Source: a virus. Taken from it: DNA of 60,226 nt. The DNA lies in the IMG/VR virus record IMGVR_UViG_3300045988_163836, one strand, 5' to 3'. The notes beneath the pieces were generated by a model. It was not told where the DNA came from, did no database searches, and saw only the letters and a program-made list of their open reading frames with translations. How positions within the stretch are numbered: position 1 is the first letter of the stretch; every line of letters starts with the position of its first letter. Below, piece after piece: positions 1-60,226 of the stretch. Made by a program: the position numbers and the translations under genes.

Positions 1-314
1 AGTAGTGAATTAGTTAAACGACAGTTGGAAATTTACAATAGTTATCTAGTGAGCATTAAGAATTGCAGACTTGCCCTTGCAGAAGTGTCTACGGCAAAGT
101 GGTGGTTGTATTTTGGTCATTAAATTAATGTTGACAATTATTCATTCTACATTAGACCCGCTATGGTTTCTCATTCCGGGTCTAATCCTATTAGGAGTAG
201 CTATTTATTTACGTTTACATTTAGAAGATTAAATTTTATATAGAACTATTTTCTAAATATATTATACAAAAAAATTTTAATTATGTCAAGCCATTTTGGG
301 CAAAGGAGGATAAT

Positions 315-752
315 ATGGATAAAGATTATTTATACGAATTTTGGTCGCCAGAAGGCGATTATTAGAAAGTGCGGGCCACTCCATCTGAAGCACGAAGGCA
401 TGATATCACTGGCAGCATGTTAATGAAAGTAGCTTGCGATTGTTATCATGAGCATTATATGGAATATCGTAATGTAGCTGATGTATTAAGTAAATGTTAT
501 TATAATAGGACTCTTATTACAGATGAAGCACGCGACAAGAAAGATGAAGATTGTTTTAGACTAATTGGTTATACACCTTATGGCGAATCTAATACCTGGA
601 TTGTAGCGAATGGGTCTGATAGTATAAAACAATTTGAACATGGGATGAAAACAGAATTAACAGTAGAATGGTGGCCGGAACATCGTGATGAATACGATAA
701 CAAAGAAGATTTCTATAATGCTTGTTATTGTAAGGTGGAACCTGTAAAATGA
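315..752 (+). CDS. hypothetical protein
   Basis: RBS aaaggagga lies upstream of ATG 315. An in-frame TAG at 363 read as Gln joins this start to the 369..752 ORF. The gene ends at a TGA that overlaps the next start. Confidence 0.5.
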
Positions 753-1174
753 TGAATTATTATATTTTAAACTTCTATACACCAAAAGATGAAATGGTAA
801 AAGAAGTTTTTATAGATAAAGATACCATAACTCAATCATTTATTAATCGTATTCTATTGGATATTGCTGAAAATTTTTTTGGACATAAGTATGATAATTC
901 TGCGGCAATGGTTAATTATTTAGAGCATTGCTATTATACTAAAGAAAAAGTAAATCAAAACAGAAAAAAAGAATACTGGAATATTATCGTTGCCGACTAT
1001 CAAGGTAATACTGAAACAGAAAGTTATCTTGCTACTGAAGATTTTAATGTAGATAAAGCTATTGATCGGCTGAAACATTATTTAGCATTTATTCATAAAC
1101 CATCAGATATGAGTGAGCAAGAGTATGTTGATAAATATTGTTATTTAGTATCGGCAGAAAAAATTGAAAAATAA
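749..1174 (+). CDS. hypothetical protein
   Basis: 141-aa ORF whose start overlaps the upstream stop. It ends at TAA and is followed by an AT-rich promoter-like box and an RBS. Confidence 0.5.
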   Translation: MMNYYILNFYTPKDEMVKEVFIDKDTITQSFINRILLDIAENFFGHKYDNSAAMVNYLEHCYYTKEKVNQNRKKEYWNIIVADYQGNTETESYLATEDFNVDKAIDRLKHYLAFIHKPSDMSEQEYVDKYCYLVSAEKIEK

Positions 1175-1219
1175 AAAATAATATTATATAATATTTATAT
1201 AATAAAGGAGGAAATATTA

Positions 1220-2378
1220 TATGAGTTATTTATTTACCAGTGAGAGCGTTTTTGCCGGTCACCCTGATAAGGTTTGTGATTAGGTAAGTGATGCTATTCT
1301 GGATTATGTCCTCCAGCTTGACCCTGATGCACGAGTAGCTTGTGAATGTACTATTAGTCCAGGTCTTTTCCACATCATGGGAGAGATTACAGCTAAAACA
1401 GAACAATCTATTCCTTATCAGGAAATTGCAAGAGAGACTTTAAGATTTATTGGTTATGACAATGATGAAGCAGGATTTAACTGCGACACTTGTTCATATA
1501 TTATTAATGTAGTAAATCAATCCCCTGACATCGCTGCGGGTGTCGATAGGGATGGTGCTGGAGATCAAGGCATGATGTTTGGTTATGCAACTAACGAAAC
1601 AGAAAATTATATGCCTATTGCCCAGCAACTTGCTAACAATATCTCGGTCATTATGTTTAGTAAGTATAAAAATGATTTGCTACCTTGGGCATTACCTGAC
1701 GGCAAATGTCAGATAACTGTCCAATACGATGATGATGGCAACTTTGAAGGGGTAGATACAATTGTCGTATCGGCCCAACACAAAGACAAATATAGTATTA
1801 AGGAAATAACACCCGATATTACGAACATTTGTAATATTGCCCTTCAAGGTTATGCCATTAAGAAAGATTGTAAATTTTATATTAACCCAACAGGCAGATT
1901 CGTAATTGGTGGACCTGCGGCTGACATTGGATTAACCGGACGTAAAATCGTCGTAGATACATATGGTGGTTATGCTCCACATGGTGGGGGATGTTTTTCA
2001 GGGAAGTCGCCCTGTAAAGTAGATAGGTCTGGTGCTTATATGGCACGTTATGTAGCTAAAAATCTTGTAGCTTCTGGTGTTTGTGATAAATGTATGATTC
2101 AAGTTGCTTATATTATTGGGCAGACAGAACCTGTATCTATTAATATTAATTGTTTTGGTACAGAAAAGAAACCTATCGCTGAAATTCTTGAAGCAGTTAA
2201 TCAGACATTTGATTTTGCACCGCGTAGTATTATTCATAAATTTGATTTAAAACATACTCGCTATTTACCCTATGCTTGCTTCGGTCATTTTGGTCGTATT
2301 GAATGTAATAGTCCTTGGGAACAGCTTGATAAAGTAGAAGAATTAAAAACAATTTTTGATTTTAAAAAGGAGAACTAA
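1220..2378 (+). CDS. metK: S-adenosylmethionine synthetase (MetK) with an apparent +1 frameshift near 1258-1262
   Basis: It carries the MetK signatures GHPDK-like PDKVCD, GAGDQGMMFGYA and GGGCFSGKSPCKVDRSGAY. The in-frame TAG at 1281 sits exactly at the conserved Gln of CDQ(I/V)SDAILD. The N-terminal motif MSYLFTSESVFAG from ATG 1220 is in a frame one base off from the rest of the protein. The observed ...GCCGGTCAACCCTGATAAG... compares with the expected ...GGTCACCCTGATAAG..., which suggests one extra A. Confidence 0.8.
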
Positions 2379-2379
2379 T

Positions 2380-2466
2380 ATGGACCCCGTAATTATTCTT
2401 GTTATTGCTATTGTCGTCCTTGGTGGATTGTATTTCTATAACTATAAGAAAGGAACCAAGTATTAA
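2380..2466 (+). CDS. small hydrophobic peptide (28 aa)
   Basis: ATG follows the RBS aaaaggagaac. The product is a TM-like stretch VIILVIAIVVLGGLYFY and the ORF ends at TAA. Confidence 0.3.
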   Translation: MDPVIILVIAIVVLGGLYFYNYKKGTKY

Positions 2467-2467
2467 T

Positions 2468-2701
2468 ATGATTTATTGCCTTGTTCCAAAAGATGAACTA
2501 AAAGATTTGCTCTATGATAGTTTGCGACTTCAAGCATTAGACTGTGGTGGCGTTGACAATTGGGATTGGTATGGTGCATCTATTGGAGATTTTATTGATG
2601 CCGCCAAGGCAGACTATAATGTTTCAGAAGATGATGATGATTTCGACATTAGTGATATGGCTGATGTAGATGTTGAAGGTTACAGAACAATGGAGGAATA
2701 A
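2468..2701 (+). CDS. hypothetical acidic protein
   Basis: ATG 2468 lies just after the upstream TAA. The product has a D/E-rich C-terminus. Confidence 0.45.
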   Translation: MIYCLVPKDELKDLLYDSLRLQALDCGGVDNWDWYGASIGDFIDAAKADYNVSEDDDDFDISDMADVDVEGYRTMEE

Positions 2702-2703
2702 TT

Positions 2704-3114
2704 ATGTTATTGTATTTGTTGGCTATTGTTATCGGCGTAATTTGTTTTATCATTGCAAAATGTTTGAGTGATAATTTTAGTGATTGGGCTGCTCTTCCAT
2801 TTACTATTGGCTTTATACTTGCTCTTGTAGTATTATTTAGTACAATTGCTTTTATATGCCACAAAGCAACTGCATCTATTGACCGTGCTAATGTAGAAGC
2901 CGAACGAGATGTTATTGTTTATCAGATAGAACACCATGATAGTTTCCTTGAAACTTCAAGAGTTGGTGTAAATGAATTGTATTATACTCAAGTAAAAGAA
3001 TTCAATGAAAAAGTGCGTATTCATCAGTTCTATAGGAGTAATCCTTGGACAAGTTGGTATGAGCAGCCATTTTGGTCAGAAATTGAATTGATTGATTATA
3101 CAGAGGAGTCTTGA
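2704..3114 (+). CDS. membrane protein
   Basis: Two N-terminal hydrophobic helices. A hairpin terminator lies immediately downstream. Confidence 0.5.
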   Translation: MLLYLLAIVIGVICFIIAKCLSDNFSDWAALPFTIGFILALVVLFSTIAFICHKATASIDRANVEAERDVIVYQIEHHDSFLETSRVGVNELYYTQVKEFNEKVRIHQFYRSNPWTSWYEQPFWSEIELIDYTEES

Positions 3115-3138
3115 TAAGAGACTCCTCTTTTATTTTTA
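3104..3138 (+). terminator. rho-independent terminator
   Basis: Hairpin GAGGAGTCTTGATAAGAGACTCCTC followed by TTTTATTTTT. Confidence 0.6.
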
Positions 3139-3168
3139 TAAAAAAATATTATAAAATATATATATAAA
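3136..3168 (+). promoter_or_regulatory. phage promoter consensus copy (AT-rich upstream box plus TATAAAATATATATATAAA)
   Basis: This is one of more than 20 near-identical motifs. Other copies lie near 1176, 5790, 8686, 14693, 16400, 17860, 20645, 23650, 23855, 24018, 24493, 27308, 43945, 54567, 55548, 56848, 57538 and 58925. The consensus is TTGAAAA(A/T)TTAAAAAAATATTATATAATATATATA. Confidence 0.5.
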
Positions 3169-3171
3169 GAA

Positions 3172-3366
3172 ATGAGAGATATAAAGAATTTTAAAGGAGA
3201 CGATACTATGGACAAGATTAGAAACGAAGAAGTTGTCAATGCTTATAATAAGGTCGTTGATCTCTGTGTAAGTAATTATGAGTATATTGACAATGCTGAA
3301 GCGGAAGAAATTGACATGGCTCTTGATATTCTTTATAAGCAGCTTTTTGAGGAGGGTGACAGATAA
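3172..3366 (+). CDS. hypothetical protein
   Basis: ORF preceded by an RBS-like aaaggaga. Confidence 0.45.
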   Translation: MRDIKNFKGDDTMDKIRNEEVVNAYNKVVDLCVSNYEYIDNAEAEEIDMALDILYKQLFEEGDR

Positions 3367-4076
3367 TGGCTCTTGTTGCTAAATCTTATCAGGATTTGGA
3401 AATTGTCCGTGATACTTATATTGAAAATGGCAAGCGTTATTGTGATGTGCGGACCAAGGATGGCAAGGTCAAGAAGGTCAAGAGCTACACCCAGTCAGAG
3501 TATGACCGCTATTATCCTCCTGTAAAAATTATTAAACCTGGTAATCGTAAGCATATTCTTGGTTTTGATAATGGATATATTACCCTGTTTAAAGGTAATA
3601 CTTATGAAAATCTTGAATGGTTTGAACATTCTAATGCCCGTTTCCACACTACGTTCAAGTGGTATGTTGTTTCTACCGAAGAAGTTCCTGCCGATGTGCC
3701 GGAAGGTATTACGCCCGTGCAGCTGCCTTGGGAACTCGTAGGTAATGACGACGGCACTCTGAAAGATAATGCTGTTATTAATAAGGTAGTTGAAAATCTT
3801 ATTTATGATGAAGGCAATAGTCGTTATCAGGGTGAAGTTGGCGATAAGATTGAACGTGATGTAAAAGTAATTAAAAACATTGAAGCAGAAAATTACTATG
3901 GTGTTAATCATATTATGACGTTTATTGATGCCAATGAGAATCTGTACTGCTGGAGTACAGCCGCCAAGAATTGGGAAATTGGTAAGGAACTTACTATTAA
4001 GGGAACTATTAAGTCTCTTGGAACTTACCAGAAGCAGAAAATTACTTATTTGACGAGGTGTAGTGAAGTTGGATAA
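3366..4076 (+). CDS. hypothetical protein
   Basis: 236-aa ORF whose start overlaps the upstream stop. Confidence 0.55.
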   Translation: MALVAKSYQDLEIVRDTYIENGKRYCDVRTKDGKVKKVKSYTQSEYDRYYPPVKIIKPGNRKHILGFDNGYITLFKGNTYENLEWFEHSNARFHTTFKWYVVSTEEVPADVPEGITPVQLPWELVGNDDGTLKDNAVINKVVENLIYDEGNSRYQGEVGDKIERDVKVIKNIEAENYYGVNHIMTFIDANENLYCWSTAAKNWEIGKELTIKGTIKSLGTYQKQKITYLTRCSEVG

Positions 4077-4344
4077 TTGGATGGATATATTTGATGCATA
4101 TGCTGAAGAAGTTTATCAACATATGGTTAATGAAAAGCATTCTAATGCTCTTAAATATGGTAAGATTGCTATTGATTTACAGAGTGAAGAGAATGGGAAT
4201 TATTATCGTTTGCGTATAATCCTTTGGGATGATATGGTTTATGCAGATTGGATGCGTAATGGAATAGTTATTTTTTGTGAGCCGATTTCTGACAAGAAAA
4301 GTTATAATGAGAGGATTGAATTGAGTAATTGGAATTTGACATGA
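4063..4344 (+). CDS. hypothetical protein
   Basis: ORF with an overlapping start. Confidence 0.5.
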   Translation: MKLDNWMDIFDAYAEEVYQHMVNEKHSNALKYGKIAIDLQSEENGNYYRLRIILWDDMVYADWMRNGIVIFCEPISDKKSYNERIELSNWNLT

Positions 4345-4757
4345 GCAAGGTAATGTCTGGTCCAGGCAATCCTTTTGTATTTAATCAAATGGATTATTTA
4401 ATGGGTCGTATTAAAAAAGAAGACACATTACATAAATACCATGTTCTGCTTAAATCAGGTCAAGTTATTCTTGAAGACTATTGGTGTTGGCATGGTCATA
4501 AATGGTATAAAGCATTAATTAAATGCTTTGATGATTTTTATATTGTAATTACTACTGAAGAAGATGTAATTAGTATAGAAAAAATAGAAAATCCAACAGT
4601 AGATTCTATCTATATAGAATATATATTGGCAAGCAGACTGAGAGGAGATGAAGTTGATGGCGACTCTATATATGATGTGCGGCTTGAGTGCAAATGGAAA
4701 GACTACATTCGCGAAATCCTTCGCAAAGATGAATCACATCCGGTATGTAAACCCTGA
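4329..4757 (+). CDS. hypothetical protein
   Basis: The ORF's 3' end, about 110 nt, overlaps the next gene. The true end is uncertain. Confidence 0.4.
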   Translation: MEFDMSKVMSGPGNPFVFNQMDYLMGRIKKEDTLHKYHVLLKSGQVILEDYWCWHGHKWYKALIKCFDDFYIVITTEEDVISIEKIENPTVDSIYIEYILASRLRGDEVDGDSIYDVRLECKWKDYIREILRKDESHPVCKP

Positions 4758-5193
4758 TGAATTGTATGCTGTCTTCAATGGTGATGAATGCAACCGCTGT
4801 CATAAGTTCGAAGTTTGGCAGACATTATATCAGATTGTACATTGTGCAGAGATGGATAAGGCAGATATTATCATTGATACTAATTGTTTGACTCTTGGAC
4901 AGAGAGAAGAAATCAGAAGCCGTTTTCCTCATTTTGATAACTACCAGCTTATGGTTATTATCGCTAGTGTAGAAAATTCAAAGGAATGGAACTCCAAGAG
5001 ACATAGAGTTGTGCCGCAGCAGGAGCTTGAACGGCAGGCACGTATTGTAGATTGGCCTGATTTGACTGATCATTATAATGGTTGGAATAGTATTAGATAT
5101 TATTATAATGATGGCTCTCTGTTTACTAAATATCGTGAAATTTATGATGGCGAAGACCATGATCTGCGACAGAAGAAGGAGGATAATAAGTAA
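4648..5193 (+). CDS. P-loop NTPase or kinase-like protein
   Basis: Walker A motif GLSANGKTTFAK. Confidence 0.55.
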   Translation: MKLMATLYMMCGLSANGKTTFAKSFAKMNHIRYVNPDELYAVFNGDECNRCHKFEVWQTLYQIVHCAEMDKADIIIDTNCLTLGQREEIRSRFPHFDNYQLMVIIASVENSKEWNSKRHRVVPQQELERQARIVDWPDLTDHYNGWNSIRYYYNDGSLFTKYREIYDGEDHDLRQKKEDNK

Positions 5194-5750
5194 TGTTTTT
5201 AATTATTTTAGGTATTTTTATTGTATTTGCTATTATCTGTTTTATAGTATTTAGCTATTTTAAGAATTGGGAAGATTATCAGCGTTTTAAAAAGGAAGCC
5301 ATTGGATGGCATGATAAAACTGTTGAGCTTACCTTTGATGAAGTAATGAAATACTCTGCTATTAAGCCTGATAAATGGTGTATTAGTGATACTAGCATTT
5401 CTTATAAAATTGGTAAAAAAAATATTGTTGGTGAAAGTAAATTTTATGTGTATTTTAGTTCTTATAAGGAATACCGTAAATTTATCCAATGGTGGGAAAA
5501 TAAAAGAACTAAAGCAATGCAGGAAGCAGAACTGCTTAAGGGTCTTGAATTTTGTGACCTTATGAAAGCAGATTGTCAGACACTCAAAGAAGAAAGCCAA
5601 GAGGCAATTTGTAAGGCGGCAATTAGTAGTGCCCAGCTTATTAAGCAAACGGTTGAAAATGATGCTGAACTTAAACATATTTATAAGTGTGTAGTTAATG
5701 AGGATGGTATTGTTGAACTTGTTAAATATAATTATACTGCAACTGCATAA
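5193..5750 (+). CDS. membrane-anchored hypothetical protein
   Basis: N-terminal TM segment. The start overlaps the upstream TAA. Confidence 0.5.
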   Translation: MFLIILGIFIVFAIICFIVFSYFKNWEDYQRFKKEAIGWHDKTVELTFDEVMKYSAIKPDKWCISDTSISYKIGKKNIVGESKFYVYFSSYKEYRKFIQWWENKRTKAMQEAELLKGLEFCDLMKADCQTLKEESQEAICKAAISSAQLIKQTVENDAELKHIYKCVVNEDGIVELVKYNYTATA

Positions 5751-5844
5751 TTGACTACCCGGAAGGTTCTATTTCTTGTTTGTAAATTTGAAAAAAATAA
5801 AAAAATATTATATAATTTATATATAAAGATAAGGAGTAATTAAT

Positions 5845-6069
5845 ATGTTTGGTTTTGATGATAGTTATTTTCTGTTCATGAATGAAGCAGAGGGTACTGG
5901 AATGGTAAACACTCGTACTGGATGTATTAATACTCTGGTACGTAAGATGCAAGAAAATCCTCGATGGTATGTTGAGGAAAATTTTAATATTATGTGTGAA
6001 GAGTGCGGGATTGAGGATATCACACCTGCCGAAGAAGATATGGTATGGGAGATGTATAGTCGAGGATGA
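5845..6069 (+). CDS. hypothetical protein
   Basis: RBS aaggag lies upstream. Preceded by the promoter consensus. Confidence 0.45.
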   Translation: MFGFDDSYFLFMNEAEGTGMVNTRTGCINTLVRKMQENPRWYVEENFNIMCEECGIEDITPAEEDMVWEMYSRG

Positions 6070-7682
6070 AAGCTTATTTAAAAGACATATGGCCGATGGA
6101 CAAGAAAAGAACTTATAGTCCAGTCTATGATGCCAAAGTTTATAATAAAGAAGCCTGGGAAAAGCTACTAGATGATTTTAACAAAAATGTTAAAGCCGGA
6201 GCTTATAATAAACTGCTTTATACTGATTGGAAAGTTCTCCATTTAATGGATGGAGACTATAAGGTAGTATGGTTTGAGATTAATAATACCTGTCTTGCTC
6301 CTACTATAGTCCATATTCAGGAATTTAAGTATTTAAAAGATTCAGATAATTTTAGAATGGTAGGTACTGATAAGAAGTATAATACTTCTGAAGATGATTA
6401 TTCATTTGGTACATATTTGGCCGATATGTTGTTCTATGATTATTTTGATTGGGTAGAAGCTGATGAAAAGGTAGATGATTATAGGCTATTTGGCTTAACT
6501 AATTTAGGAGCTTATAGTTCAGAGGACGGCATCGGTTGGCGTGCTATTAATTGGGCACTTAATCCCGCGGTGGAGGGTACAACTGGTCAAGTGATTTTTA
6601 ATGATGTAAAAAAAGATATAAAGAAGCTCAATTGCGAATTTAATAAGACTACTGAGATTCTTAATAATTGTTATAATAAAATTAACGAAAATACTGAATG
6701 GCTTAATAAAGTATATGAAAATGTAGATAAAGTAAAAAATACCACATTTTCTGATACGGCAACTATTAATGTTAGCCCTATTGATCCAGCTAAATTGGAT
6801 ATTAAAGATGAAACAGCTTCTACTGCGTCTGTTAGTATAGATTGGGGATATCGTCCAACCGCTTCTACAGCTAGTTCTATTACTGGCGAAAGTGTTATAG
6901 GGAAAACTATTGAAGTTAATGGTGATTCTGGTATTACTTATAATCCATATACTACAGCTACTGTTTCAATCTGTAATAGTTTAACTAGCCGTATTGATAC
7001 AATGGAAGAAAGAATTAATAAACTTGAAACAAACAATGATGATGTGAAAGGTAAAGGAAATAATATGAAGATGTTTAATTTTGATTTTGGTCCGATTAAG
7101 GATAATGATGCTGTTCGTATGTCGCCGTATGGTCTGGCGGTTAAGAATGTTAATGGCACATATCAGGCTTATGATAAGAAGAATGGCGAGATTATGGATG
7201 TTGATATTTTCAACTTTAAGGCTGATAATATGTTCTTCAAGATGCCTGTTGGCATTGACGCCATTGAAGCTGGTGATGTGATTATTTTCAACAGACGTCC
7301 GTGTTTTGTCTTTGGTTTCTCCGAGCAGGGTGATGTAATTGCAATTGATATTGCAATGGGTGAAAAGAAGACTATTATGCCTACAAAGTCTCCTTTTGGT
7401 AATTTTAGTTTTATTACTAAAATTGTAAGCCTTTTTGATAATATGATGGCTCCTCCTTCTAAAGACAACCCTCTGGGCAATATGTGGATGTTTACTCTTC
7501 TTGATGACAATAATAAGTCCATGAAAGATATTCTTCCTATGATGCTGCTTATGAATGGTGCAAATGGTATGACCGGTTTTAATCCTATGATGCTCTATCT
7601 TATGTCGGATAAGGCTGATGGTGATAAAGATTGGCTTCTGCCGATGCTTATGATGAATAATTTTCCGGGTAAGACTAATTAA
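6066..7682 (+). CDS. large hypothetical protein with a Met-rich C-terminal repeat region
   Basis: 538 aa. It has a coiled-coil-like middle. The C-terminus repeats PMMLLMNG / NPMMLYLMSD / LLPMLMMNNFPG. Confidence 0.55.
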   Translation: MKAYLKDIWPMDKKRTYSPVYDAKVYNKEAWEKLLDDFNKNVKAGAYNKLLYTDWKVLHLMDGDYKVVWFEINNTCLAPTIVHIQEFKYLKDSDNFRMVGTDKKYNTSEDDYSFGTYLADMLFYDYFDWVEADEKVDDYRLFGLTNLGAYSSEDGIGWRAINWALNPAVEGTTGQVIFNDVKKDIKKLNCEFNKTTEILNNCYNKINENTEWLNKVYENVDKVKNTTFSDTATINVSPIDPAKLDIKDETASTASVSIDWGYRPTASTASSITGESVIGKTIEVNGDSGITYNPYTTATVSICNSLTSRIDTMEERINKLETNNDDVKGKGNNMKMFNFDFGPIKDNDAVRMSPYGLAVKNVNGTYQAYDKKNGEIMDVDIFNFKADNMFFKMPVGIDAIEAGDVIIFNRRPCFVFGFSEQGDVIAIDIAMGEKKTIMPTKSPFGNFSFITKIVSLFDNMMAPPSKDNPLGNMWMFTLLDDNNKSMKDILPMMLLMNGANGMTGFNPMMLYLMSDKADGDKDWLLPMLMMNNFPGKTN

Positions 7683-7749
7683 TTAATTTATCTCCATAGT
7701 TAAAAAGTGTAGAAGATAATTTTACTTTTTAACTATGGAGGATTTTTAT

Positions 7750-8658
7750 ATGCCAGCAAAGAAAGATTTAACTGGAAAAAGATTTGGTAGATTGTTAGTA
7801 GAATATGATACGGGTAAAAAAAATAGTTATAATCGTATTCTATGGCATTGTAAATGCGATTGCGGTAATGAACTTGATATATCAAGTGCTTCTTTAAATA
7901 GAGCTAAACCTACATAGTCTTGTGGTTGTTTACAAAGAGAAAAAACAAGAGAGGCTAATCAATCTGAAGATTTAACTGGAAAAGTTTATGGATATTTAAC
8001 TGTTTTACGACGTATGCCTAATAGTGCCTTATGGGAATGTCAATGTAAATGTGGTAATAAAGTGATAGTAAATACAAATCATTTAAATACAGGTCATACT
8101 AAATCTTGCGGATGCTATTAAAAAGAAAGAACTTCTGAAACATCTACTGTTAATTTAGTAGGTAAAAGGTTTGGATTATTAACTGTTATAAAATTAGATA
8201 CAGAAAAATCAATTCCTAAAATTAAATATTGGATTTGTCAATGTGATTGTGGTAATATAGTTTCAGTGAGAGGAAGTCATTTAAGTAGCGGTGACACTCA
8301 ATCTTGTGGATGTTTAAAAATATCTCATGGAGAATTAAAAATACAATAGATATTAGAAGAATATCATATCCCTTATGTAAGAGAAAAGAGTTTTGATGAT
8401 TGTATTAATCCTAAAACTAATAAAAAATTAAGATTTGATTTTTTTGTTGATAATAAATATTTAATTGAATATGATGGAATATAGCATTCTATAGATGCTC
8501 CTACAAAAAATTGGGGAGAGTCAATAGATGATATGCAATATAGAGACAATATAAAAACTCAATGGTGTAGAGATAATAATATTCCATTAATTAGAATACC
8601 ATATACGAAATATAAAGATTTAACAATAGATGATTTACTTTTATAGGAGCCTTGTTAA
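7750..8658 (+). CDS. homing-endonuclease-like protein with three N-terminal Cys/His repeat modules and a C-terminal Vsr/DUF559-like nuclease domain, carrying an in-frame TAA
   Basis: RBS ggagga precedes ATG 7750. Three tandem modules LTGKRFGxLxV...WxCxCxCGN...SCGC are followed by ...LRFDFFVDNKYLIEYDGIQH.... One frame is continuous through TAGs at 7915, 8347, 8482 and 8644. A TAA at 8119 aligns with a Gln/Lys of the other repeats. The gene ends inside a terminator hairpin. Confidence 0.55.
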
Positions 8659-8680
8659 AGGCTCCTTATTTTATTTTTAT
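8647..8680 (+). terminator. rho-independent terminator
   Basis: GGAGCCTTGTTAAAGGCTCC followed by a T-rich tract. Confidence 0.6.
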
Positions 8681-8732
8681 AAAAAAATATTATAAAATAT
8701 ATATATAAATTAAAGGGAAAAGGTGAATTAAA

Positions 8733-10397
8733 ATGACAGATTTGAGGACACTCATTCCAGAAGAAGAAAAGAATCTGCTGCATGATTATATTAAAGAGTA
8801 CCTTCATTCTGATAATTACTGCACTGTAGATGAAATTAATCATCTTCTGCGGTTTTGGGCTGCTGAAAAGCCTGACCTGTATGAGTTGCTTGGTAATAAT
8901 TTGATGGTCGAAGACCATATTTCCTATCAGGCATCTGGAGATGATTTGATGGATAAATTCGGTGAAATGTATGAAGAAATTTATAATAATCCTGAATTAG
9001 CAAACGTCAAAAAATTCATTGATTCTTACGAGCAAATTACTAATATTTATTATTCTTGGATGGATACCACTCTTGATAAAGATGAACGTGTTAATTGTTG
9101 TAGCATGATTGACCATTGCCTTGATAGTGAATCTCTCGTAGCCAATAAAAATGTATATATGTTTGATTGGGGTCGCAAATCTGTTGTTATTCGCCGTGGT
9201 CCGCATGCAGATACTTCGAAGCCGCTTGAGTTGAAGAGTGATATGAAGCTGATGCGAATGATGGCTAAAATTGTCGATTGGTTTGAGCTGGATAAAGAAG
9301 CATTTGAGCAGTTTCGTATTCTTCATTCGCGTGTTTTGAATGATCGTATGATTAATGCTGATATTGTACTCTCTATTCATCCGCTTGATTATCTTACTAT
9401 GAGTGATAATGCTTGTGATTGGGAGAGTTGTATGAACTGGTATCAGGGCGGTGATTATCGTCTTGGCACTGTTGAAATGATGAATTCTCCTGTCATCCTT
9501 GAAGCATATGTTGAATCCGAGCATCCTTATTGTCCTATTGACCGTGACAAAAGAACTTGGAGTAATAAGCGTTGGCGGTGTCTTTATATTGTTAATAAGG
9601 ATATTATCACTGAAATTAAGCAGTATCCTTATAACAATATTTATCTGCGTGATTATGTGCTGAATAAAATTAAGCAGTTAGCTGAACAGAATATGGGCTG
9701 GCATTACGACGATAAGATGTATGAGGTTTGGCAGAATCAGAGCAATGATACTGATTTTGGTCAGGTTTATATCCGCATGAGAACTGGAGCTATGTATAAT
9801 GATTATTATGATAATCATTATGCTTATATCAATCCAGAAGTAAAAGAAGTAGAAGTTTACTATTCTGGTGTAGCTGAATGTATGTGCTGCGGTAAAGGCT
9901 ATGAAGCTGATCCGAGTGGAAATGTAGATGCATTTGTAGAATGTGATAAAGTCGTATGTGCAACCTGTGAAGGCAAAGTCCAGTGTGATGATTGTGGCTC
10001 TTGGATTGATAGTGAAGATGCTTGGTTCTGTGAAGGGGACGGTGCAACTTATTGTAGCTGGTGTGCAGATGGCCGCACTCAGACTTGTAGCTGTTGCGGA
10101 GAAACTAAATGGCTTGATTATGATTTCAAGAAGCAGGCTCTTCCCTATATGTTTGAAGTAAAAACTCCTAATGGTAAGCATCGTCGTGATGTTGGAAATC
10201 CCATTGATGTCTGTGATGATTGTTATGAAGATTATGATTTTGGTGATGCACCGAAGGAGCCAGACTTGTGGGGCGATTTTCAGTATATTGATGTTGACAA
10301 GGCAGATAAAAAGGTATGGGAGCCATTTCTGTCCCTTGAAAGAATTGCTGATGCCAAGATGCGGCTAAAGGCGACTTATCCTGATGATTATGTTTAG
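8733..10397 (+). CDS. large paralog-family protein (HPLDYxTMSDNAxxWESCMNW motif, Cys-rich C-terminus)
   Basis: 554 aa. It shares a core with 14749..16392 and 18988..20310: SIHPLDYLTMSDNACDWESCMNWYQGGDYRLGTVEMMNSP. The C-terminal region has many CxxC pairs. Confidence 0.6.
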   Translation: MTDLRTLIPEEEKNLLHDYIKEYLHSDNYCTVDEINHLLRFWAAEKPDLYELLGNNLMVEDHISYQASGDDLMDKFGEMYEEIYNNPELANVKKFIDSYEQITNIYYSWMDTTLDKDERVNCCSMIDHCLDSESLVANKNVYMFDWGRKSVVIRRGPHADTSKPLELKSDMKLMRMMAKIVDWFELDKEAFEQFRILHSRVLNDRMINADIVLSIHPLDYLTMSDNACDWESCMNWYQGGDYRLGTVEMMNSPVILEAYVESEHPYCPIDRDKRTWSNKRWRCLYIVNKDIITEIKQYPYNNIYLRDYVLNKIKQLAEQNMGWHYDDKMYEVWQNQSNDTDFGQVYIRMRTGAMYNDYYDNHYAYINPEVKEVEVYYSGVAECMCCGKGYEADPSGNVDAFVECDKVVCATCEGKVQCDDCGSWIDSEDAWFCEGDGATYCSWCADGRTQTCSCCGETKWLDYDFKKQALPYMFEVKTPNGKHRRDVGNPIDVCDDCYEDYDFGDAPKEPDLWGDFQYIDVDKADKKVWEPFLSLERIADAKMRLKATYPDDYV

Positions 10398-10476
10398 TTT
10401 AAATTCTTGCCAAAATTGAATACTCGAAAATTTATAAAAAATTTGATATAATATATATAGAAAGGATGGGAGAGAT

Positions 10477-10932
10477 ATGGAACGCATTTATAGACTAACA
10501 TATGGTCCTTATTATGAAGAGCAGAAGCTTGGTTATCTTACTGAAGATAAGTTGAATGATTATCTTGAAGAGTTGTTTCATTCAACTCTAATGCAAAGTA
10601 GCATTCATAATCATTTTGAAACTCTCAAAGCTGAAAAAGCTCGATACGAAACTAAACGCCATGAAGCAATTCAGGACATGAATAAATATCTTCCCATCCT
10701 TCAGGTGGGTAAGGAAAATCCTGAATACAAAGACGCCAAGAAACAATATAAGAAATATGAACGTATTGTCATTGATTGTAACTGCCAAATGAAGAAAATA
10801 GATAAGTTAGTTGAAGAACATAATAAATGGACAGCAACTGATTGGCTTCACTGGGCTGATTACAATTGGGAACCTATTGAACTTAATGTAGTCAGACCGG
10901 TTAATGAAAGGGTAAGCGAGGATTGGATGTAA
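10477..10932 (+). CDS. hypothetical protein
   Basis: ORF preceded by the promoter consensus and an RBS. Confidence 0.5.
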   Translation: MERIYRLTYGPYYEEQKLGYLTEDKLNDYLEELFHSTLMQSSIHNHFETLKAEKARYETKRHEAIQDMNKYLPILQVGKENPEYKDAKKQYKKYERIVIDCNCQMKKIDKLVEEHNKWTATDWLHWADYNWEPIELNVVRPVNERVSEDWM

Positions 10933-11168
10933 TGGGAAAAAAAGAAATGGTAATTAAAATTCTTAAAGAAAGCGGCACTCTTACTGCAAAGCAAATTTCA
11001 GCGTTCGCAAAGCGTAAGTATGATTTTGATATTACATCACAAGGGGTTTCAGGTGTTATGCGTGGCCTCATCGGTCAGGGGCTAGCGGCGAGTTCTAAAG
11101 ATGGTAGTAATCAGACACGATACTGGCTTAATACTTGTACATGGAAGGATATGACTGCAAATGATTAA
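10923..11168 (+). CDS. hypothetical small protein (possible wHTH)
   Basis: ORF with an overlapping start. Confidence 0.45.
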   Translation: MDVMGKKEMVIKILKESGTLTAKQISAFAKRKYDFDITSQGVSGVMRGLIGQGLAASSKDGSNQTRYWLNTCTWKDMTAND

Positions 11169-11391
11169 AAAGTGTGTTATAACAATCCTATTGATTATAG
11201 CTGCCGGAATGATTCTTATTTCCTCTTGGAATTATACTTCTAATAGGATTCGTATTTTCCCTGATGCTATTGGTTCTCAAGGTGTTGAAATTCAAAAGCG
11301 AGATGGATATAAAATTGATCTTCATCATCCATATGAAATGGTTGAAACGGAAGAAGGTTATGATTTAATTATTCATTTTGTAGAGGAATAA
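11161..11391 (+). CDS. membrane-anchored small protein
   Basis: N-terminal TM helix. Confidence 0.45.
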   Translation: MIKKCVITILLIIAAGMILISSWNYTSNRIRIFPDAIGSQGVEIQKRDGYKIDLHHPYEMVETEEGYDLIIHFVEE

Positions 11392-11393
11392 GT

Positions 11394-11639
11394 ATGACTG
11401 AATATAAATGTAAGGTGTATCTGATTGAACCACAGGTAGGGTGGCATGGATTTAGTCTAGTTGCTGCCCTTGATGCTGAACATGCCAATCAAATTATTCG
11501 CAAAGCCGCAGGAGAGAGTAGATATTATTGGGGCTATTCACACGTGCGAGAATACGATGCCATTGATAATGTTTATTCTGATACTATTGGATTTGTATAT
11601 GAAGGAATTTTTGAAGATGAACAGTTTTCAATGATTTAA
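11394..11639 (+). CDS. hypothetical protein
   Basis: ORF. Confidence 0.45.
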   Translation: MTEYKCKVYLIEPQVGWHGFSLVAALDAEHANQIIRKAAGESRYYWGYSHVREYDAIDNVYSDTIGFVYEGIFEDEQFSMI

Positions 11640-11652
11640 GGAGTTGATAATT

Positions 11653-12459
11653 ATGAATTACCATTTAGATAAATGGGTTATGGATAAAGTAGAAACTCAT
11701 TTAGAAGCAGTTAATGTCAGAGGAGAAAATTGGGTTAGCTTAATGGCTTATGGTAGCCAGAACTATGGTCTTGATACTCAATTGTCTGATGTAGATACCC
11801 GGCTTATTGTTCTTCCTTCATTTGAAGATATTGTATTGAATAAAAAGCCAGTGTCTTATACCAAGATTCTTCCTAATGATGAACACATTGATTTTAAAGA
11901 TATTCGTTTGTTCATTGATTGTTTGAAGAAACAGAATATGGCATATCTTGAATGTATCTTCACACCTTATAAAATGGCATCAAGCGTGTATTGGAATGAG
12001 TGGCAGGCACTGCTTAATGAGCGTGAAGCTATTGCACGTTATAATCCTTACAAGGCAGTTAAGACAATGAAGGGTATTGCTATGGAAAAATATCATGCAA
12101 TGGAGCATAGATATCCTACTAAAACTCATCTGATTGATACATATGGTTATGATAGTAAGCAGCTTATGCATTTGCTTCGTATCGAACAGTATCTTGGACG
12201 TTATATTGATGAGGTTAAGTATGCTGATTGTCTTCAGGCACCAAGGGGTGATTATCTTCTTGCTGTAAAAAATTATCACTATGATCTTGAAACTGCACGA
12301 ATTGTAGCAAATACTGCTATTAATAATATTACAAGAGTAGCTGATGATTATTGTTCTAAGACCAAGGATGAAGGTAATGAAGAACTTGAAGATTTTATGA
12401 ATAAGATTGTTTATCTTATTATGAAAAAAAGAATTGTAAAGGAAATGTTAAATGTCTGA
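11653..12459 (+). CDS. nucleotidyltransferase-fold protein
   Basis: Motif MAYGSQNYGLDTQLSDVDTRLIV (GS...DxD) of the Pol-beta-like nucleotidyltransferase superfamily. ATG 11653 lies 9 nt after aaggag. Confidence 0.55.
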   Translation: MNYHLDKWVMDKVETHLEAVNVRGENWVSLMAYGSQNYGLDTQLSDVDTRLIVLPSFEDIVLNKKPVSYTKILPNDEHIDFKDIRLFIDCLKKQNMAYLECIFTPYKMASSVYWNEWQALLNEREAIARYNPYKAVKTMKGIAMEKYHAMEHRYPTKTHLIDTYGYDSKQLMHLLRIEQYLGRYIDEVKYADCLQAPRGDYLLAVKNYHYDLETARIVANTAINNITRVADDYCSKTKDEGNEELEDFMNKIVYLIMKKRIVKEMLNV

Positions 12460-12643
12460 AGATAATATGACTATTGAAATTGATAGTCGAGATATTGAAG
12501 AAATTGAAAACAATTTTGATGATCTTGGTAAATGGTTGACTGAACATTTTACCAGATTTGGGGCTCAAGCTGTTGTGCTTAGTGCAGTTATAGAAAAAGT
12601 AGAAGAATTAAAGGAAGAGCTGGCTAAAGAAGAAAATACGTAA
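12452..12643 (+). CDS. hypothetical acidic protein
   Basis: ORF. Confidence 0.4.
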   Translation: MSEDNMTIEIDSRDIEEIENNFDDLGKWLTEHFTRFGAQAVVLSAVIEKVEELKEELAKEENT

Positions 12644-12656
12644 GGAGGGAACTTCA

Positions 12657-13436
12657 ATGTTCAAGGACTATCTGATTAGAGGCGATTGTCATGGTGATTT
12701 CACATGGCTTAATGCAAGAATGTTTAGAATTTTAAATCCAAAAGACTACGCAATTATTATCCTTGGAGACTGCGGTTTTAATACTGGTAGTGCATTCAGA
12801 GATAATATGAAGAAAGAATATGCAAGCCAGTTTGGATATTTTATTTATTGCGTGCATGGCAATCATGAAGTACGTCCTGAAAACGTTGAAGGTATGGAGC
12901 GTGTTTGGGATAGCAATGTTCAGGCTAATGTATGGTATGAGCCGACTCACCCTCTGATTAGATATTTTGATAATTACGGGATTTATTATCTTAAAACCGA
13001 AGATAGAGAATATCGTACATTAGTTATTGGTGGTGCTTATTCTGTTGATAAATATTATCGTCTTAAAAACAATTTGCTTTGGTGGGAAGATGAACAATTA
13101 AATAATAAAGAAAAAGTTGATGCTGAAATGCTTATTCGACAAACTAATAAGCATTTTGATCTTGTACTATCACACACCTGCCCTTATTCTCTTAGGCCAG
13201 TTGATAAATTCCTTTCAATAGTAGATCAATCTACCGTAGATACTTCTATGGAAGAATGGCTTGAAGAAATTAAGAATATGATTACATATGATGTATGGCT
13301 CTTTGGTCATTATCATTGTGATAGATTTATTAATAAGCATAATATTATCTTTTTTAATTGTATCGACCCTTTGGAAGATATTTTCCTCTGGCATGATAAA
13401 ATGGATGATGCTGTAAATAATATTGACCGCTTTTGA
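12657..13436 (+). CDS. calcineurin-like metallophosphoesterase
   Basis: Motifs GDCHGD, LGDCGFN, HGNHE and GHYH. Confidence 0.65.
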   Translation: MFKDYLIRGDCHGDFTWLNARMFRILNPKDYAIIILGDCGFNTGSAFRDNMKKEYASQFGYFIYCVHGNHEVRPENVEGMERVWDSNVQANVWYEPTHPLIRYFDNYGIYYLKTEDREYRTLVIGGAYSVDKYYRLKNNLLWWEDEQLNNKEKVDAEMLIRQTNKHFDLVLSHTCPYSLRPVDKFLSIVDQSTVDTSMEEWLEEIKNMITYDVWLFGHYHCDRFINKHNIIFFNCIDPLEDIFLWHDKMDDAVNNIDRF

Positions 13437-13462
13437 GTGGTCAATTCTTTTTAGCTATTAAA
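13432..13462 (+). terminator. rho-independent terminator
   Basis: ATTGACCGCTTTTGAGTGGTCAAT followed by TCTTTTT. Confidence 0.5.
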
Positions 13463-13529
13463 TTTGACTTTTCATATGAAATATAGTATTATTTACTAGT
13501 TATTTATTTTATATTGAAGGAGAATTAAT

Positions 13530-14117
13530 ATGCGAAAATTCTTAAATGTCATTCTTGTAATCGCTATGGTTGCTTTAATGATGATGCCAGTAAATGCTTT
13601 TAACATAAAAAGTTATAGTGCTGATGGCGGAAGCAGGTCAGAAATCGAATACGGTCCTACAGAATATTGTAATTGCGGAATCGACCATACTAATAAACCC
13701 TTTGAATGGTGGACTGATATTATATCTACTGATAGTCCTCAATGGGATTTAATTCATAATTATTTAACCATTTAGGAGAACGGCACATTAGCTACTGATG
13801 ATGGCTATACTGCTTGTGCTCTTGGAAGGTATTTCGGTAAGATTGGTTCAAAATGGATTTTTATTTGTGAAGATGGTTCAGAGATTAAGGTCGTTAAAGC
13901 TGATGAAAAGCAAGACCGCCATACAAAAAACTGGGATTTAATTCACGGTATTATTTGTGATGAATTAATTGAGCTTGTTGTAGATAGTAAGATTAGTCAA
14001 ACTTGCCCAACTGGCAATTTCAAAGACCTTGAAGGTTTTGAAGGTAATATAATTGGGTGGAAAGAAGTTCTTAATAATGAATTACCCGATTTGTTAAAGG
14101 GAACAATTTATAAATAA
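13530..14117 (+). CDS. secreted hypothetical protein
   Basis: Signal-peptide-like N-terminus. An in-frame TAG at 13773 joins the 81-aa ORF to a downstream ORF in the same frame that ends at TAA 14115. Confidence 0.5.
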
Positions 14118-14143
14118 AATAATATTAAATGAGGTAATATAAA

Positions 14144-14644
14144 ATGAGCGTAGTTGCCGCGAAGGTATATGATAATAATATTCAAATGTCTGCAGATAGT
14201 ATTTTAACTAATGGATGGGAAAAAGACCCCAATACTAACTTTACTAAAATTATTTCTTTAAATGATATGATTGTTGGTAGTGTTGGTAATGCAGATGAAT
14301 GTAGCCTTATGTGGCTATATATGGAAAATCATCAGCCGCTTAATGCTACAGAGAGAGAAATTCTTAATTATTTTGCTGAATTTGGTAAATGGAAAGGCGA
14401 TATTGCTAATACTCGTGATATTAAGAATAGTTATTTAATGGCTTTTGGAGGTCATCTTTTTCAGATTTGTGGATATTTGGTTAGAGAAATTAAAGATTAT
14501 TATGCCATCGGTGCTGGTGCTCCTTATGCTTTGACAGCCCTTCATCTTGGACATGATTCAGAAGAAGCTGTTAAAGTTTCTTGTGCTATGTGTTGCTTCG
14601 TTTGTGAACCTATTGTGACATATAATCAGACAAAAGATAATTAA
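14144..14644 (+). CDS. HslV/proteasome-beta-like Ntn-hydrolase protease
   Basis: N-terminal MSVVAAK, with Ser/Thr at position 2. GSVGNADE and AIGAGAPYALTAL resemble the HslV motifs AGFAGGTADA and AIGSGGPYA. Confidence 0.55.
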   Translation: MSVVAAKVYDNNIQMSADSILTNGWEKDPNTNFTKIISLNDMIVGSVGNADECSLMWLYMENHQPLNATEREILNYFAEFGKWKGDIANTRDIKNSYLMAFGGHLFQICGYLVREIKDYYAIGAGAPYALTALHLGHDSEEAVKVSCAMCCFVCEPIVTYNQTKDN

Positions 14645-14654
14645 ACATAGATAA

Positions 14655-14696
14655 AAAAGGGATAAAGATTTGATTCTTTATCCCTTTTTTATTTTT
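14655..14696 (+). terminator. rho-independent terminator
   Basis: AAGGGATAAAGA...TCTTTATCCCTT followed by a T-run. Confidence 0.6.
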
Positions 14697-14748
14697 ATAA
14701 AAAAATATTATAAAATATTTATAGAAAAAATAAAGGGAGTAAATAATC

Positions 14749-16392
14749 ATGACACCTTATGAAGCATTAACGGCCCAAGATAAGAAATATATTACTGAAT
14801 ATATTGAAAAATGGGGTGGCATTAATTCCCCCGTTAAACTTAAAGCCCCTCTTGATTATATCCTTCGAGAATGGAATAAGAGTAAGCAAACTCTGTTTGA
14901 TATTTTTGGTGAAAAGTTAATGCTGGAGAAGGAAATCCAGGTTGAAGATGGAGATAATAAAAAAATAAGAGAAGTTAGTGAATATCTCTATAGTTTTAAT
15001 CCTGGTATTAATTTTATTAAGAATCTTCGTAAGTTATTTGAGCTTAATAATATTTATTTTGACGATAGTTATGCAACAAAACATGCAATATATAATTTAA
15101 TTCAAGCTTATCAACTTTTTACTAATAGAGTTGCTAAAGGATTTATTTATCATAATAAAGATGGTAAGGCAGTTAAAGTTCCAGAAGGAGCCAAGGTAAT
15201 GAAAGTTCTTCAAAAAATGGCTAAAGAATTTGATTTACCTGATTTTGAAATTTTCCGCAATCATATTTCACGTATTACCGAAGTACGCAAATCTAAAATC
15301 AAATTTACTCTATCTATTCATCCTTTGGATTATATGACTATGAGCGATAATGCAAATGGATGGGAAAGTTGTATGAACTGGACTCAAGGACCAGGAAGTT
15401 ATCGTGCTGGTACTATTGAGATGATGAATAGTCCATTAGTTGTTATAGCATATATTACTACTAAACCTTATTATCCAGCAAACACTTCTATTGAATGGAC
15501 TTCTAAAAGCTGGAGAGAATTAATTATTGTCCATCCGAATGCTATTTGTTCTGTAAAATCTTATCCTTATTATAATATTGCATTTGATAAAGCTCTTGTA
15601 AATTGGCTTGTTGATTTGGTTGAAGAAAAAACTGAATGGCGTTATAACAGAAAAAAGCCACAAGAGAGTTTGGAAAGTTGCTCTTATATTGGAGCTTGGC
15701 AAGATAAAGAAGATAAGAATAATCATTTTCTGTTGGATTTTGCAACAAATGAAATGTATAATGATTTTGGTAATACAGAGAATTATGGAATTTTTTCAAT
15801 TAATTCACCAAACAATAAATATCGTACATTTACAATTAATTATTCTGGTTTAATGACTTGTATGTGCTGCGGCGAGGATGCTTATTGGTCTGATGATACT
15901 GAAATGGTGGTTTGTGAAGACTGTGATCCACCCACTTATTGTTATTGCTGTGGCGAACGAGTTAATGCAAATGATGCAATTGAAGTAGATGGTGAATTGG
16001 TTTGCGAAGATTGTTATCATGATTTGCATAGATGCTTATGCTGTGAGGATGCTCATTTTGATGAAGATTTCACTACTGTATTTGTTGGACATATTGAAAA
16101 TCAAACTATTAATATTGATTATGATGAACATTATATTTGTAGTGAATGTCTTGCTAATAAAGAATATTTAAAGTATCTTGGAGATACTGATATTAGAGCT
16201 GAAACAATTCGATTGGATGGCGGTCCTTATTATGGTATGGTGGCTCTTTTAATTGAAGAAGATGATTTAAATGTAGAGGCTAAAAAGATAATTTCTAATG
16301 ATCCTTATTCTACTATAATTACTGATTATACTTATGCTATTCGTCGTTATCCTGAGCGTTTTTATAGTTACAATAGGTCAATCGCGATTTAA
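14749..16392 (+). CDS. large paralog-family protein (HPLDY...SCMNW motif, Cys-rich C-terminus)
   Basis: 547 aa. Motif SIHPLDYMTMSDNANGWESCMNWTQGPGSYRAGTIEMMNSP plus C-terminal CxxC clusters. Confidence 0.6.
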   Translation: MTPYEALTAQDKKYITEYIEKWGGINSPVKLKAPLDYILREWNKSKQTLFDIFGEKLMLEKEIQVEDGDNKKIREVSEYLYSFNPGINFIKNLRKLFELNNIYFDDSYATKHAIYNLIQAYQLFTNRVAKGFIYHNKDGKAVKVPEGAKVMKVLQKMAKEFDLPDFEIFRNHISRITEVRKSKIKFTLSIHPLDYMTMSDNANGWESCMNWTQGPGSYRAGTIEMMNSPLVVIAYITTKPYYPANTSIEWTSKSWRELIIVHPNAICSVKSYPYYNIAFDKALVNWLVDLVEEKTEWRYNRKKPQESLESCSYIGAWQDKEDKNNHFLLDFATNEMYNDFGNTENYGIFSINSPNNKYRTFTINYSGLMTCMCCGEDAYWSDDTEMVVCEDCDPPTYCYCCGERVNANDAIEVDGELVCEDCYHDLHRCLCCEDAHFDEDFTTVFVGHIENQTINIDYDEHYICSECLANKEYLKYLGDTDIRAETIRLDGGPYYGMVALLIEEDDLNVEAKKIISNDPYSTIITDYTYAIRRYPERFYSYNRSIAI

Positions 16393-16463
16393 TTGAAATT
16401 TTTAAAATAAAATAATATAATATATACATAAAATAAAGGAAAAATAAAAGGAGTCATTAAATT

Positions 16464-16859
16464 ATGGAAAAGAAGTTTACGAAGCGTGAGCTGTATGATG
16501 CTCTGATTGGCAAGCTGTGCGGTGAAGAGGTCGAAGTTGATGCGCAGACTCTGGTTGATTTCTGTCAGACAGAAATTGACCGTATTGATCAGCGTAATGC
16601 CAAGGATCGCGAGAAGCGTGAAGCTAAGAAGGCTGAACCTGATATTGCACGCGAGAAGGTATTTGCTGCACTTGACGAGCAGTTCCGTACTGCTGATGTA
16701 ATTCATGATTTTATTGGTGATGAAGATATTACTCTGGGTAAGGTTCGTCATCGTCTTGCAGGTCTTGTCCGCGATGGTCTTGTAAAGAAGCAGGAAATGA
16801 AGATTCCTGGCGGCGAGGGCGAGAAGGCACGTCATGCCATGTGCTATGCAAAGGCTTAA
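16464..16859 (+). CDS. hypothetical protein on a GC-rich island
   Basis: The ORF is about 48% GC against about 30% for its surroundings. A strong terminator follows. Confidence 0.55.
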   Translation: MEKKFTKRELYDALIGKLCGEEVEVDAQTLVDFCQTEIDRIDQRNAKDREKREAKKAEPDIAREKVFAALDEQFRTADVIHDFIGDEDITLGKVRHRLAGLVRDGLVKKQEMKIPGGEGEKARHAMCYAKA

Positions 16860-16865
16860 TAAATG

Positions 16866-16895
16866 AAGGGTCGGGAAACCGACCCTTTTGTTTTG
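16866..16895 (+). terminator. rho-independent terminator
   Basis: AAGGGTCGGGAAACCGACCCTT followed by TTGTTTT. Confidence 0.65.
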
Positions 16896-17026
16896 CCCTT
16901 TTAGGATGCTGCTCCGGCCAAGGTCAAGCGTCTATACCGAACATCCAAATTAAAAAGTGGTTTAAGAATTTTTTTGACTAAATATTAATAATATGATAAA
17001 ATAATATAAAAAAGGAGTAGATAAAA

Positions 17027-17854
17027 ATGAAAGTTTGTTTAAGACATAATCAAGAAGAACAATATCTCCAAAAGGCAGAATAGGTCGAGGTTAAGTGGGC
17101 ATATATTGACCAACTTCTTGATTTAGTAGAAAAATATCCTGATAAAGATTTTGTCATAGATGCTCCAAAAGGCAAACCAATGGATTGGAAAAGTATAGCT
17201 ACTTGTAAGGCCGGCCTACATTAGGGCCACACCTTCTATATTCGGTTGCATGATCTAAATCCTTTGCTTACATTACGCTGGATGGAGAAATACGATTTTA
17301 AATTTTTTTATAGTGAACCAGCAAAAACATATTATGAGCTGTATAATCTAAAAAAATTAGGTGTATCATATGCTTATATTGATGCTCCTATCTTCTTTGA
17401 TTTAAATGAAGTAAAAAAAATAGATATCCCGTTAAGGATTGTACCAAATCGGGCATATATCCAAGGGCATATTCCACAAATGAGTGGCTTACATGGCACT
17501 TGGGTTCGTCCAGAAAAACTTGATATTTATGAACCATATTTTGATGTTTGTGAATTTGAAAATGATGGGCCTACGCAAGAACGAGCCTTCTACCGCATTT
17601 ATTTTGAAGATAAGTCTTGGCCAAATGACATGAATTCATTGATTTTTGGACTTAATACTAATATTGATGATAGATTGGTGTATGAAGGTCTTGATGAAAT
17701 GCGTCTTAATTGTAAACAAGTATGTGAAACACCTAAGCCCTATTGTCAAATGTGTGATAAAGTATTATATTTCGAACGGGCTGGACGTCAATGGGCCAAG
17801 GAGTATATTGCCGAGCATGAGGGAGAAGACCAAGAACAGATAAGCCCTAATTGA
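17027..17854 (+). CDS. hypothetical protein
   Basis: ATG 17027 follows aaaaggag. Two in-frame TAGs at 17084 and 17231 join this start to the 17246..17854 ORF in the same frame. Confidence 0.5.
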
Positions 17855-17908
17855 TTATTTAATAAAATTATTATATAATATTTATATAATAATAGAAGGG
17901 AATAAGAA

Positions 17909-18907
17909 ATGGGTAAAAAAGTTTTAGTTCCTGAGTTTACTGAAAATTGTAGAGGGCTTTTGGAAGGACTATTCAAGATTAGCGAAGTAGGTCTTTTGAA
18001 AGCTCTTGGTGATTTTGTATCTAATAAATATTCTAATGTAGAGATTACAGAAGATTATGTATATGCTGAAGGCAATATTCCTGTTATGCTTATCGCACAT
18101 GTAGATACTGTATTTAGACAGCCAATTCGTCAATTTACTTATAATGAGAAAAGAGCTGTTTATAAAGGCAAGGAAGGTCTTGGAGCAGATGATAGAGCAG
18201 GTGTTTTTGCGATTATTCAGATTTTACGCAAAAAGTATAGACCTTATGTTCTTTTTACAACAGATGAAGAAATGGGTGGCTATGGGGCACATATATTTGT
18301 TGAAGAACATCCAGTAGCTCCAAATATTAAGTACATGATTGAGCTTGATAGAGCTGGTGAAAGAGATTGTGTCTTCTATGAGTGTGAAAATTTTACGTTC
18401 ATGGATTATGTTGAAAGTTTCGGCTTTAAGCAAGCAATTGGATCATTTACAGATATTAGTATTATTATGCCTGAATGGGAAATTGCCGGAGTAAATTTAT
18501 CAGTTGGCTATCATCATGAACATACTCAAAATGAAGATTTGCATATTAGAACATTGTATAATACAATTAATAAAGTATGTAAAATGCTTGATGATATCGA
18601 AAATGCAGATAAATATAAATTTATTCCTAGCAAGGAATATCTTCAGTGGATTACATTAACTAATAAATATCATATGCCTTATGATTTTGATGATGATAAA
18701 CTTCTTAATTGTAGTTTTTGTAATCAGTTATATTATGAGTGGGAAGATTTTCCTCTTGATATTGATGGAGTAAAGGTCCATGTATGTCCTGAATGTTTAG
18801 CACTTGATCCTAATATTCATCAATGTGAAAGATGTTATAATTTATTTTATTCAAATAATATGAAAGAAAGAGTATGTAATAAATGTCGAGTCCCTATTGT
18901 AATTTAA
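17909..18907 (+). CDS. M20/M28/M42-family zinc peptidase-like protein with a C-terminal zinc ribbon
   Basis: Motifs IAHVDTVF, GLGADDRAGV, TTDEEMGG and HHEH. The C-terminus has CxxC...CxxC pairs. Confidence 0.5.
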   Translation: MGKKVLVPEFTENCRGLLEGLFKISEVGLLKALGDFVSNKYSNVEITEDYVYAEGNIPVMLIAHVDTVFRQPIRQFTYNEKRAVYKGKEGLGADDRAGVFAIIQILRKKYRPYVLFTTDEEMGGYGAHIFVEEHPVAPNIKYMIELDRAGERDCVFYECENFTFMDYVESFGFKQAIGSFTDISIIMPEWEIAGVNLSVGYHHEHTQNEDLHIRTLYNTINKVCKMLDDIENADKYKFIPSKEYLQWITLTNKYHMPYDFDDDKLLNCSFCNQLYYEWEDFPLDIDGVKVHVCPECLALDPNIHQCERCYNLFYSNNMKERVCNKCRVPIVI

Positions 18908-18987
18908 ATGAAATTAAAGAACAAGTAAAGAAGGTTATTGCCTATTCATAGGGGCTGGATATTAACCTTTTAAATATTGATAAATTA

Positions 18988-20310
18988 ATGAATGATTGGG
19001 AAGAGAATAAATGCAAATTTTATAGCAGGCTTCCTGGTAATAAATTAATTTATCAAAGCCATGCACCTATTACAATGTCTATTTCAGAAGATGATAAAAA
19101 AGCTGAATTAGATTGTTTTATTGACAACATTCGTTGGCGTTATGGCTTATTTGAATTAAGAGATTTTGTTGAAAATAATAGAAAAGATTTTTATAATAAT
19201 ATTTTAAGCGAAGATTATCCAATGAATAATGGAACTATCATTCCAAAAGGAATGAAAATAATTAAAGCATTTAAATATTTTGTAGAAGATAAGGAAATTC
19301 TTACTGAAATACAAGATAAAGCCAGTATGCTCATTCAGAATACAAAAATTAGTGGATATTTTTGTATGTCAGTTCATCCATTGGATTATCTTAGTTTAAG
19401 TGAAAATACGCATAACTGGCGGTCATGCCATGCACTTGATGGAGAATATCGGGCTGGTAATTTATCTTATATGGCAGATAATTGTACAATTATATGTTAT
19501 ATTAAGAGTGAACATGACGCAGTTTTACCTAGATTTCCAGATGATGTGCCATGGGTGGATAAGAAGTGGCGTATGCTTCTTCATGTGTCTGATGATGATA
19601 CTATGGTTATTTCAGGTCGGCATTATCCTTATGAAAGTAAAGGATTACAAGATTTTGCTCTTGAACTGTATGAAACATTTTTCGGGCAAGGATACCGTTT
19701 TACTGATTGGTGTCATGAAAAATATAATACATTTACAATAAATGATAAAATTTTTTCTAATGAAGTTCGTTTATTGCCTACGGGATACGTAATGACCCCA
19801 GATATTAAGGTTATTGTTGACCCAAAAAATCCTTTGCATTACAATGACCCTCTTCATTCTACTGTATATGACTATTGGTTTAGTATTGCTTATAGTGAAC
19901 CTTATTGGCATGAAGAAGGTATTCCACAAGATAAGTTAATTCTTCCAAGAACTCGTACCACTACTAAAGTTAATATAGGACATGATGTAAAATGCTGTAT
20001 TTGTGGTAAAAATGATTGTGTTTTAACAGATACAATGCTTTGTATTGATTGCGAACTTAAATATGGTACAGAAGAAACAGAAGATTTTACTTTCTGTAGA
20101 GAGTGCGGTAGACGTATTTATATTCCTGAAGCAATATCATTAGATGATGATGATGGTTATGTATGCCGTAGTTGCGGAGACAATTATTAGATATGTGATA
20201 ATTGTAATATGTATTATGATAAAAAAGATTTAATTTATGATGAAGAAAACAATGCTTACTATTGTGAAGCTTGTTATGATGAAATTTTATTTGATAGGGA
20301 GAATGAATAA
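18988..20310 (+). CDS. large paralog-family protein (HPLDY...SC motif, Cys-rich C-terminus)
   Basis: Motif SVHPLDYLSLSENTHNWRSCHALDGEYRAGNLSYMADN. A TAG at 20188 is read as Gln and extends the ORF to TAA 20308, which overlaps the next ATG. Confidence 0.55.
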
Positions 20311-20618
20311 TGGCAAAAGGTAGTATTGCTAAAGATGCTGTTGTAGAAAAAATTGCAGAAGCATTTGGTGAAGATTTCCTCGGATCTTATGATAAAAAGT
20401 ATTATGTGCGAGCTAAAGAAAATGGACAATATATTCAGATTGCAATTAGTTTAACTTGTCCGAAAACTCCTGTGGAAAATTTTGGTTCTATGGATTTTGG
20501 TAATAATGAACTTAATTTTGAAGATGGTGCAACAATTCAGTCTGTAAAGAAGGCTACAGAAATTAGTCCAGAAGAAGAAGAAAATTTAAAAGCTTTAATT
20601 GAAAAGCTTGGTTTATAA
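20310..20618 (+). CDS. hypothetical protein
   Basis: ORF with a terminator downstream. Confidence 0.5.
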   Translation: MAKGSIAKDAVVEKIAEAFGEDFLGSYDKKYYVRAKENGQYIQIAISLTCPKTPVENFGSMDFGNNELNFEDGATIQSVKKATEISPEEEENLKALIEKLGL

Positions 20619-20619
20619 G

Positions 20620-20655
20620 AGAAAGTCAAATTGACTTTCTCTTATTTTTATGTTA
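20620..20655 (+). terminator. rho-independent terminator
   Basis: GAGAAAGTCAAATTGACTTTCTC followed by TTATTTTTA. Confidence 0.6.
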
Positions 20656-20725
20656 TAATTATTTATATAGGGTATATTATATTAATTAAATAATTAAATT
20701 TCTTATATAAGAAAGGAATAAAAAT

Positions 20726-21007
20726 ATGAAGAAGATTATAATTCCTCAAGAAGAAGTAAATTATCTTTAGAAATTAAATTATGAAATTGAAGCTAGAAAA
20801 AATTTATGTCAATTTTTAATTAGACAAAATATTAGAAATAAAGCTTTTGATGATTATCATAATGAGTATATAGAATTATTTGCTGAATATGAATTAGCTA
20901 AATTAGAATTAGAAAATAATTATATCAAACCAGAAATTGGGAATCAAACTTGCAATTGGAATTTAGATTTTTATACAAATGAGGTAATTATTGATGTTAT
21001 TTCCTAA
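20726..21007 (+). CDS. hypothetical protein
   Basis: ATG 20726 follows aaaggaat. One in-frame TAG. The TAA stop overlaps the start of the next gene. Confidence 0.45.
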
Positions 21008-22334
21008 AATAAGCCACATTCCTGAAGAATTTTCTGATTTTATAGGTCGTTTATATCCTGAAGATTGTTTAAATTCTTAGTCCGTATTTACATTAACATT
21101 TTAGGTTACAGATGATTGTTGTTTAAATTGTACTTATTGTTATCAAGGGCATAAAGGTAAACATAAATTATCTTTTGAAACAGCTAAACAGATGATTGAT
21201 TAGATATTAACCAGAGATAATAAAATTATTGGTTATATTGATTCTTATAAAATACCAGGAGTAATAATAGAATTTATAGGTGGAGAGCCATTTTTAGAAA
21301 TTGAATTAATTGATTAGATTACTGATTATTTTATTAATAAAATGATTGAATTGCGGCATCCTTGGGCTACTAAATATAAAATTTCAATTAGTTCTAATGG
21401 TATTTTATATTTTGAACAAAAAGTACAAGAGTATATTAAAAAAAATAATGAAAATTTAAGTTTATCAATTTCTATTGATGGAAATAAAAAATTACATGAC
21501 GCTTGTAGAGTTTTCCCTGATGGTAGTGGTAGTTATGATAAAGCATTGTCTGCCGCATTACATTATAGTCATAATTATAATAAATGGATTGGGAGTAAAA
21601 TGACTATCTCTCCATTTAATATAGATTATTTATATGACGCTGTTTTAGAAATGATAAACAATGGTTATAGTCAAATCAATCTAAATTGTGTGTATGAAAA
21701 AGGTTGGGAACTTAACCATGCCACTACATTATATTATTAGTTAAAAAAAATTGCTGATTATTTATTAAATAATGATTTGTGGGATAAAGTTTATTTATCT
21801 ATTTTTTATATTAATGATGGAAGTAAAAATTTATCTAATGATAATTGGTGTGGCGGGAATGGTCGTATGTTAGCCTTAAATTGGAAAGGTAAATATTATC
21901 CATGTTTACGTTATATGGAAGATAGCATAAGTAATCAGCCAGAATATTATATTGGAGATATTTATTAGGGAATAGGCCAAGATAATTTAACCATCAATAG
22001 ATTAAAAGATTTATCTGAAATAACAGTTATTAGTCAATCTCCTCAAGAATGTTTAGATTGTGAAATTTCTGGAGGATGCTCTTGGTGTACAGCTTATAAT
22101 TATCAAGAAACAGGTAATGTTAATAAAAGAGTTACTTATATTTGTGATATGCATTATGCTACAGTTCTAGCTTCTTTATATTATTTAAATTCTATTTTAA
22201 AAAAAATAAACTCGAATAAACGATTTAAATTTAATGGAGATAGGGAAAAAGCATTAAAAATTATCTCTTAGGATGAATATAATATAATAAAGGAGACAAT
22301 GACAAATGAAAATAGGAACGACAATAACTTCTGA
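20994..22334 (+). CDS. radical SAM / SPASM-domain enzyme
   Basis: CxxxCxxC motif in TDDCCLNCTYCYQGH. Also GGEPFLE and a C-terminal Cys cluster CLDCEISGGCSWCTAYNY...YICDMHY. One frame is continuous through about 8 in-frame TAGs (Gln). It ends at TGA 22332 and overlaps the downstream Cys-rich gene by 29 nt. Confidence 0.7.
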
Positions 22335-22956
22335 TAGATTCAATGAATTAAAGAAAAAAATAAAGGCTGAATGTTTACGTCGTAAATATACCGGTAGTGT
22401 AAGTTCATATGGAGGGACTTCTTATGATTATACTACTTAGCCTGATAATGGAAAAGTTATTTCAAAAGAACACATAACAAAACTGGTAGAACCTATGGCG
22501 GCAATAAATATTGAAAATCAGAATGAAAATATAAATGTTATTAAAGATGATGATTTAAGTACATTAGAGGCAAAAATTACAGCTTATCAAGCTATGGGAT
22601 TAACTGATTCGAATACTGGATGTTCAGCTTATTGCACTGGATTATGTTCTACCAGTTGTAGCGAAAGTTGTGGAGTACAATGTTAGGGAACTTGTTTAGG
22701 TAGTTGTAAGAATACTTGCCAAGGAGGTTGTCAAAACACTTGCAGAGGCGGATGTCGAAGCAGTTGTAGTGGTAGCTGTAGCGGATGTAGTGGTTCTTGC
22801 TCAGGTGGATGCTATACAGGATGTAGTGGATGCAGTGGTAGCTGTACAAGACATTGTGCTAACGATTGTACTGGATTGTGTGGAGGAAGTTGTTCAGGTT
22901 TATGTAAAAGCTGTACTGGCACATGTAGTGGCACAGGTAGAAATGAACCATTATAA
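22306..22956 (+). CDS. Cys-rich repeat protein, a possible substrate of the adjacent radical SAM enzyme
   Basis: 216 aa. The N-terminal roughly 120 aa are ordinary. The C-terminal roughly 95 aa read ...CSAYCTGLCSTSCSESCGVQCQGTCLGSCKNTCQGGCQNTCRGGCRSSCSGSCSGCSGSCSGGCYTGCSGCSGSCTRHCANDCTGLCGGSCSGLCKSCTGTCSGTG. There are 2 in-frame TAGs. Confidence 0.55.
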
Positions 22957-23002
22957 TTTAAAAATATTTATCGAAAATACATATAACTGTAAGATATATT
23001 AT

Positions 23003-23644
23003 ATGTATCTTATACAAGATAATATTTTATTTTGTATAAGTAATTATAAGAATATAAATTTTCAAAAATATAATATGGATATTTAGATTTTATCTGTTTA
23101 TGAATATTTATGTCAAAAATATATTTTACATAAGGATATATTAAAACAATATAAAGGTATAGAATTATATAAAATTATGGAAATTCAAGATAAAATTTTT
23201 ATTAATAGATATAAATTATTATTGTAGATTATTAATAATAATTATAATTTTGATAATTAGTTAATATATACTGATTTTAATAATTTTAATTTTGAACAAA
23301 ATATTAGTTATATAAATTATTGTTTAAAATTGCTATTTAATAATTTTAAAAAAATAGATAAACAATTTTGGAAAATTTTAGATTAGATTTATTTTTTAAT
23401 TAATGGTAAAACTAATTTATTTTTATTGTTGGGAAATTTTTATTTGAATAAAAGTAATTTATAGCAATTTACTGAAGAAATAAAAAAAATTCCTGGAATT
23501 AAAGAATAGCTCTCTTTTAGTTATACAGCTTTAAATTTAGCTATTGAAATTGATAAAGTTGCAGAAAATAAAAATTATCTTAATGAATTAATTGAAATTA
23601 TTGATAATCATTCACAAGAAAAAATTTATAAATTTGATATTTAA
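23003..23644 (+). CDS. hypothetical protein, very AT-rich, with 6 in-frame TAG codons
   Basis: A continuous frame runs from ATG 23003, or from ATG 23075, to TAA 23642 when TAG is read as Gln. A standard-code ORF caller breaks it into short pieces. The start is uncertain. Confidence 0.4.
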
Positions 23645-24078
23645 TAAAAATTAATATATAATATATATACAAAATAAAGAAAATAAAGACTTTAACAGCA
23701 AAAAATGGACAGTAAATCCGTCGCAAATGCTACGCAGGTTCGAATCCTGCCCTCCCCACCATTATATGGCGGAGGTAGGGAAGCGGTTAAACCCAGCGGA
23801 ACCAAATCAAATAAGTCTTGTTTGAATAAAATAATTATTTGATTTTTAATAAAAAATATTATATAATATTTATATAAAAAGAGAAAGGCTTTTACAGCAA
23901 CTTAAACTTTTTTCCGTGGTCGAATAACTGGATAATTCATCAGAGTTAATTCTGAAAATAAGGATTCGAATTCCTTCCTTGGAGCCAAGTATAAAAAGTC
24001 TTGGGTAAATTTCTTAATTTGAAAAAATTAAAAAAATATAATATAATATATAAGTAATCAATAAGAAATTAAATAAAT

Positions 24079-24226
24079 GGGGTCGTGGCCAAGCGGTAAG
24101 GCCGGCAACTTATCCAAGATTAGTTTAAATGGTAAAATAGTCTATGCGCAAGAAAGATGTGAGTTCAAACCTAACATTTTGGGCCAAATTGCCAAATCGT
24201 TGGTTCGAATCCAACCGGCCCCACCA
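24079..24226 (+). tRNA. tRNA with a 73-nt insertion in the anticodon loop
   Basis: Acceptor GGGGTCG/CGGCCCC with A73 and CCA. D-arm GCCAAGCGGTAAGGC. Anticodon stem GGCAA (24104-08) pairs with TTGCC (24189-93). T-arm GTTGG-TTCGAAT-CCAAC. The loop is split as 5' CTTAT... and ...GCCAAA 3'. The insertion ends pair as CCAAGA/TTTTGG. The mature anticodon is ambiguous (UCA, CCA or other). Confidence 0.6.
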
Positions 24227-24252
24227 TATTCCAATAGAAAGGAATCAAAATA

Positions 24253-24492
24253 ATGAAGTTGACAAATATTAAGTAGGTTGAAGATTTTATCGCAGCAGTT
24301 AATCGGGCACATAGTAATGTATGGCTGGTTAGTCCGCAGGGTGATAGATATAATATGAAATCTGCACTTTCACAGTATATTGCACTTGGTGCATTGCTCG
24401 GCCAGCATGGTGATGAATTGGAACTTTTCTGTGATAGTAAGCAGGATGAAGGCTTGTTTATTGAATTTTTTGTTCGTCATCCTGAAGTTTAA
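24253..24492 (+). CDS. hypothetical small protein
   Basis: ATG 24253, one in-frame TAG, TAA stop. Lies between tRNAs. Confidence 0.4.
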
Positions 24493-24561
24493 TTGAAAAA
24501 TTAAAAAAAATATTATAAAATATATATACAAAATAAATGAGAAATAAATTCTCATTTGTAT

Positions 24562-24638
24562 GGGACAGTAGCTTACGAGGTCGGAGCATTGGTCTGAAAA
24601 ACCAAAGGATGGAGGTTCGATACCTCTCTGTCCCACCA
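24562..24638 (+). tRNA. tRNA-Phe (GAA)
   Basis: Acceptor GGGACAG/CTGTCCC. Anticodon arm TTGGT-CTGAAAA-ACCAA. T-arm GGAGG-TTCGATA-CCTCT. A73 and CCA are encoded. Confidence 0.75.
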
Positions 24639-24891
24639 ATTGGTCTTATACATGGGGTTTCCGATTTGAACTAGGTAGATTAGTCACCTACCGTTGGCAA
24701 TAGACCAATTAAAAATAAACTGAGGCAAAGGGAAATCGGGTTTTAATATATATAGCTATAAAGAAATTTTATAGTTAGCTATGATGAACTTCATAGTAAA
24801 ATCCTCTTGTAATCAAGCTAATTGGGAGAGGGGTAGCGCGGGAACGGGGAGAAGCGCGCTATAAAAGGTGAAATACTTCTTTCCACCATAT

Positions 24892-24967
24892 GCCGGTGTA
24901 GCCGAATGGCATAGGCGAATGATTTAGGATCATTAATCTGAAGGTTCGAGTCCTTTCACCGGTACCA
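24892..24967 (+). tRNA. tRNA with anticodon UAG (formally reads CUA, Leu) but a short, class-I variable loop
   Basis: Acceptor GCCGGTG/CACCGGT. D-arm GCC-GAATGGCATA-GGC. Anticodon arm AATGA-TTTAGGA-TCATT. Variable loop AATCT. T-arm GAAGG-TTCGAGT-CCTTT. A73 and CCA. Confidence 0.6.
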
Positions 24968-25051
24968 ATAGTGAAGTAGTAGCTATACTCACTATAATCA
25001 AGGCTCGGTGGTTGGTGGCTCCATCGTTATGTAAATAAGCCATATGTATAT

Positions 25052-25122
25052 TACTTCTTGGTGTAATGGAAGCATGCTGCCTGAAAGAGGCGGAGGTATT
25101 GGTTCAATTCCAATAGAAGGAT
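25052..25122 (+). tRNA. tRNA-like gene with a non-canonical anticodon loop (UGAAAGA)
   Basis: T-arm ATTGG-TTCAATT-CCAAT. Acceptor TACTTCT/AGAAGGA with one mismatch. Anticodon stem CTGCC/GGCGG. The loop has G at position 33. Possibly a degenerate Phe-type tRNA. Confidence 0.3.
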
Positions 25123-25575
25123 TAATTAAAGCTGGGAAATAATAGTCGCCCATAACTAATTATTTAATATAGGACTATTATTAAAGGTTATTTAAGTTAA
25201 AGAAATGCGGTTGAAGTTATTACTTACTTGATTATAAAATAACATGACCGCAAGACGAGTTTATAGTGTGCGTCTATAAATGATCTGCCTATATGTTATC
25301 TTTTTATACTTTCTCTTTGGTTGTTTCTTGACATATAAGTAAAAACGGAAAGGGAGTTAAAGGTTCAGCTAAAAAACTGGTTTGTTTTTTGATAAGGTTT
25401 TAAAAATTAGGTGACAAAATCTTATTTGAGTGACGCTGCTCAGGAGGGTCCGGAACCTCTGAAATGCGATATGCGGTTGTAGCTCAGTCGAAAAAAATAA
25501 ATTTGGACGAAGTGAGCTAATTAATTACTTTTATTTCCTAAATATAATAGAATAAAATAGAAAGAAGGTAATTAA

Positions 25576-26139
25576 TTGCCAAAAGCCTTAGATTTAACGA
25601 ATAAAGTATTTGGAAATTTAAAATGTATTTAGAAAGCTCCTACTAGAAATAAAAAGACTTATTGGGAATGTGAATGTTTATTATGCGGAACTCATAAAAT
25701 TATTTAGACTTGTCATTTAACAGATGGTAGAACTACAAGTTGCGGGTAGCATAATGAAAATAATCTTTTTAATATTAGCAAAGAAAAGCAATGCTTAATT
25801 TGTGGAGAAAAGTTTATAACTAATAATCCTAAAAGAAAATATTGTTTTAATTGTTCTCCAGACAATATATCAGCAGCTGACCGATTAAGACATATCAAAA
25901 GAATTATTAAACATAAATTAATAGTATATAAAGGCGGAAAATGTGAAATTTGTGGTTATGATAAATGTGAAGGAGCTTTATAGTTTCATCATTTAAATCC
26001 GCAAGAAAAAGAATTTACAATTTCTCAAGTAAATTTAAATGAAGGTGAATTTTCTTTTGAAAATTTATTAAAAGAAGTTGATAAATGTTAGTTATTATGT
26101 GCTAATTGTCATGCTGAACAACATTATAAAATTGAATGA
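25576..26139 (+). CDS. HNH homing endonuclease
   Basis: TTG start right after an in-frame TAA. The N-terminal module LTNKVFGNLKCIQ...WECECLLCG...TSCGQ matches the repeats of the 7750 gene. HNH motif CEICGYDKCEGALQFHHLNP...N...LLCANCHAEQH. There are 5 in-frame TAGs, each codon checked against the 60-nt line boundaries. TGA 26137 overlaps the tRNA-Lys 5' end. Confidence 0.7.
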
Positions 26140-26212
26140 TGGTGTGGCCTAGTGGTAAGGCACCTGCCTTTTAAGCAGGGTACCGAGGGTTCAAATCCCT
26201 CCACCATCACCA
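26138..26212 (+). tRNA. tRNA-Lys (UUU)
   Basis: Acceptor GATGGTG/CACCATC. D-arm GCC-TAGTGGTAA-GGC. Anticodon arm CCTGC-CTTTTAA-GCAGG. T-arm GAGGG-TTCAAAT-CCCTC. A73 and CCA. Confidence 0.75.
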
Positions 26213-26780
26213 GGTCAAGTTTGAGAAATTTCATAAAGCATCGCTGACGTTAAATGGCACTTATATGAAAACGCGTAAGTAATATAAGATAGCAAAATTC
26301 TCGTAGTTCATCCTATTAGAGAATCTTAAAGAGTAATGGCAAGATCATATTGCGGGAGACCGTGCGTATGAGATACCAATAAAGGTAGCACATCTTGTGT
26401 TGAACAAGATAAAAGATGGAAAGGATACCTGCCATGTTTGGACAGCAAAAGAAGGCGTTGAATGTAATCGAAAAACATTCCGTTGGTTCTTAGGGGAGCG
26501 ACGTAACAGTGAAACCCGAGGTTTGAGTTACCTTGTCCAAACGCTATGTATAGTCAAAGTCTAGGCAACAAGGCTTTAATTAGAGTTAAAATTGTTTTAA
26601 TTAAACTCATACTTGTGGAAATCAAGCAGATCCACTTTACTGGGCCTACTGTAAAAGCCAGTTTGATATAGCCTCCATACCCAATGAGGAATTTTTATAA
26701 AAGTCTATTTAATTTTTCTTGGCAGTTTAATTAAGTAGACTATATGCGGGATTAGCTCAGCTGGTTAGAGCGTTTGGTTT

Positions 26781-27260
26781 ACTCGGCAAACTCTTTTAAT
26801 TTCTATTTTATGACACGAAATTCTAAAGAAGTCGGTAATTTAGCAGAATTACAATGTATTACTGGTCTTTATGAACTGGGATGTGATATTTCATTTCCTT
26901 TTGGAAATAGTCAAAAGTATGATTTAATTATGGATTATAAAGGTAAACTTTATAAAGTTCAAGTTAAACATGCTAAAGATGAATATACATTAGGAGAAAT
27001 TACACATTTTTCTTTTGCTACGAGATGGCAAAGTCATAATACGACTGGTTATAAAAAAACTCCATACACAAAAAATGATATTGATTTTTTCGCTACTTAT
27101 CACCAAGGAAAAGTTTATTTAATTCCTGTTGAAGAATGTAGCGGAGCTACTAAATCTATTCGTTATACCCCCCCTAAAAATGGACAACGAATTGGTATTA
27201 ATTTTGCTCAAGATTATTTGGCGGAGGAGGTGTTGAAGAAATTGTAAGAGCATTGCTAAG
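26781..27260 (+). other. intervening sequence in a tRNA anticodon loop (not group I), carrying a PD-(D/E)XK ORF
   Basis: About 480 nt, almost all of it ORF 26810..27247. This is too short for a group I core. Its termini form a helix stacked on the anticodon stem. Confidence 0.5.
26810..27247 (+). CDS. PD-(D/E)XK-fold nuclease-like protein encoded in a tRNA insertion (paralog 1 of 3)
   Basis: MTRNSKEVGNLAELQCITGLYELGCDISFPFGNSQKYDLIMDYKGKLYKVQVKHA has the motif D-x(n)-(D/E)-x-K. It aligns along its full length with the ORFs at 56076..56519 and 57052..57477. Confidence 0.6.
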   Translation: MTRNSKEVGNLAELQCITGLYELGCDISFPFGNSQKYDLIMDYKGKLYKVQVKHAKDEYTLGEITHFSFATRWQSHNTTGYKKTPYTKNDIDFFATYHQGKVYLIPVEECSGATKSIRYTPPKNGQRIGINFAQDYLAEEVLKKL

Positions 27261-27307
27261 TAATCCAAGAGGTCATTGGTTCGAATCCAATATCCTGCAC
27301 CAATAAA

Positions 27308-27347
27308 TTTGAAAATTTAAAAAAAATATTATATAATATATATATAA
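27308..27347 (+). promoter_or_regulatory. phage promoter consensus copy
   Basis: TTGAAAATTTAAAAAAAATATTATATAATATATATATAAT, followed by an RBS and ATG 27368. Confidence 0.5.
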
Positions 27348-27367
27348 TAATAAAGGAGATATTTGAA

Positions 27368-27535
27368 ATGGCAACTACTAAAAAACCTGCAATTAAAATG
27401 GATAATACAGAGTTGAACGAGTATCTTCTGTTTCGTCGTCGTAGATCTATTGTGCCTGCCAAGAAAGGTAAGGGTATGGAATATGATAGGGCGAAAGAAA
27501 AAGAGAAATCTGAAAAAATGATTTCTGATGAATAA
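27368..27535 (+). CDS. small basic protein (55 aa)
   Basis: RBS aaaggaga lies upstream. Lys/Arg-rich. The TAA stop abuts tRNA-Glu. Confidence 0.35.
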   Translation: MATTKKPAIKMDNTELNEYLLFRRRRSIVPAKKGKGMEYDRAKEKEKSEKMISDE

Positions 27536-27537
27536 AT

Positions 27538-27614
27538 CGGCGCATAGACAAATAGGTATAGTCACTACCCTTTCAAGGTAGAATGTAGGGGTTCGATCCC
27601 CCTTGCGCTGACCA
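27538..27614 (+). tRNA. tRNA-Glu (UUC)
   Basis: Acceptor CGGCGCA/TGCGCTG with one G.U pair. Anticodon arm CTACC-CTTTCAA-GGTAG. T-arm AGGGG-TTCGATC-CCCCT. A73 and CCA. Confidence 0.65.
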
Positions 27615-27619
27615 TTTAT

Positions 27620-27695
27620 GGTGCTGTAGTTTAGTTGGAAGAATGCCAGCCTGTCACGCTGGAGGTCATGGGGTCAGGACCCATCAGCATCGCCA
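27620..27695 (+). tRNA. tRNA-Asp (GUC)
   Basis: Acceptor GGTGCTG/CAGCATC with one G.U pair. Anticodon arm CCAGC-CTGTCAC-GCTGG. G73 and CCA. The T-loop GTCAGGA is atypical. Confidence 0.55.
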
Positions 27696-27726
27696 TTCGC
27701 TTTCCCGATATAAGCGATTTTGAAAC

Positions 27727-27787
27727 ATAGAACTTGATAGAGCGTTCTATTAATCTGATTAGATTAAGTTTTATAACTATCATATTT
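27727..27787 (+). repeat. 65-70-nt repeat directly upstream of a tRNA (copy 1)
   Basis: catagaacttgatagagcgttctattaatctgat...tagattaagttttataactatcatatttgg is about 90% identical to 28815..28882. It contains the hairpin ATAGAAC...GTTCTAT. Confidence 0.5.
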
Positions 27788-27863
27788 GGGGCACGGGACT
27801 GCATGGAGTGGTCGTCTCCCTTGCAAGGAGAAAAGCAGATGAGTTCGATTCTCATGTGTTCCA
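27788..27863 (+). tRNA. tRNA-Ala (UGC)
   Basis: Acceptor GGGGCAC/GTGTTCC with two G.U pairs. D-stem GACT/GGTC. Anticodon arm TCTCC-CTTGCAA-GGAGA. T-arm ATGAG-TTCGATT-CTCAT. A73. No CCA is encoded. Confidence 0.55.
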
Positions 27864-27995
27864 GTCATCTAATATTCACAACCGCCACGAGGTAGATGAT
27901 GGGTAATGCTAATAGTGGATAAAACGAAAATCGGGCAAAGCAAGTTAAACTCCTTAAAGTTTTTATCAAATATAGTAGAAAAGGAGTTGAATTAA

Positions 27996-28628
27996 ATGCC
28001 TAAAAAATTAACTCAAGAAGAATTTGAGCAAAGAGTTTATGAATGCGTTGGAGATAAATATTCTGTTATAAGCGAATATAATGGAAAATCTAAACCAATA
28101 GATTTAAAGTGTAATATTCATAACATTATATTTCAAGTATCGGCAGAGTGTTTTATGCGAGGTCCAAAAGAAATAAGATGTTCTTGTCCTAAATGTTCAG
28201 AAGAAAAGAAAAATGAAAAATTTTCTATAAATAGAACAGAATTAGAATGTGCTTATTGCGGAAGAAAATTTATTCGTTCAAATTCTAAATTAAATAATTC
28301 AAAAAGTGGAATATATTTTTGTTGTAGAGAACATAAAGATTTGGCTCAAAGAATAGATTTCGGATTAAAAGAAATTCAGCCAAATCATTATGGAAATGCT
28401 GTTGAAAATATTCATAACTATCGTAAAAATGCTTTTCGATATTATTCTCATAAATGTGCAGTCTGTGATTGGAATGAAGATGAAGATATCTTAGAAGTTC
28501 ATCATATTGATGAAAATCGAGATCATAATGAACTATCTAATTTAATTATTCTTTGTCCTATATGTCATAGAAAACTTAGTTCACATAAATATAAATTGAT
28601 TGATAGAGAACAAATTGTTCTTTGTTAA
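27996..28628 (+). CDS. HNH homing endonuclease
   Basis: Motif EVHHIDENRDHNELSNLIILCPICH. N-terminal Cys/His clusters. No in-frame TAG. Free-standing between tRNAs. Confidence 0.7.
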   Translation: MPKKLTQEEFEQRVYECVGDKYSVISEYNGKSKPIDLKCNIHNIIFQVSAECFMRGPKEIRCSCPKCSEEKKNEKFSINRTELECAYCGRKFIRSNSKLNNSKSGIYFCCREHKDLAQRIDFGLKEIQPNHYGNAVENIHNYRKNAFRYYSHKCAVCDWNEDEDILEVHHIDENRDHNELSNLIILCPICHRKLSSHKYKLIDREQIVLC

Positions 28629-28702
28629 TAAATAGTGTGATATATTCCAAACACGTAGGGTGGTAAGCACACGGGTTTTCTAGAAGCCTTCCCTATGAAC
28701 AT

Positions 28703-28778
28703 GGATGCATAGCTCAGTTGGTAGAGCAATTGACTGTTAATCAATGGGTCGGAGGATCATACCCTTCTGCATCCGCCA
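28703..28778 (+). tRNA. tRNA-Asn (GUU)
   Basis: Acceptor GGATGCA/TGCATCC. D-arm GCTC-AGTTGGTA-GAGC. Anticodon arm ATTGA-CTGTTAA-TCAAT. T-arm GGAGG-ATCATAC-CCTTC. G73 and CCA. Confidence 0.7.
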
Positions 28779-28814
28779 CCGCACTTGCGGAAAACATACA
28801 ACTCAACTGGTGCA

Positions 28815-28882
28815 TAGAACTTGATGGAGCGTTCTATTAGTCTGATGCCTGCATTAGATTAAGTTTTATAACCATCATACTT
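28815..28882 (+). repeat. 65-70-nt repeat directly upstream of a tRNA (copy 2)
   Basis: catagaacttgatggagcgttctattagtctgatgcctgcattagattaagttttataaccatcatacttgg. See 27727..27787. Confidence 0.5.
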
Positions 28883-28956
28883 GGGGACATAGTTTATGGT
28901 AGGAAAACGTTGAATTTAATTCAAAGTCGAGGGTGCGATTCCCTCTGGCTCCACCA
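28883..28956 (+). tRNA. tRNA-like gene with an atypical anticodon arm (TTGAA-TTTAA-TTCAA). A 7-nt loop reading gives anticodon UUA, which would read UAA
   Basis: Acceptor GGGGACA/TGGCTCC with one A.G mismatch. D-arm GTTT-ATGGTAGGA-AAAC. T-arm GAGGG-TGCGATT-CCCTC. A73 and CCA. The anticodon hairpin has either a 5-bp stem with a 5-nt loop, or a 4-bp stem with loop ATTTAAT. Confidence 0.35.
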
Positions 28957-29089
28957 TTTATGAAAGACAATACAGCAATTATACATTTGCTTTGGGAGCC
29001 GTGTGTTATAGGTTCGAGTCCTATTGTTTGGTCGAAGACCGAATATAGCGTAATTGGTAGCGCAACGTATAAAATTGTCTTGTTAATAT

Positions 29090-29162
29090 TGCGGGATCGT
29101 CAAGTGGTTAAGACACCAGCCTCATAAACTGGTTATCGTGGGTTCGAATCCCACTCCCGCAA
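29090..29162 (+). tRNA. tRNA-Met or tRNA-Ile2 (CAU)
   Basis: Acceptor TGCGGGA/TCCCGCA. D-arm GTC-AAGTGGTTAA-GAC. Anticodon arm CCAGC-CTCATAA-ACTGG with a C.A pair at 31:39. T-arm GTGGG-TTCGAAT-CCCAC. A73. No CCA. Confidence 0.6.
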
Positions 29163-29289
29163 GAGATACATTAATCAAGCCTCCACGGGGCGTATCTTGG
29201 GTAATGCTAATTGATTAAAAAATTTTTGGTCGCGGAAAATTAATTTTGCAACCAAAATTTCCATAATATTATGGAGGAGATAATAATTA

Positions 29290-29939
29290 TGGCTTATATT
29301 TATTAGATAACAAATAATATTAATGGAAAAATTTATGTTGGTAAAACATTAAAAAATAATATTTAGGAACGTTGGAAAGAACATTTAAGAGATTATAAAA
29401 AATCTAAATATGAAAAACGTCCTTTATATAACGCAATAAATAAATATGGTCCAGAAAATTTTTCTATTAAGGAATTAGAAGAATGTTCTGCTGAAGAAGC
29501 TAGCGAAAAAGAAATTTATTGGATTGAGAAATTAAACTCTTTTAAATATGGATATAATGCTACTAAAGGAGGAGATGGCAAGATAAAATATGACCATCAA
29601 AAAATTTTAGAAGCATTAAGAATAAATCCACGTCCAATTGAAATAGCTAAATTATTTAATTGTAGTTGTGATTTAGTTCAATAGATAGCTAAAGAACACC
29701 AAATTTAGATAATTAATCAAAGTAATGAATAGATGAAAAAAGAAAAATCCAAAAGTATTAGGCAATATAATAAAAATGGAATATTAATTAATACTTTTGA
29801 TTCTGTAGCAGAAGCTGGACAATGGTGTTTTGAAAATAAAAAATGTCTAAATTATAATTCTGGAGTTAGAAGTCATATTGCTGAATGTGCAAATGGAAAA
29901 CGTAAAACAGCATATGGTTATATCTGGAAATATATATGA
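29290..29939 (+). pseudogene. GIY-YIG homing endonuclease, frameshifted (1-nt shorter T-run near 29467-29470)
   Basis: MAYIYQITNNINGKIYVGKT...ERWKEH is the GIY-YIG motif. The paralog at 54788 reads ...GAAAATTTTTCTATT... with 5 T. This copy has 4 T. That splits the protein between the 29290 frame and the frame of ORF 29733..29939, which carries the C-terminal domain. Confidence 0.6.
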
Positions 29940-30066
29940 TTTATATGAAAAGCCCATACAGCAACTTTTAATAGGATAAATAAGAAATTCTGCAAAAATT
30001 TTTTAGAGTTGGTTCAAATCCAGCAAATGATTTTAGGGTTTTGTTAAAATTGTTAAGGAGAAAATA

Positions 30067-30252
30067 ATGAAGTTTAATCCAGGAGACAAGGTCTGGTGCA
30101 AGAGATATGGTAAGGGTAAGTGCCGCAAGGCTGATAATAAGGATAATTTTATGACTTATCTTTTCAGATTTTATGATGGCACTTTAATTTGGATGTCAAA
30201 ATATCAGGCTGAACATTTTGTAAAAGTTCGTTCCACCGAGGCCACGGTGTGA
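30067..30252 (+). CDS. hypothetical small protein
   Basis: RBS aaggagaaaa lies upstream. Confidence 0.4.
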   Translation: MKFNPGDKVWCKRYGKGKCRKADNKDNFMTYLFRFYDGTLIWMSKYQAEHFVKVRSTEATV

Positions 30253-30411
30253 ATATAAAGTCCGGTTATAGGAAATCCTGTCATTAGGCAGCAGGCTACC
30301 GGTAATCCTTTCTTATATATTTAAATATGTAAGGAACAAAAACTATACAATAGATAGAGTTTTTACGCCTTGGCGCAATGCTTGTTTTTTACTATCTATT
30401 TTTTTATATTT

Positions 30412-30498
30412 GGAGTCGTGGGATAATGGTATTCCAATGGATTGCTAATCCATCCTACCTCTTAGGTAGTCCGCGTTCGAGTCGCGGCGATTCCGCCA
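30412..30498 (+). tRNA. tRNA-Ser (GCU)
   Basis: Acceptor GGAGTCG/CGATTCC. Anticodon arm ATGGA-TTGCTAA-TCCAT. Long variable arm CCTACC-TCT-TAGGTAG. T-arm CCGCG-TTCGAGT-CGCGG. G73 and CCA. Confidence 0.75.
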
Positions 30499-30501
30499 TA
30501 T

Positions 30502-30585
30502 GTAGGAGTGCCAGAGTGGTCGATTGGGTTAGTCTCCAAAACTAATTGTAGCTACACATCCAGGGTTCGAATCCCTTGCTCCTAT
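30502..30585 (+). tRNA. class-II tRNA with an apparent CCA anticodon (Trp codon), unusual
   Basis: Anticodon arm TTAGT-CTCCAAA-ACTAA. Long variable arm TGTAG...CTACA. T-loop TTCGAAT. The acceptor and D-stem pairing is ambiguous (GTAGGAG or TAGGAGT). Confidence 0.4.
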
Positions 30586-30991
30586 GCGGTATCATATAGA
30601 GAACCTTTCCGTGGTGATACTATTTAAACTAATCTCTATGAAACTTATTTCCACTTTTTTAAGTTTCTATGGTTAAACCCTGTTGAGGGCAAAGACTACA
30701 GGGTATTCCTTTCCATCCCTCATACATTAAGACTCATTTTCAGCAAACTTTTGCCTGCAAAGGTTCTACATACTTATTTATTACTAATAGATGAAAAAGT
30801 ATAATAAAGAAAATAAAGTATATTTTGAAAAGTTTTTTCTTTTTAGCTAGTTTAGTAAGCTAAATTCCGCGTTTTTATTTTGGCTTTTCAATGAGTCTTG
30901 TTTTTTAAAATAATTGGTATCGCTAAGCTTCATGGTAATTGTGGCGTATTTAAATCATAGATAGTTAAGGGTCTATAGCCAATTATAATAT

Positions 30992-31080
30992 GCGGAATTA
31001 ACTTGCCCGGCGGTAAGCCTTGTCTTGAAAACAAGTGGTCCTGTGACAGGGATGGGGATCGACACCTCAGTTCCGCGCCA
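30992..31080 (+). tRNA. tRNA-Ser (UGA)
   Basis: Acceptor GCGGAAT/GTTCCGC. Anticodon arm CTTGT-CTTGAAA-ACAAG. Long variable arm TCCTGT-GA-CAGGGA. T-arm TGGGG-ATCGACA-CCTCA. G73 and CCA. Confidence 0.7.
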
Positions 31081-31117
31081 CTCGTTTCAAATTCGTTCAT
31101 TGCATTTCATCCTTTCT

Positions 31118-31162
31118 GTAAAGATGGACTGATTAGATTAATCAGTCCATCTTTTTTTTTAT
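31118..31162 (+). terminator. rho-independent terminator
   Basis: AAAGATGGACTGATTAGATTAATCAGTCCATCTTT followed by 9 T. Confidence 0.7.
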
Positions 31163-31311
31163 ATATTTTAAAGACAGTAGGTTATAGGGGTTCGGGCCGA
31201 CTTGGACCATTAAAACCGAATGCTTGAATTAAAATTCCATTTAAGAAATTTTCGGTCCAACAGGTATAGAGCAATATAAAATAATTTTAAATATGAAAGG
31301 AGAAGAACAAT

Positions 31312-31425
31312 ATGAAAATGTTTATTCTTTCATATAAGGGCGGCAAAGATGGCGGCGACATTGATAAAGAAGATACTTCCAAGTCAACGGGCGGCTGGGA
31401 TGGCGGCTCTATAGATGATGATTAA
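31312..31425 (+). CDS. small Gly/Asp-rich protein
   Basis: RBS aaaggagaag lies upstream. 37 aa. Confidence 0.3.
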   Translation: MKMFILSYKGGKDGGDIDKEDTSKSTGGWDGGSIDDD

Positions 31426-31442
31426 AGAAAGGAGAACACGAG

Positions 31443-32516
31443 ATGGCTGAAATTATTAAATTAAGACGCGGTAAATCAACTAGCTGGTCTAAAAAGAATA
31501 TAATTCTTGCAGCTGGTGAAATCGGCGTAGAACTTGATACACATTAGATTAAAGTCGGCGATGGTTCAACCCCTTGGAATGAACTATCTTATGTAGGCGG
31601 AACTAAAGTTGTTAATGTTCAAGAATACACTGATAATCCTGCGGTTGTAGATGGTGTGCCTTATCAATCTATTGATGTGGCATTTATGAAAGCTCCAGCA
31701 GGAAGTACAATTCGTCTTAATGCTAACTTTGATAACAGTGTTTCTATTGATAAAGCATTGACTATTGAATTAAATGGTAATGATATTATTAATAATGAAA
31801 AAACGCCAATAGATATCAAAGCAAACGGCGATTTAACTATTAAGGGCCAAGGTACTATTGAATGTAATAAGAATGAAAATGCCGCAGTTTTTAATAATGG
31901 TAATATTACTATTAATAATGGTAAATTACAACGTACTACTGATGTAGCAGGTAATGGTTATTATACTGCTGTTAATCATGGCACTATGACAATCAATGGC
32001 GGCATGTTTATGAGTGGTGGCGAATTTTCTAGCATGATTGAAAATGGCTATTGGGATTATCACGCTGGTAATACTACTAATGGCTATGTTCAAGGCCAAA
32101 ATGCTGAAATGCCTACATTAACTATTAATGATGGTACATTCGCTGGCGGCTTATATGCTATAAAAAATGATGATAATGCTGTTTTAAATATTAATGGCGG
32201 CACATTCTATAATACTATTCTTGCTAATGGTAAGTCAATAACTATCACTGATGGGTATTTTGAAAATAGTAAGCCAAGTCAAGGCGAATATAATTTTTAT
32301 CTTCGTAAATTAAGTGAAGATTTAAATCCTCAAAATACATATATTAGCGGTGGTACATTTATTACTGCACAAGATAAGAATTTCAAGGTTGAGGGCGACC
32401 CTCGTATTGAAATTAGTGGTGGTCGTTTTAATAGAGAATTAGATCCTTCTTATCTAGCTCCTGGCTATAGACAAGTACTTGTCAATGGCTTCTATACTGT
32501 CTAGAAGGAGGAATAA
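31443..32516 (+). CDS. tail fiber or tailspike-like protein (N-terminal KxGDGxTxW module plus beta-helix-like repeats)
   Basis: N-terminus IIKLRRGKSTSWSKKNIILAAGEIGVELDTHQIKVGDGSTPWNELSYVGG. TAGs at 31548 and 32502 are read as Gln. Repeats of the form NGN/ITINNG/INGG follow. Confidence 0.55.
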
Positions 32517-32519
32517 TCT

Positions 32520-33035
32520 ATGGCTGATATCATCAAGTTCAAAAGAGGTCGATCAATTACATGGCGCGAAAAAAACTTATTGCTTAAGGATGGCGAGCCT
32601 GGATTTGAATTAGACACTCATAAACTGAAAATTGGTGATGGTAAAACCTTATGGAATGATTTACCATATATTGGTGGCGAAAGTGGTACAATTGATCTTC
32701 CTGATAATGTAATGGAATTTTTAGGCACAGTTGATACACTTCCAGCTACCGCTGAGGATGGAGAAATGTGTATTTATAATGGTAAATTATATATTTACGA
32801 TGGTAAATGGACAACTACAGAAACTTCCTCTCCAGCACAAAATTCTTTCAATTCTTTAGTAGATGCAATTAACTATATTACCTAGCATAATTGTGTTGGT
32901 CAAATTGTATCTATTTTTTAGAATAATAAATGGTTGCCTTATATTGTAGATGTAAATAATGATCTTGTACCTATTCAATATGGAGAAGATAGTTATGATA
33001 TCCTCAATGGCGGTGACGCAAATACTCTTAATTAA
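32520..33035 (+). CDS. tail fiber-associated protein (KIGDGKTLW module)
   Basis: IIKFKRGRSITWREKNLLLKDGEPGFELDTHKLKIGDGKTLWNDLPYIGG. TAGs at 32883 and 32919 extend the frame to TAA 33033. The C-terminus YDILNGGDANTLN resembles the end of 34302..36935. Confidence 0.5.
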
Positions 33036-33057
33036 TTTTATAGGAGGAAAATGATTT

Positions 33058-34278
33058 ATGGCTGATAAAACTCTTAATACTCGTATTCAAGTATTAAATG
33101 ATACTACTGCCAATCTTGCGGCGAAGAAAGATAAAGTTCCCCTTCGTGGTGAAATTGTCTATGATAGTGATCTTCATAAAATGAAGATTGGTGATGGTGA
33201 ATCCACTCTTGAAAACTTAACCTTTGTTGGCGGTGATGAAGCTAAAAATTTCGAAGCTATTCCAGCAGGTGAGGAAACTGATGTTCAGGCTATTACTCGT
33301 GTTGTAGCTTCTGCAGAACTTCATAATGGCGATACTGCTATTGTAAAGCGTGTTATTACTGGCGATAAGATTTCTTATACTGCTTATGTATATGATGGTA
33401 CTTGGAAAGCTATGGATGGCAATTATCGCGCTGACAATGTTTATTTTGATGATGACATTACTTATACCGTTGCTATTGGTACTCTTTCTAAGCCTTCGGG
33501 TTCTGCTAAATTTGCGGCGAAAGGTAAGAATGTCGAACAGGTGCTTTCTAGCCTAATGGCTCAAGAGGCTAATCCCACTAAGTCCAATCCTGCTGTTAGC
33601 TTCAGCGCACAGGGCGGCTTTGGTACATTTGAGATTGGTACTAAAAAGAATCTAACATATACAGCAGCTCTATCTACTGGTAGTTATACCTATGGTCCAG
33701 CTACTGGTATTGCGGCTTAGACTTGGGAAGTTAGTTGCACTGGTGTAACCGAAAAGAAAACAACTGCAACAGGTACTTTTGAAAATGTTGTTGCTGAAGC
33801 TACTGCTAAGAAGATTACAGCTAAAGCAACTTATAATGAAGGATCTATTCCAGTAACCAATTTGGGCAATCCTTATCCTGCGGGTAAAATTGCAGCAGGC
33901 TCTGCTTCTAAGGATAGTAATATTCTTCAGGGTGTTCGTTATATGTTCTGGGGTCCTATGACTTCTGATGCTGGACTTAACTCTGCTAATGTTCGTGCTC
34001 TTGCTCATAAACAAGCTTAGGGCGCTGGTACATTAGGCGCATTTGGTGCTGGAGCTGGCGCAAAGAAAGTTATCGTTGCAGTTCCTGCTGGTTGTAAGAT
34101 TACGAAGGTTCTTATGCTAAGTGCTCTTAATGCTGATGTTACAGCTCTATTTGTTAAACAAGGCACTACTGTTAGTGTTGAAGGTGCTGAAAGCTATGCT
34201 GCAGCTCCTTATGATGTATATGTCTATCAACCTGCTTCTATTGACGCTGGTGAAACATATAGCGTTACGATTGGTTAA
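33058..34278 (+). CDS. tail fiber protein (KIGDGESTLENL module)
   Basis: TAGs at 33718 and 34018 are read as Gln. Ala/Gly-rich. Higher GC than surroundings. Confidence 0.55.
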
Positions 34279-34301
34279 TTTTGAAGGAGGAATAATATAA
34301 T

Positions 34302-36935
34302 ATGGCTACTATTTTAAATAATGCTGCTTATATGGGTTTCCCGCTGTCTATTAAGCGTGGTAATCCTGCTCCTGTTGATACTACCGCTGTATGGTATAAT
34401 AAAACAGAATTAGAAACTTATGCTAAATCTGGCGCTACAGCTTATGTCGGTCAGATTTTAACTTTAGTTGTAGATAATAAGTGCGAAGCTTACATGATCA
34501 GTAATGCAGCTGGCACTCTTGTTAAGCTTGCTTCTACTACTGCTTCTGGTGACCTTGCTTCTGATGTCTCTACATTACAAGGTAAAGTTGCTTCTCTTAT
34601 TGAGAAGGTCGGTGCAGCTAAGGAAGGCGAAACCGCAGCAACTGGTTTATATGCATTAATTGAAGCTGCCCAAAAGCAAGCAGATAAAGGCGTCACTAAT
34701 GCAAAGACTGCTGATGATAAAGCTGTTGCAGCACAGGCTGATGTAGATGCCCTTGAAACTGTTGTTGGTGCTGATGATACTACTGGTCTTCGTAAGCGTA
34801 TTAAGACTAATGAAGATGCTATTGGTGTTCTGAAAGGCACTGGTGAAGGTTCAGTCGCGAAGGCTGTTAATGATGCTATTGATGCATTTGCTACCAAGGC
34901 TACTGATAATGGCACTATTGATACCTTCAAAGAATTAGTTGACTGGGTCGCAAAGCATCCAGAAGTTGTTAATGGTTTAACTGGTGATATTAATAAATTA
35001 AAAGCTATCCTTAAAGGATTTGGTACTGCTGAAGGCGAATCTCCTGAAGTAAAGGCTTATATTGATGGCGCCATTAAGGCTCTCAAAATTGGCGATTATG
35101 CTAAGGCTGCTGATTTAACTACTCTCGCCGGACGTGTTAGCGTAGTTGAAAATCTTCCTGCGGCTGGTATTACTGCTGAAGATATCGCTAAGTGGAATGC
35201 AAAGCAAGATGCGGGTAATTTTGTTGATCAATCTGCTTATGATACTAAGATGACAGCTCTTGATCAAGCTGATAGCGATAATGCAACTGCTATTGCTGCT
35301 GTGAAAAAAACGGCTGATGCGGCTGTCGTTGCCAATAAAGATATTACCGCTGGTACTGCTACTAAAGTTACTTATGATGCTAAAGGTCTTGTAACTAAAG
35401 GTGAGAATCTTGCTGTTTCTGACATTCCTACTCTTGGTATTTCCAAGATTGATGGTCTTCAGGATGCTCTCGATGCTAAGCAGAATAATTTAACATTTGA
35501 GGGTACTTATAATGCTGGCACTAACAAAGTTGCTACTGAAAGCACTGTTAATACTGCTGTTGATAATTTAATCCATACTCTTGGCGGCAAAGATGGTAAG
35601 ACTGATATTGATACTAAGGATAGCAATACTATCCATGGCGCAAAGATGTATGCAGATGAAGTCGGTAAGACTACTCTTGCTTCTGCTAAAACTTATGCTG
35701 ATGGTTTAGTTGGCGATACTTCTGCCATTGGTAAAAAAGTTGCCGCTCTTGAAGGTAAGGTTGATGTTGATAGCGTAAGTGGTGCAATTGATACAGCTAA
35801 GACCGAAGCTATTAATACCGCAGGCACTAATGCTGATACTAAAATTGCAACTGCTAAGACTGCTATTCTTGGTGAAGAACATACTGGCACTGTAAAAGAA
35901 GCTTATGAACTTGCTGCTTCCAAGGCTACAATGAAAGAAGTCGAAGCTAAGGGCTATGCTGTTAAGACTGAAGTTGATACGGCTGTTGCTGATGCAAAGA
36001 AAGCGGGCACTGAGGCTCAGACTTCTGTTAATGCATTAAGCGATAAAGTTGGCACTGTTTCAGCAGACAAGACAATTGTTTAGATGATTGCTGATGCTCA
36101 AAAGGCTGCTACTTATGATGATAGCACTGTTAAGGCAAGTATCAAAGCTAATGCTGATGCTATTACTAAGTTAAATGGTGCTGATACTGTTGAAGGCTCT
36201 GTGGCTAAGACAGTTAAGGATGCTGTTGCTGTTGAACAGAAGCGTGCAGAAGGTAAAGAACAAGCAAATGCTACTGCAGTTGCTGATGTTAAATCTCGTG
36301 TTGACACCTTCCTTGCAGCTGCAGAAGTCGGCGATGCTGCTGTTGATACCTTAAAAGAAATTCAGACTTACATTAGCACGCATGGCTCTGCTGCTGATCA
36401 AATGGTTAAAGATATTGCAGCTAATAAGAAAGCAGTTGAAGATGAAGCTGCTCGTGCTAAGGCCGAAGAAACAAAACTTAATACTGCAATTACCGATGAA
36501 ACCAGTCGTGCGACAGGTATTGAAAGTGGTTTAGCTACTCGTCTTACTACTCTTGAAGGCGCTGACACTGTTGAAGGTTCTGTAGCGAAAACTGTTAAAG
36601 ATGCTATTGATACCCTTAATATTACTCAGTATGCAAAAGATGCTGATGTTGTCAAGAAAGAAACTGGTAAGAGCTTAATTGCTGATACCAAGATTACTAA
36701 ACTTGATGGTATTGCAGAAGGCGCTCAAGTTAACGTAATTGAAAAGATTACAGTTAATGGTACAGAACAGACTCCTACTAAGAAGACAATAGCTCTTGAA
36801 AGCTATAAGGGTGATGGCACTTCTATTGAGAATAATGCTAATCATACTCTTAGCGTGAAGGCAGTTTCTACTGATCTTCTTAAATAGGGTGCTGATACTC
36901 TTATCCTTGATGGTGGTAACGCTAATACGCTTTGA
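34302..36935 (+). CDS. large tail fiber protein (877 aa) with an Ala/Thr-rich fibrous repeat
   Basis: The internal repeat GADTVEGSVAKTVKDA occurs twice. TAGs at 36081 and 36885. TGA stop at 36933. A terminator hairpin follows. Confidence 0.6.
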
Positions 36936-36948
36936 TTTAATAAATTAT

Positions 36949-36973
36949 AAGGGGAGAGAAATCTCCCCTTTCC
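36949..36973 (+). terminator. rho-independent terminator
   Basis: AAGGGGAGAGAAATCTCCCCTTT. Confidence 0.6.
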
Positions 36974-36988
36974 ATTAGGAGGATTGGA

Positions 36989-37330
36989 ATGGCTGATAAA
37001 ACTTTAAATATTCGTATTAAGTCAAAATACGATACACTTGCTAATTGGACTGCAAACAAATCAAAAGTTTTACTTGCCGGTGAAGTGGGATTTTGTTATG
37101 TACCAGCACTTACATCTGGTACAACAACCACAGCTCCTACTGTATTATTTAAAGTTGGTGATGGTACGACCACATGGGAAAAACTACCTTGGGGAGCAGG
37201 GCTTGGAGCAGATGTCCCGGCATGGGCTAAGGCACCTACAAAGCCATCCTATACCCTTGATGAAATAGGCGCTAACCCTGATGCCAACTATGTAATTTTT
37301 GATTGCGGTTCTTCAACTGTAAATATATAA
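36989..37330 (+). CDS. tail fiber-associated protein (KVGDGTTTWEKL module)
   Basis: Starts MADKTLNIRI. A terminator follows. Confidence 0.5.
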   Translation: MADKTLNIRIKSKYDTLANWTANKSKVLLAGEVGFCYVPALTSGTTTTAPTVLFKVGDGTTTWEKLPWGAGLGADVPAWAKAPTKPSYTLDEIGANPDANYVIFDCGSSTVNI

Positions 37331-37334
37331 TAAT

Positions 37335-37368
37335 AAAGACTCCATTTTGGAGTCTTTATTTTTTTTTA
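37335..37368 (+). terminator. rho-independent terminator
   Basis: AAAGACTCCATTTTGGAGTCTTT followed by a T-run. Confidence 0.65.
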
Positions 37369-37448
37369 TCTGGACTAATTTAAATAATTTGATATTTTTA
37401 TTTTTTATATAATTTTAGAATAAGAAACATTGAAAGGAGGAACTTTCA

Positions 37449-38591
37449 TTGGCAGATAAACAATTAAAATCATTATAGTTTCCTAATATAAGTGATAAAT
37501 ATGTCGTTAAATTAACAGTAGAAGAATTACAAAATTTATTATCTGATATTAGACTTAATGGCGGAATAGCTTATTAGAAAGATATAGTTACAAGCTACAA
37601 TGATTTAAATGATAAACCTAAGATTTTAACAGAAAAAAATTTATCTGAAGAAGTAAATAATAAATTTGTAGAACTAAAATGTGTAACATTAGATGATTTA
37701 AAAAATCATACTAAAATGTTAGAAGCAAAATTTAATGGTAATGAAGAAAATGATTTAAGTGAAACCTGGATTATTCATAAAGCCCCATCTTTCTATTTTA
37801 AAAGTAATATTGAATTTGTTTCTAATGGAATAACTTATTCTTCTATAGAATATAAAAAAAATACTTAGCCCAAGAAAGATGGTATTATTCTTGAAGATAT
37901 GTTATATTATGATACCACTTGTGTTGGTCATAGTCCTCAAGATAATTCTGCTATTAATTATAAAGAAATATCTTGGGAAAATTAGGCTTATAATATAATT
38001 AAATTTACCAAAGAAAAGCCAACAGGTGATTTATTAAGATGGTTACAAGAAGATGGAACAATTAAAGGACCTAATACATTTCAAGGATTATTTAATTATG
38101 TAAATAATTAGGATAATGAAACTTTAAAAAAGGCTAAAACGTATATAAATGATGTCATGAATAATTATCATGCTCCAATAGCTAGTGAAAATACATTAGG
38201 TATAGTTATGGGCGGCGGAACTGGTATCGGTATTGATGAAAATGGTAGATTATATGCAACAGGAGAAATTATAGCTGATGCAAATATCTTATGGTCTAAG
38301 ATAGTAGAAAAACCTACTACTTTAGAAGCAATCAGCAAAGATGCGATGTGTCGAGCTATTATAAATAGTTTACCATCTAGTAGCTAGTCAGGTAATTATG
38401 CTGATTTATTAAATAAACCAGATTTATCTAAATATGCTTTAAAAACAGACATATCTGAATACACATTACCAACTGCTTCAACCTCTACTCTTGGCGGTGT
38501 AAAAATAGATAATAGTACAATTGGTATTAGTGATGGATTTATTTATGTAAAAAATACTAATTCAGCTGTTTGGACTAAATGGACAGGATAA
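37449..38591 (+). CDS. tail fiber-related protein, TTG start, 7 in-frame TAGs
   Basis: TTG-GCA-GAT-AAA gives MADK, as in neighbouring fiber genes. The RBS is aaaggagga. One frame is continuous to TAA 38589 and ends ...TLGGVKIDNSTIG.... Confidence 0.5.
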
Positions 38592-38736
38592 GTTTGAAAT
38601 TGATAACTTATTTATTATAATCTTTACTCTTTTGAAAATAGATGATTGAGAAAGATATTTAATATAGGGAAATAAATATCTTGAACTATTTTCAAAATAT
38701 TTATTTCCCTATATTTTTGTTTAAGGAGGAAATATA

Positions 38737-39729
38737 ATGGCAAATAATACATTCCAAGGCCGTATGATTTAGAAGCATGATACAAAAGCTAATTGGGATA
38801 AAGCAACTAATTTTGTCCCCTTAAAAGGCGAAATTATTATATATGATGATTTAAAGAAAATAAAAATAGGTGATGGAGCTACTAAAGTAGGAAATCTGGT
38901 TTTTATTAATGACTTAGATACTATAAATGGAAAATATTTACCTCTTGCTGGTGGTACTATGACTGGTAATATTAATATTAATAATAAAACAATTACTAAT
39001 TTAAAAACTCCAACAGCCGATACAGAAGCCGCAAATAAAAAATATGTAGATGACTAGGTTGCCGCTAATGACCATATAGTAAATAGATTTACATTTACTG
39101 CAACAGCAGGTTAGTCTACATTTACTATTCCATTTGATTTTGAAGACAGTAGCGCACTTACTGTTTATTATAATGGTATAATGATGAGGGAGATAGATAA
39201 CTATACAGTATCTAGTAAAGTAATTACACTTGCTGGATTCACAGCCGAAGCTGGTGATTATCTTACTGTAATGGGTATAGAAGGAGCTGCAGCAATTGAT
39301 TTTGGTAAAGAAGCAGAAGATGCAATTAAACAAATACAAGCTATAAAAACTTCATCAATTAATGAAATAAATACTGTGAAAGAAAAGACTCTTAAAGAAA
39401 TTAATGATTTAGTTGCCACATTACCATCGGATACTTCCAATATTATGTTTTTAAATAAAACAAACACAATGGCTGCTGATAGTAAGATTACTATGTATAG
39501 TACTTATACTCCTTCAGCAAACGGAGATGTTGCTACAAAAAAATATGTAGATGATAGTAAACCTTCAATAGTTGGTACAGCTACTACTTTTCCAATCTAT
39601 ATTGGCTCATCTACTCCCGCGTCAGGCACAGCACCTTTATTATGGATTGACACATCTTCATCTGGTACTTTTAAATATCGTACATCTAAAACTGGAACTT
39701 GGACTATCGTACCTGTTGCTTGGAGTTAA
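38737..39729 (+). CDS. tail fiber protein (KIGDGATKVGNL module, LPLAGGTMTGNI motif)
   Basis: RBS aaggagga precedes ATG 38737. There are 3 in-frame TAGs. The C-terminus is ...KYRTSKTGTWTIVPVAWS. Confidence 0.6.
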
Positions 39730-39744
39730 TAAGGAGAATAATAG

Positions 39745-40731
39745 ATGGAAATAAAAAACAATGAAAAATTATTAGATTCTTTAGTTATAAATAAAGTTCC
39801 ATCTAGGAAAATTTATAATCAAATGGTGAAACAAGGAAAAGTAAATAATGATGAAATATACATTGTAAATAAAGAAGATGACCTTCCTTATAAATATTCT
39901 TTCATTGCACAAGAAGGAGATACAACATTTACTTTTCCTTTTACTGTTGAAAATCCTGAAGATTTAAATATATTTTTTAATGGTATATTAATGACTAAAA
40001 ATATAAACTATACAATTCAAGATAATAAAATTAAGTTATTAGATTTTGCGGCATCAGCTAATGATAGTATTATTGTTCTTAATATTCGAGGAATAGAACC
40101 AGAAGACTATTTATTAGATGTGATAAATGACTTATAGATTATAAAAAATGATACTATTTAGGCTATTGATAATAAAATAAATGAATTGCCAAAAGATATG
40201 AATGAAATGCTATTAACCTCAAAAAATAATATTATGACAACAGGCAAAATAACTATGAATAGTACTTATACACCATCTAATACTGGAGACTTAACCGATA
40301 AAAAATATGTTGATTAGTAGATATAGAATAACAAAATTTCTAAAGTAAGTCAATTAACTAATGATGCTGGATATCTTACATCTCATTTGGTTAGATCAGT
40401 AAATGGAATGACTGGCGATATAAGTATCAAAGGAGCTTATGTTGGAAGTTATATAGGAAATAATGCTTTAATAAAAACTCTTAATTTTAATTTTGAACCT
40501 GCTTATTTGATGCTATTTATGGTGCAAACTAACGCTGGTACTGCTCAAAATTATATGTGTGGCATACAAGGAATGAAATACCCATTTCCTAACAATAATG
40601 GCACTTATGTTAGCTTTACTTGGAATTCAAAATCAGTTATTATTACTGCTGCTAGTAGTTATTATACTAGTATATTCAATAATAACGGTTATACTTATTA
40701 TTATATAGCGATTCCTAAATTTAATAATTAA
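39745..40731 (+). CDS. tail fiber or baseplate-associated protein
   Basis: One frame runs from 39745 to TAA 40729 through 6 TAGs. It contains ...KITMNSTYTPSNTGDLTDKKYVD..., which resembles 38737's ...KITMYSTYTPSANGDVATKKYVDD.... Confidence 0.5.
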
Positions 40732-40744
40732 AGGAGGTTTTTAA

Positions 40745-41185
40745 ATGTCTAAACCTAAACTTATAGAATAGATTGAAAATGCAGGTGGCGTATTTATCGC
40801 AACTAAAGATATTACCACTTATAAAGAAATTAAAGATGCTTGGGACAGTGGTAAAGATATTATTGTAGTATTTAATTCAGATATTTATATGCTAACTGAA
40901 ATCCCTACTGGTAGTAATACTATAAAATTTTATTATAGAGATTTCCGTAATAGAGGTTATTCTACTACGAGTACTAAATATCTAACCTTAACTTCTACTA
41001 ATACTTGGTCTCCGTCAGTAACAATCGAATAGCCAACAGGAATAACTACACCAATGACTTGGAATGGCACTACTCCAATTACTGCATCAGTAAAATATTT
41101 ACGCCCAATATTAATATCTACTGCAGAACCAACAGCATCAGATGGTAATATCGGCGATATTTGGATACAATATGATACAAATTAA
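40745..41185 (+). CDS. hypothetical structural protein
   Basis: RBS aaaggagg lies upstream. TAGs at 40770 and 41028 in one frame. Confidence 0.45.
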
Positions 41186-41198
41186 GGAGTTGATTTAA

Positions 41199-43928
41199 TT
41201 GGCAAAACAAACAATTACTTTAACTAATTTATTAACTAATCCAAGTTTTGAAAAGACAGGTTGGACTGCTAATTCAGCTTGCTCAGTTAGTTACGCCACC
41301 TCTCCTAAACATTCCGGCTCTTATAGCTTAAAAGTCACATCTACCTCAAGTTCTGAATCATTAATTGTAACCTCTGACACATATGCTATCAGAAAAAATC
41401 ATATATATTATATAAGTGTTTATTTTTATGAAACTGTTAATGTATGTTCTGAAATGCAATGTTATTGGCCAATAGCAGAACCATTAGTAGGTATTGCTAA
41501 AGTAGATAAAACTAAATTAAATCAATGGCAGCGATTAAGTTGGCATAATGTACGTGCTAACTGGAATGATAATTAGACAGCTCAATTTAGATTTGATTTT
41601 GAAGGCATGGTGGGAAATACAGTAGCATATATTGATGATGCTATGCTTATTGATTTAACTGCTGCATTCGGCACAGGTAATGAACCTACTCAGGAATGGT
41701 GCAATACTAATATTGAATATTTTACTGGTAATAAAACAATTCAATATGAAGCTCCTAATAAATATGATTTAACTGTTACAACTCCTACAAAAATATAGAC
41801 TGGTGATATATTAAATTGTCCTTATAGTGGGTCTATGAAATCAGTAATTCTTCCAAAAGGATAGTATCAATTAGAATGCTGGGGCGCCTAGGGAGGCAAT
41901 GGAACTAATAATACTTCCTAGCCTGGCGGTAAAGGCGGTTATAGTAAAGGAATTATAACTCTAAATAAGAAAACTAATTTATATTTATATACCGGTGGAT
42001 AGGGCCTTAATGGAACTACTTATAATTCAAATGGAGCAACCACTGCTGGAGGATTCAATGGAGGCGGTTCTGCTACCTCAGTTAATAGTCGAGGAAGCGG
42101 TGGCGGCGGCACAGATATTCGCATTGCTGTCGATTCTTTATATGCTAGAGTTTTAGTCGCTGGTGGTGGCAGTGGTTCTAGTGGCTATACTAGTTTGGCT
42201 GGTTTTGCTGGTGGAGGAATATCAGGCAAGACATATAATAATCAAGACTCATCTAGTGGTGGCAGCTGGTATGGTGGTGGTGGTAGCCAAACCTAGGGTG
42301 GTGCAGCAAATACTAGTTATTCTAATTATACTACTGCAGGAAGCTTCGGACAAGGTGGAAATTATAATAGTGGTTCAAACACTTATTATGGCTCAGGAGG
42401 GGGCGGCGGCTGGTATGGCGGCGGTGGTGCTATCGGTGTTGGAGGTGGTGGTTCTGGTTATATGTACACTTCCAGCTCAGCCTCTTATTATCCTTCTGGT
42501 TGTTTATTGAATTCATCTTATTATTTAACTAATGCTACTATATTAGCAGGAAATGCTGCATTTATTTCTCCAACAGGTACAAGTGAAACAGGCCATGCAG
42601 GTAATGGCTATATACGTATTACCGTTATAGAAGCTAGTTCTGGAAATACTTTAGTGAAAACTACTTCGAATAATTGGAAAGAACCAGTACAAATGTTCGT
42701 AAATACTGGAAGTAGTACTACTATTTCTAGTGGATTAGTTGAATTAGAATACATTGAAAGTACCGGTACACAATATATTGACACTGGCATTAAAGCTTCA
42801 AAAAACCTAAAGGTTGAAGCTGATATAGATGTATCTGCTGCGAGTGGATGGGTTATGATACTAGGTGATTATACTAGTGGTTCATATTTTTCTTGGTGGA
42901 GACAAAATACGACTATGTATGCTTATTATGGAAGTAATAATAAAACGCTTGCAGAATTAACTGGGAAAAGAAAATATATTTCAAATAATACTAATAATAT
43001 ATGGAGCATTGACACTAGCAAAATAACTGTTACTCCAAATTCTAGTGATTTCTCAAAGGATGGAAATAATTTATATTTATTTAGTGTAAATAATGGTGGC
43101 AATTATAATAAAGCTTCAATGAAATTATATTCTTGTAAAATATATGATAATGGTACATTAGTTCGTGATTTCATCCCAGCTAGAAGGATATCTGATGGGA
43201 AAGCTGGCTTATGGGATAAAGTTAATCTTAAATTTTATACTGATGAAAATGGTGGCAATTTTACAGCAGGCACAGAAAAATCTGCTATTGCAGCAATAGG
43301 AACACCGATTGAATATATATAGTCTAGTGGCACATAGTATATTGATAGTAATTTTATTCCCAAAGCTACAACTCGCACTATTATGAAAGCTGAACCAATG
43401 TCTTGGAGTACTTGGGGTGCATTTTTTGGCACAAGAAATGCTACTTCTCCTACTGCTTCTCAAGCTTATAATGCTGCAATTCCAGCCGCTACATTATATC
43501 GTAGTGATTATTTTGGTTCATCATTAACTGCTGAAACTCCTACTGTTATGCAAATAACAAATATTGATAAAAATAAAAATATATGTTCATTTAATAATAT
43601 TATGATTACCAATACTTCTAGCACAGTAAATGCTACAACTAATATGTTTTTATTGGCATTAAATGATGTTGGAACCGCTAAATACTTTTTAAGTGCAAAA
43701 TTATATTCTTGTCAAATTTATGATGGAAACACTTTAGTCCGCGATTTTATTCCAGTTAAAACTACAACTAATATTTATGGTCTATGGGATAAAATAAATA
43801 AAGTATTCTATAAAAACGCCGGAACAGGCACCTTCACTGGCGGACCTGCTGTTACCTTGACCGGCTGGCATAAAATAAAAGGTATATGGGCAAAAACTGC
43901 CGCAAACACATGGAGTTAGGCATTATAA
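41199..43928 (+). CDS. giant Gly-rich tail fiber or host-recognition protein (about 909 aa) with a duplicated C-terminal domain and about 13 in-frame TAGs
   Basis: TTG start (MAKQ) follows aaggag. The ORFs at 41199, 41607, 42462 and 43383 are all in frame 0 and are separated only by TAG codons. A Gly-rich region reads GGGSGSSGY...GGGGWYGGGGAIGVGGGGSGY. A C-terminal domain occurs twice: (I)ESTGTQYID...KLYSC(K/Q)IYD(N/G)(G/N)TLVRDFIP...GLWDK. Confidence 0.6.
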
Positions 43929-44018
43929 AATTTGATTTTTAAAAAATTATTTTATATAATATAAATGTAAATAAGAAATAAATTTTTTATTTACAGCATT
44001 TAACTCACCCCCTTTCTT

Positions 44019-44060
44019 GAATAGGACATAATAATTAAATTATTATGTCCTATTTTTTAT
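44019..44060 (+). terminator. rho-independent terminator
   Basis: AATAGGACATAATAATTAAATTATTATGTCCTATT followed by TTTTATTT. Confidence 0.65.
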
Positions 44061-44097
44061 TTATATAAGAAAGAAAAAGTAAGAAGGAGGTATACAA

Positions 44098-44532
44098 ATG
44101 GCTTCAAAAACTAGTACAAATTTAAATACTCTTTCTATCAATCAAATCCCTACTAGAGCTTTATATAGACAATTAAAAGAGGATAATTAGTTAAATGAAG
44201 AACAATCATTAGTAATTATAGACGATGATTTTGAATAGCGTCTTTATAAAGATGAAGTAAATGTAATGAGCGCCAATGGTAAAATTTAGATGGCGAATAA
44301 CTATGTCCCAATATCTGGTAATGATATAGCTACTAAAAATTATGTGGATAATAGTAATCCAACTATAACTCCTACTGTTGGTTTTACGTCAAACAATTAG
44401 ATTTATATTGGGACTACTGCTCCTTCTTCTTCATCTGCTCTTATTTGGGTAGATATTTCTAGTAATGGAGTATTGAAATATCGTACATCATCAAGCGATT
44501 CATGGAAACCTATCCCAGTTGCTTGGGGCTAA
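44098..44532 (+). CDS. tail fiber-related small protein
   Basis: RBS aagaaggagg lies upstream. There are 5 in-frame TAGs. The C-terminus KYRTSSSDSWKPIPVAWG is paralogous to the end of 38737. Confidence 0.5.
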
Positions 44533-44556
44533 TAAAAAATAAAAGGAGAAAGAAAA

Positions 44557-44880
44557 ATGAAAATTATAATTAATAATTTAGTTGATAAACCTATTGATAA
44601 TTTAAGTTTTGTTACAGAACGAGCTTACCATCCTGCTTCTGATGATTAGCCAAAAACAATGTTTTTATTAGAAGCAGCTAGAGGAAATGTGCCATCTAAT
44701 TATAATATAAAACAAATGTTAGGATGGCTTATGGAATTAGATAAAATTGAAAATATAAAAGTTTATAATGATAATGAAGAACTAATTTGGGAATATAATA
44801 ATTATAATAAAGTAGATGAAATTTTTATTATGAATGATAATGGAGTCCAAATTAATAATTTAATTATTCATTTTGTTTAA
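44557..44880 (+). CDS. hypothetical protein
   Basis: RBS aaaaggag lies upstream. One in-frame TAG. Confidence 0.45.
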
Positions 44881-44883
44881 CAT

Positions 44884-44930
44884 CAATGCTTGAAAAGCTT
44901 GTTCTTAAAATTTGCTTTTCAAGCATTTTT
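44884..44930 (+). terminator. rho-independent terminator
   Basis: AATGCTTGAAAAGCTTGTTCTTAAAATTTGCTTTTCAAGCATT followed by a T-run. Confidence 0.65.
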
Positions 44931-44954
44931 TTTATATAATAATAAAAAAAGAAG

Positions 44955-46958
44955 GTGAATAAAATAAATTAGTATAGAGATGGACCTACTAGAGCATTTT
45001 GGCCTACAGTTTTTGATGGATTTGAATTAGAAATTCATTTAGTAGACCATTGCAACTTACAATGTAATAATTGTAATCATTTTTCTCCTTTGGCTTCTCC
45101 ATTTTTTATTACTTACGAAGATTTTCAAAATTAGCTAAAATTAGTAAAAAAAACTTTGCCTTCTATTAAAGTTTTAATGCTATTAGGGGGAGAACCATTT
45201 TTACATCCTAATTTAATAGAATTATGTTAGATAGCTAGAAATATTCTCCCAGAGATAGAAATAAAGATATTAACTAATGGTATAATTTTAAATAATTATG
45301 ATACAAAAAAATTAAAAAAATTAGAAGAATTAAATATACATATAAGTATTTCTAAATATCCTAATCAAGACTACAAAGATTTTAGCAATAATAAAAATAT
45401 CTCATATTTAAATGATAGATTTTTCTTTGATTAGACATTGGTTGACCCTTTAGGTAAACAAGATAATAAAACTCGTATATATAGTTGTCCAAATAGGATT
45501 CCTTGCTTTACATTAAAAGATTTTAAAATATATTTTTGTCAGTTTGGGGCACACATAAATAATTTTTGTAATTATTTTTTTAAACAAATTCCATTAATAG
45601 AAAATAAAGATTTTATAAAACTAACAGAAAAAACAAATTTACAAGATTTATAGAATTTAAAATTATGTGAAAAAAATATATGTAAATATTGTCGGCCAGG
45701 AGATGTGGTTGATTGGGATCAATCGACTAAAACTTATGATGAATATACTAAAACAGAAAAAGAATTATTCTTAACAAATTATAATGAATATTATAAAAAA
45801 TTTGTTGATTTTTCTAATTTTTAGGATTTTTCAAAAAAGAAATCTTGGAATAACGTTGATTCTTGGTATGCTCCTGATAAAATGAGGACATTTAGAAAGC
45901 GCAACGAAGGAAAAATTGATATTATAATTCCTTTTTATACAATAAATAAAATATATTTTTAGAAATGTTTAGATTCTGTCTTTAAACAAAGTATTATTAA
46001 TGATTGTGTAATCTATTTAATTAGTGATAATTCTCCAGATAAAAAATATGTATATGAATTTTATAAAACTTATAATAATATATACAATATAATATTATTA
46101 GATACTTAGAAAACTAAATCAGGCCCTGCATCAGCTAGGACTCTAGGAATTAATAATAGCTTCAATAAGTATTTTTTCTGTTTAGATAGTGATGATTATT
46201 TTTATGATAATAAGGCTTTAGAAAATTTATATATATATGCTGAAAATAATAATTATGGAATTGTAAATGGATAGACCTATGATAAAAATGAATTTATCCA
46301 TGACGCTCATAGTTATTTATATAATAGAGAATTTTTTATAAAAAATAATTTTTCTTATGGCAAATTTATTTATAATGAAGATAGATTTTTATCATTATAG
46401 ATTTTTGATTTTTATAATGGTGCAATTCCCTTCTTAGAATAGCCTATTTACGTATATAATAGAAATAATGAAAGTATGGGTAAAGATATTAATTTTTTAT
46501 ATATGACAATAAATGAATTAATTGTTTTTACTTATTTTTATAGACAATATTTAACAAATAAAAAATATGAAAATAATCATTTTATTTTCGAACATATTTT
46601 TAATAAAATTATTGTAAATTTATCTATAATAGAAGAAGTAACTGATAAAGACAAAGAATATCTAAAAGATATAAAACAAGAAGAAGCAATTTGTTTAAGT
46701 CTTATTTGTTTAATTTTAATTAATGATAAAATTTTGTTTAATAAGTTATCATTGTTTTATAAAGATTTATTAAATAAAATAAAAAAAGAAGATTTTATTA
46801 AATTAAATAATACTGTATTATTTAATTTAAATAGTCTATTTAATAAAGGAAATCATATACTTGATAATAATAAACTAATTAAACAATTTATTAACAAAGA
46901 GTATATTGATTTTATAAAATACGAGGAGGAAAAATATGGCAATTAGTTCAAACTCTAA
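44955..46958 (+). CDS. radical SAM domain fused to a family-2 glycosyltransferase domain (start uncertain, possibly GTG 44955)
   Basis: HLVDHCNLQCNNCNH contains CxxxCxxC. GGEPFLHP is also present. The C-terminal half carries GT2 features: IIIPFYTIN...ISDNSPD...CLDSDDYF (a DxD motif). The frame is continuous through about 12 TAGs to TAA 46956. No in-frame ATG lies near the 5' end. Confidence 0.55.
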
Positions 46959-47451
46959 AATAAATTGGAGTGATATTTAGACTATTTTTACTAATTTAAA
47001 TACCGCAAGAAAAAAATTTTTCCCTAGTTAGAGTGATTTTCAAGCGACTCCTGGAGGATAGTCAACACAAGCTATGGCTCAATTAGCTCAGAATTTAAAT
47101 AAGTATATAGAATCTTTTTCCAGTAGCAGTTATGTTGGTTCAAGAGCAAATATTAGTGAAAATCCTCCTTCGGCAGGAGATTTAATTAGTCCTATTATTT
47201 TTAATAGATTTACTACTACAATTAGAAGCATAAATGATACTTGCGCTCATGATGCGAGTTATAATGCTAGCCATAGAGGTAGTGGATATAATAGTAGTTG
47301 GGATAGTTCTGATTATGGAGCAGGATGGGATACTTCTTATAATTCTTCTCATGATGGTTCAGGTTATCATTCTTCCTATTGGTCAGGGGTTAATCAAACC
47401 TGGTGTTCATCTCATGGATGCTCTAGTCATTACGGTTCTAGGCACACTTAA
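46936..47451 (+). CDS. Ser/Gly/Tyr/His/Trp-rich small protein, a candidate modified-peptide precursor
   Basis: RBS GAGGAGG precedes ATG 46936. There are 4 in-frame TAGs. The C-terminal 60 aa read HRGSGYNSSWDSSDYGAGWDTSYNSSHDGSGYHSSYWSGVNQTWCSSHGCSSHYGSRHT. It sits between radical SAM genes. Confidence 0.45.
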
Positions 47452-47471
47452 CATTTAAAGGAGAAAAAGGA

Positions 47472-48905
47472 ATGAAATATATATCGGATTTTTCAATAGA
47501 AGAATTATCTATTATTGGAGCTTGTGGATGTAATTTAAATTGTAAATATTGTCATTCAGCTTAGGCTGTAAATGAATATAGTAAATAGTTACAAGAATAG
47601 ACTATAAAGGCTCTTAAAGATGGAAGTTATTTATAGAATATTAAAAATGTTATGAAAAAATTAGAAGTTGATCCATTAAATATCCATAAAATAAGTTTTT
47701 GGGGTCAAGAACCTACATTAGTATTAGAACATTTTACTAAAAATTTAAAAGATTTTTTTGAATTATGTCCCAATATTAATGAATTTTTTACTTCTACTAA
47801 TGGTATGGCTAATACTGATAAAATAATTGATTTTTTAAAAACTTTTGATAATTTAACTAAAAAACATTCATTTATTTGTATTTAGTTTTCTTATGATGGA
47901 GATTATAGTACTGATAATGTAAGAAGAGCTAATTCTAAAGTAGTATATAATAATTTAAAATATTTAATAGAAACTTTAAATACAATTCGTTTTAATAATA
48001 TTACTATTGCTCTTAATACTCATGGAGTTATTAGTAATGAACTCATAAATCATTTTAATAATAATTACAAAGAAATAGAATAGTATTTTATTTAGGCTAA
48101 TGAAAAAATTCAATATTTAACTAATTTAAATCTAAATAAATCTGTTTTTATCAAAAATACTATAAATTTCTCTAGCGAATTACCTATTAATACTTCTAGC
48201 ATTGATGGTATTAATTGGAGTAATTTTATAAAAATTTGTAAATCAATTGGAGAACATTATCCAGAAATTAATAATCCAGATAAAGACTCTATTGAAGGAT
48301 TATTGTGTTTACCTCGAAAAGCAAAAAAATTTTTATTAAAAAATTTGGAATGTTCTAATTTAGATGAAGCTCTTGATAAAGTTTTAGCATTCTCTAATAA
48401 AGAATTAAAGAATTATAATAGAAACTTAACTCCATTCTTATATTGCGGAGAAAAAACAGGAAGCTTAAAACTTTTATATGATGGAACATTAGTAAATTGT
48501 TAGAGTTCTCTTTATGATACTAATCCAGAATATATTAATACTAATGATAAAATTGGGATTATTAAGCAATTTGCCGCAAATCATCATAATTATATAAATC
48601 CATTGAAAGATAAAGATGAAGATATAAAAAATTGTTGTTTTTTATTTGAAACTTTATCTGTATCTAGTTTTTTTTATGTATATAATTAGATTGTTTCTTT
48701 ATTATGTAATTTACGAGAAGTGCATTAGATAAGTCAAAAATTTAATGATGATAAATTTTTAATGAAAGCAGCATTATTATTAGTACCTATACATTCTTGC
48801 TTTTTTAACAGTTTAATCAGTACTGGTTCTTATTTCTTTAGAGATAGTGGATTTTTAAGAAGATATTGTAATGGAATTATTGAAGAAGTTTTGGAGGAAA
48901 AATAA
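47472..48905 (+). CDS. radical SAM enzyme
   Basis: IIGACGCNLNCKYCHS contains CxxxCxxC. The frame is continuous through about 14 TAGs. The TAA stop overlaps the next ATG. Confidence 0.6.
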
Positions 48906-50275
48906 TGATAACAACGTCTATTGATTTCCAATAGGAAGAAAATATTCTATTTTAGAATTTTATTTTTAATCATGAATTAAAAAAGATGGAAAATGAAATA
49001 TTAGAATTAATTATAAGACAAGACTGTAATCAAAAATGTGATTATTGTTATATAACTAATTATGGCAAAGAATTATATCCAGAACATTTTTCTAATTCTT
49101 AGATATTAGATAATTTAAAATTATTATTAGATTATTTTGATAAAAAACAAATAAAACCTTTAGAATGGTCATTATTCGCCGGAGATTTATTTTATGATGG
49201 ATTAATTTTTGAAATACTAGATGTATTTTTTCCGTATTTAAAAAAATGGTATGAATTTGCTTATAAAATAAAAGAAAAAGGTAAACTAGTAATACCTACT
49301 AATGGTAGTTTTATTTCTGATAATGAAAAAGTAATAAAAATAAAAAAATATATCCAAAAGATGAAAGATATAAATGTAGAAATTCATTTTTCATTTTCTA
49401 CTGATGGGCCGTATAGCACTGAATTTAGAGAACATAAAGATTTAAATGATGAATATTTTAATAAATTATTTGAATTTGCTACAGAAAATAATGATGGCTT
49501 CCATCCTATGATTTCTAGCCAAAATGTTGATAAAGCCATTAAAACTTATGATTGGTTTAAAAAGAAATTAAAAGAATACAATTCATGGTAGAAAACTCCT
49601 TATATGTTAGAAGTTCGAAATAATAATTGGACTCAAGAATCTATAGAGAATTATAAAAAATTCTTAAAACATATCTTTGAAGATAGATTGAATGATTGCA
49701 ATAATGATATTAATACTATGGCTTATGCAATGTTTAAAGGGGATGGGGCTAATAATACTCCTACATTTAATGAGCACAATGGAGATCCTATACGATTAAT
49801 GAATTTATCAGATAAAGAAGACAGACATAACCGAATAAGCTGTGCATTGTAGTCTACTGTCCATATAAGGGTTGGAGATTTAGCTATCGTTCCTTGTCAT
49901 CGTACTTGTTATAATCATTTAATTGGTGGACATTTTAAAATAAATGATGAAAAAACAGAGATAATTGATTTAATAAGTGATAATGCCACAGCTTATATAG
50001 GAATGAAATCTTTTAACCCTGTTTATGCTCCAAGATGTTTAGAATGCTGGTGTAGAGATGTCTGTATTAAAGGATGTTTGGGAGCTTAGATAGAAACTTA
50101 TGGTGATTTTTCTATCCCTTGTTTATCAGTTTGTAATTTATTTCAAGAAAAATATAATTATTTATTTAAATTATATTTTGAAACTGGAGTTTTGAAAAGT
50201 GCGAAAGATCAAAAAATATTACCAAAAGTAATAGAAAACATAGCTATAGAATTGGGGTATGATTTAAATGGATAA
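48905..50275 (+). CDS. radical SAM / SPASM-like enzyme
   Basis: RQDCNQKCDYCYI contains CxxxCxxC. The C-terminal Cys cluster reads PCHRTCYNH...PRCLECWCRDVCIKGCLG...IPCLSVC. About 6 in-frame TAGs. Confidence 0.6.
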
Positions 50276-50525
50276 TTTAGATAATATTTTAAAAGAAATT
50301 ACAAATAATATTATAAAAGAAAATAAGGGATATATGGATTTATTATTTGTTATATACAATAATATGGTTACTTTAGAAGAACCAAATCCAGAAGTCAATA
50401 AAAAAATAATTTATACCTTAGCAAATTTATTATAGAATTAGGATTTACGACTAAAAGATTTAAATATAGATTATTCAAAAGAATTAAATAAATTAACAAA
50501 TTAGCTATATTCTATAGGAGAATAA
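50268..50525 (+). CDS. small hypothetical protein (85 aa)
   Basis: ATG overlaps the upstream stop. About 4 in-frame TAGs. Possibly an accessory or second precursor. Confidence 0.35.
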
Positions 50526-50527
50526 AA

Positions 50528-51376
50528 TTGATTAAATTTACCTTACCTGATTTTTACTATTTTCATACTGTAAATGATAAATTTATTAATTTATCAAGAA
50601 GCCATACTAATTGGCTTCTTGATAAAAACATAGTTTTTTCCTATATTAGAGGGACATTCCCTTATAATATTTGGAATGGAGGATTAAATAACATGGTTGG
50701 TGATACTTTATTGTATCCTAATATAGAATTAATAATTAAGCAAAGTAATTTACCTTTGTGGTTAGATTTTTCTAATATTTTATTAGAAAAATCAGATTTC
50801 TATGATGTAATGAGTAATGTAATTTTAAAATTATTACCAAATAATTGCATTTTTGAAATTAGTAATTTAGATTTATTAAATTATATAAATAACAAATTTC
50901 CTAATTTGAAATATGTTATTTCTAAAAATGCTAATATCTTATATCCTCTTACTCCCGATATTATAAATAATTTTCATCAAAATTTAAATCCATTATATAT
51001 AATAATCCCTAACGAGTTTAAAACTTCACAGCAATATTTAAATGAAATTAATAATAAAGAAAATATTATAATTCCAGTTAATAATCTTTGTAATCCAAAA
51101 TGTAAAAATTATTTTCAATGTCCAATAGTAGAAAATAATAATATATTAAATTATACATTTGAACCTACATTTTGTAATTGTAAAAATTCTATAAATAATA
51201 AACAATATATAACGATTAAAGAAATTAAAGATATTTATATCCCTATGGGTATCACTAATTTTTTAATAGATTATTTCTCTAACAATGAAAATGAATACGG
51301 TCTATTTTTAATTAATTATTTTATTAAACCAGAATTTAAAGAATATGCCTTTCAAGAATTATTTATAAGGAGATAA
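50528..51376 (+). CDS. Cys-motif paralog A (unknown function)
   Basis: TTG start 7 nt after GGAG. Contains NIWNGGLNN and the Cys cluster LCNPKCKNYFQCP...FCNCKNS. Paralogous to 51387 and 53695. Confidence 0.5.
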   Translation: MIKFTLPDFYYFHTVNDKFINLSRSHTNWLLDKNIVFSYIRGTFPYNIWNGGLNNMVGDTLLYPNIELIIKQSNLPLWLDFSNILLEKSDFYDVMSNVILKLLPNNCIFEISNLDLLNYINNKFPNLKYVISKNANILYPLTPDIINNFHQNLNPLYIIIPNEFKTSQQYLNEINNKENIIIPVNNLCNPKCKNYFQCPIVENNNILNYTFEPTFCNCKNSINNKQYITIKEIKDIYIPMGITNFLIDYFSNNENEYGLFLINYFIKPEFKEYAFQELFIRR

Positions 51377-51386
51377 AATATAAGTA

Positions 51387-52319
51387 ATGATTAATTTTAA
51401 TTTACCAGGTATGTATGAAACATACCAATTAAATAAATTAACAATTGAACAACTTAATAAATAGCCAGAAATTTTTAATAAAAATATTACAATTCATGCT
51501 TGTTATGGAAATTTCCAATTTTGTTCTTGGGAAGGCGGCAGAACTTTTACTAATTTTAAAACTCATTAGGCTTTAAAGAAAGATATTGAGGAAATTTTTA
51601 ATTTTTATAATTCTTATAATATTGCGGTCAGATTAGTTTTTACAAATTAGTTATTAACTAAAGAAAATTATAATAATCGTTTTGAAAATCTCATTTTAGC
51701 TATTGGAAATAATGGATTGAATGAAATTGTAATTAATAATGAAGGGTTAGAAGAATATATTAGAAATAAATATAATAAGTATAATTTTATTTCTTCAACC
51801 ACTAAAAGAATTACAAATTTAGAACAAAGTTTAAATGAAATTAAGAAAGCTCAATATAAATTTATTTGTTTAGATTATGATTTAAATTCTAATATAGATT
51901 TTTTAAAACAAATTCCTTTAAATTTAAAAAATAAAATTGAATTATTATGTAATGCAATTTGTATTCCTAATTGTCCAAATCGTATTAATCATTATAAAAT
52001 CAATAGTGAATATGCTTTATCTTATGGAAAACCTTATACATTAAATTGTAAAGCAGTTAAAAGTGTTAATAGCCCAGAAGTTATTGCTTATAAGAATACA
52101 GTAACATTAGATAATATTTATAATTTGTATTATCCTCTTGGTATTGAATAGTATAAATTAGAGGGACGTTCTTTAAATTATATTGATAATATATGTACTT
52201 ATGCTCGATATTTATTATTACCAGAATACCAATATGATTTTATTGAACATTGTGTAACAGATATTTTAGGAGTCACTGATGAACGACAAATACTGCTTTG
52301 TAACACTTGCAACAACTGA
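51387..52319 (+). CDS. Cys-motif paralog B
   Basis: FCSWEGGRTF, then ...ELLCNAICIPNCPNRINHY. About 6 in-frame TAGs. Its 3' end overlaps the GT8 gene. Confidence 0.45.
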
Positions 52320-52914
52320 TAAATATATTAAATGTGCTTGTGCCTTATATTTTTCATTAAAAAAAGTTAATAGTAAATATCCATTTTTACTATTAACTAC
52401 TAATAATGTATCAGATATTTATTTTAAAATTTTAAAAAAAAATAATATAAATTATAAAATAATAGAATAGCCAATTTATTTTTGTGGAGATTCTAATTTT
52501 TATAAAGATACCGCTAATAAATTTTTTATTTATACTTTAACTTAGTACAAAAAAATTTGTTTTATAGATGCTGATATTTTAATTGCTGAAAATATTGATA
52601 ATATTTTTGATTATCCAGATGGTAGTTTTTATGAAGTATATGATAACTAGGAATCTAAAGGACGATTAAGTGGCGGAATAGCTATAATAAAGCCAAATAA
52701 AAATTTATATAAATCAATATTATAGTTTTATATAAATTTTCAAACAGATGAAGAAATATTTAATATCTTATATCCTAAATATTATCATTTACCAAAATTT
52801 TATTATAAACATGATACTGACCATTATCCTGATAAATGGGCTTTTCATTTAACAATATTTAAAATAAAAAAATTAATTGAACATACAAAAAATTTAACTA
52901 TACTATTGAGGTAA
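52279..52914 (+). CDS. family-8 glycosyltransferase (glycogenin/LgtC-like)
   Basis: CFVTLATTDKYIKCACALYFSLKK...FIDADILI is the GT8 N-terminus with a DxD motif. There are 4 in-frame TAGs. Confidence 0.55.
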
Positions 52915-52916
52915 CT

Positions 52917-53663
52917 ATGGATTATTTTTTATATGGATTGATCGATGGTTCTTACCAGCATGGAATAAATAATAACACAAGTGATATAGATATTATTGAA
53001 ATCTATTCTTCTTTTATAAATATGGAAAAAGAATTAAAAAAAATTTCAAATTTTGATTTAAATTTAATTCCATAGGAATAGTCTAATAATTTTATGAAAA
53101 AATTTAATATTATAAATTGGAATCCTTCAAGGCGGATTTATACAGGAGAACATTTTATTTATAATTTATTTTATAATAATAACTATAGTTATTATAGATG
53201 GTTATTCCCTTATCATTATTTAAGTGATAATGAATTTACTTTAGAAATAAAAAAAATTAATGAAGATATAGTTAAAGAAAATTTACCAGTCATTTATTCT
53301 CAATTAATTAATGAAAGTAATAGATTATTTTAGACTGGATTACGAGAAAATTATTATAAATTAAAAAATTATTATAAATTAATTTATAAATCTTTTATTG
53401 ATCTAATAATAATAATTGAATATTATAAAACAAAAAGTTATAAACAAAGTTTATAGCTAGGAATGTATAAACCATATATTTTAGATATAAAAAATAATTT
53501 TAATAATTACAGTAATTTTGATTTTATAGTAAAAAGAAATGAACTTTTAAATAAAATTTCAGAAATAAAAAATTTTTATTTAAATGCTCCTACTAACACA
53601 AAATATCAAAATTAGTTAATTCAAAAAATGGAGAATACAAATTATTCAAAATTTTATATTTGA
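52917..53663 (+). CDS. nucleotidyltransferase-fold protein
   Basis: GLIDGSYQHGINNNTSDIDII matches the GS-x(n)-DxD motif. About 6 in-frame TAGs. Confidence 0.5.
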
Positions 53664-53694
53664 TAAAAAGTAAAAAATATTATATAATTTAAAT

Positions 53695-54570
53695 ATGAAA
53701 AAAATAAATTTAAATTGTCCGGGATTTTATACTGGATTTAATATATATAAAACTCTTTTAGAATTACAATAGACAGCTCCAGAATGTTTCAATTTTAATG
53801 TAGCTATAGAGAGTATATTCGATACATTCCCAAATATGATTTGGAATGGAGGAACTGTCAATCAAGGCTATCAACCTTCATTAGAAAAAATAAAAGAAAT
53901 TATTGATTTTTATTATGGAAATAATATAGAAATTGCTTTAACCTTAACAAATCCATTATTAACAAAAGAAGACTTGTATGATAGATATTGTAATAAAATC
54001 GTTTCCTTATGTGAAAATGAAAATAATTCAATTTTAGTTTCTTCCTCTATTTTAGAAGAATATATAAGAAATAAATATCCTAAATTTAAAATTAAAAGAA
54101 GTATAATAGCTTCAAATAAAAATACAGATTATTTGTCTCTTTTAAATAAATATGATAAAATTGTTTTACCTCGAAGACAAATAAAAGATTTTAAGTTTTT
54201 AGAATCAATTCCAATAGAAGTAAGAAATAGATTTGAACTTTTATGCAATGACCCTTGCCCGATTATTTGTCCATATTTATATAAACATTATAATGGATTT
54301 GCTAAAATAACTTTATATGAAGAAGTAACTTCAAAAGATATTTTAAAATGTAAAACATTAAAAAGTGATGATCCTTTAAAGAATTTTCATTATAAGAATG
54401 ATCAAATTACTTATAATGAAATATGTGAAAAATATTTACCATTATTTTATAACAGCTTTAAATTAAGCGGTCGAAATGATGTATTCACTATAATTTTTTC
54501 AATAGTTCCTTTTTTCTTTAAGCAAGAATATCAATTAGAATTAGCACATTATTTATGTTGTATAATTTGA
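53695..54570 (+). CDS. Cys-motif paralog C
   Basis: MIWNGGTVNQGY, then ...ELLCNDPCPIICPYLY. One TAG at 53767 joins the ATG 53695 start to the 53836 ORF. Confidence 0.5.
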
Positions 54571-54635
54571 AAATTTAAAAAAAATTTTATATAATATATA
54601 TAGAAATTGAGGGAAAAATAAATTCTCTCTTAAAT

Positions 54636-54708
54636 GCCGGCATAGCACAGTTGGTAGTGCAATTGATTTGTAATCAATAGGTCGGGGGTTCGAATCCGTC
54701 TGCCGGCT
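54636..54708 (+). tRNA. tRNA-Thr (UGU)
   Basis: Acceptor GCCGGCA/TGCCGGC. D-arm GCAC-AGTTGGTA-GTGC. Anticodon arm ATTGA-TTTGTAA-TCAAT. T-arm GGGGG-TTCGAAT-CCGTC with one mismatch. No CCA. Confidence 0.6.
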
Positions 54709-54787
54709 CGCTATCATGTGAAAGCCTTCTCGTGGCGATAGTGTTTTAACTAATTTCACAATTATTTATTAAAGGAGTCATTTAGAT

Positions 54788-55423
54788 ATGGCATACATTT
54801 ATTAGATAATAAATAATATTAATGGAAAAATTTATGTTGGTAAAACAGTAAAAAATAATATTTAGGAACGTTGGAAAGAACATCTTAAAGATTATAAAAA
54901 ACCTAGATGTGAAAAACGTCCTTTATATGACGCAATGAATAAATATGGTTCAGAAAATTTTTCTATTAAAGAGTTAGAGGAATGTCCATTAGAAGAACTT
55001 AATGATAAAGAAGTTTATTGGATTGAAAAATTAGGTTCTTTTAAATATGGATATAACGCTACAATTGGCGGAGATGGCAAACAATATATTGACTATGATT
55101 TAGTATGCGAAACATATAAGAATTTACAATGTATTGTAGATACTGCTAAACAATTAAATATTAGTGAAGATTCAGTTTCTAAAATTTTAAAATTATATAA
55201 AATTGATATTATTCCTAATGCTAAAATAGTTCAAAATAAGTATGGGAAAATAATTAATATGTATGATTTAAATGATAATTATTTAAGGACTTTTCCATCA
55301 ACAACTGAAGCAGCTAAATTTATGGTAGAAAATAAATTAACTAATTGTAAAATGACTACTATAAAACAACATATTTCTGAAGTATGCAAATGTAAACGAA
55401 ATACAGCTGCTAAGTTTAAATGA
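54788..55423 (+). CDS. GIY-YIG homing endonuclease (intact copy)
   Basis: MAYIYQIINNINGKIYVGKTVKNNIQERWKEH...YGYNATIGGDG. There are 3 in-frame TAGs. It is 75-80% identical to the frameshifted copy at 29290. Confidence 0.7.
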
Positions 55424-55451
55424 AAATATGCTTAATTATTATACCATTAGC

Positions 55452-55548
55452 CAAGATTGGATAGTTAATAAAACCGTTTCTAGTTAATAGATTCTAGATG
55501 GCCGGGACTCAAAACTGCTGGCAATTCTAATCTTGGCTATTTTCTTTT
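55452..55548 (+). terminator. terminator-like long hairpin
   Basis: TAGCCAAGATTGG...AATCTTGGCTA followed by TTTTCTTTTATTT. Confidence 0.45.
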
Positions 55549-55629
55549 ATTTGAAAAAATTAAAAAAATAGTATATAATATATATACAAAATAAAGAAAA
55601 AAATAAATGAGAAAAAGGTGTTAAAAGTT

Positions 55630-55983
55630 ATGGAATATTCTCTGGATAAGTACAAGTATTTTATTCCCACTAAGGCAGATGGTACGCCGTATAAGGTTGT
55701 TGCAGTTTCTACTTATGCTGGTAGGACTGTGCGTGGTGTAGCCAAGTGTGATCCGAAGGATACATTTGATACTGAAAAGGGTAAGCAGCTTGCCGCAGCA
55801 CGTTGCCAGGCGAAGGTCAGTTCTCAGCGTCTGAAGCGTGCTACTAAGAAGCTTGATGAAGCTGCTAAGGCACTTGAGAAGGCACAGAAGTATTATGATG
55901 ATATGACTGTGTATTTCAATGATAGTGCAAGAGATAAGGAAATGTATGATAGCGTAGTTGAAAGACTCGCTAAGGAAATGTAA
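55630..55983 (+). CDS. hypothetical protein on a GC-rich island
   Basis: The ORF is about 45% GC. The start could be ATG 55630 or GTG 55618. A terminator hairpin follows (AAGGGTAATTAATTACCCTT). Confidence 0.5.
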   Translation: MEYSLDKYKYFIPTKADGTPYKVVAVSTYAGRTVRGVAKCDPKDTFDTEKGKQLAAARCQAKVSSQRLKRATKKLDEAAKALEKAQKYYDDMTVYFNDSARDKEMYDSVVERLAKEM

Positions 55984-56048
55984 TAAATAAGGGTAATTAA
56001 TTACCCTTTATATCCGGGTGTAGTTCAGTTTGGTAGAACGCTTGATTT

Positions 56049-56527
56049 GGGAAAAGAGATTTTTGTCTAAAAAATATGTTAGATATTACTCAACAGAAAG
56101 GAACTGTAACAGAGTTAAGATGTATTCTTGATTTAACTAATCTTGGATATAGATGTTTAAAATCTGTTGATGAAAGTTCTAAATATGATGTAGTAGCTGA
56201 TATGGGGATGGGTAAATTTATCCGTATTCAATGTAAAACATCTTCTTGGGTTACTGATACAAAAGAACCTAATGTAGCTTTTGCAATTGCTACAAGTTGT
56301 ATTACCACTAATACAAAATCTACTACTCGTCATAAGTATTCAAAAGATGATATTGATTATTTTTATACTTGGTTTGAAGGCCAAGGATATTTAGTTTCCA
56401 TTGAAGAAGCTACTGGTGCAACTTTTAGATGGCGGTATGAATATCCTTCATCTGGTCAAAAACAGGGTATTCATATCGCTAATGATTACAAAATTGAGGA
56501 GGTCTTAAAGACAATCTAAGATTTTCC
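56049..56527 (+). other. intervening sequence in a tRNA anticodon loop (not group I), carrying a PD-(D/E)XK ORF
   Basis: Almost all of it is ORF 56076..56519. Confidence 0.5.
56076..56519 (+). CDS. PD-(D/E)XK-fold nuclease-like protein encoded in a tRNA insertion (paralog 2 of 3)
   Basis: ...SSKYDVVADMGMGKFIRIQCKTS... and ...IDYFYTWFEGQGYLVSIEEATGATFRWRYEYPSSGQKQGIHIANDYKIEEVLKTI align with 26810..27247. Confidence 0.6.
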   Translation: MLDITQQKGTVTELRCILDLTNLGYRCLKSVDESSKYDVVADMGMGKFIRIQCKTSSWVTDTKEPNVAFAIATSCITTNTKSTTRHKYSKDDIDYFYTWFEGQGYLVSIEEATGATFRWRYEYPSSGQKQGIHIANDYKIEEVLKTI

Positions 56528-56918
56528 TGGATCAAGAGGCCGTGAGTTCAAGTCTCGCCACTCGGACCATCAGGGTTCTGTTAAAGATACATAATTGAAA
56601 AGGATTGATCTCCCTAAGTAGATTTGTATTGGAATGAAAAAATGAGGTCTAGATGACACAGATAACCTCCCCTGAACCATCCCTTTTGTTAGTAGGTTGT
56701 CGGGGTTAAATAACTAACAGTAAAGACACACGCAGCAAATATTAGATAAAATCTATGTGTTATTGGTTCAAGTCCAATATTATCTCTGTTAAGATAATTC
56801 ATCCAAAGGGTAGGATAATAGTTAATTTATTTAATGTGTCTTGTAAATTTGAATTTTAAAAAAAAATATTATATAATATATAAGTAATCAATAAGAAATT
56901 ATTAATTACTTATAATTT

Positions 56919-56993
56919 ACTGGTGTCGCCAAGCGGTAAGGCACAGGACTTTGACTCCTGTATTCGTTGGTTCAAATCCAGCCACCAGTGCCA
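56919..56993 (+). tRNA. tRNA-Gln (UUG)
   Basis: Acceptor ACTGGTG/CACCAGT. D-arm GCC-AAGCGGTAAG-GC. Anticodon arm CAGGA-CTTTGAC-TCCTG. T-arm GTTGG-TTCAAAT-CCAGC. G73 and CCA. Confidence 0.75.
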
Positions 56994-57033
56994 ATATAGG
57001 TCAGTACAGTGTAATTGGTATCACCCCTGACTG

Positions 57034-57474
57034 GTTTGAAGGAGGTTCATTTTGTAGTCAAAAAGTAACAAAGATAAAGGACGTTTTGGATTAGCTATGG
57101 CTATTGCCTATTTCACTGACAAAGGCTATACAGTCTCAACTCCTTTAAATGATACTCAGTGGTATGATTTAATTATAGAACGAAATGGTAAATTTTAGAC
57201 AGTTCAATGTAAATGTACTGGAAGTTAGGATAATGTTATAATGTTAAGATCTTGCGGTGGTACTAAAGGAACTGTTTATGATAATGTTTTAAATCATTCT
57301 GAGCTTGATTTATTATTTTGTATAGATGTTCAAGGTAATATGTATGTAATTCCATTAAAAGAAATTTTAAAATCAGGAAATACAAAATAGATTACTTTAC
57401 GAACAGCTCCAACAAGCAATAATCAAGGCTTTTAGACTTATAAATTTCGAGTTCGATTCTCGTTTCAAACACCA
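57034..57474 (+). other. intervening sequence in a tRNA anticodon loop (not group I), carrying a PD-(D/E)XK ORF
   Basis: It carries the RBS GAAGGAGG and a TTG start at 57052. Confidence 0.5.
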
Positions 57475-57477
57475 TAA
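57052..57477 (+). CDS. PD-(D/E)XK-fold nuclease-like protein encoded in a tRNA insertion (paralog 3 of 3)
   Basis: TTG start. There are 5 in-frame TAGs. ...NDTQWYDLIIERNGKFQTVQCKCTGS... has the motif D...E.K. ...LDLLFCIDVQGNMYVIPLKE... aligns with the other two paralogs. Confidence 0.55.
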
Positions 57478-57584
57478 ATCAGGTGCTTAATGCGGTTGTT
57501 GGTTCAAGTCCAACCTGGCCTACCATTTAAAATAAAATTTGAAAATTTAAAAAAAATATTATATAATATATATATAATAAATGA

Positions 57585-58920
57585 ACTTTAAAAATTAAAT
57601 AATAATTTAATTACGGTTATAGTACAACTCAGTGCAGACTTAACACCATAAGGCTGAGAAATCGATCCACTCTGGCGGAGATTGTAGAATGGAATATTCA
57701 AAGGATACTTTGAAATTATTTCTAAATCTTTTGTAGTGATACATTAGATTCACGCATCGAAGGATGCGGCTACGGGGAGATTGTGCTGGGATAATCGCAT
57801 TTAAGGTCCTGTTCTTCTCGCTTCCATAATAGACAGCATTGTTAACAGCAATGCCGAATCCTTGTTAGGGTAAGGCTGGTAACCTTGCCAAACCAAGGAA
57901 ATACCAATAAGGAAGTTGGCAATTGATGTGGCGTAATCTACTATAAGAGAAGGTCAAGGGTCAAGTAGCCGAAATTTGCCAAGACAGTATGATATTAATT
58001 TAGTAAAAATTATTGGTAATACTATTCTGAATGGTCGGTGAAAGATAGAGGTAGTCAGTCCTCTGTGAGATTTGGCTTAGGCCGGGGCAAGAAGTTATGA
58101 AGTCGCTATTCATAGCTCAGACTTGTTTCCTTACTTACCTAATAAAATGAAGATTATTAACCAGTAGGGCGAAGGTCCGTAGTATAATTGTAATTAAGTT
58201 ATTATTTAATAACTTACGATTTCCTTTCCTGTTAAAAATAAATCATTAAATGATTTATTTGAAATGAATTATGTAGATGCTAATATAGGCGGTGGCTTGC
58301 ACATTAACCTCATTGGGTAGCCAATCCCACATCGTTAGAGGCCTCTGCGGAACCTGCTCCTATGGCTGTAGGGTTCTTACATAATCTAATCAAATAAGGT
58401 TGACTCGCCTGTTGTCCGGTGAAATGATATATCTGGAAACCGTACTGATACGTATCAGATATTTGATTAGCGTCCTAATCTTGGTTAATTAGGTAGTGGA
58501 ACAATACGCTAAACCAGCCAGCTCTCCACTATAAATAAGCTGAATAGGGATGTTTGTGGCTCACATACCAAAAAGCCATTACCAAGTGCGGAAATAAGAT
58601 CCTTGGTAGTCTCTCATATAAAGGCGTGGAAAATGAGACGTAATGGACTACGAAAAAGACATATAATAGGTAGAGTTATTATTTATTGTGTTAGATTATA
58701 GAATGAAAATCCTATTATTAAAAACTGTATATTCTACTTCCTATTGGTAGGTATTATAAGTTTAATGGTAGGTCAAAAATTTAATATATTCCAATAGCTA
58801 ATGAATGAGGTAGGCTGAAGTACTTAGTGGCGTGGGCAGGCATAGAGGCGACCTATAAATGGTTAGTGGCTATGGTGTAGTTTATTCCTATTGGATATAT
58901 TAATTTTTGTAAATATATTC
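57585..58920 (+). ncRNA. candidate large structured non-coding RNA (ORF-free, GC-richer than surroundings, with its own promoter)
   Basis: About 1.3 kb with no ORF in any frame, even when TAG is read as sense. About 40% GC against about 30% locally. It holds many long-range complementary segments, for example GGCTGGTAACCTTGCC and GTACTGATACGTATCAGATAT. A promoter consensus lies at 57538-57577. It is flanked by tRNAs. Confidence 0.35.
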
Positions 58921-59087
58921 TACTGAATAATTTGATTTTAAAAAAATTATTTAGTATAATATATTTACAAGATAAAGAGAAGTTAGGATAATTTCTCTAA
59001 GACAGTTTCAGTAAATTTTTATTAAAGATAATCATATGTTTTTTGGTTCATAAGAAGATACTTTATTAAACTGTCTTGTATATATAT

Positions 59088-59162
59088 TCCGGCTTTGGGT
59101 AACGGTTAGCTCAGCTGACTCTAAATCAGCAAGTCTCAGTTCGACTCTGAGAGCCGGTGCCA
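59088..59162 (+). tRNA. amber suppressor tRNA (anticodon CUA), Gln-type
   Basis: Acceptor TCCGGCT/AGCCGGT with a 1:72 mismatch. D-arm GGGT-AACGGTTA-GCTC. Anticodon arm GCTGA-CTCTAAA-TCAGC, so anticodon CUA. T-arm CTCAG-TTCGACT-CTGAG. Discriminator G73 and a weak 1:72 pair are GlnRS identity features. CCA is encoded. Confidence 0.7.
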
Positions 59163-59295
59163 GGCGTAAGGCTCACGCAGCAAATTTACTTTTGAAAGTT
59201 CACCTAAAATGAATTGCTATTTTTCAAAATTGAGTCTTGATTTAATTAATATAGTTTATTTGCCGGTGTGGTGGAATGGTAGACACAAGGGACTT

Positions 59296-60033
59296 TTGAC
59301 TTAGCAAACGTTAAAATGGAGTGCCTAAGAGGAAACTCTTAGAGCAGAAGTTGGCTAAAACGGTGAATGGCTAAGAGAACGCCGTGCTAAGTTTTGGAAC
59401 ACATTCTAAAAAATTGGACGACACTCATTAAAATACCTTTTTTAATTTTTAAGTAATAATGAAAGAGAGGTAATATAAATGAGAACTGATATTTTAGAAC
59501 GCAAAGAAGAAATTGAGCAATGGATTACTGAAGGTAAAACTAAAGCTCAAATGGCAAGAGAATTGGGTTGTAATCCTAAAACAATTAATCCAGTATTAAA
59601 AAAGCTTGGTCTTGAATATGCTGGAAATCAAGGTTGTAAAGGATTGTCAAAACCCAATGGACATGAATTATCTTTGTTAGAATACTTAGAAAAAAGTATT
59701 GATATACAGAGTAATAAAGTAAGAAAAAAACTTCTTGATGAAGGTTATAAAGAGTACAAATGTGAATGTTGTGGATTAACCGAATGGTTAGGAGAACCAA
59801 TTCCTTTAGAACTTCATCATAAAGATGGAAATCATTTTAATAATGAATTAGATAATTTCCAATTATTATGCCCAAATTGTCATGCAAAAACATCTTCTTA
59901 TCGTGGAAAAAATTGTTCCAAATAAATGTGTAGAGAGTATATACCAACTATCTAAGTGCAAGTCGTGCATATGATAAAGACGTATTCCAGACTACAACAC
60001 AAAAATGTGGCTATGGTGACATAGAGTAGTAAG
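59296..60033 (+). mobile_element. group I intron (738 nt) with an HNH homing-endonuclease ORF
   Basis: The 5' exon ends in U. The intron ends in G (omega G at 60033). A P7-like CAGACTA element lies near its 3' end. It contains ORF 59479..59925. Confidence 0.6.
59479..59925 (+). CDS. HNH homing endonuclease (intron-encoded)
   Basis: LELHHKDGNHFNNELDNFQLLCPNCH is the HNH motif. The N-terminal HTH-like region reads TEGKTKAQMARELGCNPKTI. Confidence 0.7.
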   Translation: MRTDILERKEEIEQWITEGKTKAQMARELGCNPKTINPVLKKLGLEYAGNQGCKGLSKPNGHELSLLEYLEKSIDIQSNKVRKKLLDEGYKEYKCECCGLTEWLGEPIPLELHHKDGNHFNNELDNFQLLCPNCHAKTSSYRGKNCSK

Positions 60034-60226
60034 AAAATCCCTCGGTGGCAACACCATGCGGGTTCGAGTCCCGCCACCGGCACCATTAAACAATAGTAGC
60101 TAACGGCAGTTGAACAGACGGGTCGGGGCTAACATAGAAAGGTTAGCAGGTAGTACGGCGGTAGGTAACAAATCCGCAAGTCGAAATGAGTCGGGAAATC
60201 CGAATGATACGGCTTAGATGTTTTCC

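What the first reader, a model, noticed from the sequence alone, without database searches (positions are those of the whole stretch)
1..60226. Genome-wide TAG-to-Gln recoding (code 15) with a matching Gln-type tRNA(CUA)
In-frame TAG codons occur inside at least 40 otherwise intact genes. In the metK-like gene the TAG at 1281 falls exactly on the invariant Gln of CDQ(I/V)SDAILD. In the HNH and GIY-YIG genes TAGs fall inside conserved motifs such as NIQERWKEH. The tail-fiber and radical-SAM genes become single long frames only when TAG is read as sense. TAA and TGA still terminate genes. A tRNA with anticodon CUA and GlnRS identity features (G73, weak 1:72 pair) sits at 59088..59162. TAG density is very uneven. 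There are none in the 554-aa and 547-aa early genes and about 13 in the 909-aa fiber gene. This matches reports of lytic-phase-biased recoding in gut phages.
Basis: partly seen in the sequence, partly recalled or inferred. Interest (0 to 1): 0.7.

Follow-up and report, generated by a model that had tools for sequence, protein, structure and literature searches.

The report
Phage reads TAG stop as glutamine
This 60-kb piece of an uncultivated ~188-kb phage uses the stop codon TAG as a glutamine codon and carries its own TAG-reading tRNA, which is a real but already well-described trick of gut phages.

Summary
All genes lie on the + strand. Depending on the gene model, 36-44 ORFs contain 123-146 in-frame TAGs. 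Reading TAG as sense raises + strand coding from 64% to 85%. Genes end only in TAA or TGA.

TAG means glutamine:
- The MetK TAG (1281-1283) falls on the invariant Gln of HPDKxxDQISDA.
- Three of seven TAGs in a radical-SAM maturase fall on columns that are Gln in 37-40 of 44 TAG-free homologs.
- At 42 TAG columns, diverged relatives carry CAA 14 times and CAG 4 times.
- A likelihood test favours Gln over the next candidate (Lys) by 45 ln units.

A canonical cloverleaf tRNA(CUA) sits at 59088-59162 and is conserved in relatives. Its "Gln-type" identity is only partly supported. G73, unpaired U1/U72, G10 and U35 fit, but pairs 2:71 and 3:70 and base 38 do not. It is no closer to tRNA-Gln than to other tRNAs.

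TAG density is eight-fold higher in 20.7-60 kb than in 1-20.7 kb, where TAG replaces CAG.

- The fibre gene has 10 TAGs, not 13.
- The HNH genes have none.
- The "554-aa" gene ends at a TAG.

This is a new member of a known kind (genetic code 15 phages). Interest is low.

The parts
1..60226 (+). Phage genome segment decoded with TAG = Gln (genetic code 15). All genes are on the + strand and stops are TAA/TGA only.
   Evidence: coding fraction 0.64 rises to 0.85; 123-146 in-frame TAGs in 36-44 ORFs; 47 TAA and 14 TGA stops.
59088..59162 (+). Suppressor tRNA with anticodon CUA. Canonical cloverleaf, U1/U72 unpaired, G73, encoded CCA, anticodon loop CUCUAAA.
   Evidence: ARAGORN; Rfam RF00005 49.2 bits; fold. 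Identical or 1-nt-different copies in relatives L096, L082 and L098.
1221..2378 (+). S-adenosylmethionine synthetase (MetK) gene with one in-frame TAG at codon 21 (1281-1283).
   Evidence: E = 3e-115 to PDB MetK. The TAG aligns with the Q of HPDKIADQISDA. The TAG is kept in relatives L088-L090.
1..20700 (+). Low-TAG block of auxiliary or presumably early genes: MetK, kinase, nucleotidyltransferase, phosphoesterase, HslV-like and M28 peptidases, and three ~550-aa paralogs.
   Evidence: 9 TAGs in 5944 codons (1.5 per 1000); CAA 71, CAG 77. Annotation.
20700..57500 (+). High-TAG block: CXXX-repeat maturase module, tRNA array with homing endonucleases, tail-fibre genes, and a radical-SAM/glycosyltransferase cluster.
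   Evidence: 114 TAGs in 9596 codons (11.9 per 1000); CAA 175, CAG 35.
20994..22334 (+). Radical SAM peptide maturase (CXXX-repeat target family) with 7 in-frame TAGs.
   Evidence: Three TAG columns are Q in 39/44, 40/44 and 37/44 TAG-free viral homologs. Syntenic relative L004 has CAA/CAG at 5 of the 7.
41199..43928 (+). Tail-fibre gene with a glycine-rich domain. 909 codons, TTG start, 10 in-frame TAGs.
   Evidence: Pfam PF12810, 1e-44. Upstream extension and TAG count. Relatives carry CAA at codons 146, 623 and 628 (numbered from the ATG at 41454).
44955..46958 (+). Radical-SAM/glycosyltransferase-2 fusion gene. The CxxxCxxC motif lies upstream of the first ATG, so a GTG start is likely. 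12 in-frame TAGs.
47418..50275 (+). Two radical-SAM/SPASM-like genes (47418-48905 with 12 TAGs; 48905-50275 with 6 TAGs).
   Evidence: All TAGs are kept in L081/L083 apart from one CAG.
29271..29939 (+). GIY-YIG homing endonuclease with 5 TAGs. Its paralog at 54788-55423 has 2 TAGs at the same two N-terminal positions.
   Evidence: Pfam PF01541. I-TevI alignment: first TAG = Q, second = E.
56919..56993 (+). Ordinary tRNA-Gln(UUG) of the phage. A1:U72, G73.
   Evidence: Only about 63% identical to the CUA tRNA.
10395..10397 (+). TAG that may still act as a terminator, closing the 554-aa product of 8733-10394.
   Evidence: It is followed by TTGCCA...TGATATAAT and an RBS for the next gene. These 79 nt are identical in four relatives whose upstream codons vary.

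Best explanation
The window belongs to an uncultivated phage of about 188 kb with 31% G+C. The phage has reassigned TAG from stop to glutamine (genetic code 15).

The phage supplies its own tRNA(CUA) at 59088-59162. Once that tRNA is made and charged with Gln, ribosomes in the infected cell read TAG as Gln, while TAA and TGA still terminate. The charging is presumably done by a host enzyme, because no aminoacyl-tRNA synthetase is encoded in the window.

TAG has largely taken over the role of CAG in the AT-rich tail-fibre, radical-SAM/glycosyltransferase and homing-endonuclease genes. It is rare in the auxiliary-gene block at 1-20.7 kb. Most of that block can therefore be translated under the host's standard code, whereas the TAG-rich genes need the suppressor.

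What is shown: in-frame TAGs, their equivalence to Gln, the tRNA, and the skewed distribution. What is inferred: Gln charging of this particular tRNA, competition with host release factor 1, and any timing function.
For: Recoding:
- + strand coding rises from 0.64 to 0.85 and median ORF length from 100 to 151 codons when TAG is sense. Making TGA sense gives almost no gain.
- There are 123-146 in-frame TAGs, and no gene needs TAG as its stop (47 TAA, 14 TGA).
- 99 TAG positions are kept as TAG in relatives of >=90% identity from independent assemblies.

Gln:
- The MetK TAG sits on the invariant Q.
- Maturase TAGs sit on columns with Q in 39/44, 40/44 and 37/44 TAG-free homologs. Two other recoded lineages (L040, L073) also place TAGs on 44/44-Q columns.
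- Syntenic relative L004 has CAA x7 and CAG x2 at 16 window TAG sites.
- Across 42 sites, Q occurs 18 times, 14 of them as CAA, which is two mutations away from TAG. The lnL for Gln exceeds the next candidate (Lys) by 45. Q recovery at TAG sites is 43%, against 55% for true Gln codons in the same alignments.
- TAG density is anticorrelated with CAG density (rho = -0.62).

tRNA; conserved in relatives.

Precedent:
- TAG-to-Gln recoding with CUA suppressor tRNAs and a late-gene bias is described for many gut phage clades (bioRxiv 10.1101/2021.08.26.457843).
- It was confirmed by metaproteomics in crAss-like phages (PMC9523058).
- Public protein sets already translate this lineage with Q at TAG, while standard-code calls split the maturase into fragments of 63 and 132 aa.
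Against: - There is no protein-level evidence for this phage.
- The tRNA lacks several E. coli GlnRS identity elements: it has C2:G71, C3:G70 and A38.
- The tRNA is not specifically similar to tRNA-Gln, and its anticodon arm matches bacterial tRNA-Lys(CUU) arms. Its charging with Gln is therefore inferred from the alignments, not from the tRNA.
- No release factor 2 or GlnRS gene lies in the window. The rest of the genome was not examined.
- MetK, which sits in the 'early-looking' block, needs TAG decoding, which blurs a clean early/late split.
- One TAG (10395) looks like a working stop.
- The host, and hence its Gln-charging pathway, is unknown.
Confidence: 0.93

Rival explanations
1. TAG is read as a sense codon, but for another amino acid. 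Lysine is the most plausible, given the tRNA-Lys(CUU)-like anticodon arm. Tryptophan, glutamate and pyrrolysine are other candidates.
For: - The exact anticodon arm AGCUGACU-NNN-AAUCAGC is found in bacteria mostly in tRNA-Lys(CUU) (75 of 120 sampled), one base away from CUA.
- The nearest phage tRNA overall is a tRNA-Trp at 68% identity.
- K is the second most common residue at TAG columns (4 of 42).
- ARAGORN labels the tRNA 'Pyl' from its anticodon alone.
Against: - lnL is -102 for Gln, -147 for Lys, -167 for Glu and -193 for Trp.
- Conserved columns are Q, not K (at most 1 of 44).
- The MetK position is an invariant Q.
- The discriminator is G73, whereas the Lys tRNAs seen here have A73.
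- The tRNA has an ordinary cloverleaf with a GG D-loop and a 5-nt variable region, unlike tRNA-Pyl. No pyl genes were seen.
Confidence: 0.03
2. TAG remains a stop. The TAG-interrupted frames are then pseudogenes, split genes, or assembly and sequencing errors.
For: Standard-code gene calls in public data do produce fragments of 63 and 132 aa.
Against: - Frames run for up to 909 codons with 10 TAGs and no TAA or TGA.
- Homology continues across TAGs in the same frame.
- 99 TAG positions are conserved across independent assemblies.
- TAG sites exchange with CAA/CAG.
- A dedicated tRNA(CUA) is present.
Confidence: 0.01
3. TAG has two meanings in this phage. It terminates when the suppressor is scarce (early in infection, or in a particular context) and is read as Gln later. 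Some TAGs, such as 10395-10397, would then be genuine terminators with conditional short extensions.
For: - The TAG at codon 555 of the 8733 gene is followed by a promoter-like TTGCCA...TGATATAAT and the RBS of the next gene. These 79 nt are invariant in four relatives while upstream codons vary.
- The published model has a suppressor tRNA competing with release factor 1.
Against: - This is a single case.
- TAGs are not enriched near gene ends. Three lie within the last 5 codons against about 2.6 expected from the counts.
- Other near-terminal TAGs lie in sequence that aligns with relatives or paralogs, for example 34302 codon 862 and 31443 codon 354.
Confidence: 0.25
4. The uneven TAG density reflects base-composition drift rather than regulation. 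Once TAG became Gln, AT pressure converted CAG to TAG fastest in the most AT-rich genes, some of them perhaps acquired horizontally.
For: - TAG density correlates negatively with GC3 (rho = -0.50) and with CAG (rho = -0.62).
- TAG-rich genes have 17-25% G+C.
- TAG-dense genes include homing endonucleases and enzyme genes, not only structural ones.
Against: - Among the two equally AT-rich Gln codons, TAG/(TAG+CAA) is still 11% (9 of 80) in the early block against 39% (114 of 289) in the late block (counts).
- The 547-aa early gene has GC3 of 0.18 and nine CAA codons, yet no TAG.
- Published surveys find avoidance of recoded stops in specific gene classes.
Confidence: 0.3

Closest known systems
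Genetic code 15 (TAG = Gln) in crAss-like gut phages, validated by metaproteomics (Peters et al. 2022, PMC9523058)
   Same: TAG inside otherwise intact genes is read as Gln. The phage encodes a tRNA(CUA). Structural genes are heavily recoded. TAA and TGA still act as stops.
   Different: - This is a different phage lineage. There is no megablast match to 50,697 deposited phage records beyond tRNAs, and the CUA tRNA has no blastn match.
- Genome size is about 188 kb.
- There is no proteomic evidence here.
Large recoded gut phage clades of Borges et al. (Jade, Sapphire and Agate at about 150-210 kb; Lak) (bioRxiv 10.1101/2021.08.26.457843)
   Same: - Genome size class.
- A suppressor tRNA lying among many other tRNAs.
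- Recoded structural modules scattered through the genome.
- Clades that mix standard-code and recoded relatives. Here, relative L004 has CAA where the window has TAG.
   Different: - Membership of a named clade was not tested, because no terminase or capsid phylogeny was possible from this window.
- The 'code-change module' (tRNA + aaRS + release factor) reported for some Jade phages is not present in these 60 kb.
E. coli amber suppressor supE (glnV44, a tRNA-Gln with CUA anticodon), and Gln mischarging of other CUA-anticodon tRNAs (textbook knowledge, not tested here)
   Same: A CUA anticodon with U35, together with G73 and a weak or absent 1:72 pair. These are the features GlnRS relies on, so insertion of Gln at UAG is plausible.
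   Different: - This tRNA is not a mutated copy of the phage's tRNA-Gln (63% identity).
- It lacks G2:C71, G3:C70 and U38.
- It is phage-encoded and serves genome-wide sense decoding rather than leaky suppression.
phAss-1 group of human gut phages using TAG recoding (PMC10607447)
   Same: Human-gut virome phages with in-frame TAG in dozens of ORFs.
   Different: That genome is 136 kb. The relationship to this window was not examined.

Membership tests
Genetic code 15 phage (TAG reassigned to Gln) | Many in-frame TAG codons inside conserved, otherwise intact genes, with coding density restored when TAG is read as sense | tested here: met
   123-146 in-frame TAGs; coding fraction 0.64 rises to 0.85; homology runs across TAGs.
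Genetic code 15 phage (TAG reassigned to Gln) | TAG positions correspond to Gln in homologs | tested here: met
   MetK invariant Q. Maturase columns with Q in 37-40 of 44. 18 of 42 sites are CAA/CAG in relatives, and the lnL for Gln is best by 45 units.
Genetic code 15 phage (TAG reassigned to Gln) | Phage-encoded suppressor tRNA with anticodon CUA | tested here: met
   59088-59162; conserved in relatives.
Genetic code 15 phage (TAG reassigned to Gln) | TAA and TGA retained as terminators | tested here: met
   47 TAA and 14 TGA stops. Making TGA sense adds almost no coding.
Genetic code 15 phage (TAG reassigned to Gln) | Recoded codons concentrated in structural/late genes and depleted in early genes | tested here: inconclusive
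   An eight-fold density difference between the blocks, and the tail fibres are recoded. Expression timing is unknown, MetK in the low-TAG block needs TAG decoding, and TAG density tracks AT-richness.
Genetic code 15 phage (TAG reassigned to Gln) | Gln actually incorporated at TAG (protein evidence) | not testable with these tools
   Needs mass spectrometry of phage proteins.
Genetic code 15 phage (TAG reassigned to Gln) | Accessory code-change genes (release factor 2, GlnRS). These are optional and are found in only some recoded phages. | tested here: not met
   None among the window's ORFs in Pfam, NCBIfam or PHROG scans. About 130 kb of the genome lies outside the window and was not examined.
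tRNA-Gln by E. coli GlnRS identity rules | G73 discriminator and a weak or unpaired 1:72 | tested here: met
   U1/U72 is flagged as non-canonical and G73 is present. The phage tRNA-Gln(UUG) has A1:U72 and G73.
tRNA-Gln by E. coli GlnRS identity rules | G2:C71 and G3:C70 acceptor pairs | tested here: not met
   The acceptor stem UCCGGCU/AGCCGGU gives C2:G71 and C3:G70. The rules may differ in the unknown host.
tRNA-Gln by E. coli GlnRS identity rules | G10, U35, A37 and U38 | tested here: inconclusive
   G10, U35 and A37 are present, but position 38 is A, not U (anticodon loop CUCUAAA).
tRNA-Gln by E. coli GlnRS identity rules | Overall sequence relatedness to tRNA-Gln | tested here: not met
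   63% identity to phage tRNA-Gln(UUG), against 68% to a tRNA-Trp and 66% to a tRNA-Glu. The anticodon arm is typical of bacterial tRNA-Lys(CUU).
tRNA-Pyl (the ARAGORN label) | Atypical architecture (small D-loop without GG, 3-nt variable loop, 6-bp anticodon stem) together with pylS/pylBCD genes | tested here: not met
   A standard cloverleaf aligned end to end to RF00005, with a GG D-loop, a 5-bp anticodon stem and a 5-nt variable region. No pyl genes were seen. TAG columns are Q.

The most novel reading that the evidence does not exclude
The suppressor did not arise from a tRNA-Gln. It would be a recruited non-Gln scaffold with a Lys(CUU)- or Trp-like body that gained G73 and an open 1:72 pair, and that the host charges with Gln. 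In this lineage TAG would be bifunctional: a working terminator for some early genes (for example 10395) before the tRNA accumulates, and Gln afterwards. Relatives such as L004 would show the reassignment still spreading from CAA/CAG to TAG.
Probability: 0.2. Interest if true: 0.45.

Novelty: new member of a known kind. Interest (0 to 1): 0.25.

Why it matters
In practice, any annotation of this phage family with the standard code splits about 40 genes in this window alone, including tail fibres and radical-SAM enzymes. Code 15 must therefore be used.

Biologically, the window adds one more large gut-phage lineage to the known set of TAG-to-Gln recoders. It does not change the picture.

Three details are mildly useful:
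- The clean replacement of CAG by TAG.
- A close relative (L004) that still has CAA at the same sites.
- A suppressor tRNA whose body is not Gln-like.

These could help trace how such reassignments arise.

Tried and rejected
- Megablast of 50 kb of the window against 50,697 phage records found only tRNA matches, so no described close relative is available.
- Blastn of the CUA tRNA against the same set found nothing.
- The homolog search with the tail-fibre protein returned only proteins of the same phage family, already translated with Q at TAG. They are not independent evidence for Gln and were used only for genome size and family breadth.
- For the same reason, the Q's in the closest maturase hits (P0001-P0009) were discounted. 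The test was repeated on homolog genes that contain no TAG at the DNA level.
- The both-strand ORF-coverage measure also rises when TAA is made sense (0.85), because TAA is the commonest triplet in AT-rich DNA. It was replaced by a + strand gene-chain measure.
- Enrichment of TAG near gene ends, as relics of old stops, was considered and not found.
- Pyrrolysine was rejected on tRNA architecture and on the alignments.
- A tRNA-like element at 28883-28953 with a possible UUA anticodon was considered as a second suppressor. It has a 5-nt anticodon loop, and TAA is the main terminator, so it is unlikely to act as one.


Full report
**What is in the window**

The sequence has 31% G+C and all convincing ORFs lie on the + strand. 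Stop-to-stop ORFs of >=100 codons cover 43.5 kb under the standard code. They cover 67.7 kb if TAG is sense and 55.0 kb if TGA is sense, and the longest ORF grows from 596 to 910 codons.

A non-overlapping + strand gene chain gives these figures (ATG/GTG/TTG starts, >=45 codons, RNA genes masked):

| Measure | Code 15 | Standard code |
|---|---|---|
| ORFs | 77 | 91 |
| Coding fraction | 0.85 | 0.64 |
| Median ORF length (codons) | 151 | 100 |

Under code 15, 44 of the 77 ORFs contain TAG, with 146 TAGs in total. A stricter set of 61 ATG-start ORFs of >=70 aa has 36 ORFs with TAG and 123 TAGs in 15,540 codons. Every one of these ORFs ends in TAA (47) or TGA (14).

**Gene content**

- MetK, a kinase, a nucleotidyltransferase, a phosphoesterase, and HslV-like and M28 peptidases lie in 1-20 kb.
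- A CXXX-repeat radical-SAM maturase and its Cys-rich substrate lie at 21-23 kb.
- A tRNA array with HNH, GIY-YIG and PD-(D/E)XK endonucleases lies at 24-31 kb.
- Tail-fibre genes lie at 31-44 kb.
- A very AT-rich radical-SAM/glycosyltransferase cluster lies at 45-54 kb.

**Which amino acid TAG encodes**

The MetK gene (1221-2378) matches solved MetK structures at E = 3e-115. Its single TAG (1281-1283) aligns with the Q of HPDKIADQISDA.

The maturase (20994-22334) has seven TAGs. I collected 80 viral loci encoding homologs. Of these, 74 genes (44 distinct sequences) contain no TAG at all, so they are independent of any translation table. In them, three of the window's TAG columns are Q in 39/44, 40/44 and 37/44 sequences, and the other four columns are variable. 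Two unrelated recoded lineages (L040, L073) also put their TAGs on columns that are Q in 44/44 sequences.

The GIY-YIG TAGs align with Q and E of I-TevI.

For a formal test I aligned window genes to one relative each at 35-90% identity (loci L001-L004 and L081-L087). I recorded what the relative has at each window TAG when the relative's own codon is not TAG:

- There were 42 such sites. The relatives carry CAA 14 times, CAG 4 times and AAA 4 times; the rest are scattered.
- Using substitution frequencies measured in the same alignments, the log-likelihood is -102 for Gln. The next candidates are Lys (-147), Ser (-154) and His (-158).
- Q recovery at TAG sites is 43%, close to the 55% seen for true Gln codons.
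- Most matches are CAA, which is two mutations from TAG, so mutational proximity does not explain the result.

In relatives of >=90% identity, 99 TAG positions are kept as TAG, and 9 of 14 changes involve CAA/CAG. Within the window, TAG and CAG are complementary. TAG-free genes use CAG freely (for example 13 CAG in 8733-10451), while TAG-rich genes have almost none (rho = -0.62, p = 1e-6).

**The tRNA**

ARAGORN and Rfam agree on a 75-nt tRNA at 59088-59162 with loop CUCUAAA (anticodon CUA), an encoded CCA, G73 and a U1/U72 mismatch. It is identical in L096 and differs by one D-loop base in L082/L098.

ARAGORN's 'Pyl' label only reflects the anticodon, because the architecture is an ordinary cloverleaf.

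- G73, an open 1:72, G10, U35 and A37 fit the E. coli GlnRS rules.
- C2:G71, C3:G70 and A38 do not fit.
- The tRNA is 63% identical to the phage's tRNA-Gln(UUG), 68% to a tRNA-Trp and 66% to a tRNA-Glu.
- In 120 sampled bacterial hits, the same anticodon arm with any anticodon is mostly in tRNA-Lys(CUU) (75), then Thr(UGU) (19), and never in Gln.

From textbook knowledge, CUA-anticodon tRNAs of several origins are charged by GlnRS in E. coli, so Gln charging is plausible. Here, however, it is inferred from the protein alignments and not from the tRNA. No synthetase or release-factor gene is present in the window.

**Distribution of TAG**

| Block | TAG | Codons | TAG per 1000 | CAA | CAG |
|---|---|---|---|---|---|
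| 1-20.7 kb | 9 | 5944 | 1.5 | 71 | 77 |
| 20.7-60 kb | 114 | 9596 | 11.9 | 175 | 35 |

The difference is significant (Fisher p = 8e-14).

The bias fits the published 'late genes are recoded' pattern, but it is not clean:

- MetK in the low-TAG block cannot be made without TAG decoding.
- TAG-dense genes include endonucleases and enzyme genes.
- TAG density falls with GC3 (rho = -0.50).
- Even so, TAG/(TAG+CAA) is 11% in the early block against 39% in the late block, so composition alone does not explain the skew.

One TAG (10395-10397, codon 555 of the 8733 gene) is followed by a promoter-like TTGCCA...TGATATAAT and the next gene's RBS. That stretch is invariant in four relatives whose upstream codons vary.

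- The fibre ORF is 41199-43928 (TTG start, 909 codons) with 10 TAGs, not about 13.
- The HNH genes have no TAG.
- The low-TAG block is not TAG-free.

**Context and novelty**

The phage belongs to a widespread family with genomes of 186-197 kb seen in many ENA, Logan and IMG/VR assemblies. It has no close relative among 50,697 deposited phage records. The best protein hits there are to Enterococcus and Bacillus phages at about 37% identity.

Public protein sets already translate this lineage with Q at TAG. TAG-to-Gln recoding with CUA suppressors is documented for Lak, crAss-like and several other gut clades of similar size, and has been proven by proteomics in crAss-like phages. The finding is therefore correct, but it is one more member of a known kind.

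Noticed in passing
window 57604-58197: A full-length ROOL RNA (Rfam RF03087, 323 bits). It sits between tRNA-Gln(UUG) and the suppressor tRNA, with a strong sigma-70-like promoter match just upstream (57539-57567).
   Followed up: partly
window 60099-60211: A complete RAGATH-33 RNA (RF03102, 139 bits) at the end of the window, downstream of an HNH gene.
   Followed up: no
window 20994-22956: A phage-borne peptide-modification pair. It consists of a radical SAM 'CXXX-repeat target' maturase followed by a 216-aa Cys-rich CXXX-repeat protein (TIGR04114 repeat, weak hit). Homologs occur in at least 80 viral contigs of very different G+C content.
   Followed up: partly
window 24079-24223: A tRNA (46.6 bits) with a 73-76 nt insertion in the anticodon loop (CUUA|...|stem). 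ARAGORN does not call it. It looks like an intron-containing tRNA, and such tRNAs are reported in recoded jumbo phages (PMC13037316).
   Followed up: partly
window 28883-28953: A tRNA-like gene (48.5 bits) that ARAGORN missed. It has a 5-nt anticodon loop, UUUAA. If the closing A:U pair opens, the anticodon would be UUA (ochre-reading). TAA is the main stop codon here, so it is probably not an active suppressor.
   Followed up: partly
window 30502-30587 (also L001-L003, L083): An 86-88 nt tRNA with a long variable arm, G73 and anticodon CCA (Trp). It lies 3 nt after tRNA-Ser(GCU), and its best Rfam model is tRNA-Sec, below threshold at 39 bits. A Ser-like body with a Trp anticodon, conserved in relatives, is unexplained.
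   Followed up: partly
window 25052-25122: A tRNA called Phe with the unusual anticodon AAA (38 bits), conserved in relatives L001-L004.
   Followed up: no
window 10395-10476: The TAG ending the 554-aa ORF is followed by a promoter-like TTGCCA/TGATATAAT and an RBS. The 79 nt after the TAG are invariant in four relatives, so this TAG may still be a functional stop.
   Followed up: partly
window 8733-10451, 14749-16392, 18883-20310: Three paralogous proteins of about 475-570 aa with a shared core (HPLDY..MSDN..WESCMNW) and Cys-rich zinc-ribbon-like C-termini. They have no Pfam or PHROG match.
   Followed up: no
window 41199, 44955, 37449, about 50528: Several long genes appear to start at TTG or GTG upstream of their first ATG. 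The fibre's CBM-like N-terminus and the CxxxCxxC motif of the rSAM-GT fusion lie in these extensions. Public gene calls for the fibre (824 aa) seem to miss 85 codons.
   Followed up: partly
window 45000-54600: An extremely AT-rich cluster (17-25% G+C) next to the tail-fibre genes. It contains three radical-SAM/SPASM-like genes, GT2 and GT8-like glycosyltransferases, a nucleotidyltransferase-like gene and three paralogs of unknown function (50.5-51.4, 51.4-52.3 and 53.7-54.6 kb).
   Followed up: no
L004 (IMGVR_UViG_3300045988_169451) versus window 10.9-24.5 kb: A syntenic relative at about 60% aa identity has only 4 aligned TAGs where the window has 16. It carries CAA at most of the window's TAG sites, which suggests that TAG use has expanded or contracted recently within the family.
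   Followed up: partly
L093, L095, L097, L101-L103, L106: Unrelated viral contigs carry different tRNA(CUA) genes that share exactly the same 18-nt anticodon arm as the window's suppressor but have different acceptor stems and discriminators.
   Followed up: partly

What the first reader, a model, noticed from the sequence alone, without database searches (positions are those of the whole stretch)
20994..22956. Radical SAM/SPASM enzyme translationally coupled to a protein with a 95-residue CxxxC-repeat tail (RiPP-like pair)
The rSAM gene (CxxxCxxC plus a C-terminal auxiliary Cys cluster) overlaps by 29 nt the start of a 216-aa protein. The C-terminal half of that protein is an almost pure run of C-x2-3-C repeats with about 30 Cys. 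This pairing is characteristic of sactipeptide or ranthipeptide-type maturases, which install thioether crosslinks, and their Cys-rich substrates. Here the substrate is unusually long and the pair sits in a recoded phage. The Cys-rich protein could instead be a metal-binding or structural protein.
Basis: partly seen in the sequence, partly recalled or inferred. Interest (0 to 1): 0.8.

Follow-up and report, generated by a model that had tools for sequence, protein, structure and literature searches.

The report
Phage radical-SAM kit for cysteine-repeat protein
A gut phage that reads the TAG stop codon as an amino acid carries a catalogued but experimentally untested gene set, in which an iron-sulfur radical enzyme most likely crosslinks a protein tail of 27 evenly spaced cysteines; related phages suggest the product belongs to the tail-fibre apparatus and is not a secreted antibiotic.

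Summary
With TAG read as Gln, 20994-22334 encodes a 446-aa radical SAM/SPASM enzyme. It overlaps by 29 nt a 216-aa protein (22306-22956) whose last 102 residues hold 27 Cys, 23 of 26 spacings being CxxxC.

The pair is not new in kind. The enzyme scores 431 bits on NCBIfam TIGR04115, "radical SAM peptide maturase, CXXX-repeat target family" (cutoff 350). The target matches TIGR04114/PF27846. In some lineages it is fused to the enzyme's N-terminus, where CteB has its peptide-recognition domain.

The closest characterised relatives (PapB, SCIFF/CteB, QhpD) all form Cys thioethers, so thioether laddering of the tail is the best guess. It is untested.

Three further points emerged here:
- The system is phage-borne.
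- It is usually abutted to tail-fibre genes, and it swaps with virion-protein genes in the slot between fibre and lysin. In one homologue the target is fused to a tail-fibre domain.
- In this window it carries late-gene-like TAG density.

The phage also encodes MetK and a second, aromatic-repeat rSAM cassette.

Verdict: a new member of a known but uncharacterised kind, with an interesting virion-protein reading.

The parts
20615..20645 (+). Terminator-like hairpin closing the upstream gene (20310-20618). It marks the 5' boundary of the cassette.
   Evidence: 14-bp stem followed by a T run. Only 2 terminator-like sites were found in 4.6 kb, and 1.1 are expected by chance, so this is suggestive only.
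20631..20659 (+). Promoter-like site, TTGACT-17-TATAAT with TG, 67 nt upstream of the first cassette gene.
   Evidence: 11 of 12 matches. Promoter-like sites are not enriched over shuffles in this AT-rich region (33 found against 35.7 expected), so this is weak evidence.
20726..21007 (+). Small partner protein 's' (93 aa, 1 in-frame TAG), the third component of the system. It overlaps the rSAM start by 14 nt.
20994..22334 (+). Radical SAM/SPASM maturase (446 aa, 7 in-frame TAG codons, stop TGA).
   Evidence: TIGR04115 at 431.3 bits against a cutoff of 350. Pfam Radical_SAM and Fer4_12 are above their cutoffs. phrog_1802 at 1e-63. CX3CX2C and 7 invariant SPASM Cys. CteB 5WGG at E 5.8e-21, aligned to CteB residues 94-438, so the N-terminal RRE of CteB is absent.
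22306..22620 (+). Target protein, conserved N-terminal helical domain (residues 1-105).
   Evidence: E22, R25 and R26 are invariant. K16, G30, Y35, E55, K59 and P63 are at least 90% conserved in 48 homologues. AF2 pLDDT is 85-94 for residues 8-100, with four helices. There is no PDB fold match; the best E-value is 5. One BFVD relative was found.
22621..22956 (+). Target protein, CxxxC-repeat tail (C106-C207, 27 Cys) plus a 9-residue C-terminus and the stop codon. This is the presumed site of modification.
   Evidence: TIGR04114 at 20.6 bits against a cutoff of 20. Homologues carry PF27846, tSAM_targ_Cxxx_rpt. Across the family the spacing is 85% CxxxC and 12% CxxC, with Gly at x2 in 47%. AF2 pLDDT is below 50, so the unmodified tail is predicted disordered.
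23074..23644 (+). Downstream ORF (189 aa from ATG 23074; an earlier ATG lies at 22943; 6 TAGs counted from 22943). Its membership in the cassette is uncertain.
   Evidence: It is homologous to the ORF that follows the target in the closest related locus, L032 (E 2.4e-24). It is not detectably related to the 'x' gene found between target and small protein in 57 of 85 loci. It has no Pfam, NCBIfam or PHROG hit.
59088..59162 (+). Suppressor tRNA (anticodon CTA), needed to translate all cassette genes.
   Evidence: ARAGORN. TAG density is 16.1 per 1000 codons in the cassette. It is 1.8 in the 1-20.6 kb region and 11.5 in the tail-fibre region.
1221..2378 (+). Phage-encoded S-adenosylmethionine synthetase (MetK), a likely SAM supply for the four rSAM enzymes in the window. 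It is a supporting part and is not in the cassette.
   Evidence: All three Pfam S-AdoMet_synt domains match, at E 9.5e-59, 2.3e-35 and 8.5e-34.

Best explanation
This is a phage copy of the three-gene CXXX-repeat radical SAM maturation system: small partner protein at 20726-21007, rSAM/SPASM enzyme at 20994-22334, and target at 22306-22956.

Proposed mechanism:
1. The genes are translated only once the phage's TAG-suppressor tRNA is active, that is, late in infection and together with the structural genes.
2. The small protein takes the place of the missing N-terminal recognition domain and presents the target. It probably does this by binding the target's folded 100-residue N-domain.
3. The enzyme cleaves SAM to a 5'-deoxyadenosyl radical and abstracts hydrogens along the disordered CxxxC tail. 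It joins cysteine sulfurs to nearby carbon atoms as thioether bridges, as its relatives PapB, CteB and QhpD do.
4. The floppy 102-residue tail becomes a covalently laddered segment that is insensitive to reduction.
5. The product stays attached to its N-domain, because the cluster has no protease or exporter. It most likely serves as an accessory or distal component of the tail-fibre apparatus.

Shown here: family membership, the three-gene architecture, the fusion, conservation of the periodic Cys pattern, TAG density like that of the structural-gene region, and the tail-fibre genomic context in relatives.

Inferred: that the tail is the substrate, that the chemistry is thioether formation, and that the product is in the virion.
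For: Membership:
- TIGR04115 at 431 bits (cutoff 350) and TIGR04114 at 20.6 (cutoff 20).
- PF27846 on homologues.

Architecture:
- rSAM and small protein are each present in 81 of 85 loci.
- Gene orders are T-x-s-R, s-R-T or fused sR-T.
- The small protein is fused at the position where CteB has its RRE.

Chemistry lead:
- The next-best families are all Cys-thioether formers: PapB 162 bits, SCIFF 108, QhpD 84.
- CteB is the closest solved structure.
- All seven SPASM Cys are invariant.

Substrate:
- The CxxxC register is kept without DNA-level repeats.
- The tail is predicted disordered and the N-domain folded.

Late expression:
- TAG density is 16.1 per 1000 codons, against 1.8 in the 1-20.6 kb region and 11.5 in the fibre region.
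- Recoded stops mark late or lytic genes according to bioRxiv 10.1101/2021.08.26.457843, whose title and abstract were retrieved.

Virion link:
- In 15 of 29 rSAM lineages, a tail-fibre-like gene ends within 50 nt of the cassette. In about 20 lineages one lies within 4 kb. One family hits phrog_7037, tail fiber, at 1.4e-36.
- Among 45 near-identical phages, the cassette alternates with genes hitting 'virion structural protein' PHROGs in the slot between the tail fibre (phrog_5073, 1.4e-86) and the endolysin. Its presence goes with an extra LLWIDT...KY..G..W C-terminus on the fibre.
- Homologue P0209 is a target fused to a domain shared with the window's own ALK_LTK_GRD tail-fibre protein (52% identity over 48 aa, E 7e-14). 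It sits in a normal cassette.

SAM supply: the phage encodes MetK.
Against: - No modification has been observed for any member of this family. Six full-text searches aimed at the system, its family names or phage-encoded radical SAM peptide systems found nothing.
- PapB-type acceptors are missing. PapB links Cys to Asp or Glu located C-terminal to it (PMC12373016), but this tail has 1 Asp and 1 Glu. The acceptor atom is therefore unknown.
- The small protein does not have an RRE fold and the window copy has no NCBIfam hit.
- In this window the cassette is not next to the fibre genes. It lies about 8.5 kb upstream of them, behind a tRNA array. It looks like its own transcription unit.
- The cassette is dispensable among near-identical phages. 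That fits an accessory cargo gene as well as a swappable fibre module.
- The N-domain matches no known virion protein fold.
- No cultured phage carries the target. Only one of 50,697 GenBank phage records has it, and that is an unannotated faecal contig. No virion proteome can be consulted.
Confidence: 0.55

Rival explanations
1. The cassette is cargo (a 'moron'). In this reading the modified Cys-rich protein is a RiPP-like antimicrobial or signalling product, released when the host lyses. The 100-residue N-domain acts as an oversized leader, as in Nif11/NHLP-type precursors. The position next to tail-fibre and lysis genes merely reflects a common insertion hot spot.
For: - The enzyme's relatives are RiPP maturases.
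- The cassette is present in only about 14 of 45 near-identical phages, so it is dispensable.
- In the window it has its own terminator-like and promoter-like sites and is not adjacent to the fibre genes.
- Release by lysis would make an exporter unnecessary.
Against: - No protease, exporter or immunity gene is conserved with the cassette.
- The modified region is 50-230 residues with 13-57 Cys, far longer than the cores of the characterised relatives PapA and SCIFF (the size comparison rests on general knowledge).
- The target is often translationally abutted (4-50 nt) to a tail-fibre gene.
- It replaces virion-protein genes instead of being added to them, and it co-varies with the fibre's C-terminus.
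- In P0209 the target is fused to a tail-fibre domain.
- TAG density matches the structural genes.
Confidence: 0.22
2. The enzyme does act on the tail, but the chemistry is not thioether bridging. One possibility is oxidation of Cys C-beta to formylglycine or a thioaldehyde, as in anaerobic sulfatase maturases. Others are epimerisation, methylation or C-C coupling. Alternatively, the Cys tail mainly binds metal or Fe-S clusters, like a metallothionein.
For: - anSME is a detectable relative: TIGR03942 at 64.7 bits over the full length.
- Acidic acceptors of the PapB type are lacking.
- A CxxxC/CxxC-rich Gly/Ser sequence resembles metal-binding proteins.
- The SPASM scaffold supports many chemistries (general knowledge of the superfamily).
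Against: - Every family scoring above about 80 bits (PapB, SCIFF, CcpM, the ScfB-related family, QhpD) is a Cys-peptide maturase. Those that have been characterised make thioethers.
- anSME scores far below its cutoff of 349.
- A pure metal-binding role would not explain why an rSAM and a small partner are co-inherited with the target in 81 of 85 loci and fused or overlapping with it.
Confidence: 0.18
3. The Cys-rich ORF is not a real gene, for example an off-frame or chance ORF, or the TAG codons are true stops so that the enzyme is a pseudogene.
For: Under the standard code both genes are broken into fragments. Another Cys-rich frame exists in the window at about 36017.
Against: - A suppressor tRNA is present.
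- TAG positions align with Gln in homologues, and the sequence after TAG426 is conserved.
- There are hundreds of conserved homologues with an intact N-domain.
- The frame at 36017 is full of stops, whereas this one is open.
Confidence: 0.01

Closest known systems
CXXX-repeat radical SAM peptide modification system (NCBIfam TIGR04115 maturase, TIGR04114 / Pfam PF27846 target repeat, TIGR04116 accessory protein)
   Same: The enzyme scores above the curated cutoff. The target has the every-fourth-residue Cys repeat. A roughly 95-aa accessory protein is encoded alongside. The three genes are adjacent.
   Different: As far as I could find, the family is defined only computationally, and no chemistry or function has been published. 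The window's accessory protein is too diverged to hit TIGR04116 itself. The phage and tail-fibre context, the conserved 100-aa N-domain of the target, the fourth gene 'x' in most loci, and TAG recoding are not part of the family definition as I recall it.
PapB/PapA (freyrasin) ranthipeptide system
   Same: It is an rSAM/SPASM enzyme and the second-best NCBIfam match (162 bits, full-length alignment). Its substrate has several repeated C-x3-X motifs. It forms thioethers from Cys sulfur.
   Different: The score is below the PapB cutoff of 340. PapB uses an RRE and a short leader, and it needs Asp or Glu C-terminal to the Cys (PMC12373016). Here there is no RRE, position i+4 is another Cys, and the tail has only 2 acidic residues. 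The substrate is a 216-aa protein, not a short peptide.
CteB/CteA and other SCIFF (six-Cys-in-forty-five) maturases
   Same: CteB is the closest solved structure (5WGG, E 5.8e-21). The rSAM core and SPASM domain align over 360 residues. The substrate is Cys-rich.
   Different: The score is 108 bits against a cutoff of 425. CteB's N-terminal recognition domain (residues 1-93) has no counterpart in this enzyme. A separate, or in some lineages fused, beta-alpha-alpha-beta-beta protein sits there instead.
QhpD/QhpC (quinohemoprotein amine dehydrogenase gamma subunit maturation)
   Same: An rSAM/SPASM enzyme installs several Cys thioether crosslinks in a protein that remains a structural subunit and is not released as a peptide natural product. 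This is the best functional analogy for a crosslinked virion protein.
   Different: The score is only 84 bits against a cutoff of 453. QhpC crosslinks go to Asp or Glu (general knowledge). It has no repeat periodicity and no phage context.
Three-residue cyclophane ('triceptide') rSAM systems (XyeB, YhhB, GrrM/OscB, FxsB)
   Same: These are SPASM maturases acting on short periodic motifs repeated many times in one precursor. The window's second cassette (about 44950-50275) has an aromatic-every-fourth-residue target and weak hits to YhhB, XyeB and CbpB.
   Different: For the CxxxC enzyme these families score only 36-64 bits. The repeated residue is Cys, not Trp, Tyr, Phe or His.

Membership tests
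CXXX-repeat rSAM system (TIGR04115/04114/04116) | The maturase scores above the curated TIGR04115 cutoff over the whole model. | tested here: met
   431.3 bits against a cutoff of 350. Residues 33-397 cover model positions 3-359 of 359.
CXXX-repeat rSAM system (TIGR04115/04114/04116) | The target protein has tandem four-residue repeats with an invariant Cys (TIGR04114 / PF27846). | tested here: met
   TIGR04114 at 20.6 bits against a cutoff of 20. 23 of 26 Cys spacings are CxxxC. Most homologues carry PF27846 in the precomputed annotation. The local Pfam copy lacks that model.
CXXX-repeat rSAM system (TIGR04115/04114/04116) | A small accessory protein (TIGR04116) is present. | tested here: inconclusive
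   The window's 93-aa protein has no NCBIfam hit at E<=0.01. It does belong to an HMM-defined family present in 81 of 85 loci. One member of that family, from L058, matches TIGR04116 over positions 3-88 of 90 at E 3.7e-4 and 20.6 bits, below the cutoff of 50.
CXXX-repeat rSAM system (TIGR04115/04114/04116) | The three genes form one cassette. | tested here: met
   The order is s-R-T, with overlaps of 14 and 29 nt. The same trio occurs in 81 of 85 related loci.
Radical SAM / SPASM subgroup | A CX3CX2C motif for the SAM cluster, plus a seven-Cys C-terminal motif for two auxiliary [4Fe-4S] clusters. | tested here: met
   C42/C46/C49 and C286, C304, C353, C356, C362, C365, C384 are all 100% conserved in 28 lineages. 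Pfam Radical_SAM scores 29.7 (cutoff 29.5). Pfam SPASM scores only 16.0 (cutoff 21.5). Cluster binding itself cannot be tested here.
Ranthipeptide maturases (PapB family, NF047865) | Score above the family cutoff; RRE-mediated leader recognition; Cys linked to an Asp or Glu located C-terminal to it. | tested here: not met
   162 bits against a cutoff of 340. No N-terminal RRE. Only 1 Asp and 1 Glu in the tail. PapB's requirements are taken from PMC12373016.
SCIFF maturases (TIGR03974) | Score above the cutoff; a roughly 45-aa SCIFF precursor; an N-terminal recognition domain. | tested here: not met
   108 bits against a cutoff of 425. The target is 216 aa. The alignment to CteB starts at CteB residue 94.
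Sactipeptide maturases (AlbA, SkfB, RumMC types) | Sequence membership and a short precursor with a Cys-rich N-terminal half. | tested here: not met
   RumMC scores 56.7 bits against a cutoff of 720. SkfB 6EFN has E 2.9e-4 on a partial stretch only.
Anaerobic sulfatase maturase (TIGR03942) | Score above the cutoff; a sulfatase substrate with a C/S-x-P-x-R motif. | tested here: not met
   64.7 bits against a cutoff of 349. The target sequence contains no C/S-x-P-x-R motif, as read directly from the translation.
Classical RiPP cluster | A RiPP recognition element (PqqD-like wHTH) in the enzyme or in a partner protein. | tested here: not met
Classical RiPP cluster | A leader protease and/or an exporter is encoded with the precursor. 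| tested here: not met
   No such gene is conserved next to the cassette across 29 lineages. An M28-type peptidase lies two genes upstream in the window (17909-18907), but it lies upstream of the terminator-like hairpin. I did not check whether it recurs beside the cassette in other loci.
Any thioether-crosslinked peptide or protein | S-C crosslinks are actually present in the mature product. | not testable with these tools
   This needs anaerobic co-expression and mass spectrometry or NMR.
Phage tail-fibre / virion component | The protein is physically present in particles. | not testable with these tools
   The evidence is contextual only: adjacency to fibre genes, the module swap, the fusion P0209 and late-type TAG density. 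No cultured phage carries the target.

The most novel reading that the evidence does not exclude
The CxxxC protein is a distal tail-fibre or receptor-binding accessory of phages that infect strictly anaerobic gut Firmicutes. A phage radical SAM enzyme turns its tail into a ladder of thioether rings. This would be a redox-proof substitute for disulfides in a virion protein made in, and released into, a reducing environment. It would be the first enzyme-installed radical SAM crosslink in a virus particle.

It would also be one instance of a wider design. The same phage carries a second fibre-adjacent cassette: three rSAM enzymes (one fused to a GT2 glycosyltransferase) next to a protein with a folded N-domain and an aromatic residue every fourth position. 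This suggests a class of 'four-residue-periodic, rSAM-matured' phage fibre appendages.
Probability: 0.35. Interest if true: 0.85.

Novelty: new member of a known kind. Interest (0 to 1): 0.6.

Why it matters
The CXXX-repeat rSAM system appears in NCBIfam and now Pfam, but I could find no chemistry or biology for it.

This window and its relatives give it a concrete setting. It is overwhelmingly phage-borne. In the window it has late-gene-like TAG density. It sits in the host-range slot of the tail module and comes with a dedicated partner protein that replaces the usual recognition domain.

If the product is a thioether-laddered fibre component, RiPP-type radical chemistry would reach beyond small natural products into virus structural biology. 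It would show how phages of anaerobes stabilise extracellular proteins without disulfides. It would also offer a genetically encoded way to make long, regularly crosslinked polypeptides.

Even if the product turns out to be a lysis-released peptide, the very long repeat substrate and the non-RRE partner protein are good targets for enzymology. Either way, the needed experiment is simple and well defined.

Tried and rejected
- **Standard-code reading.** It breaks both genes. Rejected in favour of TAG=Gln.
- **Literature.** Searches for CXXX repeat, TIGR04115, PF27846, phage plus SPASM/ranthipeptide, and related terms found nothing on this system. Haft & Basu 2011 and Hudson 2019 are not held in the library. 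The preprint on phage biosynthetic gene clusters and a rSAM-RiPP review do not mention it.
- **First tblastn of the window target against GenBank phages.** It gave no match. This was a false negative, because MT835573 does carry a diverged cassette. That 'no match' is not counted as evidence of absence.
- **Fourth gene 'x'.** It is found in 57 of 85 loci, but no homology to the window's downstream ORF could be shown (hmmsearch E about 1, hhalign probability 0.2%).
- **Homology between the two substrate N-domains in the window.** BLAST gave nothing and hhalign gave probability 5.7%. Not established.
- **Extra domains fused to targets** (P0138, P0209, P0221, P0241, P0127). Pfam and PHROG searches found nothing apart from one PHROG family of unknown function for P0241. 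My by-eye reading of them as carbohydrate-binding modules is therefore dropped. Only the P0209 to tail-fibre similarity is kept.
- **Genome scan.** With the large alignment it failed. With the small alignment it used one narrow pattern and found only 4 loci. It says little about how common the system is in bacterial genomes.
- **A second Cys-rich stretch at about 36017.** It is an off-frame artefact.
Full report
**1. What is in the sequence**

The window is AT-rich (31% GC). It encodes 14 tRNAs, one of which has anticodon CTA (59088-59162). Under the standard code the region 20994-22956 falls into fragments. With TAG read as a sense codon it gives two long ORFs.

The reassignment is real:
- Of the seven in-frame TAGs of the first ORF, codon 37 aligns with Gln in 22 of 27 homologues and codon 249 in 13 of 27.
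- The 21 residues after the last TAG (codon 426) are conserved to the very end with the closest related locus, L032, which has Lys at that position.

The first ORF, 20994-22334, therefore encodes 446 aa and ends at TGA. The second, 22306-22956, encodes 216 aa, has an AAGGAG 10 nt before its ATG, and overlaps the first by exactly 29 nt.

The second protein has a normal-looking N-terminal 105 residues. After that come 27 Cys between C106 and C207, with 23 CxxxC and 3 CxxC spacings. None of 100,000 shuffles of the tail reaches 23 CxxxC pairs; the maximum was 15. There is almost no DNA-level tandem repeat, so the register is maintained by selection on the protein. The only other Cys-rich stretch in the window is an off-frame artefact.

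**2. What the enzyme is**

The Pfam hits are Radical_SAM and Fer4_12 above their cutoffs, and SPASM below its cutoff.

NCBIfam places the enzyme in TIGR04115, "radical SAM peptide maturase, CXXX-repeat target family". It scores 431 bits against a curated cutoff of 350 and covers the whole model. All other families are far below their own cutoffs: PapB 162/340, SCIFF maturase 108/425, CcpM 101/500, QhpD 84/453, anSME 65/349.

An alignment of 28 lineages shows the CX3CX2C triad and seven further Cys (C286, C304, C353, C356, C362, C365, C384) all invariant. That is a complete SPASM pattern.

The closest solved structure is CteB, the SCIFF thioether synthase (5WGG, E 5.8e-21). The alignment begins at CteB residue 94, so the N-terminal peptide-recognition domain of CteB has no counterpart here.

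It does not.

**3. What the Cys-rich protein is**

It hits TIGR04114, the CXXX repeat, at the cutoff (20.6 against 20) and phrog_6085, a family of unknown function.

Counts of relatives:

| Search | Result |
|---|---|
| 5.8-billion-protein set, 90% clusters | 574 with E<=1e-3 |
| Same set | most of the 120 listed homologues carry PF27846, "tSAM_targ_Cxxx_rpt" |
| Profile search, 50%-identity representatives | 223 with E<=1e-30; 882 with E<=1e-10 |

The homologues share a well-conserved N-domain (consensus ..RF..LKA.VKAEC.RR.YTGSV..YGG..YDY...P..G..I..EHY.K...PLNAIN), then "TGC.ASCTGLC", then a tail of variable length with 13 to 57 Cys. Spacing is 85% CxxxC and 12% CxxC. Gly dominates the middle position.

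AlphaFold2 with a 48-sequence alignment gives a confident four-helix N-domain (pLDDT 85-94). The tail is predicted disordered, with pLDDT below 50. The N-domain has no match in the PDB and one relative among predicted viral structures.

**4. A third component, and often a fourth**

Just upstream, 20726-21007 encodes a 93-aa protein that overlaps the enzyme's start by 14 nt.

I collected 80 loci from IMG/VR by their relatedness to the target protein (127 relatives were found), plus loci from ENA and Logan contigs. An iterated HMM finds this small protein in 81 of 85 loci, always beside the enzyme. In six loci it is fused to the enzyme's N-terminus, exactly where CteB has its recognition domain.

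One member matches TIGR04116, "CXXX repeat peptide modification system protein", over the full model but below the cutoff (E 3.7e-4). The window's copy is too diverged to hit it.

Gene orders are T-x-s-R (most loci), s-R-T (the window and eight other loci) or fused sR-T. The fourth gene, "x", encodes a 146-216-aa protein and is present in 57 of 85 loci. The window instead has an unrelated ORF (23074-23644) after the target. That ORF is conserved with L032 only.

**5. Context in the window**

A 14-bp-stem terminator-like hairpin (20615-20645) and an 11/12 promoter-like site (20631-20659) precede the small gene. This is weak evidence, since such sites are not enriched over chance in this region.

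TAG codons per 1000 codons:

| Region | TAG per 1000 codons |
|---|---|
| Cassette | 16.1 |
| Twenty-one genes of 1-20.6 kb | 1.8 |
| Tail-fibre region, 31.4-54.6 kb | 11.5 |

Recoded stops are reported to mark late and lytic genes in such phages (bioRxiv 10.1101/2021.08.26.457843, retrieved; a statement to this effect also appears in PMC10607447). TAG-to-Gln translation has been validated by metaproteomics (PMC9523058, abstract retrieved). I therefore infer late expression, together with the structural genes.

The phage also encodes a complete SAM synthetase at 1221-2378. That is sensible for a genome with four rSAM enzymes in 60 kb.

**6. Context in relatives: the tail-fibre link**

I clustered the enzymes at 70% identity, which gives 29 lineages.
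- In 15 lineages, the gene ending within 50 nt of the cassette belongs to one of two tail-fibre-like families. In about 20 lineages, such a gene lies within 4 kb.
- One family hits phrog_7037, "tail fiber protein", at 1.4e-36, and weakly the Peptidase_G2 intramolecular-chaperone domain.
- The other family is collagen-like and ends in a shared motif, GT.AP..T.LLWIDT....GGLKYYNGS.W..VPVA.

A sharper test used 45 IMG/VR contigs of essentially one phage species. Their 635-aa virion protein is 87-100% identical.
- Fourteen carry T-x-s-R between the tail fibre (phrog_5073, 1.4e-86) and the holin and endolysin.
- About 25 with enough flanking sequence do not.
- In those that do, the fibre has an extra C-terminal segment ending in the LLWIDT motif.
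- In those that do not, the fibre stops earlier. The slot then holds one to three other genes that hit "virion structural protein" or Hoc-like PHROGs.

So the cassette behaves as one interchangeable option in the distal-fibre slot. It is also dispensable.

One family member, P0209, carries a 175-aa N-terminal extension. The last 48 residues of that extension are 52% identical (E 7e-14) to the N-terminal domain of the window's own tail-fibre protein, which contains an ALK_LTK_GRD domain (41454-43928). P0209 sits in an otherwise normal cassette on two contigs.

Hosts, where named, are anaerobic gut Firmicutes: Gemmiger formicilis DFI.6.10 (a prophage with T-x-s-R), plus Ruminococcus, Clostridia and Mollicutes MAGs. 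No cultured phage in GenBank carries the target. The only record that does is an unannotated human-faecal contig, MT835573.

**7. Mechanism proposed**

Shown here:
- family membership;
- the three-gene unit;
- fusion of the partner protein at the RRE position;
- an intact SAM cluster and SPASM Cys set;
- a conserved periodic Cys tail that is disordered before modification;
- late-type codon usage;
- the fibre-slot context.

Inferred:
- The partner protein and enzyme bind the folded N-domain and work along the tail.
- Each turnover uses one SAM and joins a Cys sulfur to a neighbouring carbon, as in PapB, CteB and QhpD.
- The product is a covalently laddered, reduction-proof segment that stays on its N-domain. 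It functions on the virion, probably at or near the fibre tip.

The acceptor atom is unknown. PapB requires Asp or Glu C-terminal to the Cys (PMC12373016). This tail has one of each, so the chemistry cannot simply be PapB's.

My confidence in each step:

| Step | Confidence |
|---|---|
| The tail is the enzyme's substrate | about 0.85 |
| The modification is thioether formation | about 0.55 |
| The product is virion- or fibre-associated | about 0.5 |

**8. Rivals**

- **Lysis-released RiPP-like cargo.** This remains possible. The cassette is dispensable, and in this window it is a separate unit 8.5 kb from the fibre genes. Against it: there is no protease, exporter or immunity gene; the modified region is very long; the cassette substitutes for virion genes; and there is the P0209 fusion.
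- **Different chemistry, or mere metal binding.** This cannot be excluded without mass spectrometry.
- **Non-gene artefact.** Excluded.

**9. Comparison and novelty**

As a type of system this is already catalogued (TIGR04114/04115/04116, PF27846), so the window holds a new member of a known kind.

It is not a member of the ranthipeptide (PapB), SCIFF, sactipeptide or anSME families by their curated cutoffs. It also lacks their recognition domain. It probably works like them.

What seems not to be documented, at least in the 8-million-paper library searched here, is that the system is phage-borne and associated with the tail-fibre module. I also found no published chemistry or function for it.

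Interest is moderate to high. The base finding is known. The virion-crosslink reading would surprise both RiPP and phage specialists, and one co-expression experiment would test it.

Noticed in passing
window about 44950-50275 (+), with accessory genes to about 54570: A second radical SAM cassette lies just after a small tail-fibre-like ORF.
- An rSAM fused to a GT2 glycosyltransferase. The ORF reads through from about 44950. The ATG at 45177 that my ORF finder picked is internal. A CNLQCNNC motif lies upstream of it.
- A 171-aa putative substrate (46936-47451). It has a conserved 105-aa N-domain and a Ser/Tyr/Asp/Gly/His/Trp tail. Homologues show an aromatic residue every fourth position (GSYDGSYDGGYRGSYDGSYRGSYD).
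- Two more rSAM enzymes (47418-48905 and 48905-50275).
- A GT8-like gene (52279-52914).

The same gene order occurs in a 200-kb contig (L089), after a 1218-aa ALK_LTK_GRD/Laminin_G_3 fibre-like protein. Only 7 homologue clusters of the substrate were found. It looks like a YxxxY counterpart of the CxxxC system, possibly of the cyclophane type..
   Followed up: partly
window 44098-44532 (+); also the C-termini of fibre proteins in L003, L005, L007, L016, L065, L068, L075 and others: About ten lineages of tail-fibre-like proteins that directly precede CXXX cassettes share a C-terminal motif, GT.AP..T.LLWIDT....GGLKYYNGS.W..VPVA. In the window it occurs once, just upstream of the second rSAM cassette and not the first. 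In cassette-less relatives of L092, a similar string (GATPPSDTTKLWV) opens the next gene instead. Its role is unknown; it may be an adaptor or docking element..
   Followed up: partly
window 1221-2378 (+): A phage-encoded S-adenosylmethionine synthetase (MetK). All three Pfam domains match strongly. The gene has a single in-frame TAG and lies in the TAG-poor region..
   Followed up: yes
whole window; tRNA-CTA at 59088-59162: TAG is reassigned, to Gln judging from alignments. The density of in-frame TAG falls into two classes: 1.8 per 1000 codons in 1-20.6 kb, against 8-16 elsewhere. The CXXX cassette is the most TAG-dense block, at 16.1..
   Followed up: yes
window 24562-30587 (+): An array of 11 tRNA genes is interspersed with small ORFs and a GIY-YIG endonuclease gene (29271-29939). 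A second, similar GIY-YIG-like ORF lies at 54788-55423, next to tRNA-Thr; its N-terminus, MAYIYQIINNINGKIYVGKT, is nearly the same..
   Followed up: no
window 31443-44532 (+): A long run of tail-fibre-like genes. Several share the N-terminus MA(D/E)(K/I)..N.RI.....T..W, which hits tail-fibre and hyaluronidase PHROGs. One 824-aa member (41454-43928) has an ALK/LTK glycine-rich domain (E 2.4e-46). Its N-terminal domain is shared with the fused target protein P0209..
   Followed up: partly
proteins P0127-P0132, P0172, P0178, P0212: Giant proteins of 1380-1803 aa contain several hundred residues of CxxxC repeats, opening with the same GC.A.C.GLC motif. In P0127 the repeats follow about 940 residues with no Pfam or PHROG hit. 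Their genomic context, and whether an rSAM accompanies them, was not examined..
   Followed up: no
window 17909-18907 and 18883-20310 (+): An M28-type peptidase with C-terminal zinc-ribbon-like CxxC pairs. It is followed by a 475-aa protein (phrog_18912, unknown function) that also ends in multiple CxxC pairs. Both lie just upstream of the cassette, on the far side of the terminator-like hairpin. No link to the cassette was established..
   Followed up: no
GenBank phages SPN3US-like, Erwinia jumbo phages, Campylobacter phages: About 100 cultured jumbo phages encode rSAM/SPASM proteins that are 25% identical to the window enzyme over more than 80% of its length. They are annotated only as 'radical SAM superfamily protein'. 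Whether they have repeat-type targets nearby was not checked.
   Followed up: no

What the first reader, a model, noticed from the sequence alone, without database searches (positions are those of the whole stretch)
24079..24226. ORF-less 73-nt insertion of the same architecture in a Gln-family tRNA paralog, with an ambiguous mature anticodon
This tRNA shares its promoter and leader (atataatatataagtaatcaataagaaatt) and its D-arm (GCCAAGCGGTAAGGC) with tRNA-Gln(UUG) at 56919. It has A73 instead of G73. A 73-nt insertion sits in the anticodon loop, and its ends pair (CCAAGA/TTTTGG). Splicing at the same position as in the ORF-containing cases (after nucleotide 34) would give loop CUUCAAA. That is anticodon UCA, a UGA reader. 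Other junctions give CCA. This may be a mini-intron derived from the ORF-carrying ones, or a regulated suppressor or Trp-like tRNA.
Basis: partly seen in the sequence, partly recalled or inferred. Interest (0 to 1): 0.7.

Follow-up and report, generated by a model that had tools for sequence, protein, structure and literature searches.

The report
tRNA-shaped intron inside phage tRNA-Ile
The 73-base insertion is real and is itself shaped like a small tRNA ending in CCA; it sits in the anticodon loop of a phage isoleucine tRNA (mature anticodon UAU, not a stop-codon or Trp reader) and belongs to a barely described class of phage tRNA introns whose removal mechanism is unknown.

Summary
Window 24079-24226 is a tRNA gene with its own promoter and exactly 73 extra bases in the anticodon loop. 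The anticodon reading does not hold.

The insert (24114-24186) is a tRNA-like cloverleaf: a 7-bp acceptor-like stem, U8, a D-arm with GG, a T-arm (GTTCAAAC), a discriminator and CCA. It scores 31.8 bits on the Rfam tRNA model.

Removing exactly this unit leaves the loop CUUAUAA, which is tRNA-Ile(UAU). Intron-less relatives with the same anticodon arm all carry TAT.

At least nine host tRNA species in related 100-230-kb, TAG-recoded gut phages carry introns built the same way. Some are mini (58-123 nt) and some hold HNH ORFs.

Where intron-less alleles exist (Gln, Lys, Ile), the insertion runs from the first base of the acceptor-like stem to the A of CCA.

The window's own ORF-bearing tRNA introns are of other types: a PDDEXK_5 class and a group-I-like Leu(UAA) intron.

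The same genome encodes an ATP-dependent RNA ligase, a kinase, a phosphoesterase and an RlaP nucleotidyltransferase.

The most likely mechanism is inferred, not shown: tRNA end-processing nucleases cut at the intron's tRNA-like ends, and the phage ligase seals the exons.

The closest precedent is the "enigmatic" tRNA introns of Lak megaphages (2019).

The parts
24019..24047 (+). Sigma-70-like promoter, TTGAAA-17-TATAAT.
   Evidence: It matches 11 of 12 consensus positions. This is a consensus match only.
24042..24071 (+). The -10 element and 30-nt leader, repeated exactly upstream of tRNA-Gln at 56872-56901.
   Evidence: There are 2 exact copies in the window against 0 expected. The same leader precedes the orthologous gene in L014, L019 and L094.
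24079..24113 (+). 5' exon of the host tRNA: acceptor GGGGTCG, a 3-bp D-stem arm, anticodon stem GGCAA, and loop bases C32 U33 U34 A35 U36.
   Evidence: ARAGORN and Rfam find the tRNA. The junction is fixed by comparison with intron-less tRNA-Ile(UAU) genes.
24114..24186 (+). The 73-nt tRNA-shaped intron, running from the first base of its acceptor-like stem to the A of its CCA.
   Evidence: Taken alone it scores 31.8 bits on the Rfam tRNA model, against a gathering score of 29. ARAGORN at a lowered threshold draws a cloverleaf over exactly 24114-24186. Nine variants keep the helices.
24114..24120 (+). Intron acceptor-like stem, 5' strand CCAAGAT. It pairs with 24176-24182 (ATTTTGG).
   Evidence: All 7 positions pair. 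Three of the pairs covary in relatives. Across 13 introns of the class, 11 of 12 acceptor and T-stem pairs show compensatory change.
24123..24138 (+). Intron D-like arm: GTTT / AAATGGTA / AAAT, with GG in the loop.
   Evidence: This comes from the Rfam tRNA alignment and the ARAGORN drawing. The only changes seen are one in the loop and one U-A to U.G.
24141..24153 (+). Degenerate anticodon-like arm: a 3-bp stem (UCU/AGA) with loop AUGCGCA, which has C at position 37.
   Evidence: It is shown in the ARAGORN drawing. It is too weak for a decoding tRNA, and other members of the class (58 and 66 nt) lack this arm.
24159..24175 (+). Intron T-arm: GTGAG / TTCAAAC / CTAAC, with a G53-C61-type closing pair and one G.A mismatch.
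   Evidence: The T-loop TTCAAAY and its closing G-C are kept in all 13 class-A introns aligned.
24183..24186 (+). Discriminator G plus CCA. The 3' splice site lies immediately after A24186.
   Evidence: A CCA tail is found in nearly all members. The exceptions are CAA in both L096 introns and CCG in L133. The boundary is fixed.
24187..24226 (+). 3' exon: A37 A38, anticodon stem TTGCC, variable loop, T-arm, acceptor strand, A73 and the encoded CCA.
   Evidence: The spliced sequence is called tRNA-Ile(tat), 75 nt, by ARAGORN at its default threshold.
4648..5193 (+). Candidate trans-acting factor (inferred): a P-loop, polynucleotide-kinase-like protein.
   Evidence: It matches Pfam AAA_33 at 2.3e-12 and the PHROG 'polynucleotide kinase' family at 7.6e-8.
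11653..12459 (+). Candidate trans-acting factor (inferred): an RlaP-family nucleotidyltransferase. The family name stands for RNA ligase-associating Pol-beta.
   Evidence: It matches Pfam PF10127 at 5.8e-6 and 26.6 bits, above the cut-off of 23. The family is described in PMC12776372.
12657..13436 (+). Candidate trans-acting factor (inferred): a metallophosphoesterase, possibly for 3'-end healing.
   Evidence: It matches Pfam Metallophos at 1.1e-11 and PHROG metallo-phosphoesterase at 2.4e-23.

Best explanation
Shown:
- The locus is a phage tRNA gene whose anticodon loop is interrupted, between U36 and A37, by an intron that is itself a miniature tRNA. The intron has a 7-bp acceptor-like stem, U8, a D-arm, a T-arm, a discriminator and CCA.
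- Precise removal of that unit gives a 75-nt tRNA with loop CUUAUAA, so it decodes AUA (Ile).
- The element belongs to a family of such introns in TAG-recoded gut phages. The family includes mini forms and forms carrying HNH ORFs.
- The splice sites always coincide with the 5' end and the CCA 3' end of the tRNA-like unit, whatever the host tRNA and whichever loop position (34/35, 35/36 or 36/37) is interrupted.

Inferred mechanism:
- Because both splice sites are defined only by the intron's tRNA shape, the cuts are probably made by enzymes that measure tRNA ends.
- RNase P would cut 5' of the intron's nucleotide +1, leaving a 3'-OH on the 5' exon.
- An RNase Z/BN-like endonuclease would cut 4 nt past the acceptor helix, after CCA, leaving a 5'-phosphate on the 3' exon.
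- The two exon halves stay held together by the host tRNA's own stems. The phage's ATP-dependent RNA ligase then seals the nick in the anticodon loop.
- That ligase is encoded 4.8-6.2 kb upstream of the window in the same genome. The neighbouring kinase, phosphoesterase and RlaP genes could serve as back-up end healing.

My confidence that this is a tRNA-shaped intron giving tRNA-Ile(UAU) is about 0.9. My confidence in the RNase P / 3' endonuclease / ligase route is about 0.4. The single confidence figure given for this explanation (0.5) is a composite of the two.
For: Anatomy.

Anticodon:
- A search for the anticodon arm with any triplet, CCGGCRACTNNNAATYGCCARAT, found 5 intron-less genes in IMG/VR. 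All 5 carry TAT.
- Aligning the interrupted L002 gene to three intron-less Ile(UAU) genes gives one best split, GGCGACTTAT|CCAAGAT...GGGCCA|AATCGCC.

The splice-site rule, established without assuming it:
- L061 tRNA-Gln has exons 100% identical to the window's tRNA-Gln. The only exact solution is intron CGTAGAT...ACGGCCA.
- L007 tRNA-Lys compared with the window's tRNA-Lys (1 mismatch) gives a unique solution, GATTTAG...AATCACCA.

The family:
- 20 or more loci carry the Ile intron, in 9 to 10 sequence variants.
- Further class members sit in Lys, Gln, Glu, Asp, Tyr, Pro and Leu tRNAs.
- The Gln intron alone scores 38.6 bits on the Rfam tRNA model.
- Across 13 introns the acceptor and T-stems are 96.8% paired, 11 of 12 pairs have changes on both sides, and 0 of 500 shuffles reach this.

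Need for the tRNA: ATA makes up 28 per 1000 codons in late genes, and no other AUA reader is seen in the window.

Ligation capacity:
- The window is 100% identical to a 188-kb contig.
- That contig carries a 456-aa protein matching PF09414 RNA_ligase at 31.5 bits (cut-off 27). It has an N-terminal PHA02142 OB domain and the motif KVHG.
- The kinase, RlaP and phosphoesterase genes lie in the window.

From my own knowledge: RNase P and RNase Z recognise the acceptor/T-arm minihelix and leave 3'-OH and 5'-phosphate ends. Rnl-type ligases join those ends directly, and T4 Rnl1 seals nicks in anticodon loops.
Against: - There are no RNA data, so splicing itself is inferred from conservation.
- Minimum-free-energy folding does not give the cloverleaf for the window's AU-rich insert (z = -0.2). 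One covarying pair (G5/C29) also fits a competing hairpin.
- No known bacterial pathway joins RNase P and RNase Z products.
- In Bacillus, CCA is reported to inhibit RNase Z (own knowledge). The enzyme for the 3' cut is therefore unidentified.
- In several members the base before the 5' splice site could pair with the discriminator (U-A or U.G). That can shift RNase P cleavage.
- The Lak megaphage introns carry a 26-31-nt hairpin module between the 5' splice site and their tRNA-like part. RNase P alone cannot explain that 5' splice site.
- RNA-repair genes are common in large phages for other reasons, such as countering anticodon nucleases.
- Part of the covariation test is circular, because I selected introns by pairing, CCA and loop length.
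Confidence: 0.5

Rival explanations
1. The intron is the same, but a dedicated splicing endonuclease cuts it. The enzyme would be phage-encoded or a host tRNA-binding nuclease. [quoted passage not shown] The phage phosphoesterase and kinase would heal the ends and the phage ligase would seal them, following the T4 Pnk/Rnl1 logic.
For: - The kinase, metallophosphoesterase, RlaP and RNA ligase genes are all present in the same genome. Healing enzymes are needed only if the ends are cyclic phosphate and 5'-OH.
- Both introns of phage L096 have the tail CAA instead of CCA, although all of that phage's tRNAs end in CCA. This hints at a phage-specific partner.
- The Lak-type introns have a 5' module that RNase P would not remove.
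- Three paralogous 475-572-aa proteins of unknown function lie among the repair genes.
Against: - No candidate endonuclease was identified.
- The mini-introns encode nothing.
- The intron ORFs are HNH-type DNA endonucleases.
- The splice sites match the natural tRNA end-processing sites so exactly that a new enzyme is not required.
Confidence: 0.25
2. The intron removes itself, or uses RNase P RNA for a transesterification. This would make it a new, very small self-splicing element, or a degenerate group I intron.
For: - Mobile introns carrying homing-endonuclease ORFs in phages are normally self-splicing (own knowledge; PMC3984707, listed).
- Members of the class carry HNH ORFs.
- In the Ile, Lys and Gln hosts the 5' exon ends in U.
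Against: - At 58-73 nt the introns are far below any known self-splicing core.
- No Rfam ribozyme or group I match was found, even at E-values up to 10.
- The intron ends in A, not G.
- The base before the 5' splice site is C or G in the Glu, Asp, Tyr and Pro hosts.
- The only conserved features are the tRNA-like ones.
Confidence: 0.08
3. The insertion is not removed. Either the host tRNA gene is inactivated by a small mobile element, or the real product is the inner tRNA-like RNA (for example a decoy or a tRNA-Arg(GCG)-like molecule) released by normal tRNA processing, with the host halves discarded.
For: - The inner unit has everything needed to be released by tRNA processing.
- ARAGORN labels it tRNA-Arg(gcg) at a lowered threshold.
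- No RNA evidence for ligation exists.
Against: - The exons stay intact cloverleaves in 20 or more phages and in two different tRNA bodies.
- Exons of interrupted Gln and Lys genes are identical, or differ by 1 nt, from uninterrupted functional alleles.
- In every one of about a dozen independent intron families the remainder is exactly a 7-nt loop with the anticodon expected from the gene's position in the array.
- The interrupted gene is the only AUA reader seen, while ATA is frequent.
- The inner anticodon arm is degenerate or absent, so it is not a decoding tRNA.
Confidence: 0.07
4. One reading: a Gln-family paralog that matures to anticodon UCA (a UGA reader) or CCA (Trp-like), possibly as a regulated suppressor.
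For: - ARAGORN's default intron placement gives CCA.
- The promoter, D-arm and T-arm resemble tRNA-Gln.
- The genome does use a suppressor tRNA, for TAG.
Against: - TGA is a normal stop. It ends 13 of 55 ORFs, and recoding it gives no gain in ORF length.
- A separate tRNA-Trp(CCA) lies at 30502.
- The anticodon arm matches only TAT genes.
- The UCA or CCA junctions would cut inside the intron's helix and tail. That contradicts the rule established at the Gln and Lys loci.
Confidence: 0.03

Closest known systems
The 'enigmatic' introns in tRNA genes of Lak megaphages (Devoto et al. 2019, Nat Microbiol, PMC6784885)
   Same: - They are introns in the anticodon loops of tRNA genes of large, TAG-recoded gut phages.
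- The authors noted that one intron 'itself may encode a tRNA', and that the true excision point differs by one base from the tRNAscan call.
- From their Table S6 I find a 7-bp acceptor-like stem next to a T-arm (GGTTCGAATCC type) at the 3' end of all four introns listed.
   Different: - Lak introns begin with a 26-31-nt hairpin module (UACAAG..CUUGU + A-rich linker) before the tRNA-like part.
- They end with a 2-4-nt tail that is not CCA.
- Here the whole intron is the tRNA-like unit, and its tail is N-CCA.
- The phage lineage differs: 140-230 kb, with the nearest cultured relative a Faecalibacterium phage at 33% protein identity. The host tRNAs also differ.
- The paper proposed no mechanism, splice-site rule or ORF-bearing forms.
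Group I introns in bacterial, plastid and phage tRNA anticodon loops (for example tRNA-Leu(UAA) at 34/35)
   Same: - They sit in the anticodon loop.
- They can carry homing-endonuclease ORFs and behave as mobile elements.
- The window itself has a likely example in tRNA-Leu(UAA) at 59262-60085. It is inserted at U34|A35, starts after U and ends in G.
   Different: - The 73-nt element has no room for a P3-P9 core.
- It ends in A.
- It has no Rfam match.
- Its conserved features are those of a tRNA.
Archaeal and eukaryal tRNA introns cut at a bulge-helix-bulge motif by the EndA/Sen endonuclease and joined by RtcB or Trl1
   Same: They are short, ORF-less, presumably protein-dependent introns in the anticodon loop. 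The exon halves are held together by the tRNA body and then ligated.
   Different: - There is no bulge-helix-bulge here. The two sites flank a 5 x 6-nt internal loop at the base of the intron helix, as read directly from the sequence.
- The position is 36/37 and varies from 34/35 to 36/37 within the class.
- The setting is bacterial and phage.
- The ligase present is ATP-dependent and Rnl-like, not RtcB.
tRNA-like processing signals embedded in other RNAs: MALAT1/mascRNA and mitochondrial 'tRNA punctuation' (own knowledge)
   Same: A tRNA-shaped module inside a longer transcript tells RNase P and RNase Z where to cut. This is the logic I propose for both splice sites here.
   Different: In those systems the flanking RNAs are released and never rejoined. 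Here the flanks are the two halves of a tRNA and must be ligated.
Phage T4 Pnk/Rnl1 repair of anticodon-loop breaks, and Rnl2/Rnl5 nick-sealing RNA ligases (own knowledge; NgrRnl abstract PMC4408790)
   Same: A phage-encoded ATP-dependent ligase, with a kinase and a phosphatase, seals a break in a tRNA anticodon loop whose halves stay base-paired. The same gene set is present here.
   Different: In T4 the break is inflicted by a host defence nuclease. Here it would be programmed by an intron. No biochemical link has been shown.

Membership tests
tRNA (Rfam RF00005): host gene | A cloverleaf scoring above the family's gathering score. | tested here: met
   It scores 46.6 bits against 29, with the insert treated as a loop insertion. 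The spliced form is called tRNA-Ile(tat) by ARAGORN at its default threshold.
tRNA (Rfam RF00005): the insert on its own | A cloverleaf scoring above the gathering score. | tested here: met
   Window 24114-24183 scores 31.8 bits against 29. The related Gln intron scores 38.6 bits.
Functional decoding tRNA: the insert on its own | A 5-bp anticodon stem, a 7-nt loop with U33 and a purine at position 37. | tested here: not met
   Only 3 bp pair and position 37 is C. Other members (58 and 66 nt) lack the arm altogether.
tRNA-Ile(UAU): host gene | An anticodon arm and loop identical to uninterrupted tRNA-Ile(UAU) genes after excision. | tested here: met
   All 5 intron-less genes found with a free anticodon triplet carry TAT. 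The best split is unique. The window's stem differs by one compensated pair (GGCAA/TTGCC instead of GGCGA/TCGCC).
tRNA-Ile(UAU): host gene | Charged with isoleucine by IleRS. | not testable with these tools
   A73 is present. However, the window-type body has a Gln/Lys-like 3-bp D-stem, so its charging is open.
UGA (opal) suppressor tRNA | The genome reads TGA as sense. | tested here: not met
   TGA recoding does not lengthen ORFs, whereas TAG recoding does. TGA terminates 13 of 55 ORFs.
Group I intron | A conserved catalytic core (P3-P9), usually more than 200 nt. | tested here: not met
   The element is 73 nt. No Rfam Intron_gpI match appears even at E-values up to 10.
Group I intron | The 5' exon ends in U and the intron ends in G. 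| tested here: not met
   The intron ends in A (of CCA). In other members the 5' exon ends in C or G.
Bulge-helix-bulge (archaeal/eukaryal) tRNA intron | Two 3-nt bulges separated by a 4-bp helix, each holding one splice site. | tested here: not met
   By direct reading of 24105-24195, the 5' site abuts the intron helix. The 3' site lies 4 nt past it, in a 5 x 6-nt internal loop. No 4-bp helix lies between the two sites.
Lak-type phage tRNA intron (Devoto 2019) | An anticodon-loop intron in a large recoded gut phage, containing an acceptor-plus-T-arm tRNA-like unit at its 3' end. | tested here: met
   Searches show this for the window. Searches show it for the published Lak sequences.
Lak-type phage tRNA intron (Devoto 2019) | A 5' hairpin module between the 5' splice site and the tRNA-like unit, and a short tail that is not CCA. 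| tested here: not met
   The window's intron starts with the acceptor-like stem and ends in GCCA. Compare the Lak sequences.
tRNA-shaped ('class A') phage tRNA introns, as defined here | Intron = 7-bp acceptor-like stem + U8 + ... + T-arm + 3' strand + N + CCA, and its removal leaves a 7-nt loop. | tested here: met
   One search shows this for the window. Searches show it independently at the Gln, Lys and Ile loci.
RNase P / RNase Z substrate | Actually cleaved by these enzymes at 24113|24114 and 24186|24187. | not testable with these tools
   Only the structural prerequisites were shown: a 12-bp acceptor/T minihelix, a T-loop and an RCCA end.

The most novel reading that the evidence does not exclude
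These tRNA-shaped introns define a third route of tRNA splicing, one that operates in bacteria. The intron mimics a tRNA, so the cell's own tRNA end-processing enzymes (RNase P and a 3' endonuclease) excise it hydrolytically. A phage ATP-dependent RNA ligase then rejoins the exon halves. Because ligation depends on a phage early gene, the intron would also act as a timer. It would withhold the AUA-decoding tRNA until the phage is established. ATA codons are 2.4-fold enriched in the late, TAG-recoded genes. This timing would parallel the stop-codon recoding switch.
Probability: 0.3. Interest if true: 0.9.

Novelty: new variant of a known kind. Interest (0 to 1): 0.75.

Why it matters
Apart from self-splicing group I introns, bacteria and their viruses are not known to have tRNA introns, and the Lak examples have stayed unexplained since 2019. 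This locus and its relatives give that enigma a clear, testable rule: the splice sites are the 5' end and the CCA end of a tRNA mimic. In the same genome there is also a plausible enzyme set, including an RNA ligase.

If the rule reflects the mechanism, it would be a new splicing pathway assembled from universal tRNA-processing enzymes. It would also suggest how mobile introns can be harmless without being ribozymes.

There is a practical consequence as well. Gene finders mis-assign these tRNAs: ARAGORN calls this one Trp, and calls others 'Stop', SeC, Thr or Met. That distorts inferences about codon reassignment in recoded phages. Here it could have produced a false UGA-suppressor call.

Tried and rejected
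- Megablast of 23000-26000 against 50,697 phage records gave no match. A capsid-like protein finds only Faecalibacterium phage FP_Brigit, at 33% identity. No annotated close relative was therefore available.
- Thermodynamic folding of the pre-tRNA and of the insert does not return the nested cloverleaf and is not better than shuffles. I relied on the covariance model and on comparative data instead.
- Rfam searches at permissive E-values over the locus, and over the 738-nt Leu intron, gave no ribozyme or group I hit.
- Many hits from the pattern scans were chance matches inside ORFs and were discarded after reading them: 20 of 24, 6 of 11, and 45 of 56.
- I considered whether the window's ORF-bearing introns share the architecture. 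They fail the test, having no T-arm or CCA.
- I looked for an RNA ligase inside the window with Pfam, PHROGs and NCBIfam and found none. It lies just upstream of the window.
- The three Cys-rich paralogs gave no hit in Pfam, PHROGs, NCBIfam or PDB sequences. I did not pursue them.
- Eight literature searches found no paper using terms such as 'tRNA-like intron' or 'nested tRNA'. The Lak paper surfaced only.
Full report
**1. The observation**

Window 24079-24226 (+) is a tRNA gene with an oversized anticodon loop. ARAGORN in intron mode reports a 75-nt tRNA with a 73-nt intron. The Rfam tRNA model scores the locus 46.6 bits against a gathering score of 29, and places all the extra bases between the anticodon-stem strands GGCAA and TTGCC. 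The discriminator is A and CCA is encoded.

A promoter-like TTGAAA-17-TATAAT lies at 24019-24047. The 30-nt stretch from the -10 element through the leader is repeated exactly at 56872-56901, in front of tRNA-Gln, against 0 expected by chance. The D-arm and T-arm also resemble tRNA-Gln, although the same D-arm type is used by the window's tRNA-Lys.

From this sequence alone the junction is ambiguous. Keeping 2, 3, 4 or 5 loop bases from the 5' side gives anticodons CCA, UCA, UAA or UAU.

**2. What the insert is**

The 73 bases at 24114-24186 fold as a tRNA of their own:
- an acceptor-like stem CCAAGAT/ATTTTGG;
- U8-A9;
- a D-arm with GG in the loop;
- a weak 3-bp anticodon-like arm;
- a T-arm GTGAG-TTCAAAC-CTAAC;
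- discriminator G and CCA.

ARAGORN at a lowered threshold draws this cloverleaf over exactly those coordinates. Scanned alone, the insert passes the Rfam tRNA gathering score at 31.8 bits.

Minimum-free-energy folding does not recover this structure (z = -0.2). The case therefore rests on the covariance model and on comparison with relatives.

Removing exactly this unit leaves C32-U33-U34-A35-U36-A37-A38. ARAGORN then calls the 75-nt product tRNA-Ile(tat) at its default threshold.

**3. Relatives fix the anticodon**

An 18-mer from the insert, plus further patterns, retrieved the same intron in more than 20 contigs. These came from IMG/VR, from metagenomes and from one MAG contig labelled Clostridium, and they comprise 9 to 10 sequence variants.

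The variants change the acceptor-like stem only in compensated ways. Pair 2:71 goes from C-G to U-A. Pair 7:66 goes from U-A to C-G. Pair 5:68 is G.U, G-C or A-U.

In most contigs the intron sits in a different tRNA body (GCTCTCG...). That body's D-arm and anticodon arm match uninterrupted tRNA-Ile(UAU) genes. A search for this anticodon arm with the triplet left free returned five intron-less genes, and all five carry TAT. Aligning the interrupted gene to them gives one best split, GGCGACTTAT|CCAAGAT...GGGCCA|AATCGCC.

The window-type body (GGGGTCG...) recurs in five metagenome contigs with the same junction.

The genome reads TAG as sense in its late genes, but it uses TGA as a stop in 13 of 55 ORFs. 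It has a separate tRNA-Trp(CCA). It uses ATA at 28 per 1000 codons in late genes. UAU fits this picture, and UCA and CCA do not.

**4. A general rule, established independently**

The tRNA arrays of these phages hold other interrupted genes. I used positional orthologues, and in two cases uninterrupted alleles with the same exons.
- L061 tRNA-Gln has exons 100% identical to the window's tRNA-Gln. The only exact solution is a 66-nt intron CGTAGAT...ATTTACG-G-CCA. That intron scores 38.6 bits as a tRNA.
- L007 tRNA-Lys differs from the window's tRNA-Lys by 1 mismatch. It has a unique solution: a 735-nt intron GATTTAG...TTAAATC-A-CCA that carries an HNH ORF with in-frame TAG codons.

Further members of 58-876 nt sit in Lys, Glu, Asp, Tyr, Pro and Leu tRNAs.

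In every case the intron starts at the first base of a 7-bp acceptor-like stem and ends 4 nt after that stem. The 4-nt tail is N-CCA, with three exceptions: CAA in both introns of L096, and CCG in L133. The remainder is always a 7-nt loop bearing the anticodon expected from the gene's place in the array. The interrupted loop position varies (34/35, 35/36, 36/37), and so do the exon bases next to the splice sites.

Across 13 such introns the acceptor and T-stems are 96.8% paired. Eleven of the 12 pairs show changes on both sides, and 0 of 500 shuffles reach this. This test is partly circular, because I selected the introns by pairing, tail and length. The Gln, Lys and Ile comparisons are not circular.

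**5.

The Ile intron shares its 5' (..TTAGTTTAA..) and 3' (AAGATGTAAGTTCAAATCT..) ends with ORF-bearing members in Glu tRNAs of other phages. 'Mini version of ORF-carrying introns' is therefore fair.

The ORF-bearing tRNA introns inside this window are of other kinds, however.
- Two introns of about 480 nt encode PDDEXK_5 endonucleases, in tRNA-Val(UAC) at 26746-27302 and tRNA-Pro(UGG) at 56014-56569. They have no T-arm or CCA.
- A 738-nt intron with an HNH ORF sits in tRNA-Leu(UAA) at 59262-60085. It lies at the classic U34|A35 site, starts after U and ends in G, which is group-I-like, although Rfam does not detect it.

**6. Mechanism (inferred)**

Both splice sites are specified only by the intron's tRNA shape. 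They coincide with the sites where tRNA 5' and 3' ends are made.

The simplest model has three steps. RNase P cuts at 24113|24114. An RNase Z/BN-type endonuclease cuts after CCA at 24186|24187. The exon halves, still paired through the host tRNA's stems, are then sealed by an ATP-dependent RNA ligase. From established knowledge, hydrolytic processing by these enzymes leaves the 3'-OH and 5'-phosphate ends that such ligases need.

The window is 100% identical to a 188-kb human-gut contig. That contig encodes a 456-aa protein 4.8-6.2 kb upstream of the window. The protein passes the Pfam RNA_ligase threshold (31.5 bits against 27). It has the N-terminal OB domain seen in Naegleria-type nick-sealing ligases, and the motif KVHG. 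A PNK-like kinase, an RlaP nucleotidyltransferase and a metallophosphoesterase lie within the window.

Several points weigh against the model:
- there are no RNA data;
- the 3' nuclease is unknown;
- the base before the 5' splice site could pair with the discriminator in some members;
- the Lak variant has a 5' module that RNase P would not remove.

The healing enzymes and the phage-specific CAA tails fit a rival model equally well. [quoted passage not shown] Self-splicing and 'not spliced' are less likely, for the reasons given under the rival explanations.

**7. Comparison with what is known**

The element is not a group I intron, judged by its size, its 3' base and the absence of a model match. 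It is not a bulge-helix-bulge intron, judged by direct reading of the junctions.

The closest precedent is the Lak megaphage report (PMC6784885). That paper recorded 'enigmatic' tRNA introns, one of which 'itself may encode a tRNA'. From the paper's Table S6, all four Lak introns listed end in an acceptor-plus-T-arm unit. They differ in carrying a 5' hairpin module and in lacking a CCA tail.

I found no paper that states the splice-site rule, describes the ORF-bearing forms or proposes a mechanism. The library searched is incomplete. I therefore rate the element as a new variant of a known but uncharacterised kind.

**8. Verdict**

The element is a tRNA-shaped intron in a phage tRNA-Ile(UAU) gene. 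Interest is high because the class points to an undescribed way of splicing tRNAs in bacteria. The hypothesis is sharp enough to test with one transcript and three enzymes.

Noticed in passing
window 23913-23987 (+): A further tRNA-like gene lies just upstream of the promoter. It scores 38.4 bits on the Rfam tRNA model but has a 6-nt anticodon loop (GUUAAU), and it ends in GCCA. Default ARAGORN and the whole-window Rfam scan both missed it. A near-identical copy sits at the same place in L019, L014, L054, L066, L072 and L073.
   Followed up: partly
window 28883-28956 (+): A tRNA scoring 48.5 bits on Rfam and missed by default ARAGORN has anticodon UUA, which would read the TAA stop. Yet TAA ends 42 of 55 ORFs.
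   Followed up: partly
window 26746-27302 and 56014-56569 (+): tRNA-Val(UAC) and tRNA-Pro(UGG) are each interrupted by an intron of about 480 nt that is almost entirely a PDDEXK_5 endonuclease ORF (Pfam 1.3e-25). Only about 40 nt of each intron is non-coding, with paired ends and no T-arm or CCA. ARAGORN mislabels the Val gene as 'tRNA-Stop(tta)'. How these introns are removed is unclear.
   Followed up: partly
window 59262-60085 (+), with 60099-60211: tRNA-Leu(UAA) carries a 738-nt intron at U34|A35. It has an HNH ORF (59479-59925) and group-I-like ends, but no Rfam group I match. A RAGATH-33 RNA (139 bits) follows 14 nt after the tRNA. ARAGORN calls the tRNA 'Stop(tta)'.
   Followed up: partly
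window 57604-58197 (+): A full-length ROOL RNA (323 bits) lies between tRNA-Gln and the amber-suppressor tRNA(CUA) at 59088-59162.
   Followed up: no
window about 20 kb to 54 kb: TAG is read as sense, with about 120 in-frame TAG codons, mostly in late genes. Recoding TAG nearly doubles the total length of long ORFs, whereas recoding TGA does not.
   Followed up: yes
window 8733-10451, 14749-16392, 18883-20310 (+): Three paralogous Cys-rich proteins of 475-572 aa share the motif HPLDY..SDN..W.SC...G.YR.G. They are interleaved with the RNA-repair-type genes. They have no hit in Pfam, PHROGs, NCBIfam or PDB sequences.
   Followed up: partly
L143 3074-4444 (4.8-6.2 kb upstream of window position 1, same genome): A 456-aa ATP-dependent RNA ligase candidate. 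It matches PF09414 at 31.5 bits, has a PHA02142 OB domain and carries the motif KVHG. The window is 100% identical to this 188,115-bp ENA contig.
   Followed up: yes
Ile-intron variants (window 24118 and 24142; L014, L019, L054): The G-to-A change at intron position 5 co-occurs with a C-to-U change at position 29. This also fits the minimum-free-energy hairpin (positions 4-9 with 25-30) that competes with the acceptor-like stem. It could be an alternative conformation or a coincidence.
   Followed up: partly
L096 2989-3126 and 9601-9743; L133 1194-1336: Both tRNA-shaped introns of phage L096 end in CAA instead of CCA, and the L133 intron ends in CCG. All host tRNAs in those loci still end in CCA.
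   Followed up: partly
window-type versus L002-type host tRNA (window 24079-24226; L042, L061, L067, L070, L091 versus L002, L014, L019 and others): Two unrelated tRNA bodies carry the same anticodon arm and intron at the same array positions. The intron is more conserved than the exons. This suggests exon replacement or co-conversion during intron homing.
   Followed up: partly
window 27996-28628, 29271-29939, 54788-55423, 57097-57477 (+): Free-standing homing-endonuclease genes (one HNH, two GIY-YIG, one PDDEXK_5) lie between the tRNA genes.
   Followed up: no
L147 17887-20447 and L148 18833-20371 (related contigs, about 8-10 kb past the window end): There are genes with DUF2828/DUF7788 domains and, in L147 only, a gene with MVP_shoulder/Vault_3 domains. 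They lie a few kilobases from the ROOL RNA locus.
   Followed up: no

What the first reader, a model, noticed from the sequence alone, without database searches (positions are those of the whole stretch)
26746..57525. Three tRNA genes split in the anticodon loop by non-group-I insertions, each encoding a paralogous PD-(D/E)XK protein
tRNAs at 26746..27302, 56014..56569 (Pro/Gln-like) and 56998..57525 (Tyr, class II) each have intact acceptor, D and T arms and an encoded CCA. All three carry a 440-480-nt insertion inside the anticodon loop. Each insertion is filled almost entirely by a 141-147-aa ORF. The three ORFs are clear paralogs sharing a D-x(n)-(D/E)-x-K nuclease signature. The inserts are too short for a group I ribozyme core. 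In every case the insertion termini base-pair (GTTTG/CAAAC, GGGAAA/TTTTCC, ACTCGGCAA/TTGCTAAGT) to extend the anticodon stem into a helix, internal loop, helix arrangement. This resembles a relaxed bulge-helix-bulge, and the exon junctions lie in the internal loop. The ORF stop TAA abuts or overlaps the 3' junction. Introns of this archaeal or eukaryal style carrying a protein-coding ORF are not expected in a phage. The encoded protein could be a homing endonuclease, a dedicated splicing endonuclease, or both.
Basis: seen in the sequence. Interest (0 to 1): 0.9.

Follow-up and report, generated by a model that had tools for sequence, protein, structure and literature searches.

The report
Ribozyme-less endonuclease-carrying introns in phage tRNAs
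Three (in fact four) tRNA genes of this stop-codon-recoded phage are split in the anticodon loop by mobile insertions that have no self-splicing ribozyme; their conserved RNA ends either mimic the top half of a tRNA or form a rod that pairs with the anticodon, which points to an undescribed, enzyme-dependent way of removing tRNA introns in bacterial viruses.

Summary
tRNA-Val(UAC) 26746-27302, tRNA-Pro(UGG) 56014-56569 and tRNA-Tyr(GUA) 56998-57525 are each split in the anticodon loop by a 441-480-nt insertion. Each insertion is filled by an I-Ssp6803I-family (PF11645) homing-endonuclease ORF.

No group I core is present. Rfam finds none, although it does find group I introns next to distant homologues. 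Only about 20-45 nt per intron is non-coding, and synonymous sites show no buried RNA.

The arrangement is widespread, with over 100 metagenomic and viral loci. Cultured Enterococcus phage EFP01 carries it, while about 29 near-identical relatives have the intron-less tRNA-Asn.

The bulge-helix-bulge reading fails. There are two architectures:
- **Class A** (Tyr intron, plus an ORF-less 73-nt intron in tRNA-Ile at 24114-24186). The intron ends form an exact tRNA acceptor/T-arm mimic followed by N or NCCA. The splice sites therefore coincide with RNase P and RNase Z cleavage sites.
- **Class B** (Val and Pro introns). A covarying rod pairs the anticodon with the last three intron nucleotides. 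The cuts are staggered by 3 bp and the nuclease is unknown.

Exon sealing by an RNA ligase is inferred. No ligase was found in the window and no RNA data exist. Interest is high and the feature is probably a new intron class.

The parts
26746..26782 (+). W1 5' exon of tRNA-Val(UAC), positions 1-36; anticodon TAC at 26780-26782
   Evidence: Sequence. The spliced product is called tRNA-Val(tac) [1,77]. Coordinates.
26783..27262 (+). W1 class B intron (480 nt), inserted between nt 36 and 37
   Evidence: No Rfam family at E<=10.
26780..26796 (+). W1 5' strand of the rod: anticodon plus intron nt 1-7 (H1, TACTCGGCAA), unpaired A 26790, H2 5' strand CTCTTT
   Evidence: Covariation in 40 homologues.
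26812..27247 (+). W1 ORF, 145 aa, I-Ssp6803I-family homing endonuclease; no in-frame TAG
   Evidence: PF11645 E 8e-26. PDB 2OST E 5.5e-8. AF2/Foldseek TM 0.73. More than 220 homologues.
27245..27262 (+). W1 3' strand of the rod: H2 3' strand TAAGAG (contains the stop codon), conserved unpaired CA 27251-27252, H1 3' strand TTGCTAAGTA whose last 3 nt pair with the anticodon
27263..27302 (+). W1 3' exon of tRNA-Val (positions 37-76, encoded CCA)
56014..56050 (+). W2 5' exon of tRNA-Pro(UGG)
   Evidence: An intact homologue is 92% identical.
56051..56529 (+). W2 class B intron (479 nt). H1 is TGGGAAAA (56048-56055) paired with TTTTCCTG (56522-56529). The junction is ambiguous by up to 2 nt.
   Evidence: Eight viral loci have the same arrangement in tRNA-Pro.
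56076..56519 (+). W2 ORF, 147 aa, I-Ssp6803I-family endonuclease; no in-frame TAG
   Evidence: PF11645 E 3.7e-19.
56530..56569 (+). W2 3' exon of tRNA-Pro
56998..57033 (+). W3 5' exon of class II tRNA-Tyr(GUA), ends at G34
   Evidence: An intact homologue is 93% identical with loop CTGTAAA.
57034..57474 (+). W3 class A (tRNA-like) intron, 441 nt, inserted between nt 34 and 35
57034..57040 (+). W3 acceptor-like 5' strand GTTTGAA (intron nt 1-7). The proposed RNase P site lies just 5' of 57034.
   Evidence: 7/7 pairs with 57464-57470.
57052..57477 (+). W3 ORF (TTG 57052 or ATG 57097), I-Ssp6803I-family endonuclease with 5 in-frame TAG. The stop TAA at 57475-57477 is U35-A36-A37 of the 3' exon.
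   Evidence: PF11645 E 1.6e-17. A database protein, P0121, matches it at 100% identity from Met16. 1172 homologues were found. TAG count.
57447..57474 (+). W3 tRNA top-half mimic: T stem TCGAG, T loop TTCGATT, T stem CTCGT, acceptor 3' strand TTCAAAC, tail ACCA. The proposed RNase Z site lies after 57474.
   Evidence: the same register is seen in 11/11 class A introns. The mimic is absent from free-standing homologues.
57475..57525 (+). W3 3' exon of tRNA-Tyr
24079..24226 (+). Fourth interrupted gene, outside the finding's range: tRNA-Ile(UAU). 5' exon 24079-24113; ORF-less 73-nt tRNA-like intron 24114-24186 (7-bp acceptor, T arm, GCCA tail) at 36/37; 3' exon 24187-24226.
   Evidence: Rfam tRNA hit with an insertion, 46.6 bits. 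ARAGORN calls the insert a cloverleaf and the spliced product tRNA-Ile(tat). Register.

Best explanation
These are mobile tRNA introns that carry an I-Ssp6803I-type homing endonuclease and have no ribozyme. I propose they are removed from the precursor by trans-acting enzymes, not by self-splicing.

Shown:
- The endonuclease family.
- The absence of any ribozyme.
- The exact insertion sites.
- The conserved, covarying terminal RNA structures.
- An intron+/intron- polymorphism among near-identical cultured phages.

Inferred, class A (the Tyr intron W3 and the ORF-less intron in tRNA-Ile):
- Intron nt 1-7 pair with a 7-nt strand near its 3' end. That strand is preceded by a T-arm copy and followed by a discriminator base plus CCA.
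- RNase P would therefore cut exactly at the 5' splice site.
- RNase Z would cut exactly at the 3' splice site: after CCA here, and after the discriminator in relatives that lack CCA.
- Both enzymes leave 3'-OH and 5'-phosphate ends. The two tRNA halves stay held together by the tRNA body, so an ATP-dependent RNA ligase of phage or host could seal them directly.

Inferred, class B (the Val and Pro introns W1 and W2):
- The anticodon pairs with the last three intron nucleotides. This 3-bp centre is flanked by the anticodon stem on one side and by a 7-bp intron helix on the other. Beyond that helix lie a conserved A/CA internal loop and a 6-bp helix.
- The two splice sites sit at the two ends of the 3-bp centre on opposite strands. 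This is a two-fold pseudo-symmetric, 3-nt 3'-staggered pair of cuts.
- The nuclease is unknown. Candidates are a dimeric host or phage enzyme, or the intron's own endonuclease.

The endonuclease itself most likely spreads the intron by cutting intron-less tRNA genes in co-infecting phages. W3's five in-frame TAG codons would delay its translation until the suppressor tRNA is available, which leaves the RNA free to fold early in infection.
For: - Endonuclease identity.
- No ribozyme. Rfam gives no intron family at E<=10 in the window and none in 20 related loci. The positive control finds Intron_gpI at 52-75 bits next to 10 distant homologues. Only 18-30 nt at the 5' end and 14-17 nt at the 3' end are non-coding. 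Synonymous identity is flat at 0.44-0.72 along the ORF.
- Recurrence. Every family-1 homologue of at least 39% identity that could be resolved lies in a split tRNA. The targets are Val, Ala, Thr-UGU, Thr-AGU, Ile-GAU, Met/Ile-CAU and Pro.
- Class B structure. 92.3% of cells pair, 19/21 pairs covary and 0/500 shuffles match. The last three intron nt change with the anticodon: TAC/GTA, TGT/ACA, TGC/GTA, AGT/ATT, GAT/ATC, TGG/CTG. G:U pairs are frequent, 5 of 10 pairs in the Ala introns. That argues for an RNA helix and against DNA inverted repeats.
- Class A. 11/11 introns are in exact tRNA register: T stem 5, T loop 7 (TTCRAWT), T stem 5, acceptor 7, then N or NCCA, then exon. They occur at 34/35, 35/36 and 36/37. 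A further short intron at 32/33 ends in ACCA but does not show the exact register.
- Free-standing homologues next to intact tRNA-Tyr lack the T-arm mimic.
- RNase Z cutting after the discriminator in CCA-less precursors and after CCA in CCA-containing ones, leaving a 3'-OH and needing only the acceptor stem, is documented in PMC7479834.
- Exons look functional. Spliced sequences are called as tRNAs. Acceptor-stem pairs across the roughly 475-nt gap are kept in 35-38 of 39 Val genes with 4-6 pair types per position. G3:U70 is kept in the Ala genes (read from the sequences). No other Val, Pro or Tyr tRNA is in the window.
- Polymorphism. EFP01 carries the intron, while iF6 and at least 28 other phages have an intact tRNA-Asn with loop CTGTTAA.
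- RNA-end-healing-type genes in the window: a polynucleotide-kinase-like AAA_33 protein, an RlaP nucleotidyltransferase and a metallophosphoesterase.
Against: - No RNA data. Splicing itself is not shown.
- No RNA ligase (Rnl or RtcB) was recognised among the window ORFs that were scanned. Only 60 kb of a 142-kb genome is available.
- Class B does not fit RNase Z, because the 3' cut lies 3 nt past the 7-bp helix. It does not fit RNase III either, which makes a 2-nt stagger.
- Bacillus-type RNase Z is strongly inhibited by CCA with Mg2+.
- In W3 the ORF overlaps the T-arm mimic and the acceptor strand, so translation and folding compete.
- Phage tRNAs are often dispensable, so a disrupted gene could persist.
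Confidence: 0.6

Rival explanations
1. The tRNA genes are simply disrupted. A selfish endonuclease gene has landed in dispensable phage tRNA genes. The terminal structures only release or stabilise the endonuclease mRNA (tRNA-style punctuation by RNase P and RNase Z, or a protective hairpin). The tRNA halves are never rejoined.
For: - No ligase was found in the window.
- Homologous endonuclease genes often sit free-standing beside intact tRNA genes, where RNase P would also define the mRNA end.
- EFP01 is viable, while its relatives keep the intact tRNA-Asn.
- The EFP01 intron carries a partial duplicate of the 5' exon, which hints at a recombinational origin.
Against: - Cleavage sites defined by the mimic coincide to the nucleotide with the exon boundaries at three different loop positions. 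mRNA release would not need this precision.
- The last three nucleotides of class B introns track the anticodon.
- The exons keep compensatory pairing and identity elements over wide divergence.
- The interrupted genes are the only Val, Pro, Tyr and Ile-UAU tRNAs seen in the window.
Confidence: 0.2
2. Class B introns (W1, W2) are cut by their own protein. The RNA rod reproduces the centre and one half-site of the enzyme's DNA target: the anticodon paired to its complement, flanked by the anticodon stem. The homodimeric or tetrameric endonuclease would make the same 3-nt 3'-staggered cuts in RNA as in DNA, and so act as both homing and splicing endonuclease.
For: - The two-fold pseudo-symmetric geometry, with cuts at both ends of the 3-bp anticodon duplex.
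- From memory (Bonocora & Shub 2001; Zhao et al. 2007; I could not check these here), I-Ssp6803I cuts its pseudo-palindromic anticodon-stem-loop DNA target leaving 3-nt 3' overhangs at the intron insertion site.
- All family-1 homologues of at least 39% identity that could be resolved are intronic, never free-standing.
Against: - No PD-(D/E)XK homing endonuclease is known to cleave double-stranded RNA.
- The intron-side helix does not resemble the second DNA half-site.
- Class A introns need no such activity.
- The protein has no extra domain relative to I-Ssp6803I.
Confidence: 0.12
3. A cryptic self-splicing or self-cleaving RNA: a degenerate group I intron or a new small ribozyme overlapping the ORF or formed by the terminal helices.
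For: - The same endonuclease family rides on genuine group I introns in tRNA-fMet genes.
- The tandem wobble or mismatch next to the 5' splice site in class B (pairs 12-52 and 13-51) could bind metal ions.
Against: - No covariance-model hit.
- The non-coding sequence is too short.
- There is no synonymous-site constraint.
- The 5' exons end in C, G and G instead of U, and the introns end in A, G and A instead of an obligatory G.
Confidence: 0.04
4. Archaeal-type bulge-helix-bulge introns cut by an EndA-like splicing endonuclease and joined by RtcB.
For: - The helix / internal loop / helix appearance.
- The 3'-staggered topology of the cuts has the same sense as in BHB.
- One related locus lies in a contig binned to a Methanomethylophilaceae genome.
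Against: - No 3-nt bulges and no 4-bp central helix.
- The positions are 34/35 and 36/37, not 37/38.
- The hosts are Bacillota. Evidence: an Enterococcus phage, an SLH-domain gene on the same contig, sigma-70-type promoters. EndA is not known in bacteria.
- The intron protein is not EndA-like.
Confidence: 0.03

Closest known systems
Group I intron of cyanobacterial tRNA-fMet encoding I-Ssp6803I (PDB 2OST)
   Same: Same endonuclease family (PF11645; TM 0.73). Same kind of target, a tRNA anticodon loop. The ORF is carried inside the intron. Distant homologues fetched here still sit next to Rfam group I cores in tRNA-fMet genes.
   Different: The window's introns have no ribozyme core at all. The ORF fills the intron. 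Their conserved RNA consists only of terminal helices (class B) or a tRNA top-half mimic (class A).
Archaeal bulge-helix-bulge introns, including rRNA introns that carry LAGLIDADG homing endonucleases (I-DmoI, I-PorI)
   Same: Ribozyme-less introns that depend on trans-acting enzymes and can carry a homing-endonuclease ORF. The splice sites are defined by a local helix formed by the intron ends.
   Different: No BHB motif. The hosts are bacterial viruses. The insertion positions differ. The predicted ends are 3'-OH/5'-P (RNase P/Z), not 2',3'-cyclic phosphate/5'-OH (EndA).
tRNA-like processing signals (mitochondrial tRNA punctuation, MALAT1 mascRNA, acceptor/T-arm minihelix substrates of RNase P and RNase Z)
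   Same: Class A intron ends reproduce the acceptor stem, T arm, discriminator and CCA in exact register. These are the known determinants for both enzymes.
   Different: Here the mimic is nested inside another tRNA's anticodon loop. It carries a 140-codon ORF between the acceptor 5' strand and the T arm. Its removal would have to be followed by exon ligation.
Free-standing homing endonuclease genes in phage tRNA clusters (T4 segB, T5 tRNA-region endonucleases; here My1_056, SelmaRatti bas34_0081, HSTV-4 gp71)
   Same: Same protein family next to tRNA genes, presumably targeting them.
   Different: Those genes lie between tRNA genes. The window's copies lie inside the genes.
Phage T4 anticodon-loop repair (PrrC nuclease, Pnkp, Rnl1)
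   Same: A break in a tRNA anticodon loop is sealed by an RNA ligase while the tRNA body holds the halves together. The window encodes kinase-, phosphoesterase- and RlaP-type RNA-repair proteins.
   Different: T4 repairs host-inflicted damage to a continuous tRNA. Here two cuts would remove an insertion, and no ligase has yet been identified.

Membership tests
Group I intron | Conserved catalytic core (P3-P9) detectable by the Rfam Intron_gpI covariance model | tested here: not met
   No hit at E<=10 in 24000-27450 and 55900-57650 and none in 20 related loci. The same model scores 52-75 bits next to 10 distant homologues.
Group I intron | Enough non-coding or dually constrained RNA (about 200 nt or more) to build the core | tested here: not met
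   Non-coding: 18-30 nt at the 5' end and 14-17 nt at the 3' end in family 1. Synonymous identity is flat at 0.44-0.72. In W3 the ORF runs into the 3' exon.
Group I intron | U at the end of the 5' exon (U:G in P1) and G as the last intron nucleotide | tested here: not met
   The 5' exons end in C36 (W1), G36 (W2) and G34 (W3). The introns end in A, G and A.
Archaeal/eukaryal BHB (EndA-dependent) tRNA intron | Two 3-nt bulges that hold the splice sites, separated by a 4-bp helix (or the relaxed HBh' form) | tested here: not met
   Class B: the 5' site lies inside a continuous helix, the 3' site lies at the helix end, and they are 3 bp apart. Class A: the 5' site lies at the base of a 7-bp helix and the 3' site follows a 1- or 4-nt tail.
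Archaeal/eukaryal BHB (EndA-dependent) tRNA intron | An EndA-family splicing endonuclease is available | not testable with these tools
   The host genome is unknown. The intron protein itself shows no EndA match. None of the window ORFs that were scanned hit EndA.
I-Ssp6803I family homing endonuclease (PF11645) | Profile match above the curated cut-off, and the fold | tested here: met
   91.1, 69.5 and 64.2 bits against a cut-off of 26.1. 2OST is the top structural match, TM 0.73, E 3e-9.
I-Ssp6803I family homing endonuclease (PF11645) | Catalytic D...QxK residues conserved | tested here: met
   Y37, D38, Q51 and K53 are invariant in 23 and in 30 aligned sequences. They align to the YDL...QVK segment of 2OST.
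I-Ssp6803I family homing endonuclease (PF11645) | Presence/absence polymorphism of the element at one conserved target site | tested here: met
   EFP01 carries the insert. iF6 and at least 28 other Schiekviruses have an intact tRNA-Asn with 96-98% identical flanks.
I-Ssp6803I family homing endonuclease (PF11645) | Site-specific cleavage of the intron-less DNA allele | not testable with these tools
   Needs an enzyme assay.
tRNA-like RNase P / RNase Z substrate (acceptor/T-arm minihelix) | 7-bp acceptor-like helix joining the two ends, 5-bp T stem with a 7-nt T loop directly 5' of the acceptor 3' strand, then a discriminator with or without CCA at the cleavage site | tested here: met
   W3: acceptor 7/7, T stem 4/5, T loop TTCGATT, tail ACCA. 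The 73-nt intron: acceptor 7/7, T stem 4/5, tail GCCA. 11/11 class A introns are in this register. Not met for W1 and W2, which have no T-arm copy and a 3-nt tail.
tRNA-like RNase P / RNase Z substrate (acceptor/T-arm minihelix) | Actual cleavage by RNase P and RNase Z at those positions | not testable with these tools
   Literature supports the rule for RNase Z (PMC7479834). There is no experiment on these RNAs.

The most novel reading that the evidence does not exclude
Bacterial viruses have a complete protein/RNP-dependent tRNA splicing system of their own, in two forms.
- One intron class is excised by the universal tRNA end-processing enzymes RNase P and RNase Z, because the intron is itself a tRNA mimic.
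- In a second class, the intron-encoded PD-(D/E)XK homing endonuclease cuts an RNA replica of its own DNA target, so it serves as both homing and splicing endonuclease.

In both classes a phage or host RNA ligase joins the exons. The probability below refers to the second, most radical part.
Probability: 0.12. Interest if true: 0.95.

Novelty: categorically new. Interest (0 to 1): 0.9.

Why it matters
Bacterial and phage introns are thought to be self-splicing (group I or II). A 2014 review notes that every phage intron known then interrupted a protein gene, despite the many phage tRNA genes (PMC3984707). A 2026 survey of bacterial tRNA introns considers only group I and II (PMC13011429).

If these insertions are spliced, several things follow:
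- They define a third route to tRNA intron removal outside archaea and eukaryotes.
- They give bacterial and phage RNA ligases a natural splicing substrate.
- They show how a selfish endonuclease gene can become phenotypically neutral by borrowing tRNA-processing signals in place of a ribozyme.
- They explain why standard tRNA finders miss these genes; ARAGORN and Rfam miss all three.
- They add hidden tRNAs to many large gut, rumen and Enterococcus phages.

A cultured phage, EFP01, has intron-less sister phages, so the question can be tested directly.

Tried and rejected
- **Group I or other Rfam families.** Searched at gathering and at E<=10 and found nothing. The positive control worked.
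- **Hidden RNA inside the ORF.** The synonymous-site scan was flat.
- **BHB.** The helix geometry does not fit.
- **RNase III for class B.** It would give a 2-nt stagger, which loses C36 or keeps an extra nucleotide.
- **RNase Z for class B.** A cut after the base following the 7-bp helix would leave two extra nucleotides. Alternative junctions would create nonsense or wrong anticodons and contradict the G3:U70 Ala identity.
- **DNA terminal inverted repeats or a cruciform.** Rejected because half of the pairs in the Ala introns are G:T.
- **Partial exon duplication as a general origin.** Significant only in EFP01 (z 7.8); the median z in family 1 is 0.
- **Ligase search.** Pfam and PHROG scans of 27 window ORFs and a KxDG motif scan found no ligase. 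The annotation of 50 kb of EFP01 is too sparse to help.
- **A single protein query against viral contigs.** Found nothing; an alignment was needed.
- **The I-Ssp6803I cleavage pattern.** I could not verify it because the two primary papers are not held.
- **Literature.** Ten searches found no description of ribozyme-less tRNA introns in phages or bacteria. The library is incomplete.

Full report
**1. What is there**

ARAGORN and Rfam find 14-17 ordinary tRNAs in the window but none at the three sites. Reading the sequence and locating the exons gives:
- W1: tRNA-Val(UAC) 26746-27302, with a 480-nt insertion between nt 36 and 37.
- W2: tRNA-Pro(UGG) 56014-56569, with a 479-nt insertion at 36/37. 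The junction could shift by up to 2 nt.
- W3: class II tRNA-Tyr(GUA) 56998-57525, with a 441-nt insertion between G34 and U35.

With the insertions removed, ARAGORN calls complete tRNAs with an encoded CCA. Uninterrupted tRNAs from related phage loci are 82%, 92% and 93% identical and have exactly the predicted anticodon loops.

The phage reads TAG as sense in late genes. Many in-frame TAG codons lie between 31 and 54 kb, and a tRNA(CUA) lies at 59088. The W3 ORF has five TAG codons. The W1 and W2 ORFs have none.

**2. The proteins**

All three ORFs match PF11645 well above its cut-off. Protein 1 matches the I-Ssp6803I sequence of PDB 2OST. Its AlphaFold model (pLDDT 90.9) has 2OST as best structural match at TM 0.73. 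SPARDA nucleases and Hjc resolvases follow, and no EndA appears. Y37, D38, Q51 and K53 are invariant. These are I-Ssp6803I-type homing endonucleases.

**3. No ribozyme**

- Rfam gives no intron family even at E<=10, and none in 20 related loci.
- The same search finds group I cores (52-75 bits) next to ten distant (26-29% identical) homologues, which sit in tRNA-fMet genes. The control therefore works.
- In 50 family-1 introns, only 18-30 nt precede the start codon and 14-17 nt follow the stop.
- Synonymous-site identity along the ORF is flat at 0.44-0.72, so nothing is hidden in the coding part.
- In W3 the ORF ends with a TAA that is U35-A36-A37 of the 3' exon.

**4. Recurrence**

Protein 1 has more than 220 homologues in metagenomes and protein 3 has more than 1100.
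- Every family-1 locus of at least 39% identity that could be resolved is a split tRNA. The targets are Val-UAC (most), Ala-UGC, Thr-UGU, Thr-AGU, Ile-GAU, Met/Ile-CAU and Pro-UGG, always at 36/37.
- Family 3 occurs in 51 viral contigs of 60-400 kb. It is either inside tRNA-Tyr or free-standing immediately upstream of an intact tRNA-Tyr.
- Among cultured phages, homologues are free-standing beside tRNA genes in T5-like phages and a haloarchaeal virus.
- Enterococcus phage EFP01 carries one inside an unannotated tRNA-Asn(GUU). iF6, EFDG1 and at least 27 other Schiekviruses match only the flanks (96-98% identity) and have an intact tRNA-Asn with loop CTGTTAA. This fixes the junction at 36/37 and shows a classical intron+/intron- polymorphism.

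**5. Class B architecture (W1, W2)**

From the tRNA body outward, the precursor has these elements:
- the anticodon stem;
- a 2x2 internal loop (nt 32, 33 opposite 37, 38);
- a 10-bp helix made of the anticodon paired to the last three intron nt, plus intron nt 1-7 paired to nt -10 to -4;
- a conserved asymmetric loop, A opposite CA;
- a 6-bp helix whose 3' strand holds the stop codon;
- the ORF as the terminal loop.

On 40 distinct sequences 92.3% of cells pair, against 72.3% in shuffles and 32-41% with slid partners. 19 of 21 pairs change on both sides, and 0/500 shuffles reach the observed score. The last three intron nucleotides track the anticodon. In the Ala introns half of the pairs are G:U, so the constraint acts on RNA.

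The two splice sites lie at the two ends of the 3-bp anticodon duplex on opposite strands. That is a pseudo-symmetric 3-nt 3' stagger. It is not a BHB: there are no bulges and no 4-bp helix. It fits neither RNase III (2-nt stagger) nor RNase Z (a cut directly after the base following the helix).

**6. Class A architecture (W3 and relatives)**

Intron nt 1-7 pair with a 7-nt strand near the 3' end. That strand is directly preceded by a 5-bp stem with a 7-nt TTCRAWT loop. It is followed by one base, or by one base plus CCA, and then by the exon.

Eleven of eleven introns are in this exact tRNA register. In W3 the elements are TCGAG-TTCGATT-CTCGT-TTCAAAC-ACCA. The T-arm copy is encoded within the last codons of the ORF (RVRFS). 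Free-standing homologues end differently and have no such hairpin. The mimic is therefore an RNA-level property of the intronic copies.

tRNA-Ile(UAU) 24079-24226 carries a 73-nt ORF-less insert at 36/37. ARAGORN folds this insert into a cloverleaf ending in GCCA.

Class A introns occur at 34/35, 35/36 and 36/37. A short intron at 32/33 in a related locus also ends in ACCA, although its fold is less clear. The splice sites are thus set by the intron and not by the host tRNA.

**7. Mechanism**

For class A, the 5' splice site is position +1 of the mimic, which is where RNase P cuts. The 3' splice site follows the discriminator when CCA is absent and follows CCA when it is present. This is the documented behaviour of RNase Z, which needs little more than the acceptor stem and leaves a 3'-OH (PMC7479834). 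RNase P leaves a 3'-OH on the leader and RNase Z leaves a 5'-phosphate on the trailer. The two exons would therefore be directly ligatable by an Rnl-type ligase.

This part is inference. No ligase was recognised in the window, although kinase-, phosphoesterase- and RlaP-type RNA-repair proteins are present.

For class B the nuclease is unknown. The symmetry of the substrate is compatible with the intron's own enzyme. So is my unverified recollection that I-Ssp6803I leaves 3-nt 3' overhangs at the insertion site. I give that reading only about 0.12.

**8. Are the tRNAs used?**

- Acceptor-stem pairs between exons about 475 nt apart are kept in 35-38 of 39 distinct Val genes, with 4-6 pair types per position.
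- The Ala genes keep G3:U70 (sequences).
- The interrupted genes are the only Val, Pro, Tyr and Ile-UAU tRNAs in the window.

These points favour function but do not prove it. Frequent homing into intact genes could mimic them. The main rival, disruption without ligation, keeps about 0.2.

**9. Comparison and novelty**

The closest relatives are:
- the I-Ssp6803I group I intron (same protein, same target type, but a ribozyme);
- archaeal BHB introns with endonuclease ORFs (enzyme-dependent, but a different motif and different enzymes);
- tRNA-like punctuation signals (same recognition logic, but not nested in a tRNA and not followed by ligation).

Ten full-text searches found no description of such introns. 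Reviews state that phage introns were known only in protein genes, and the latest survey of bacterial tRNA introns covers only groups I and II. The library is incomplete, so prior description cannot be excluded.

**10. Verdict**

This is probably a new class of tRNA intron. The explanation for W3 is specific and testable. The nuclease for W1 and W2 remains open.

Noticed in passing
window 24079-24226: A fourth interrupted tRNA. tRNA-Ile(UAU) carries a 73-nt ORF-less insertion (24114-24186) at 36/37. The insertion is itself a cloverleaf-like tRNA mimic with a 7-bp acceptor, a T arm and a GCCA tail: a tRNA nested in a tRNA.
   Followed up: yes
window 57604-58197 and 60099-60211: A full-length ROOL RNA (323 bits) starts about 80 nt after the interrupted tRNA-Tyr, behind its own promoter-like motif. 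A RAGATH-33 RNA lies at the window end. No ROOL or GOLLD was seen within 1.5 kb of 20 related intron loci, so there is no tight linkage.
   Followed up: partly
window 59088-59162; ORFs 31-54 kb: TAG is recoded. A tRNA(CUA) is present, and structural or late genes have up to 12 in-frame TAG, while early genes have 0-2. The W3 endonuclease has 5 TAG and the W1 and W2 endonucleases have none. This suggests the three endonucleases are expressed at different times.
   Followed up: partly
window 4648-5193, 11644-12459, 12657-13436: RNA-repair-type genes: an AAA_33 / polynucleotide-kinase-like protein, an RlaP 'RNA repair pathway' nucleotidyltransferase (PF10127, E 6e-6), and a calcineurin-like metallophosphoesterase. 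No ligase was recognised.
   Followed up: partly
window 8733-10451, 14749-16392, 18883-20310: Three paralogous proteins of 475-572 aa share the motif SIHPLDYLTMSDN..WESCMNW and have Cys-rich C-termini. None has a Pfam hit.
   Followed up: no
window 25576-26139, 27996-28628, 29271-29939, 54788-55423: More free-standing homing-endonuclease-like genes among the tRNAs: one HNH, one Cys-rich HNH-like, and two closely related GIY-YIG/NUMOD1 proteins.
   Followed up: partly
window 56570-56800 (minihelix 56744-56786): An unannotated stretch of about 230 nt between tRNA-Pro and the next promoter. It ends in another acceptor/T-arm minihelix (AGATAA...ATTGG TTCAAGT CCAAT ATTATCT C). It has no Rfam match.
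   Followed up: no
window about 24020-24050, 27308-27345, 56848-56885, 57538-57575: A repeated sigma-70-like promoter motif (TTGAAAATTTAAAAAAAATATTATATAATATATA) precedes the tRNA and ROOL units.
   Followed up: no
window 25052-25122: A tRNA-Phe with anticodon AAA (A34), which is unusual for bacteria.
   Followed up: no
L148 (Enterococcus phage EFP01 KY549443.1 105113-105963): EFP01_109 lies in an unannotated split tRNA-Asn. The intron's 3' end contains a 24-nt degenerate copy of exon nt 7-30 (20/24 identical, z 7.8). This hints at a recombinational origin. The terminase gene of this phage is also annotated in four pieces.
   Followed up: partly
L027 834-966: A tRNA-Leu(UAA) with a 49-nt ORF-less insertion at 32/33 that begins GCTAG and ends CTAGC-ACCA. 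It lies in the same viral contig as a class B Thr intron.
   Followed up: partly
L100, L104, L110, L120 and others (IMG/VR contigs): Family-3 endonuclease genes lie free-standing, ending 5-25 nt upstream of an intact tRNA-Tyr. This is a possible evolutionary precursor of the intronic form.
   Followed up: partly
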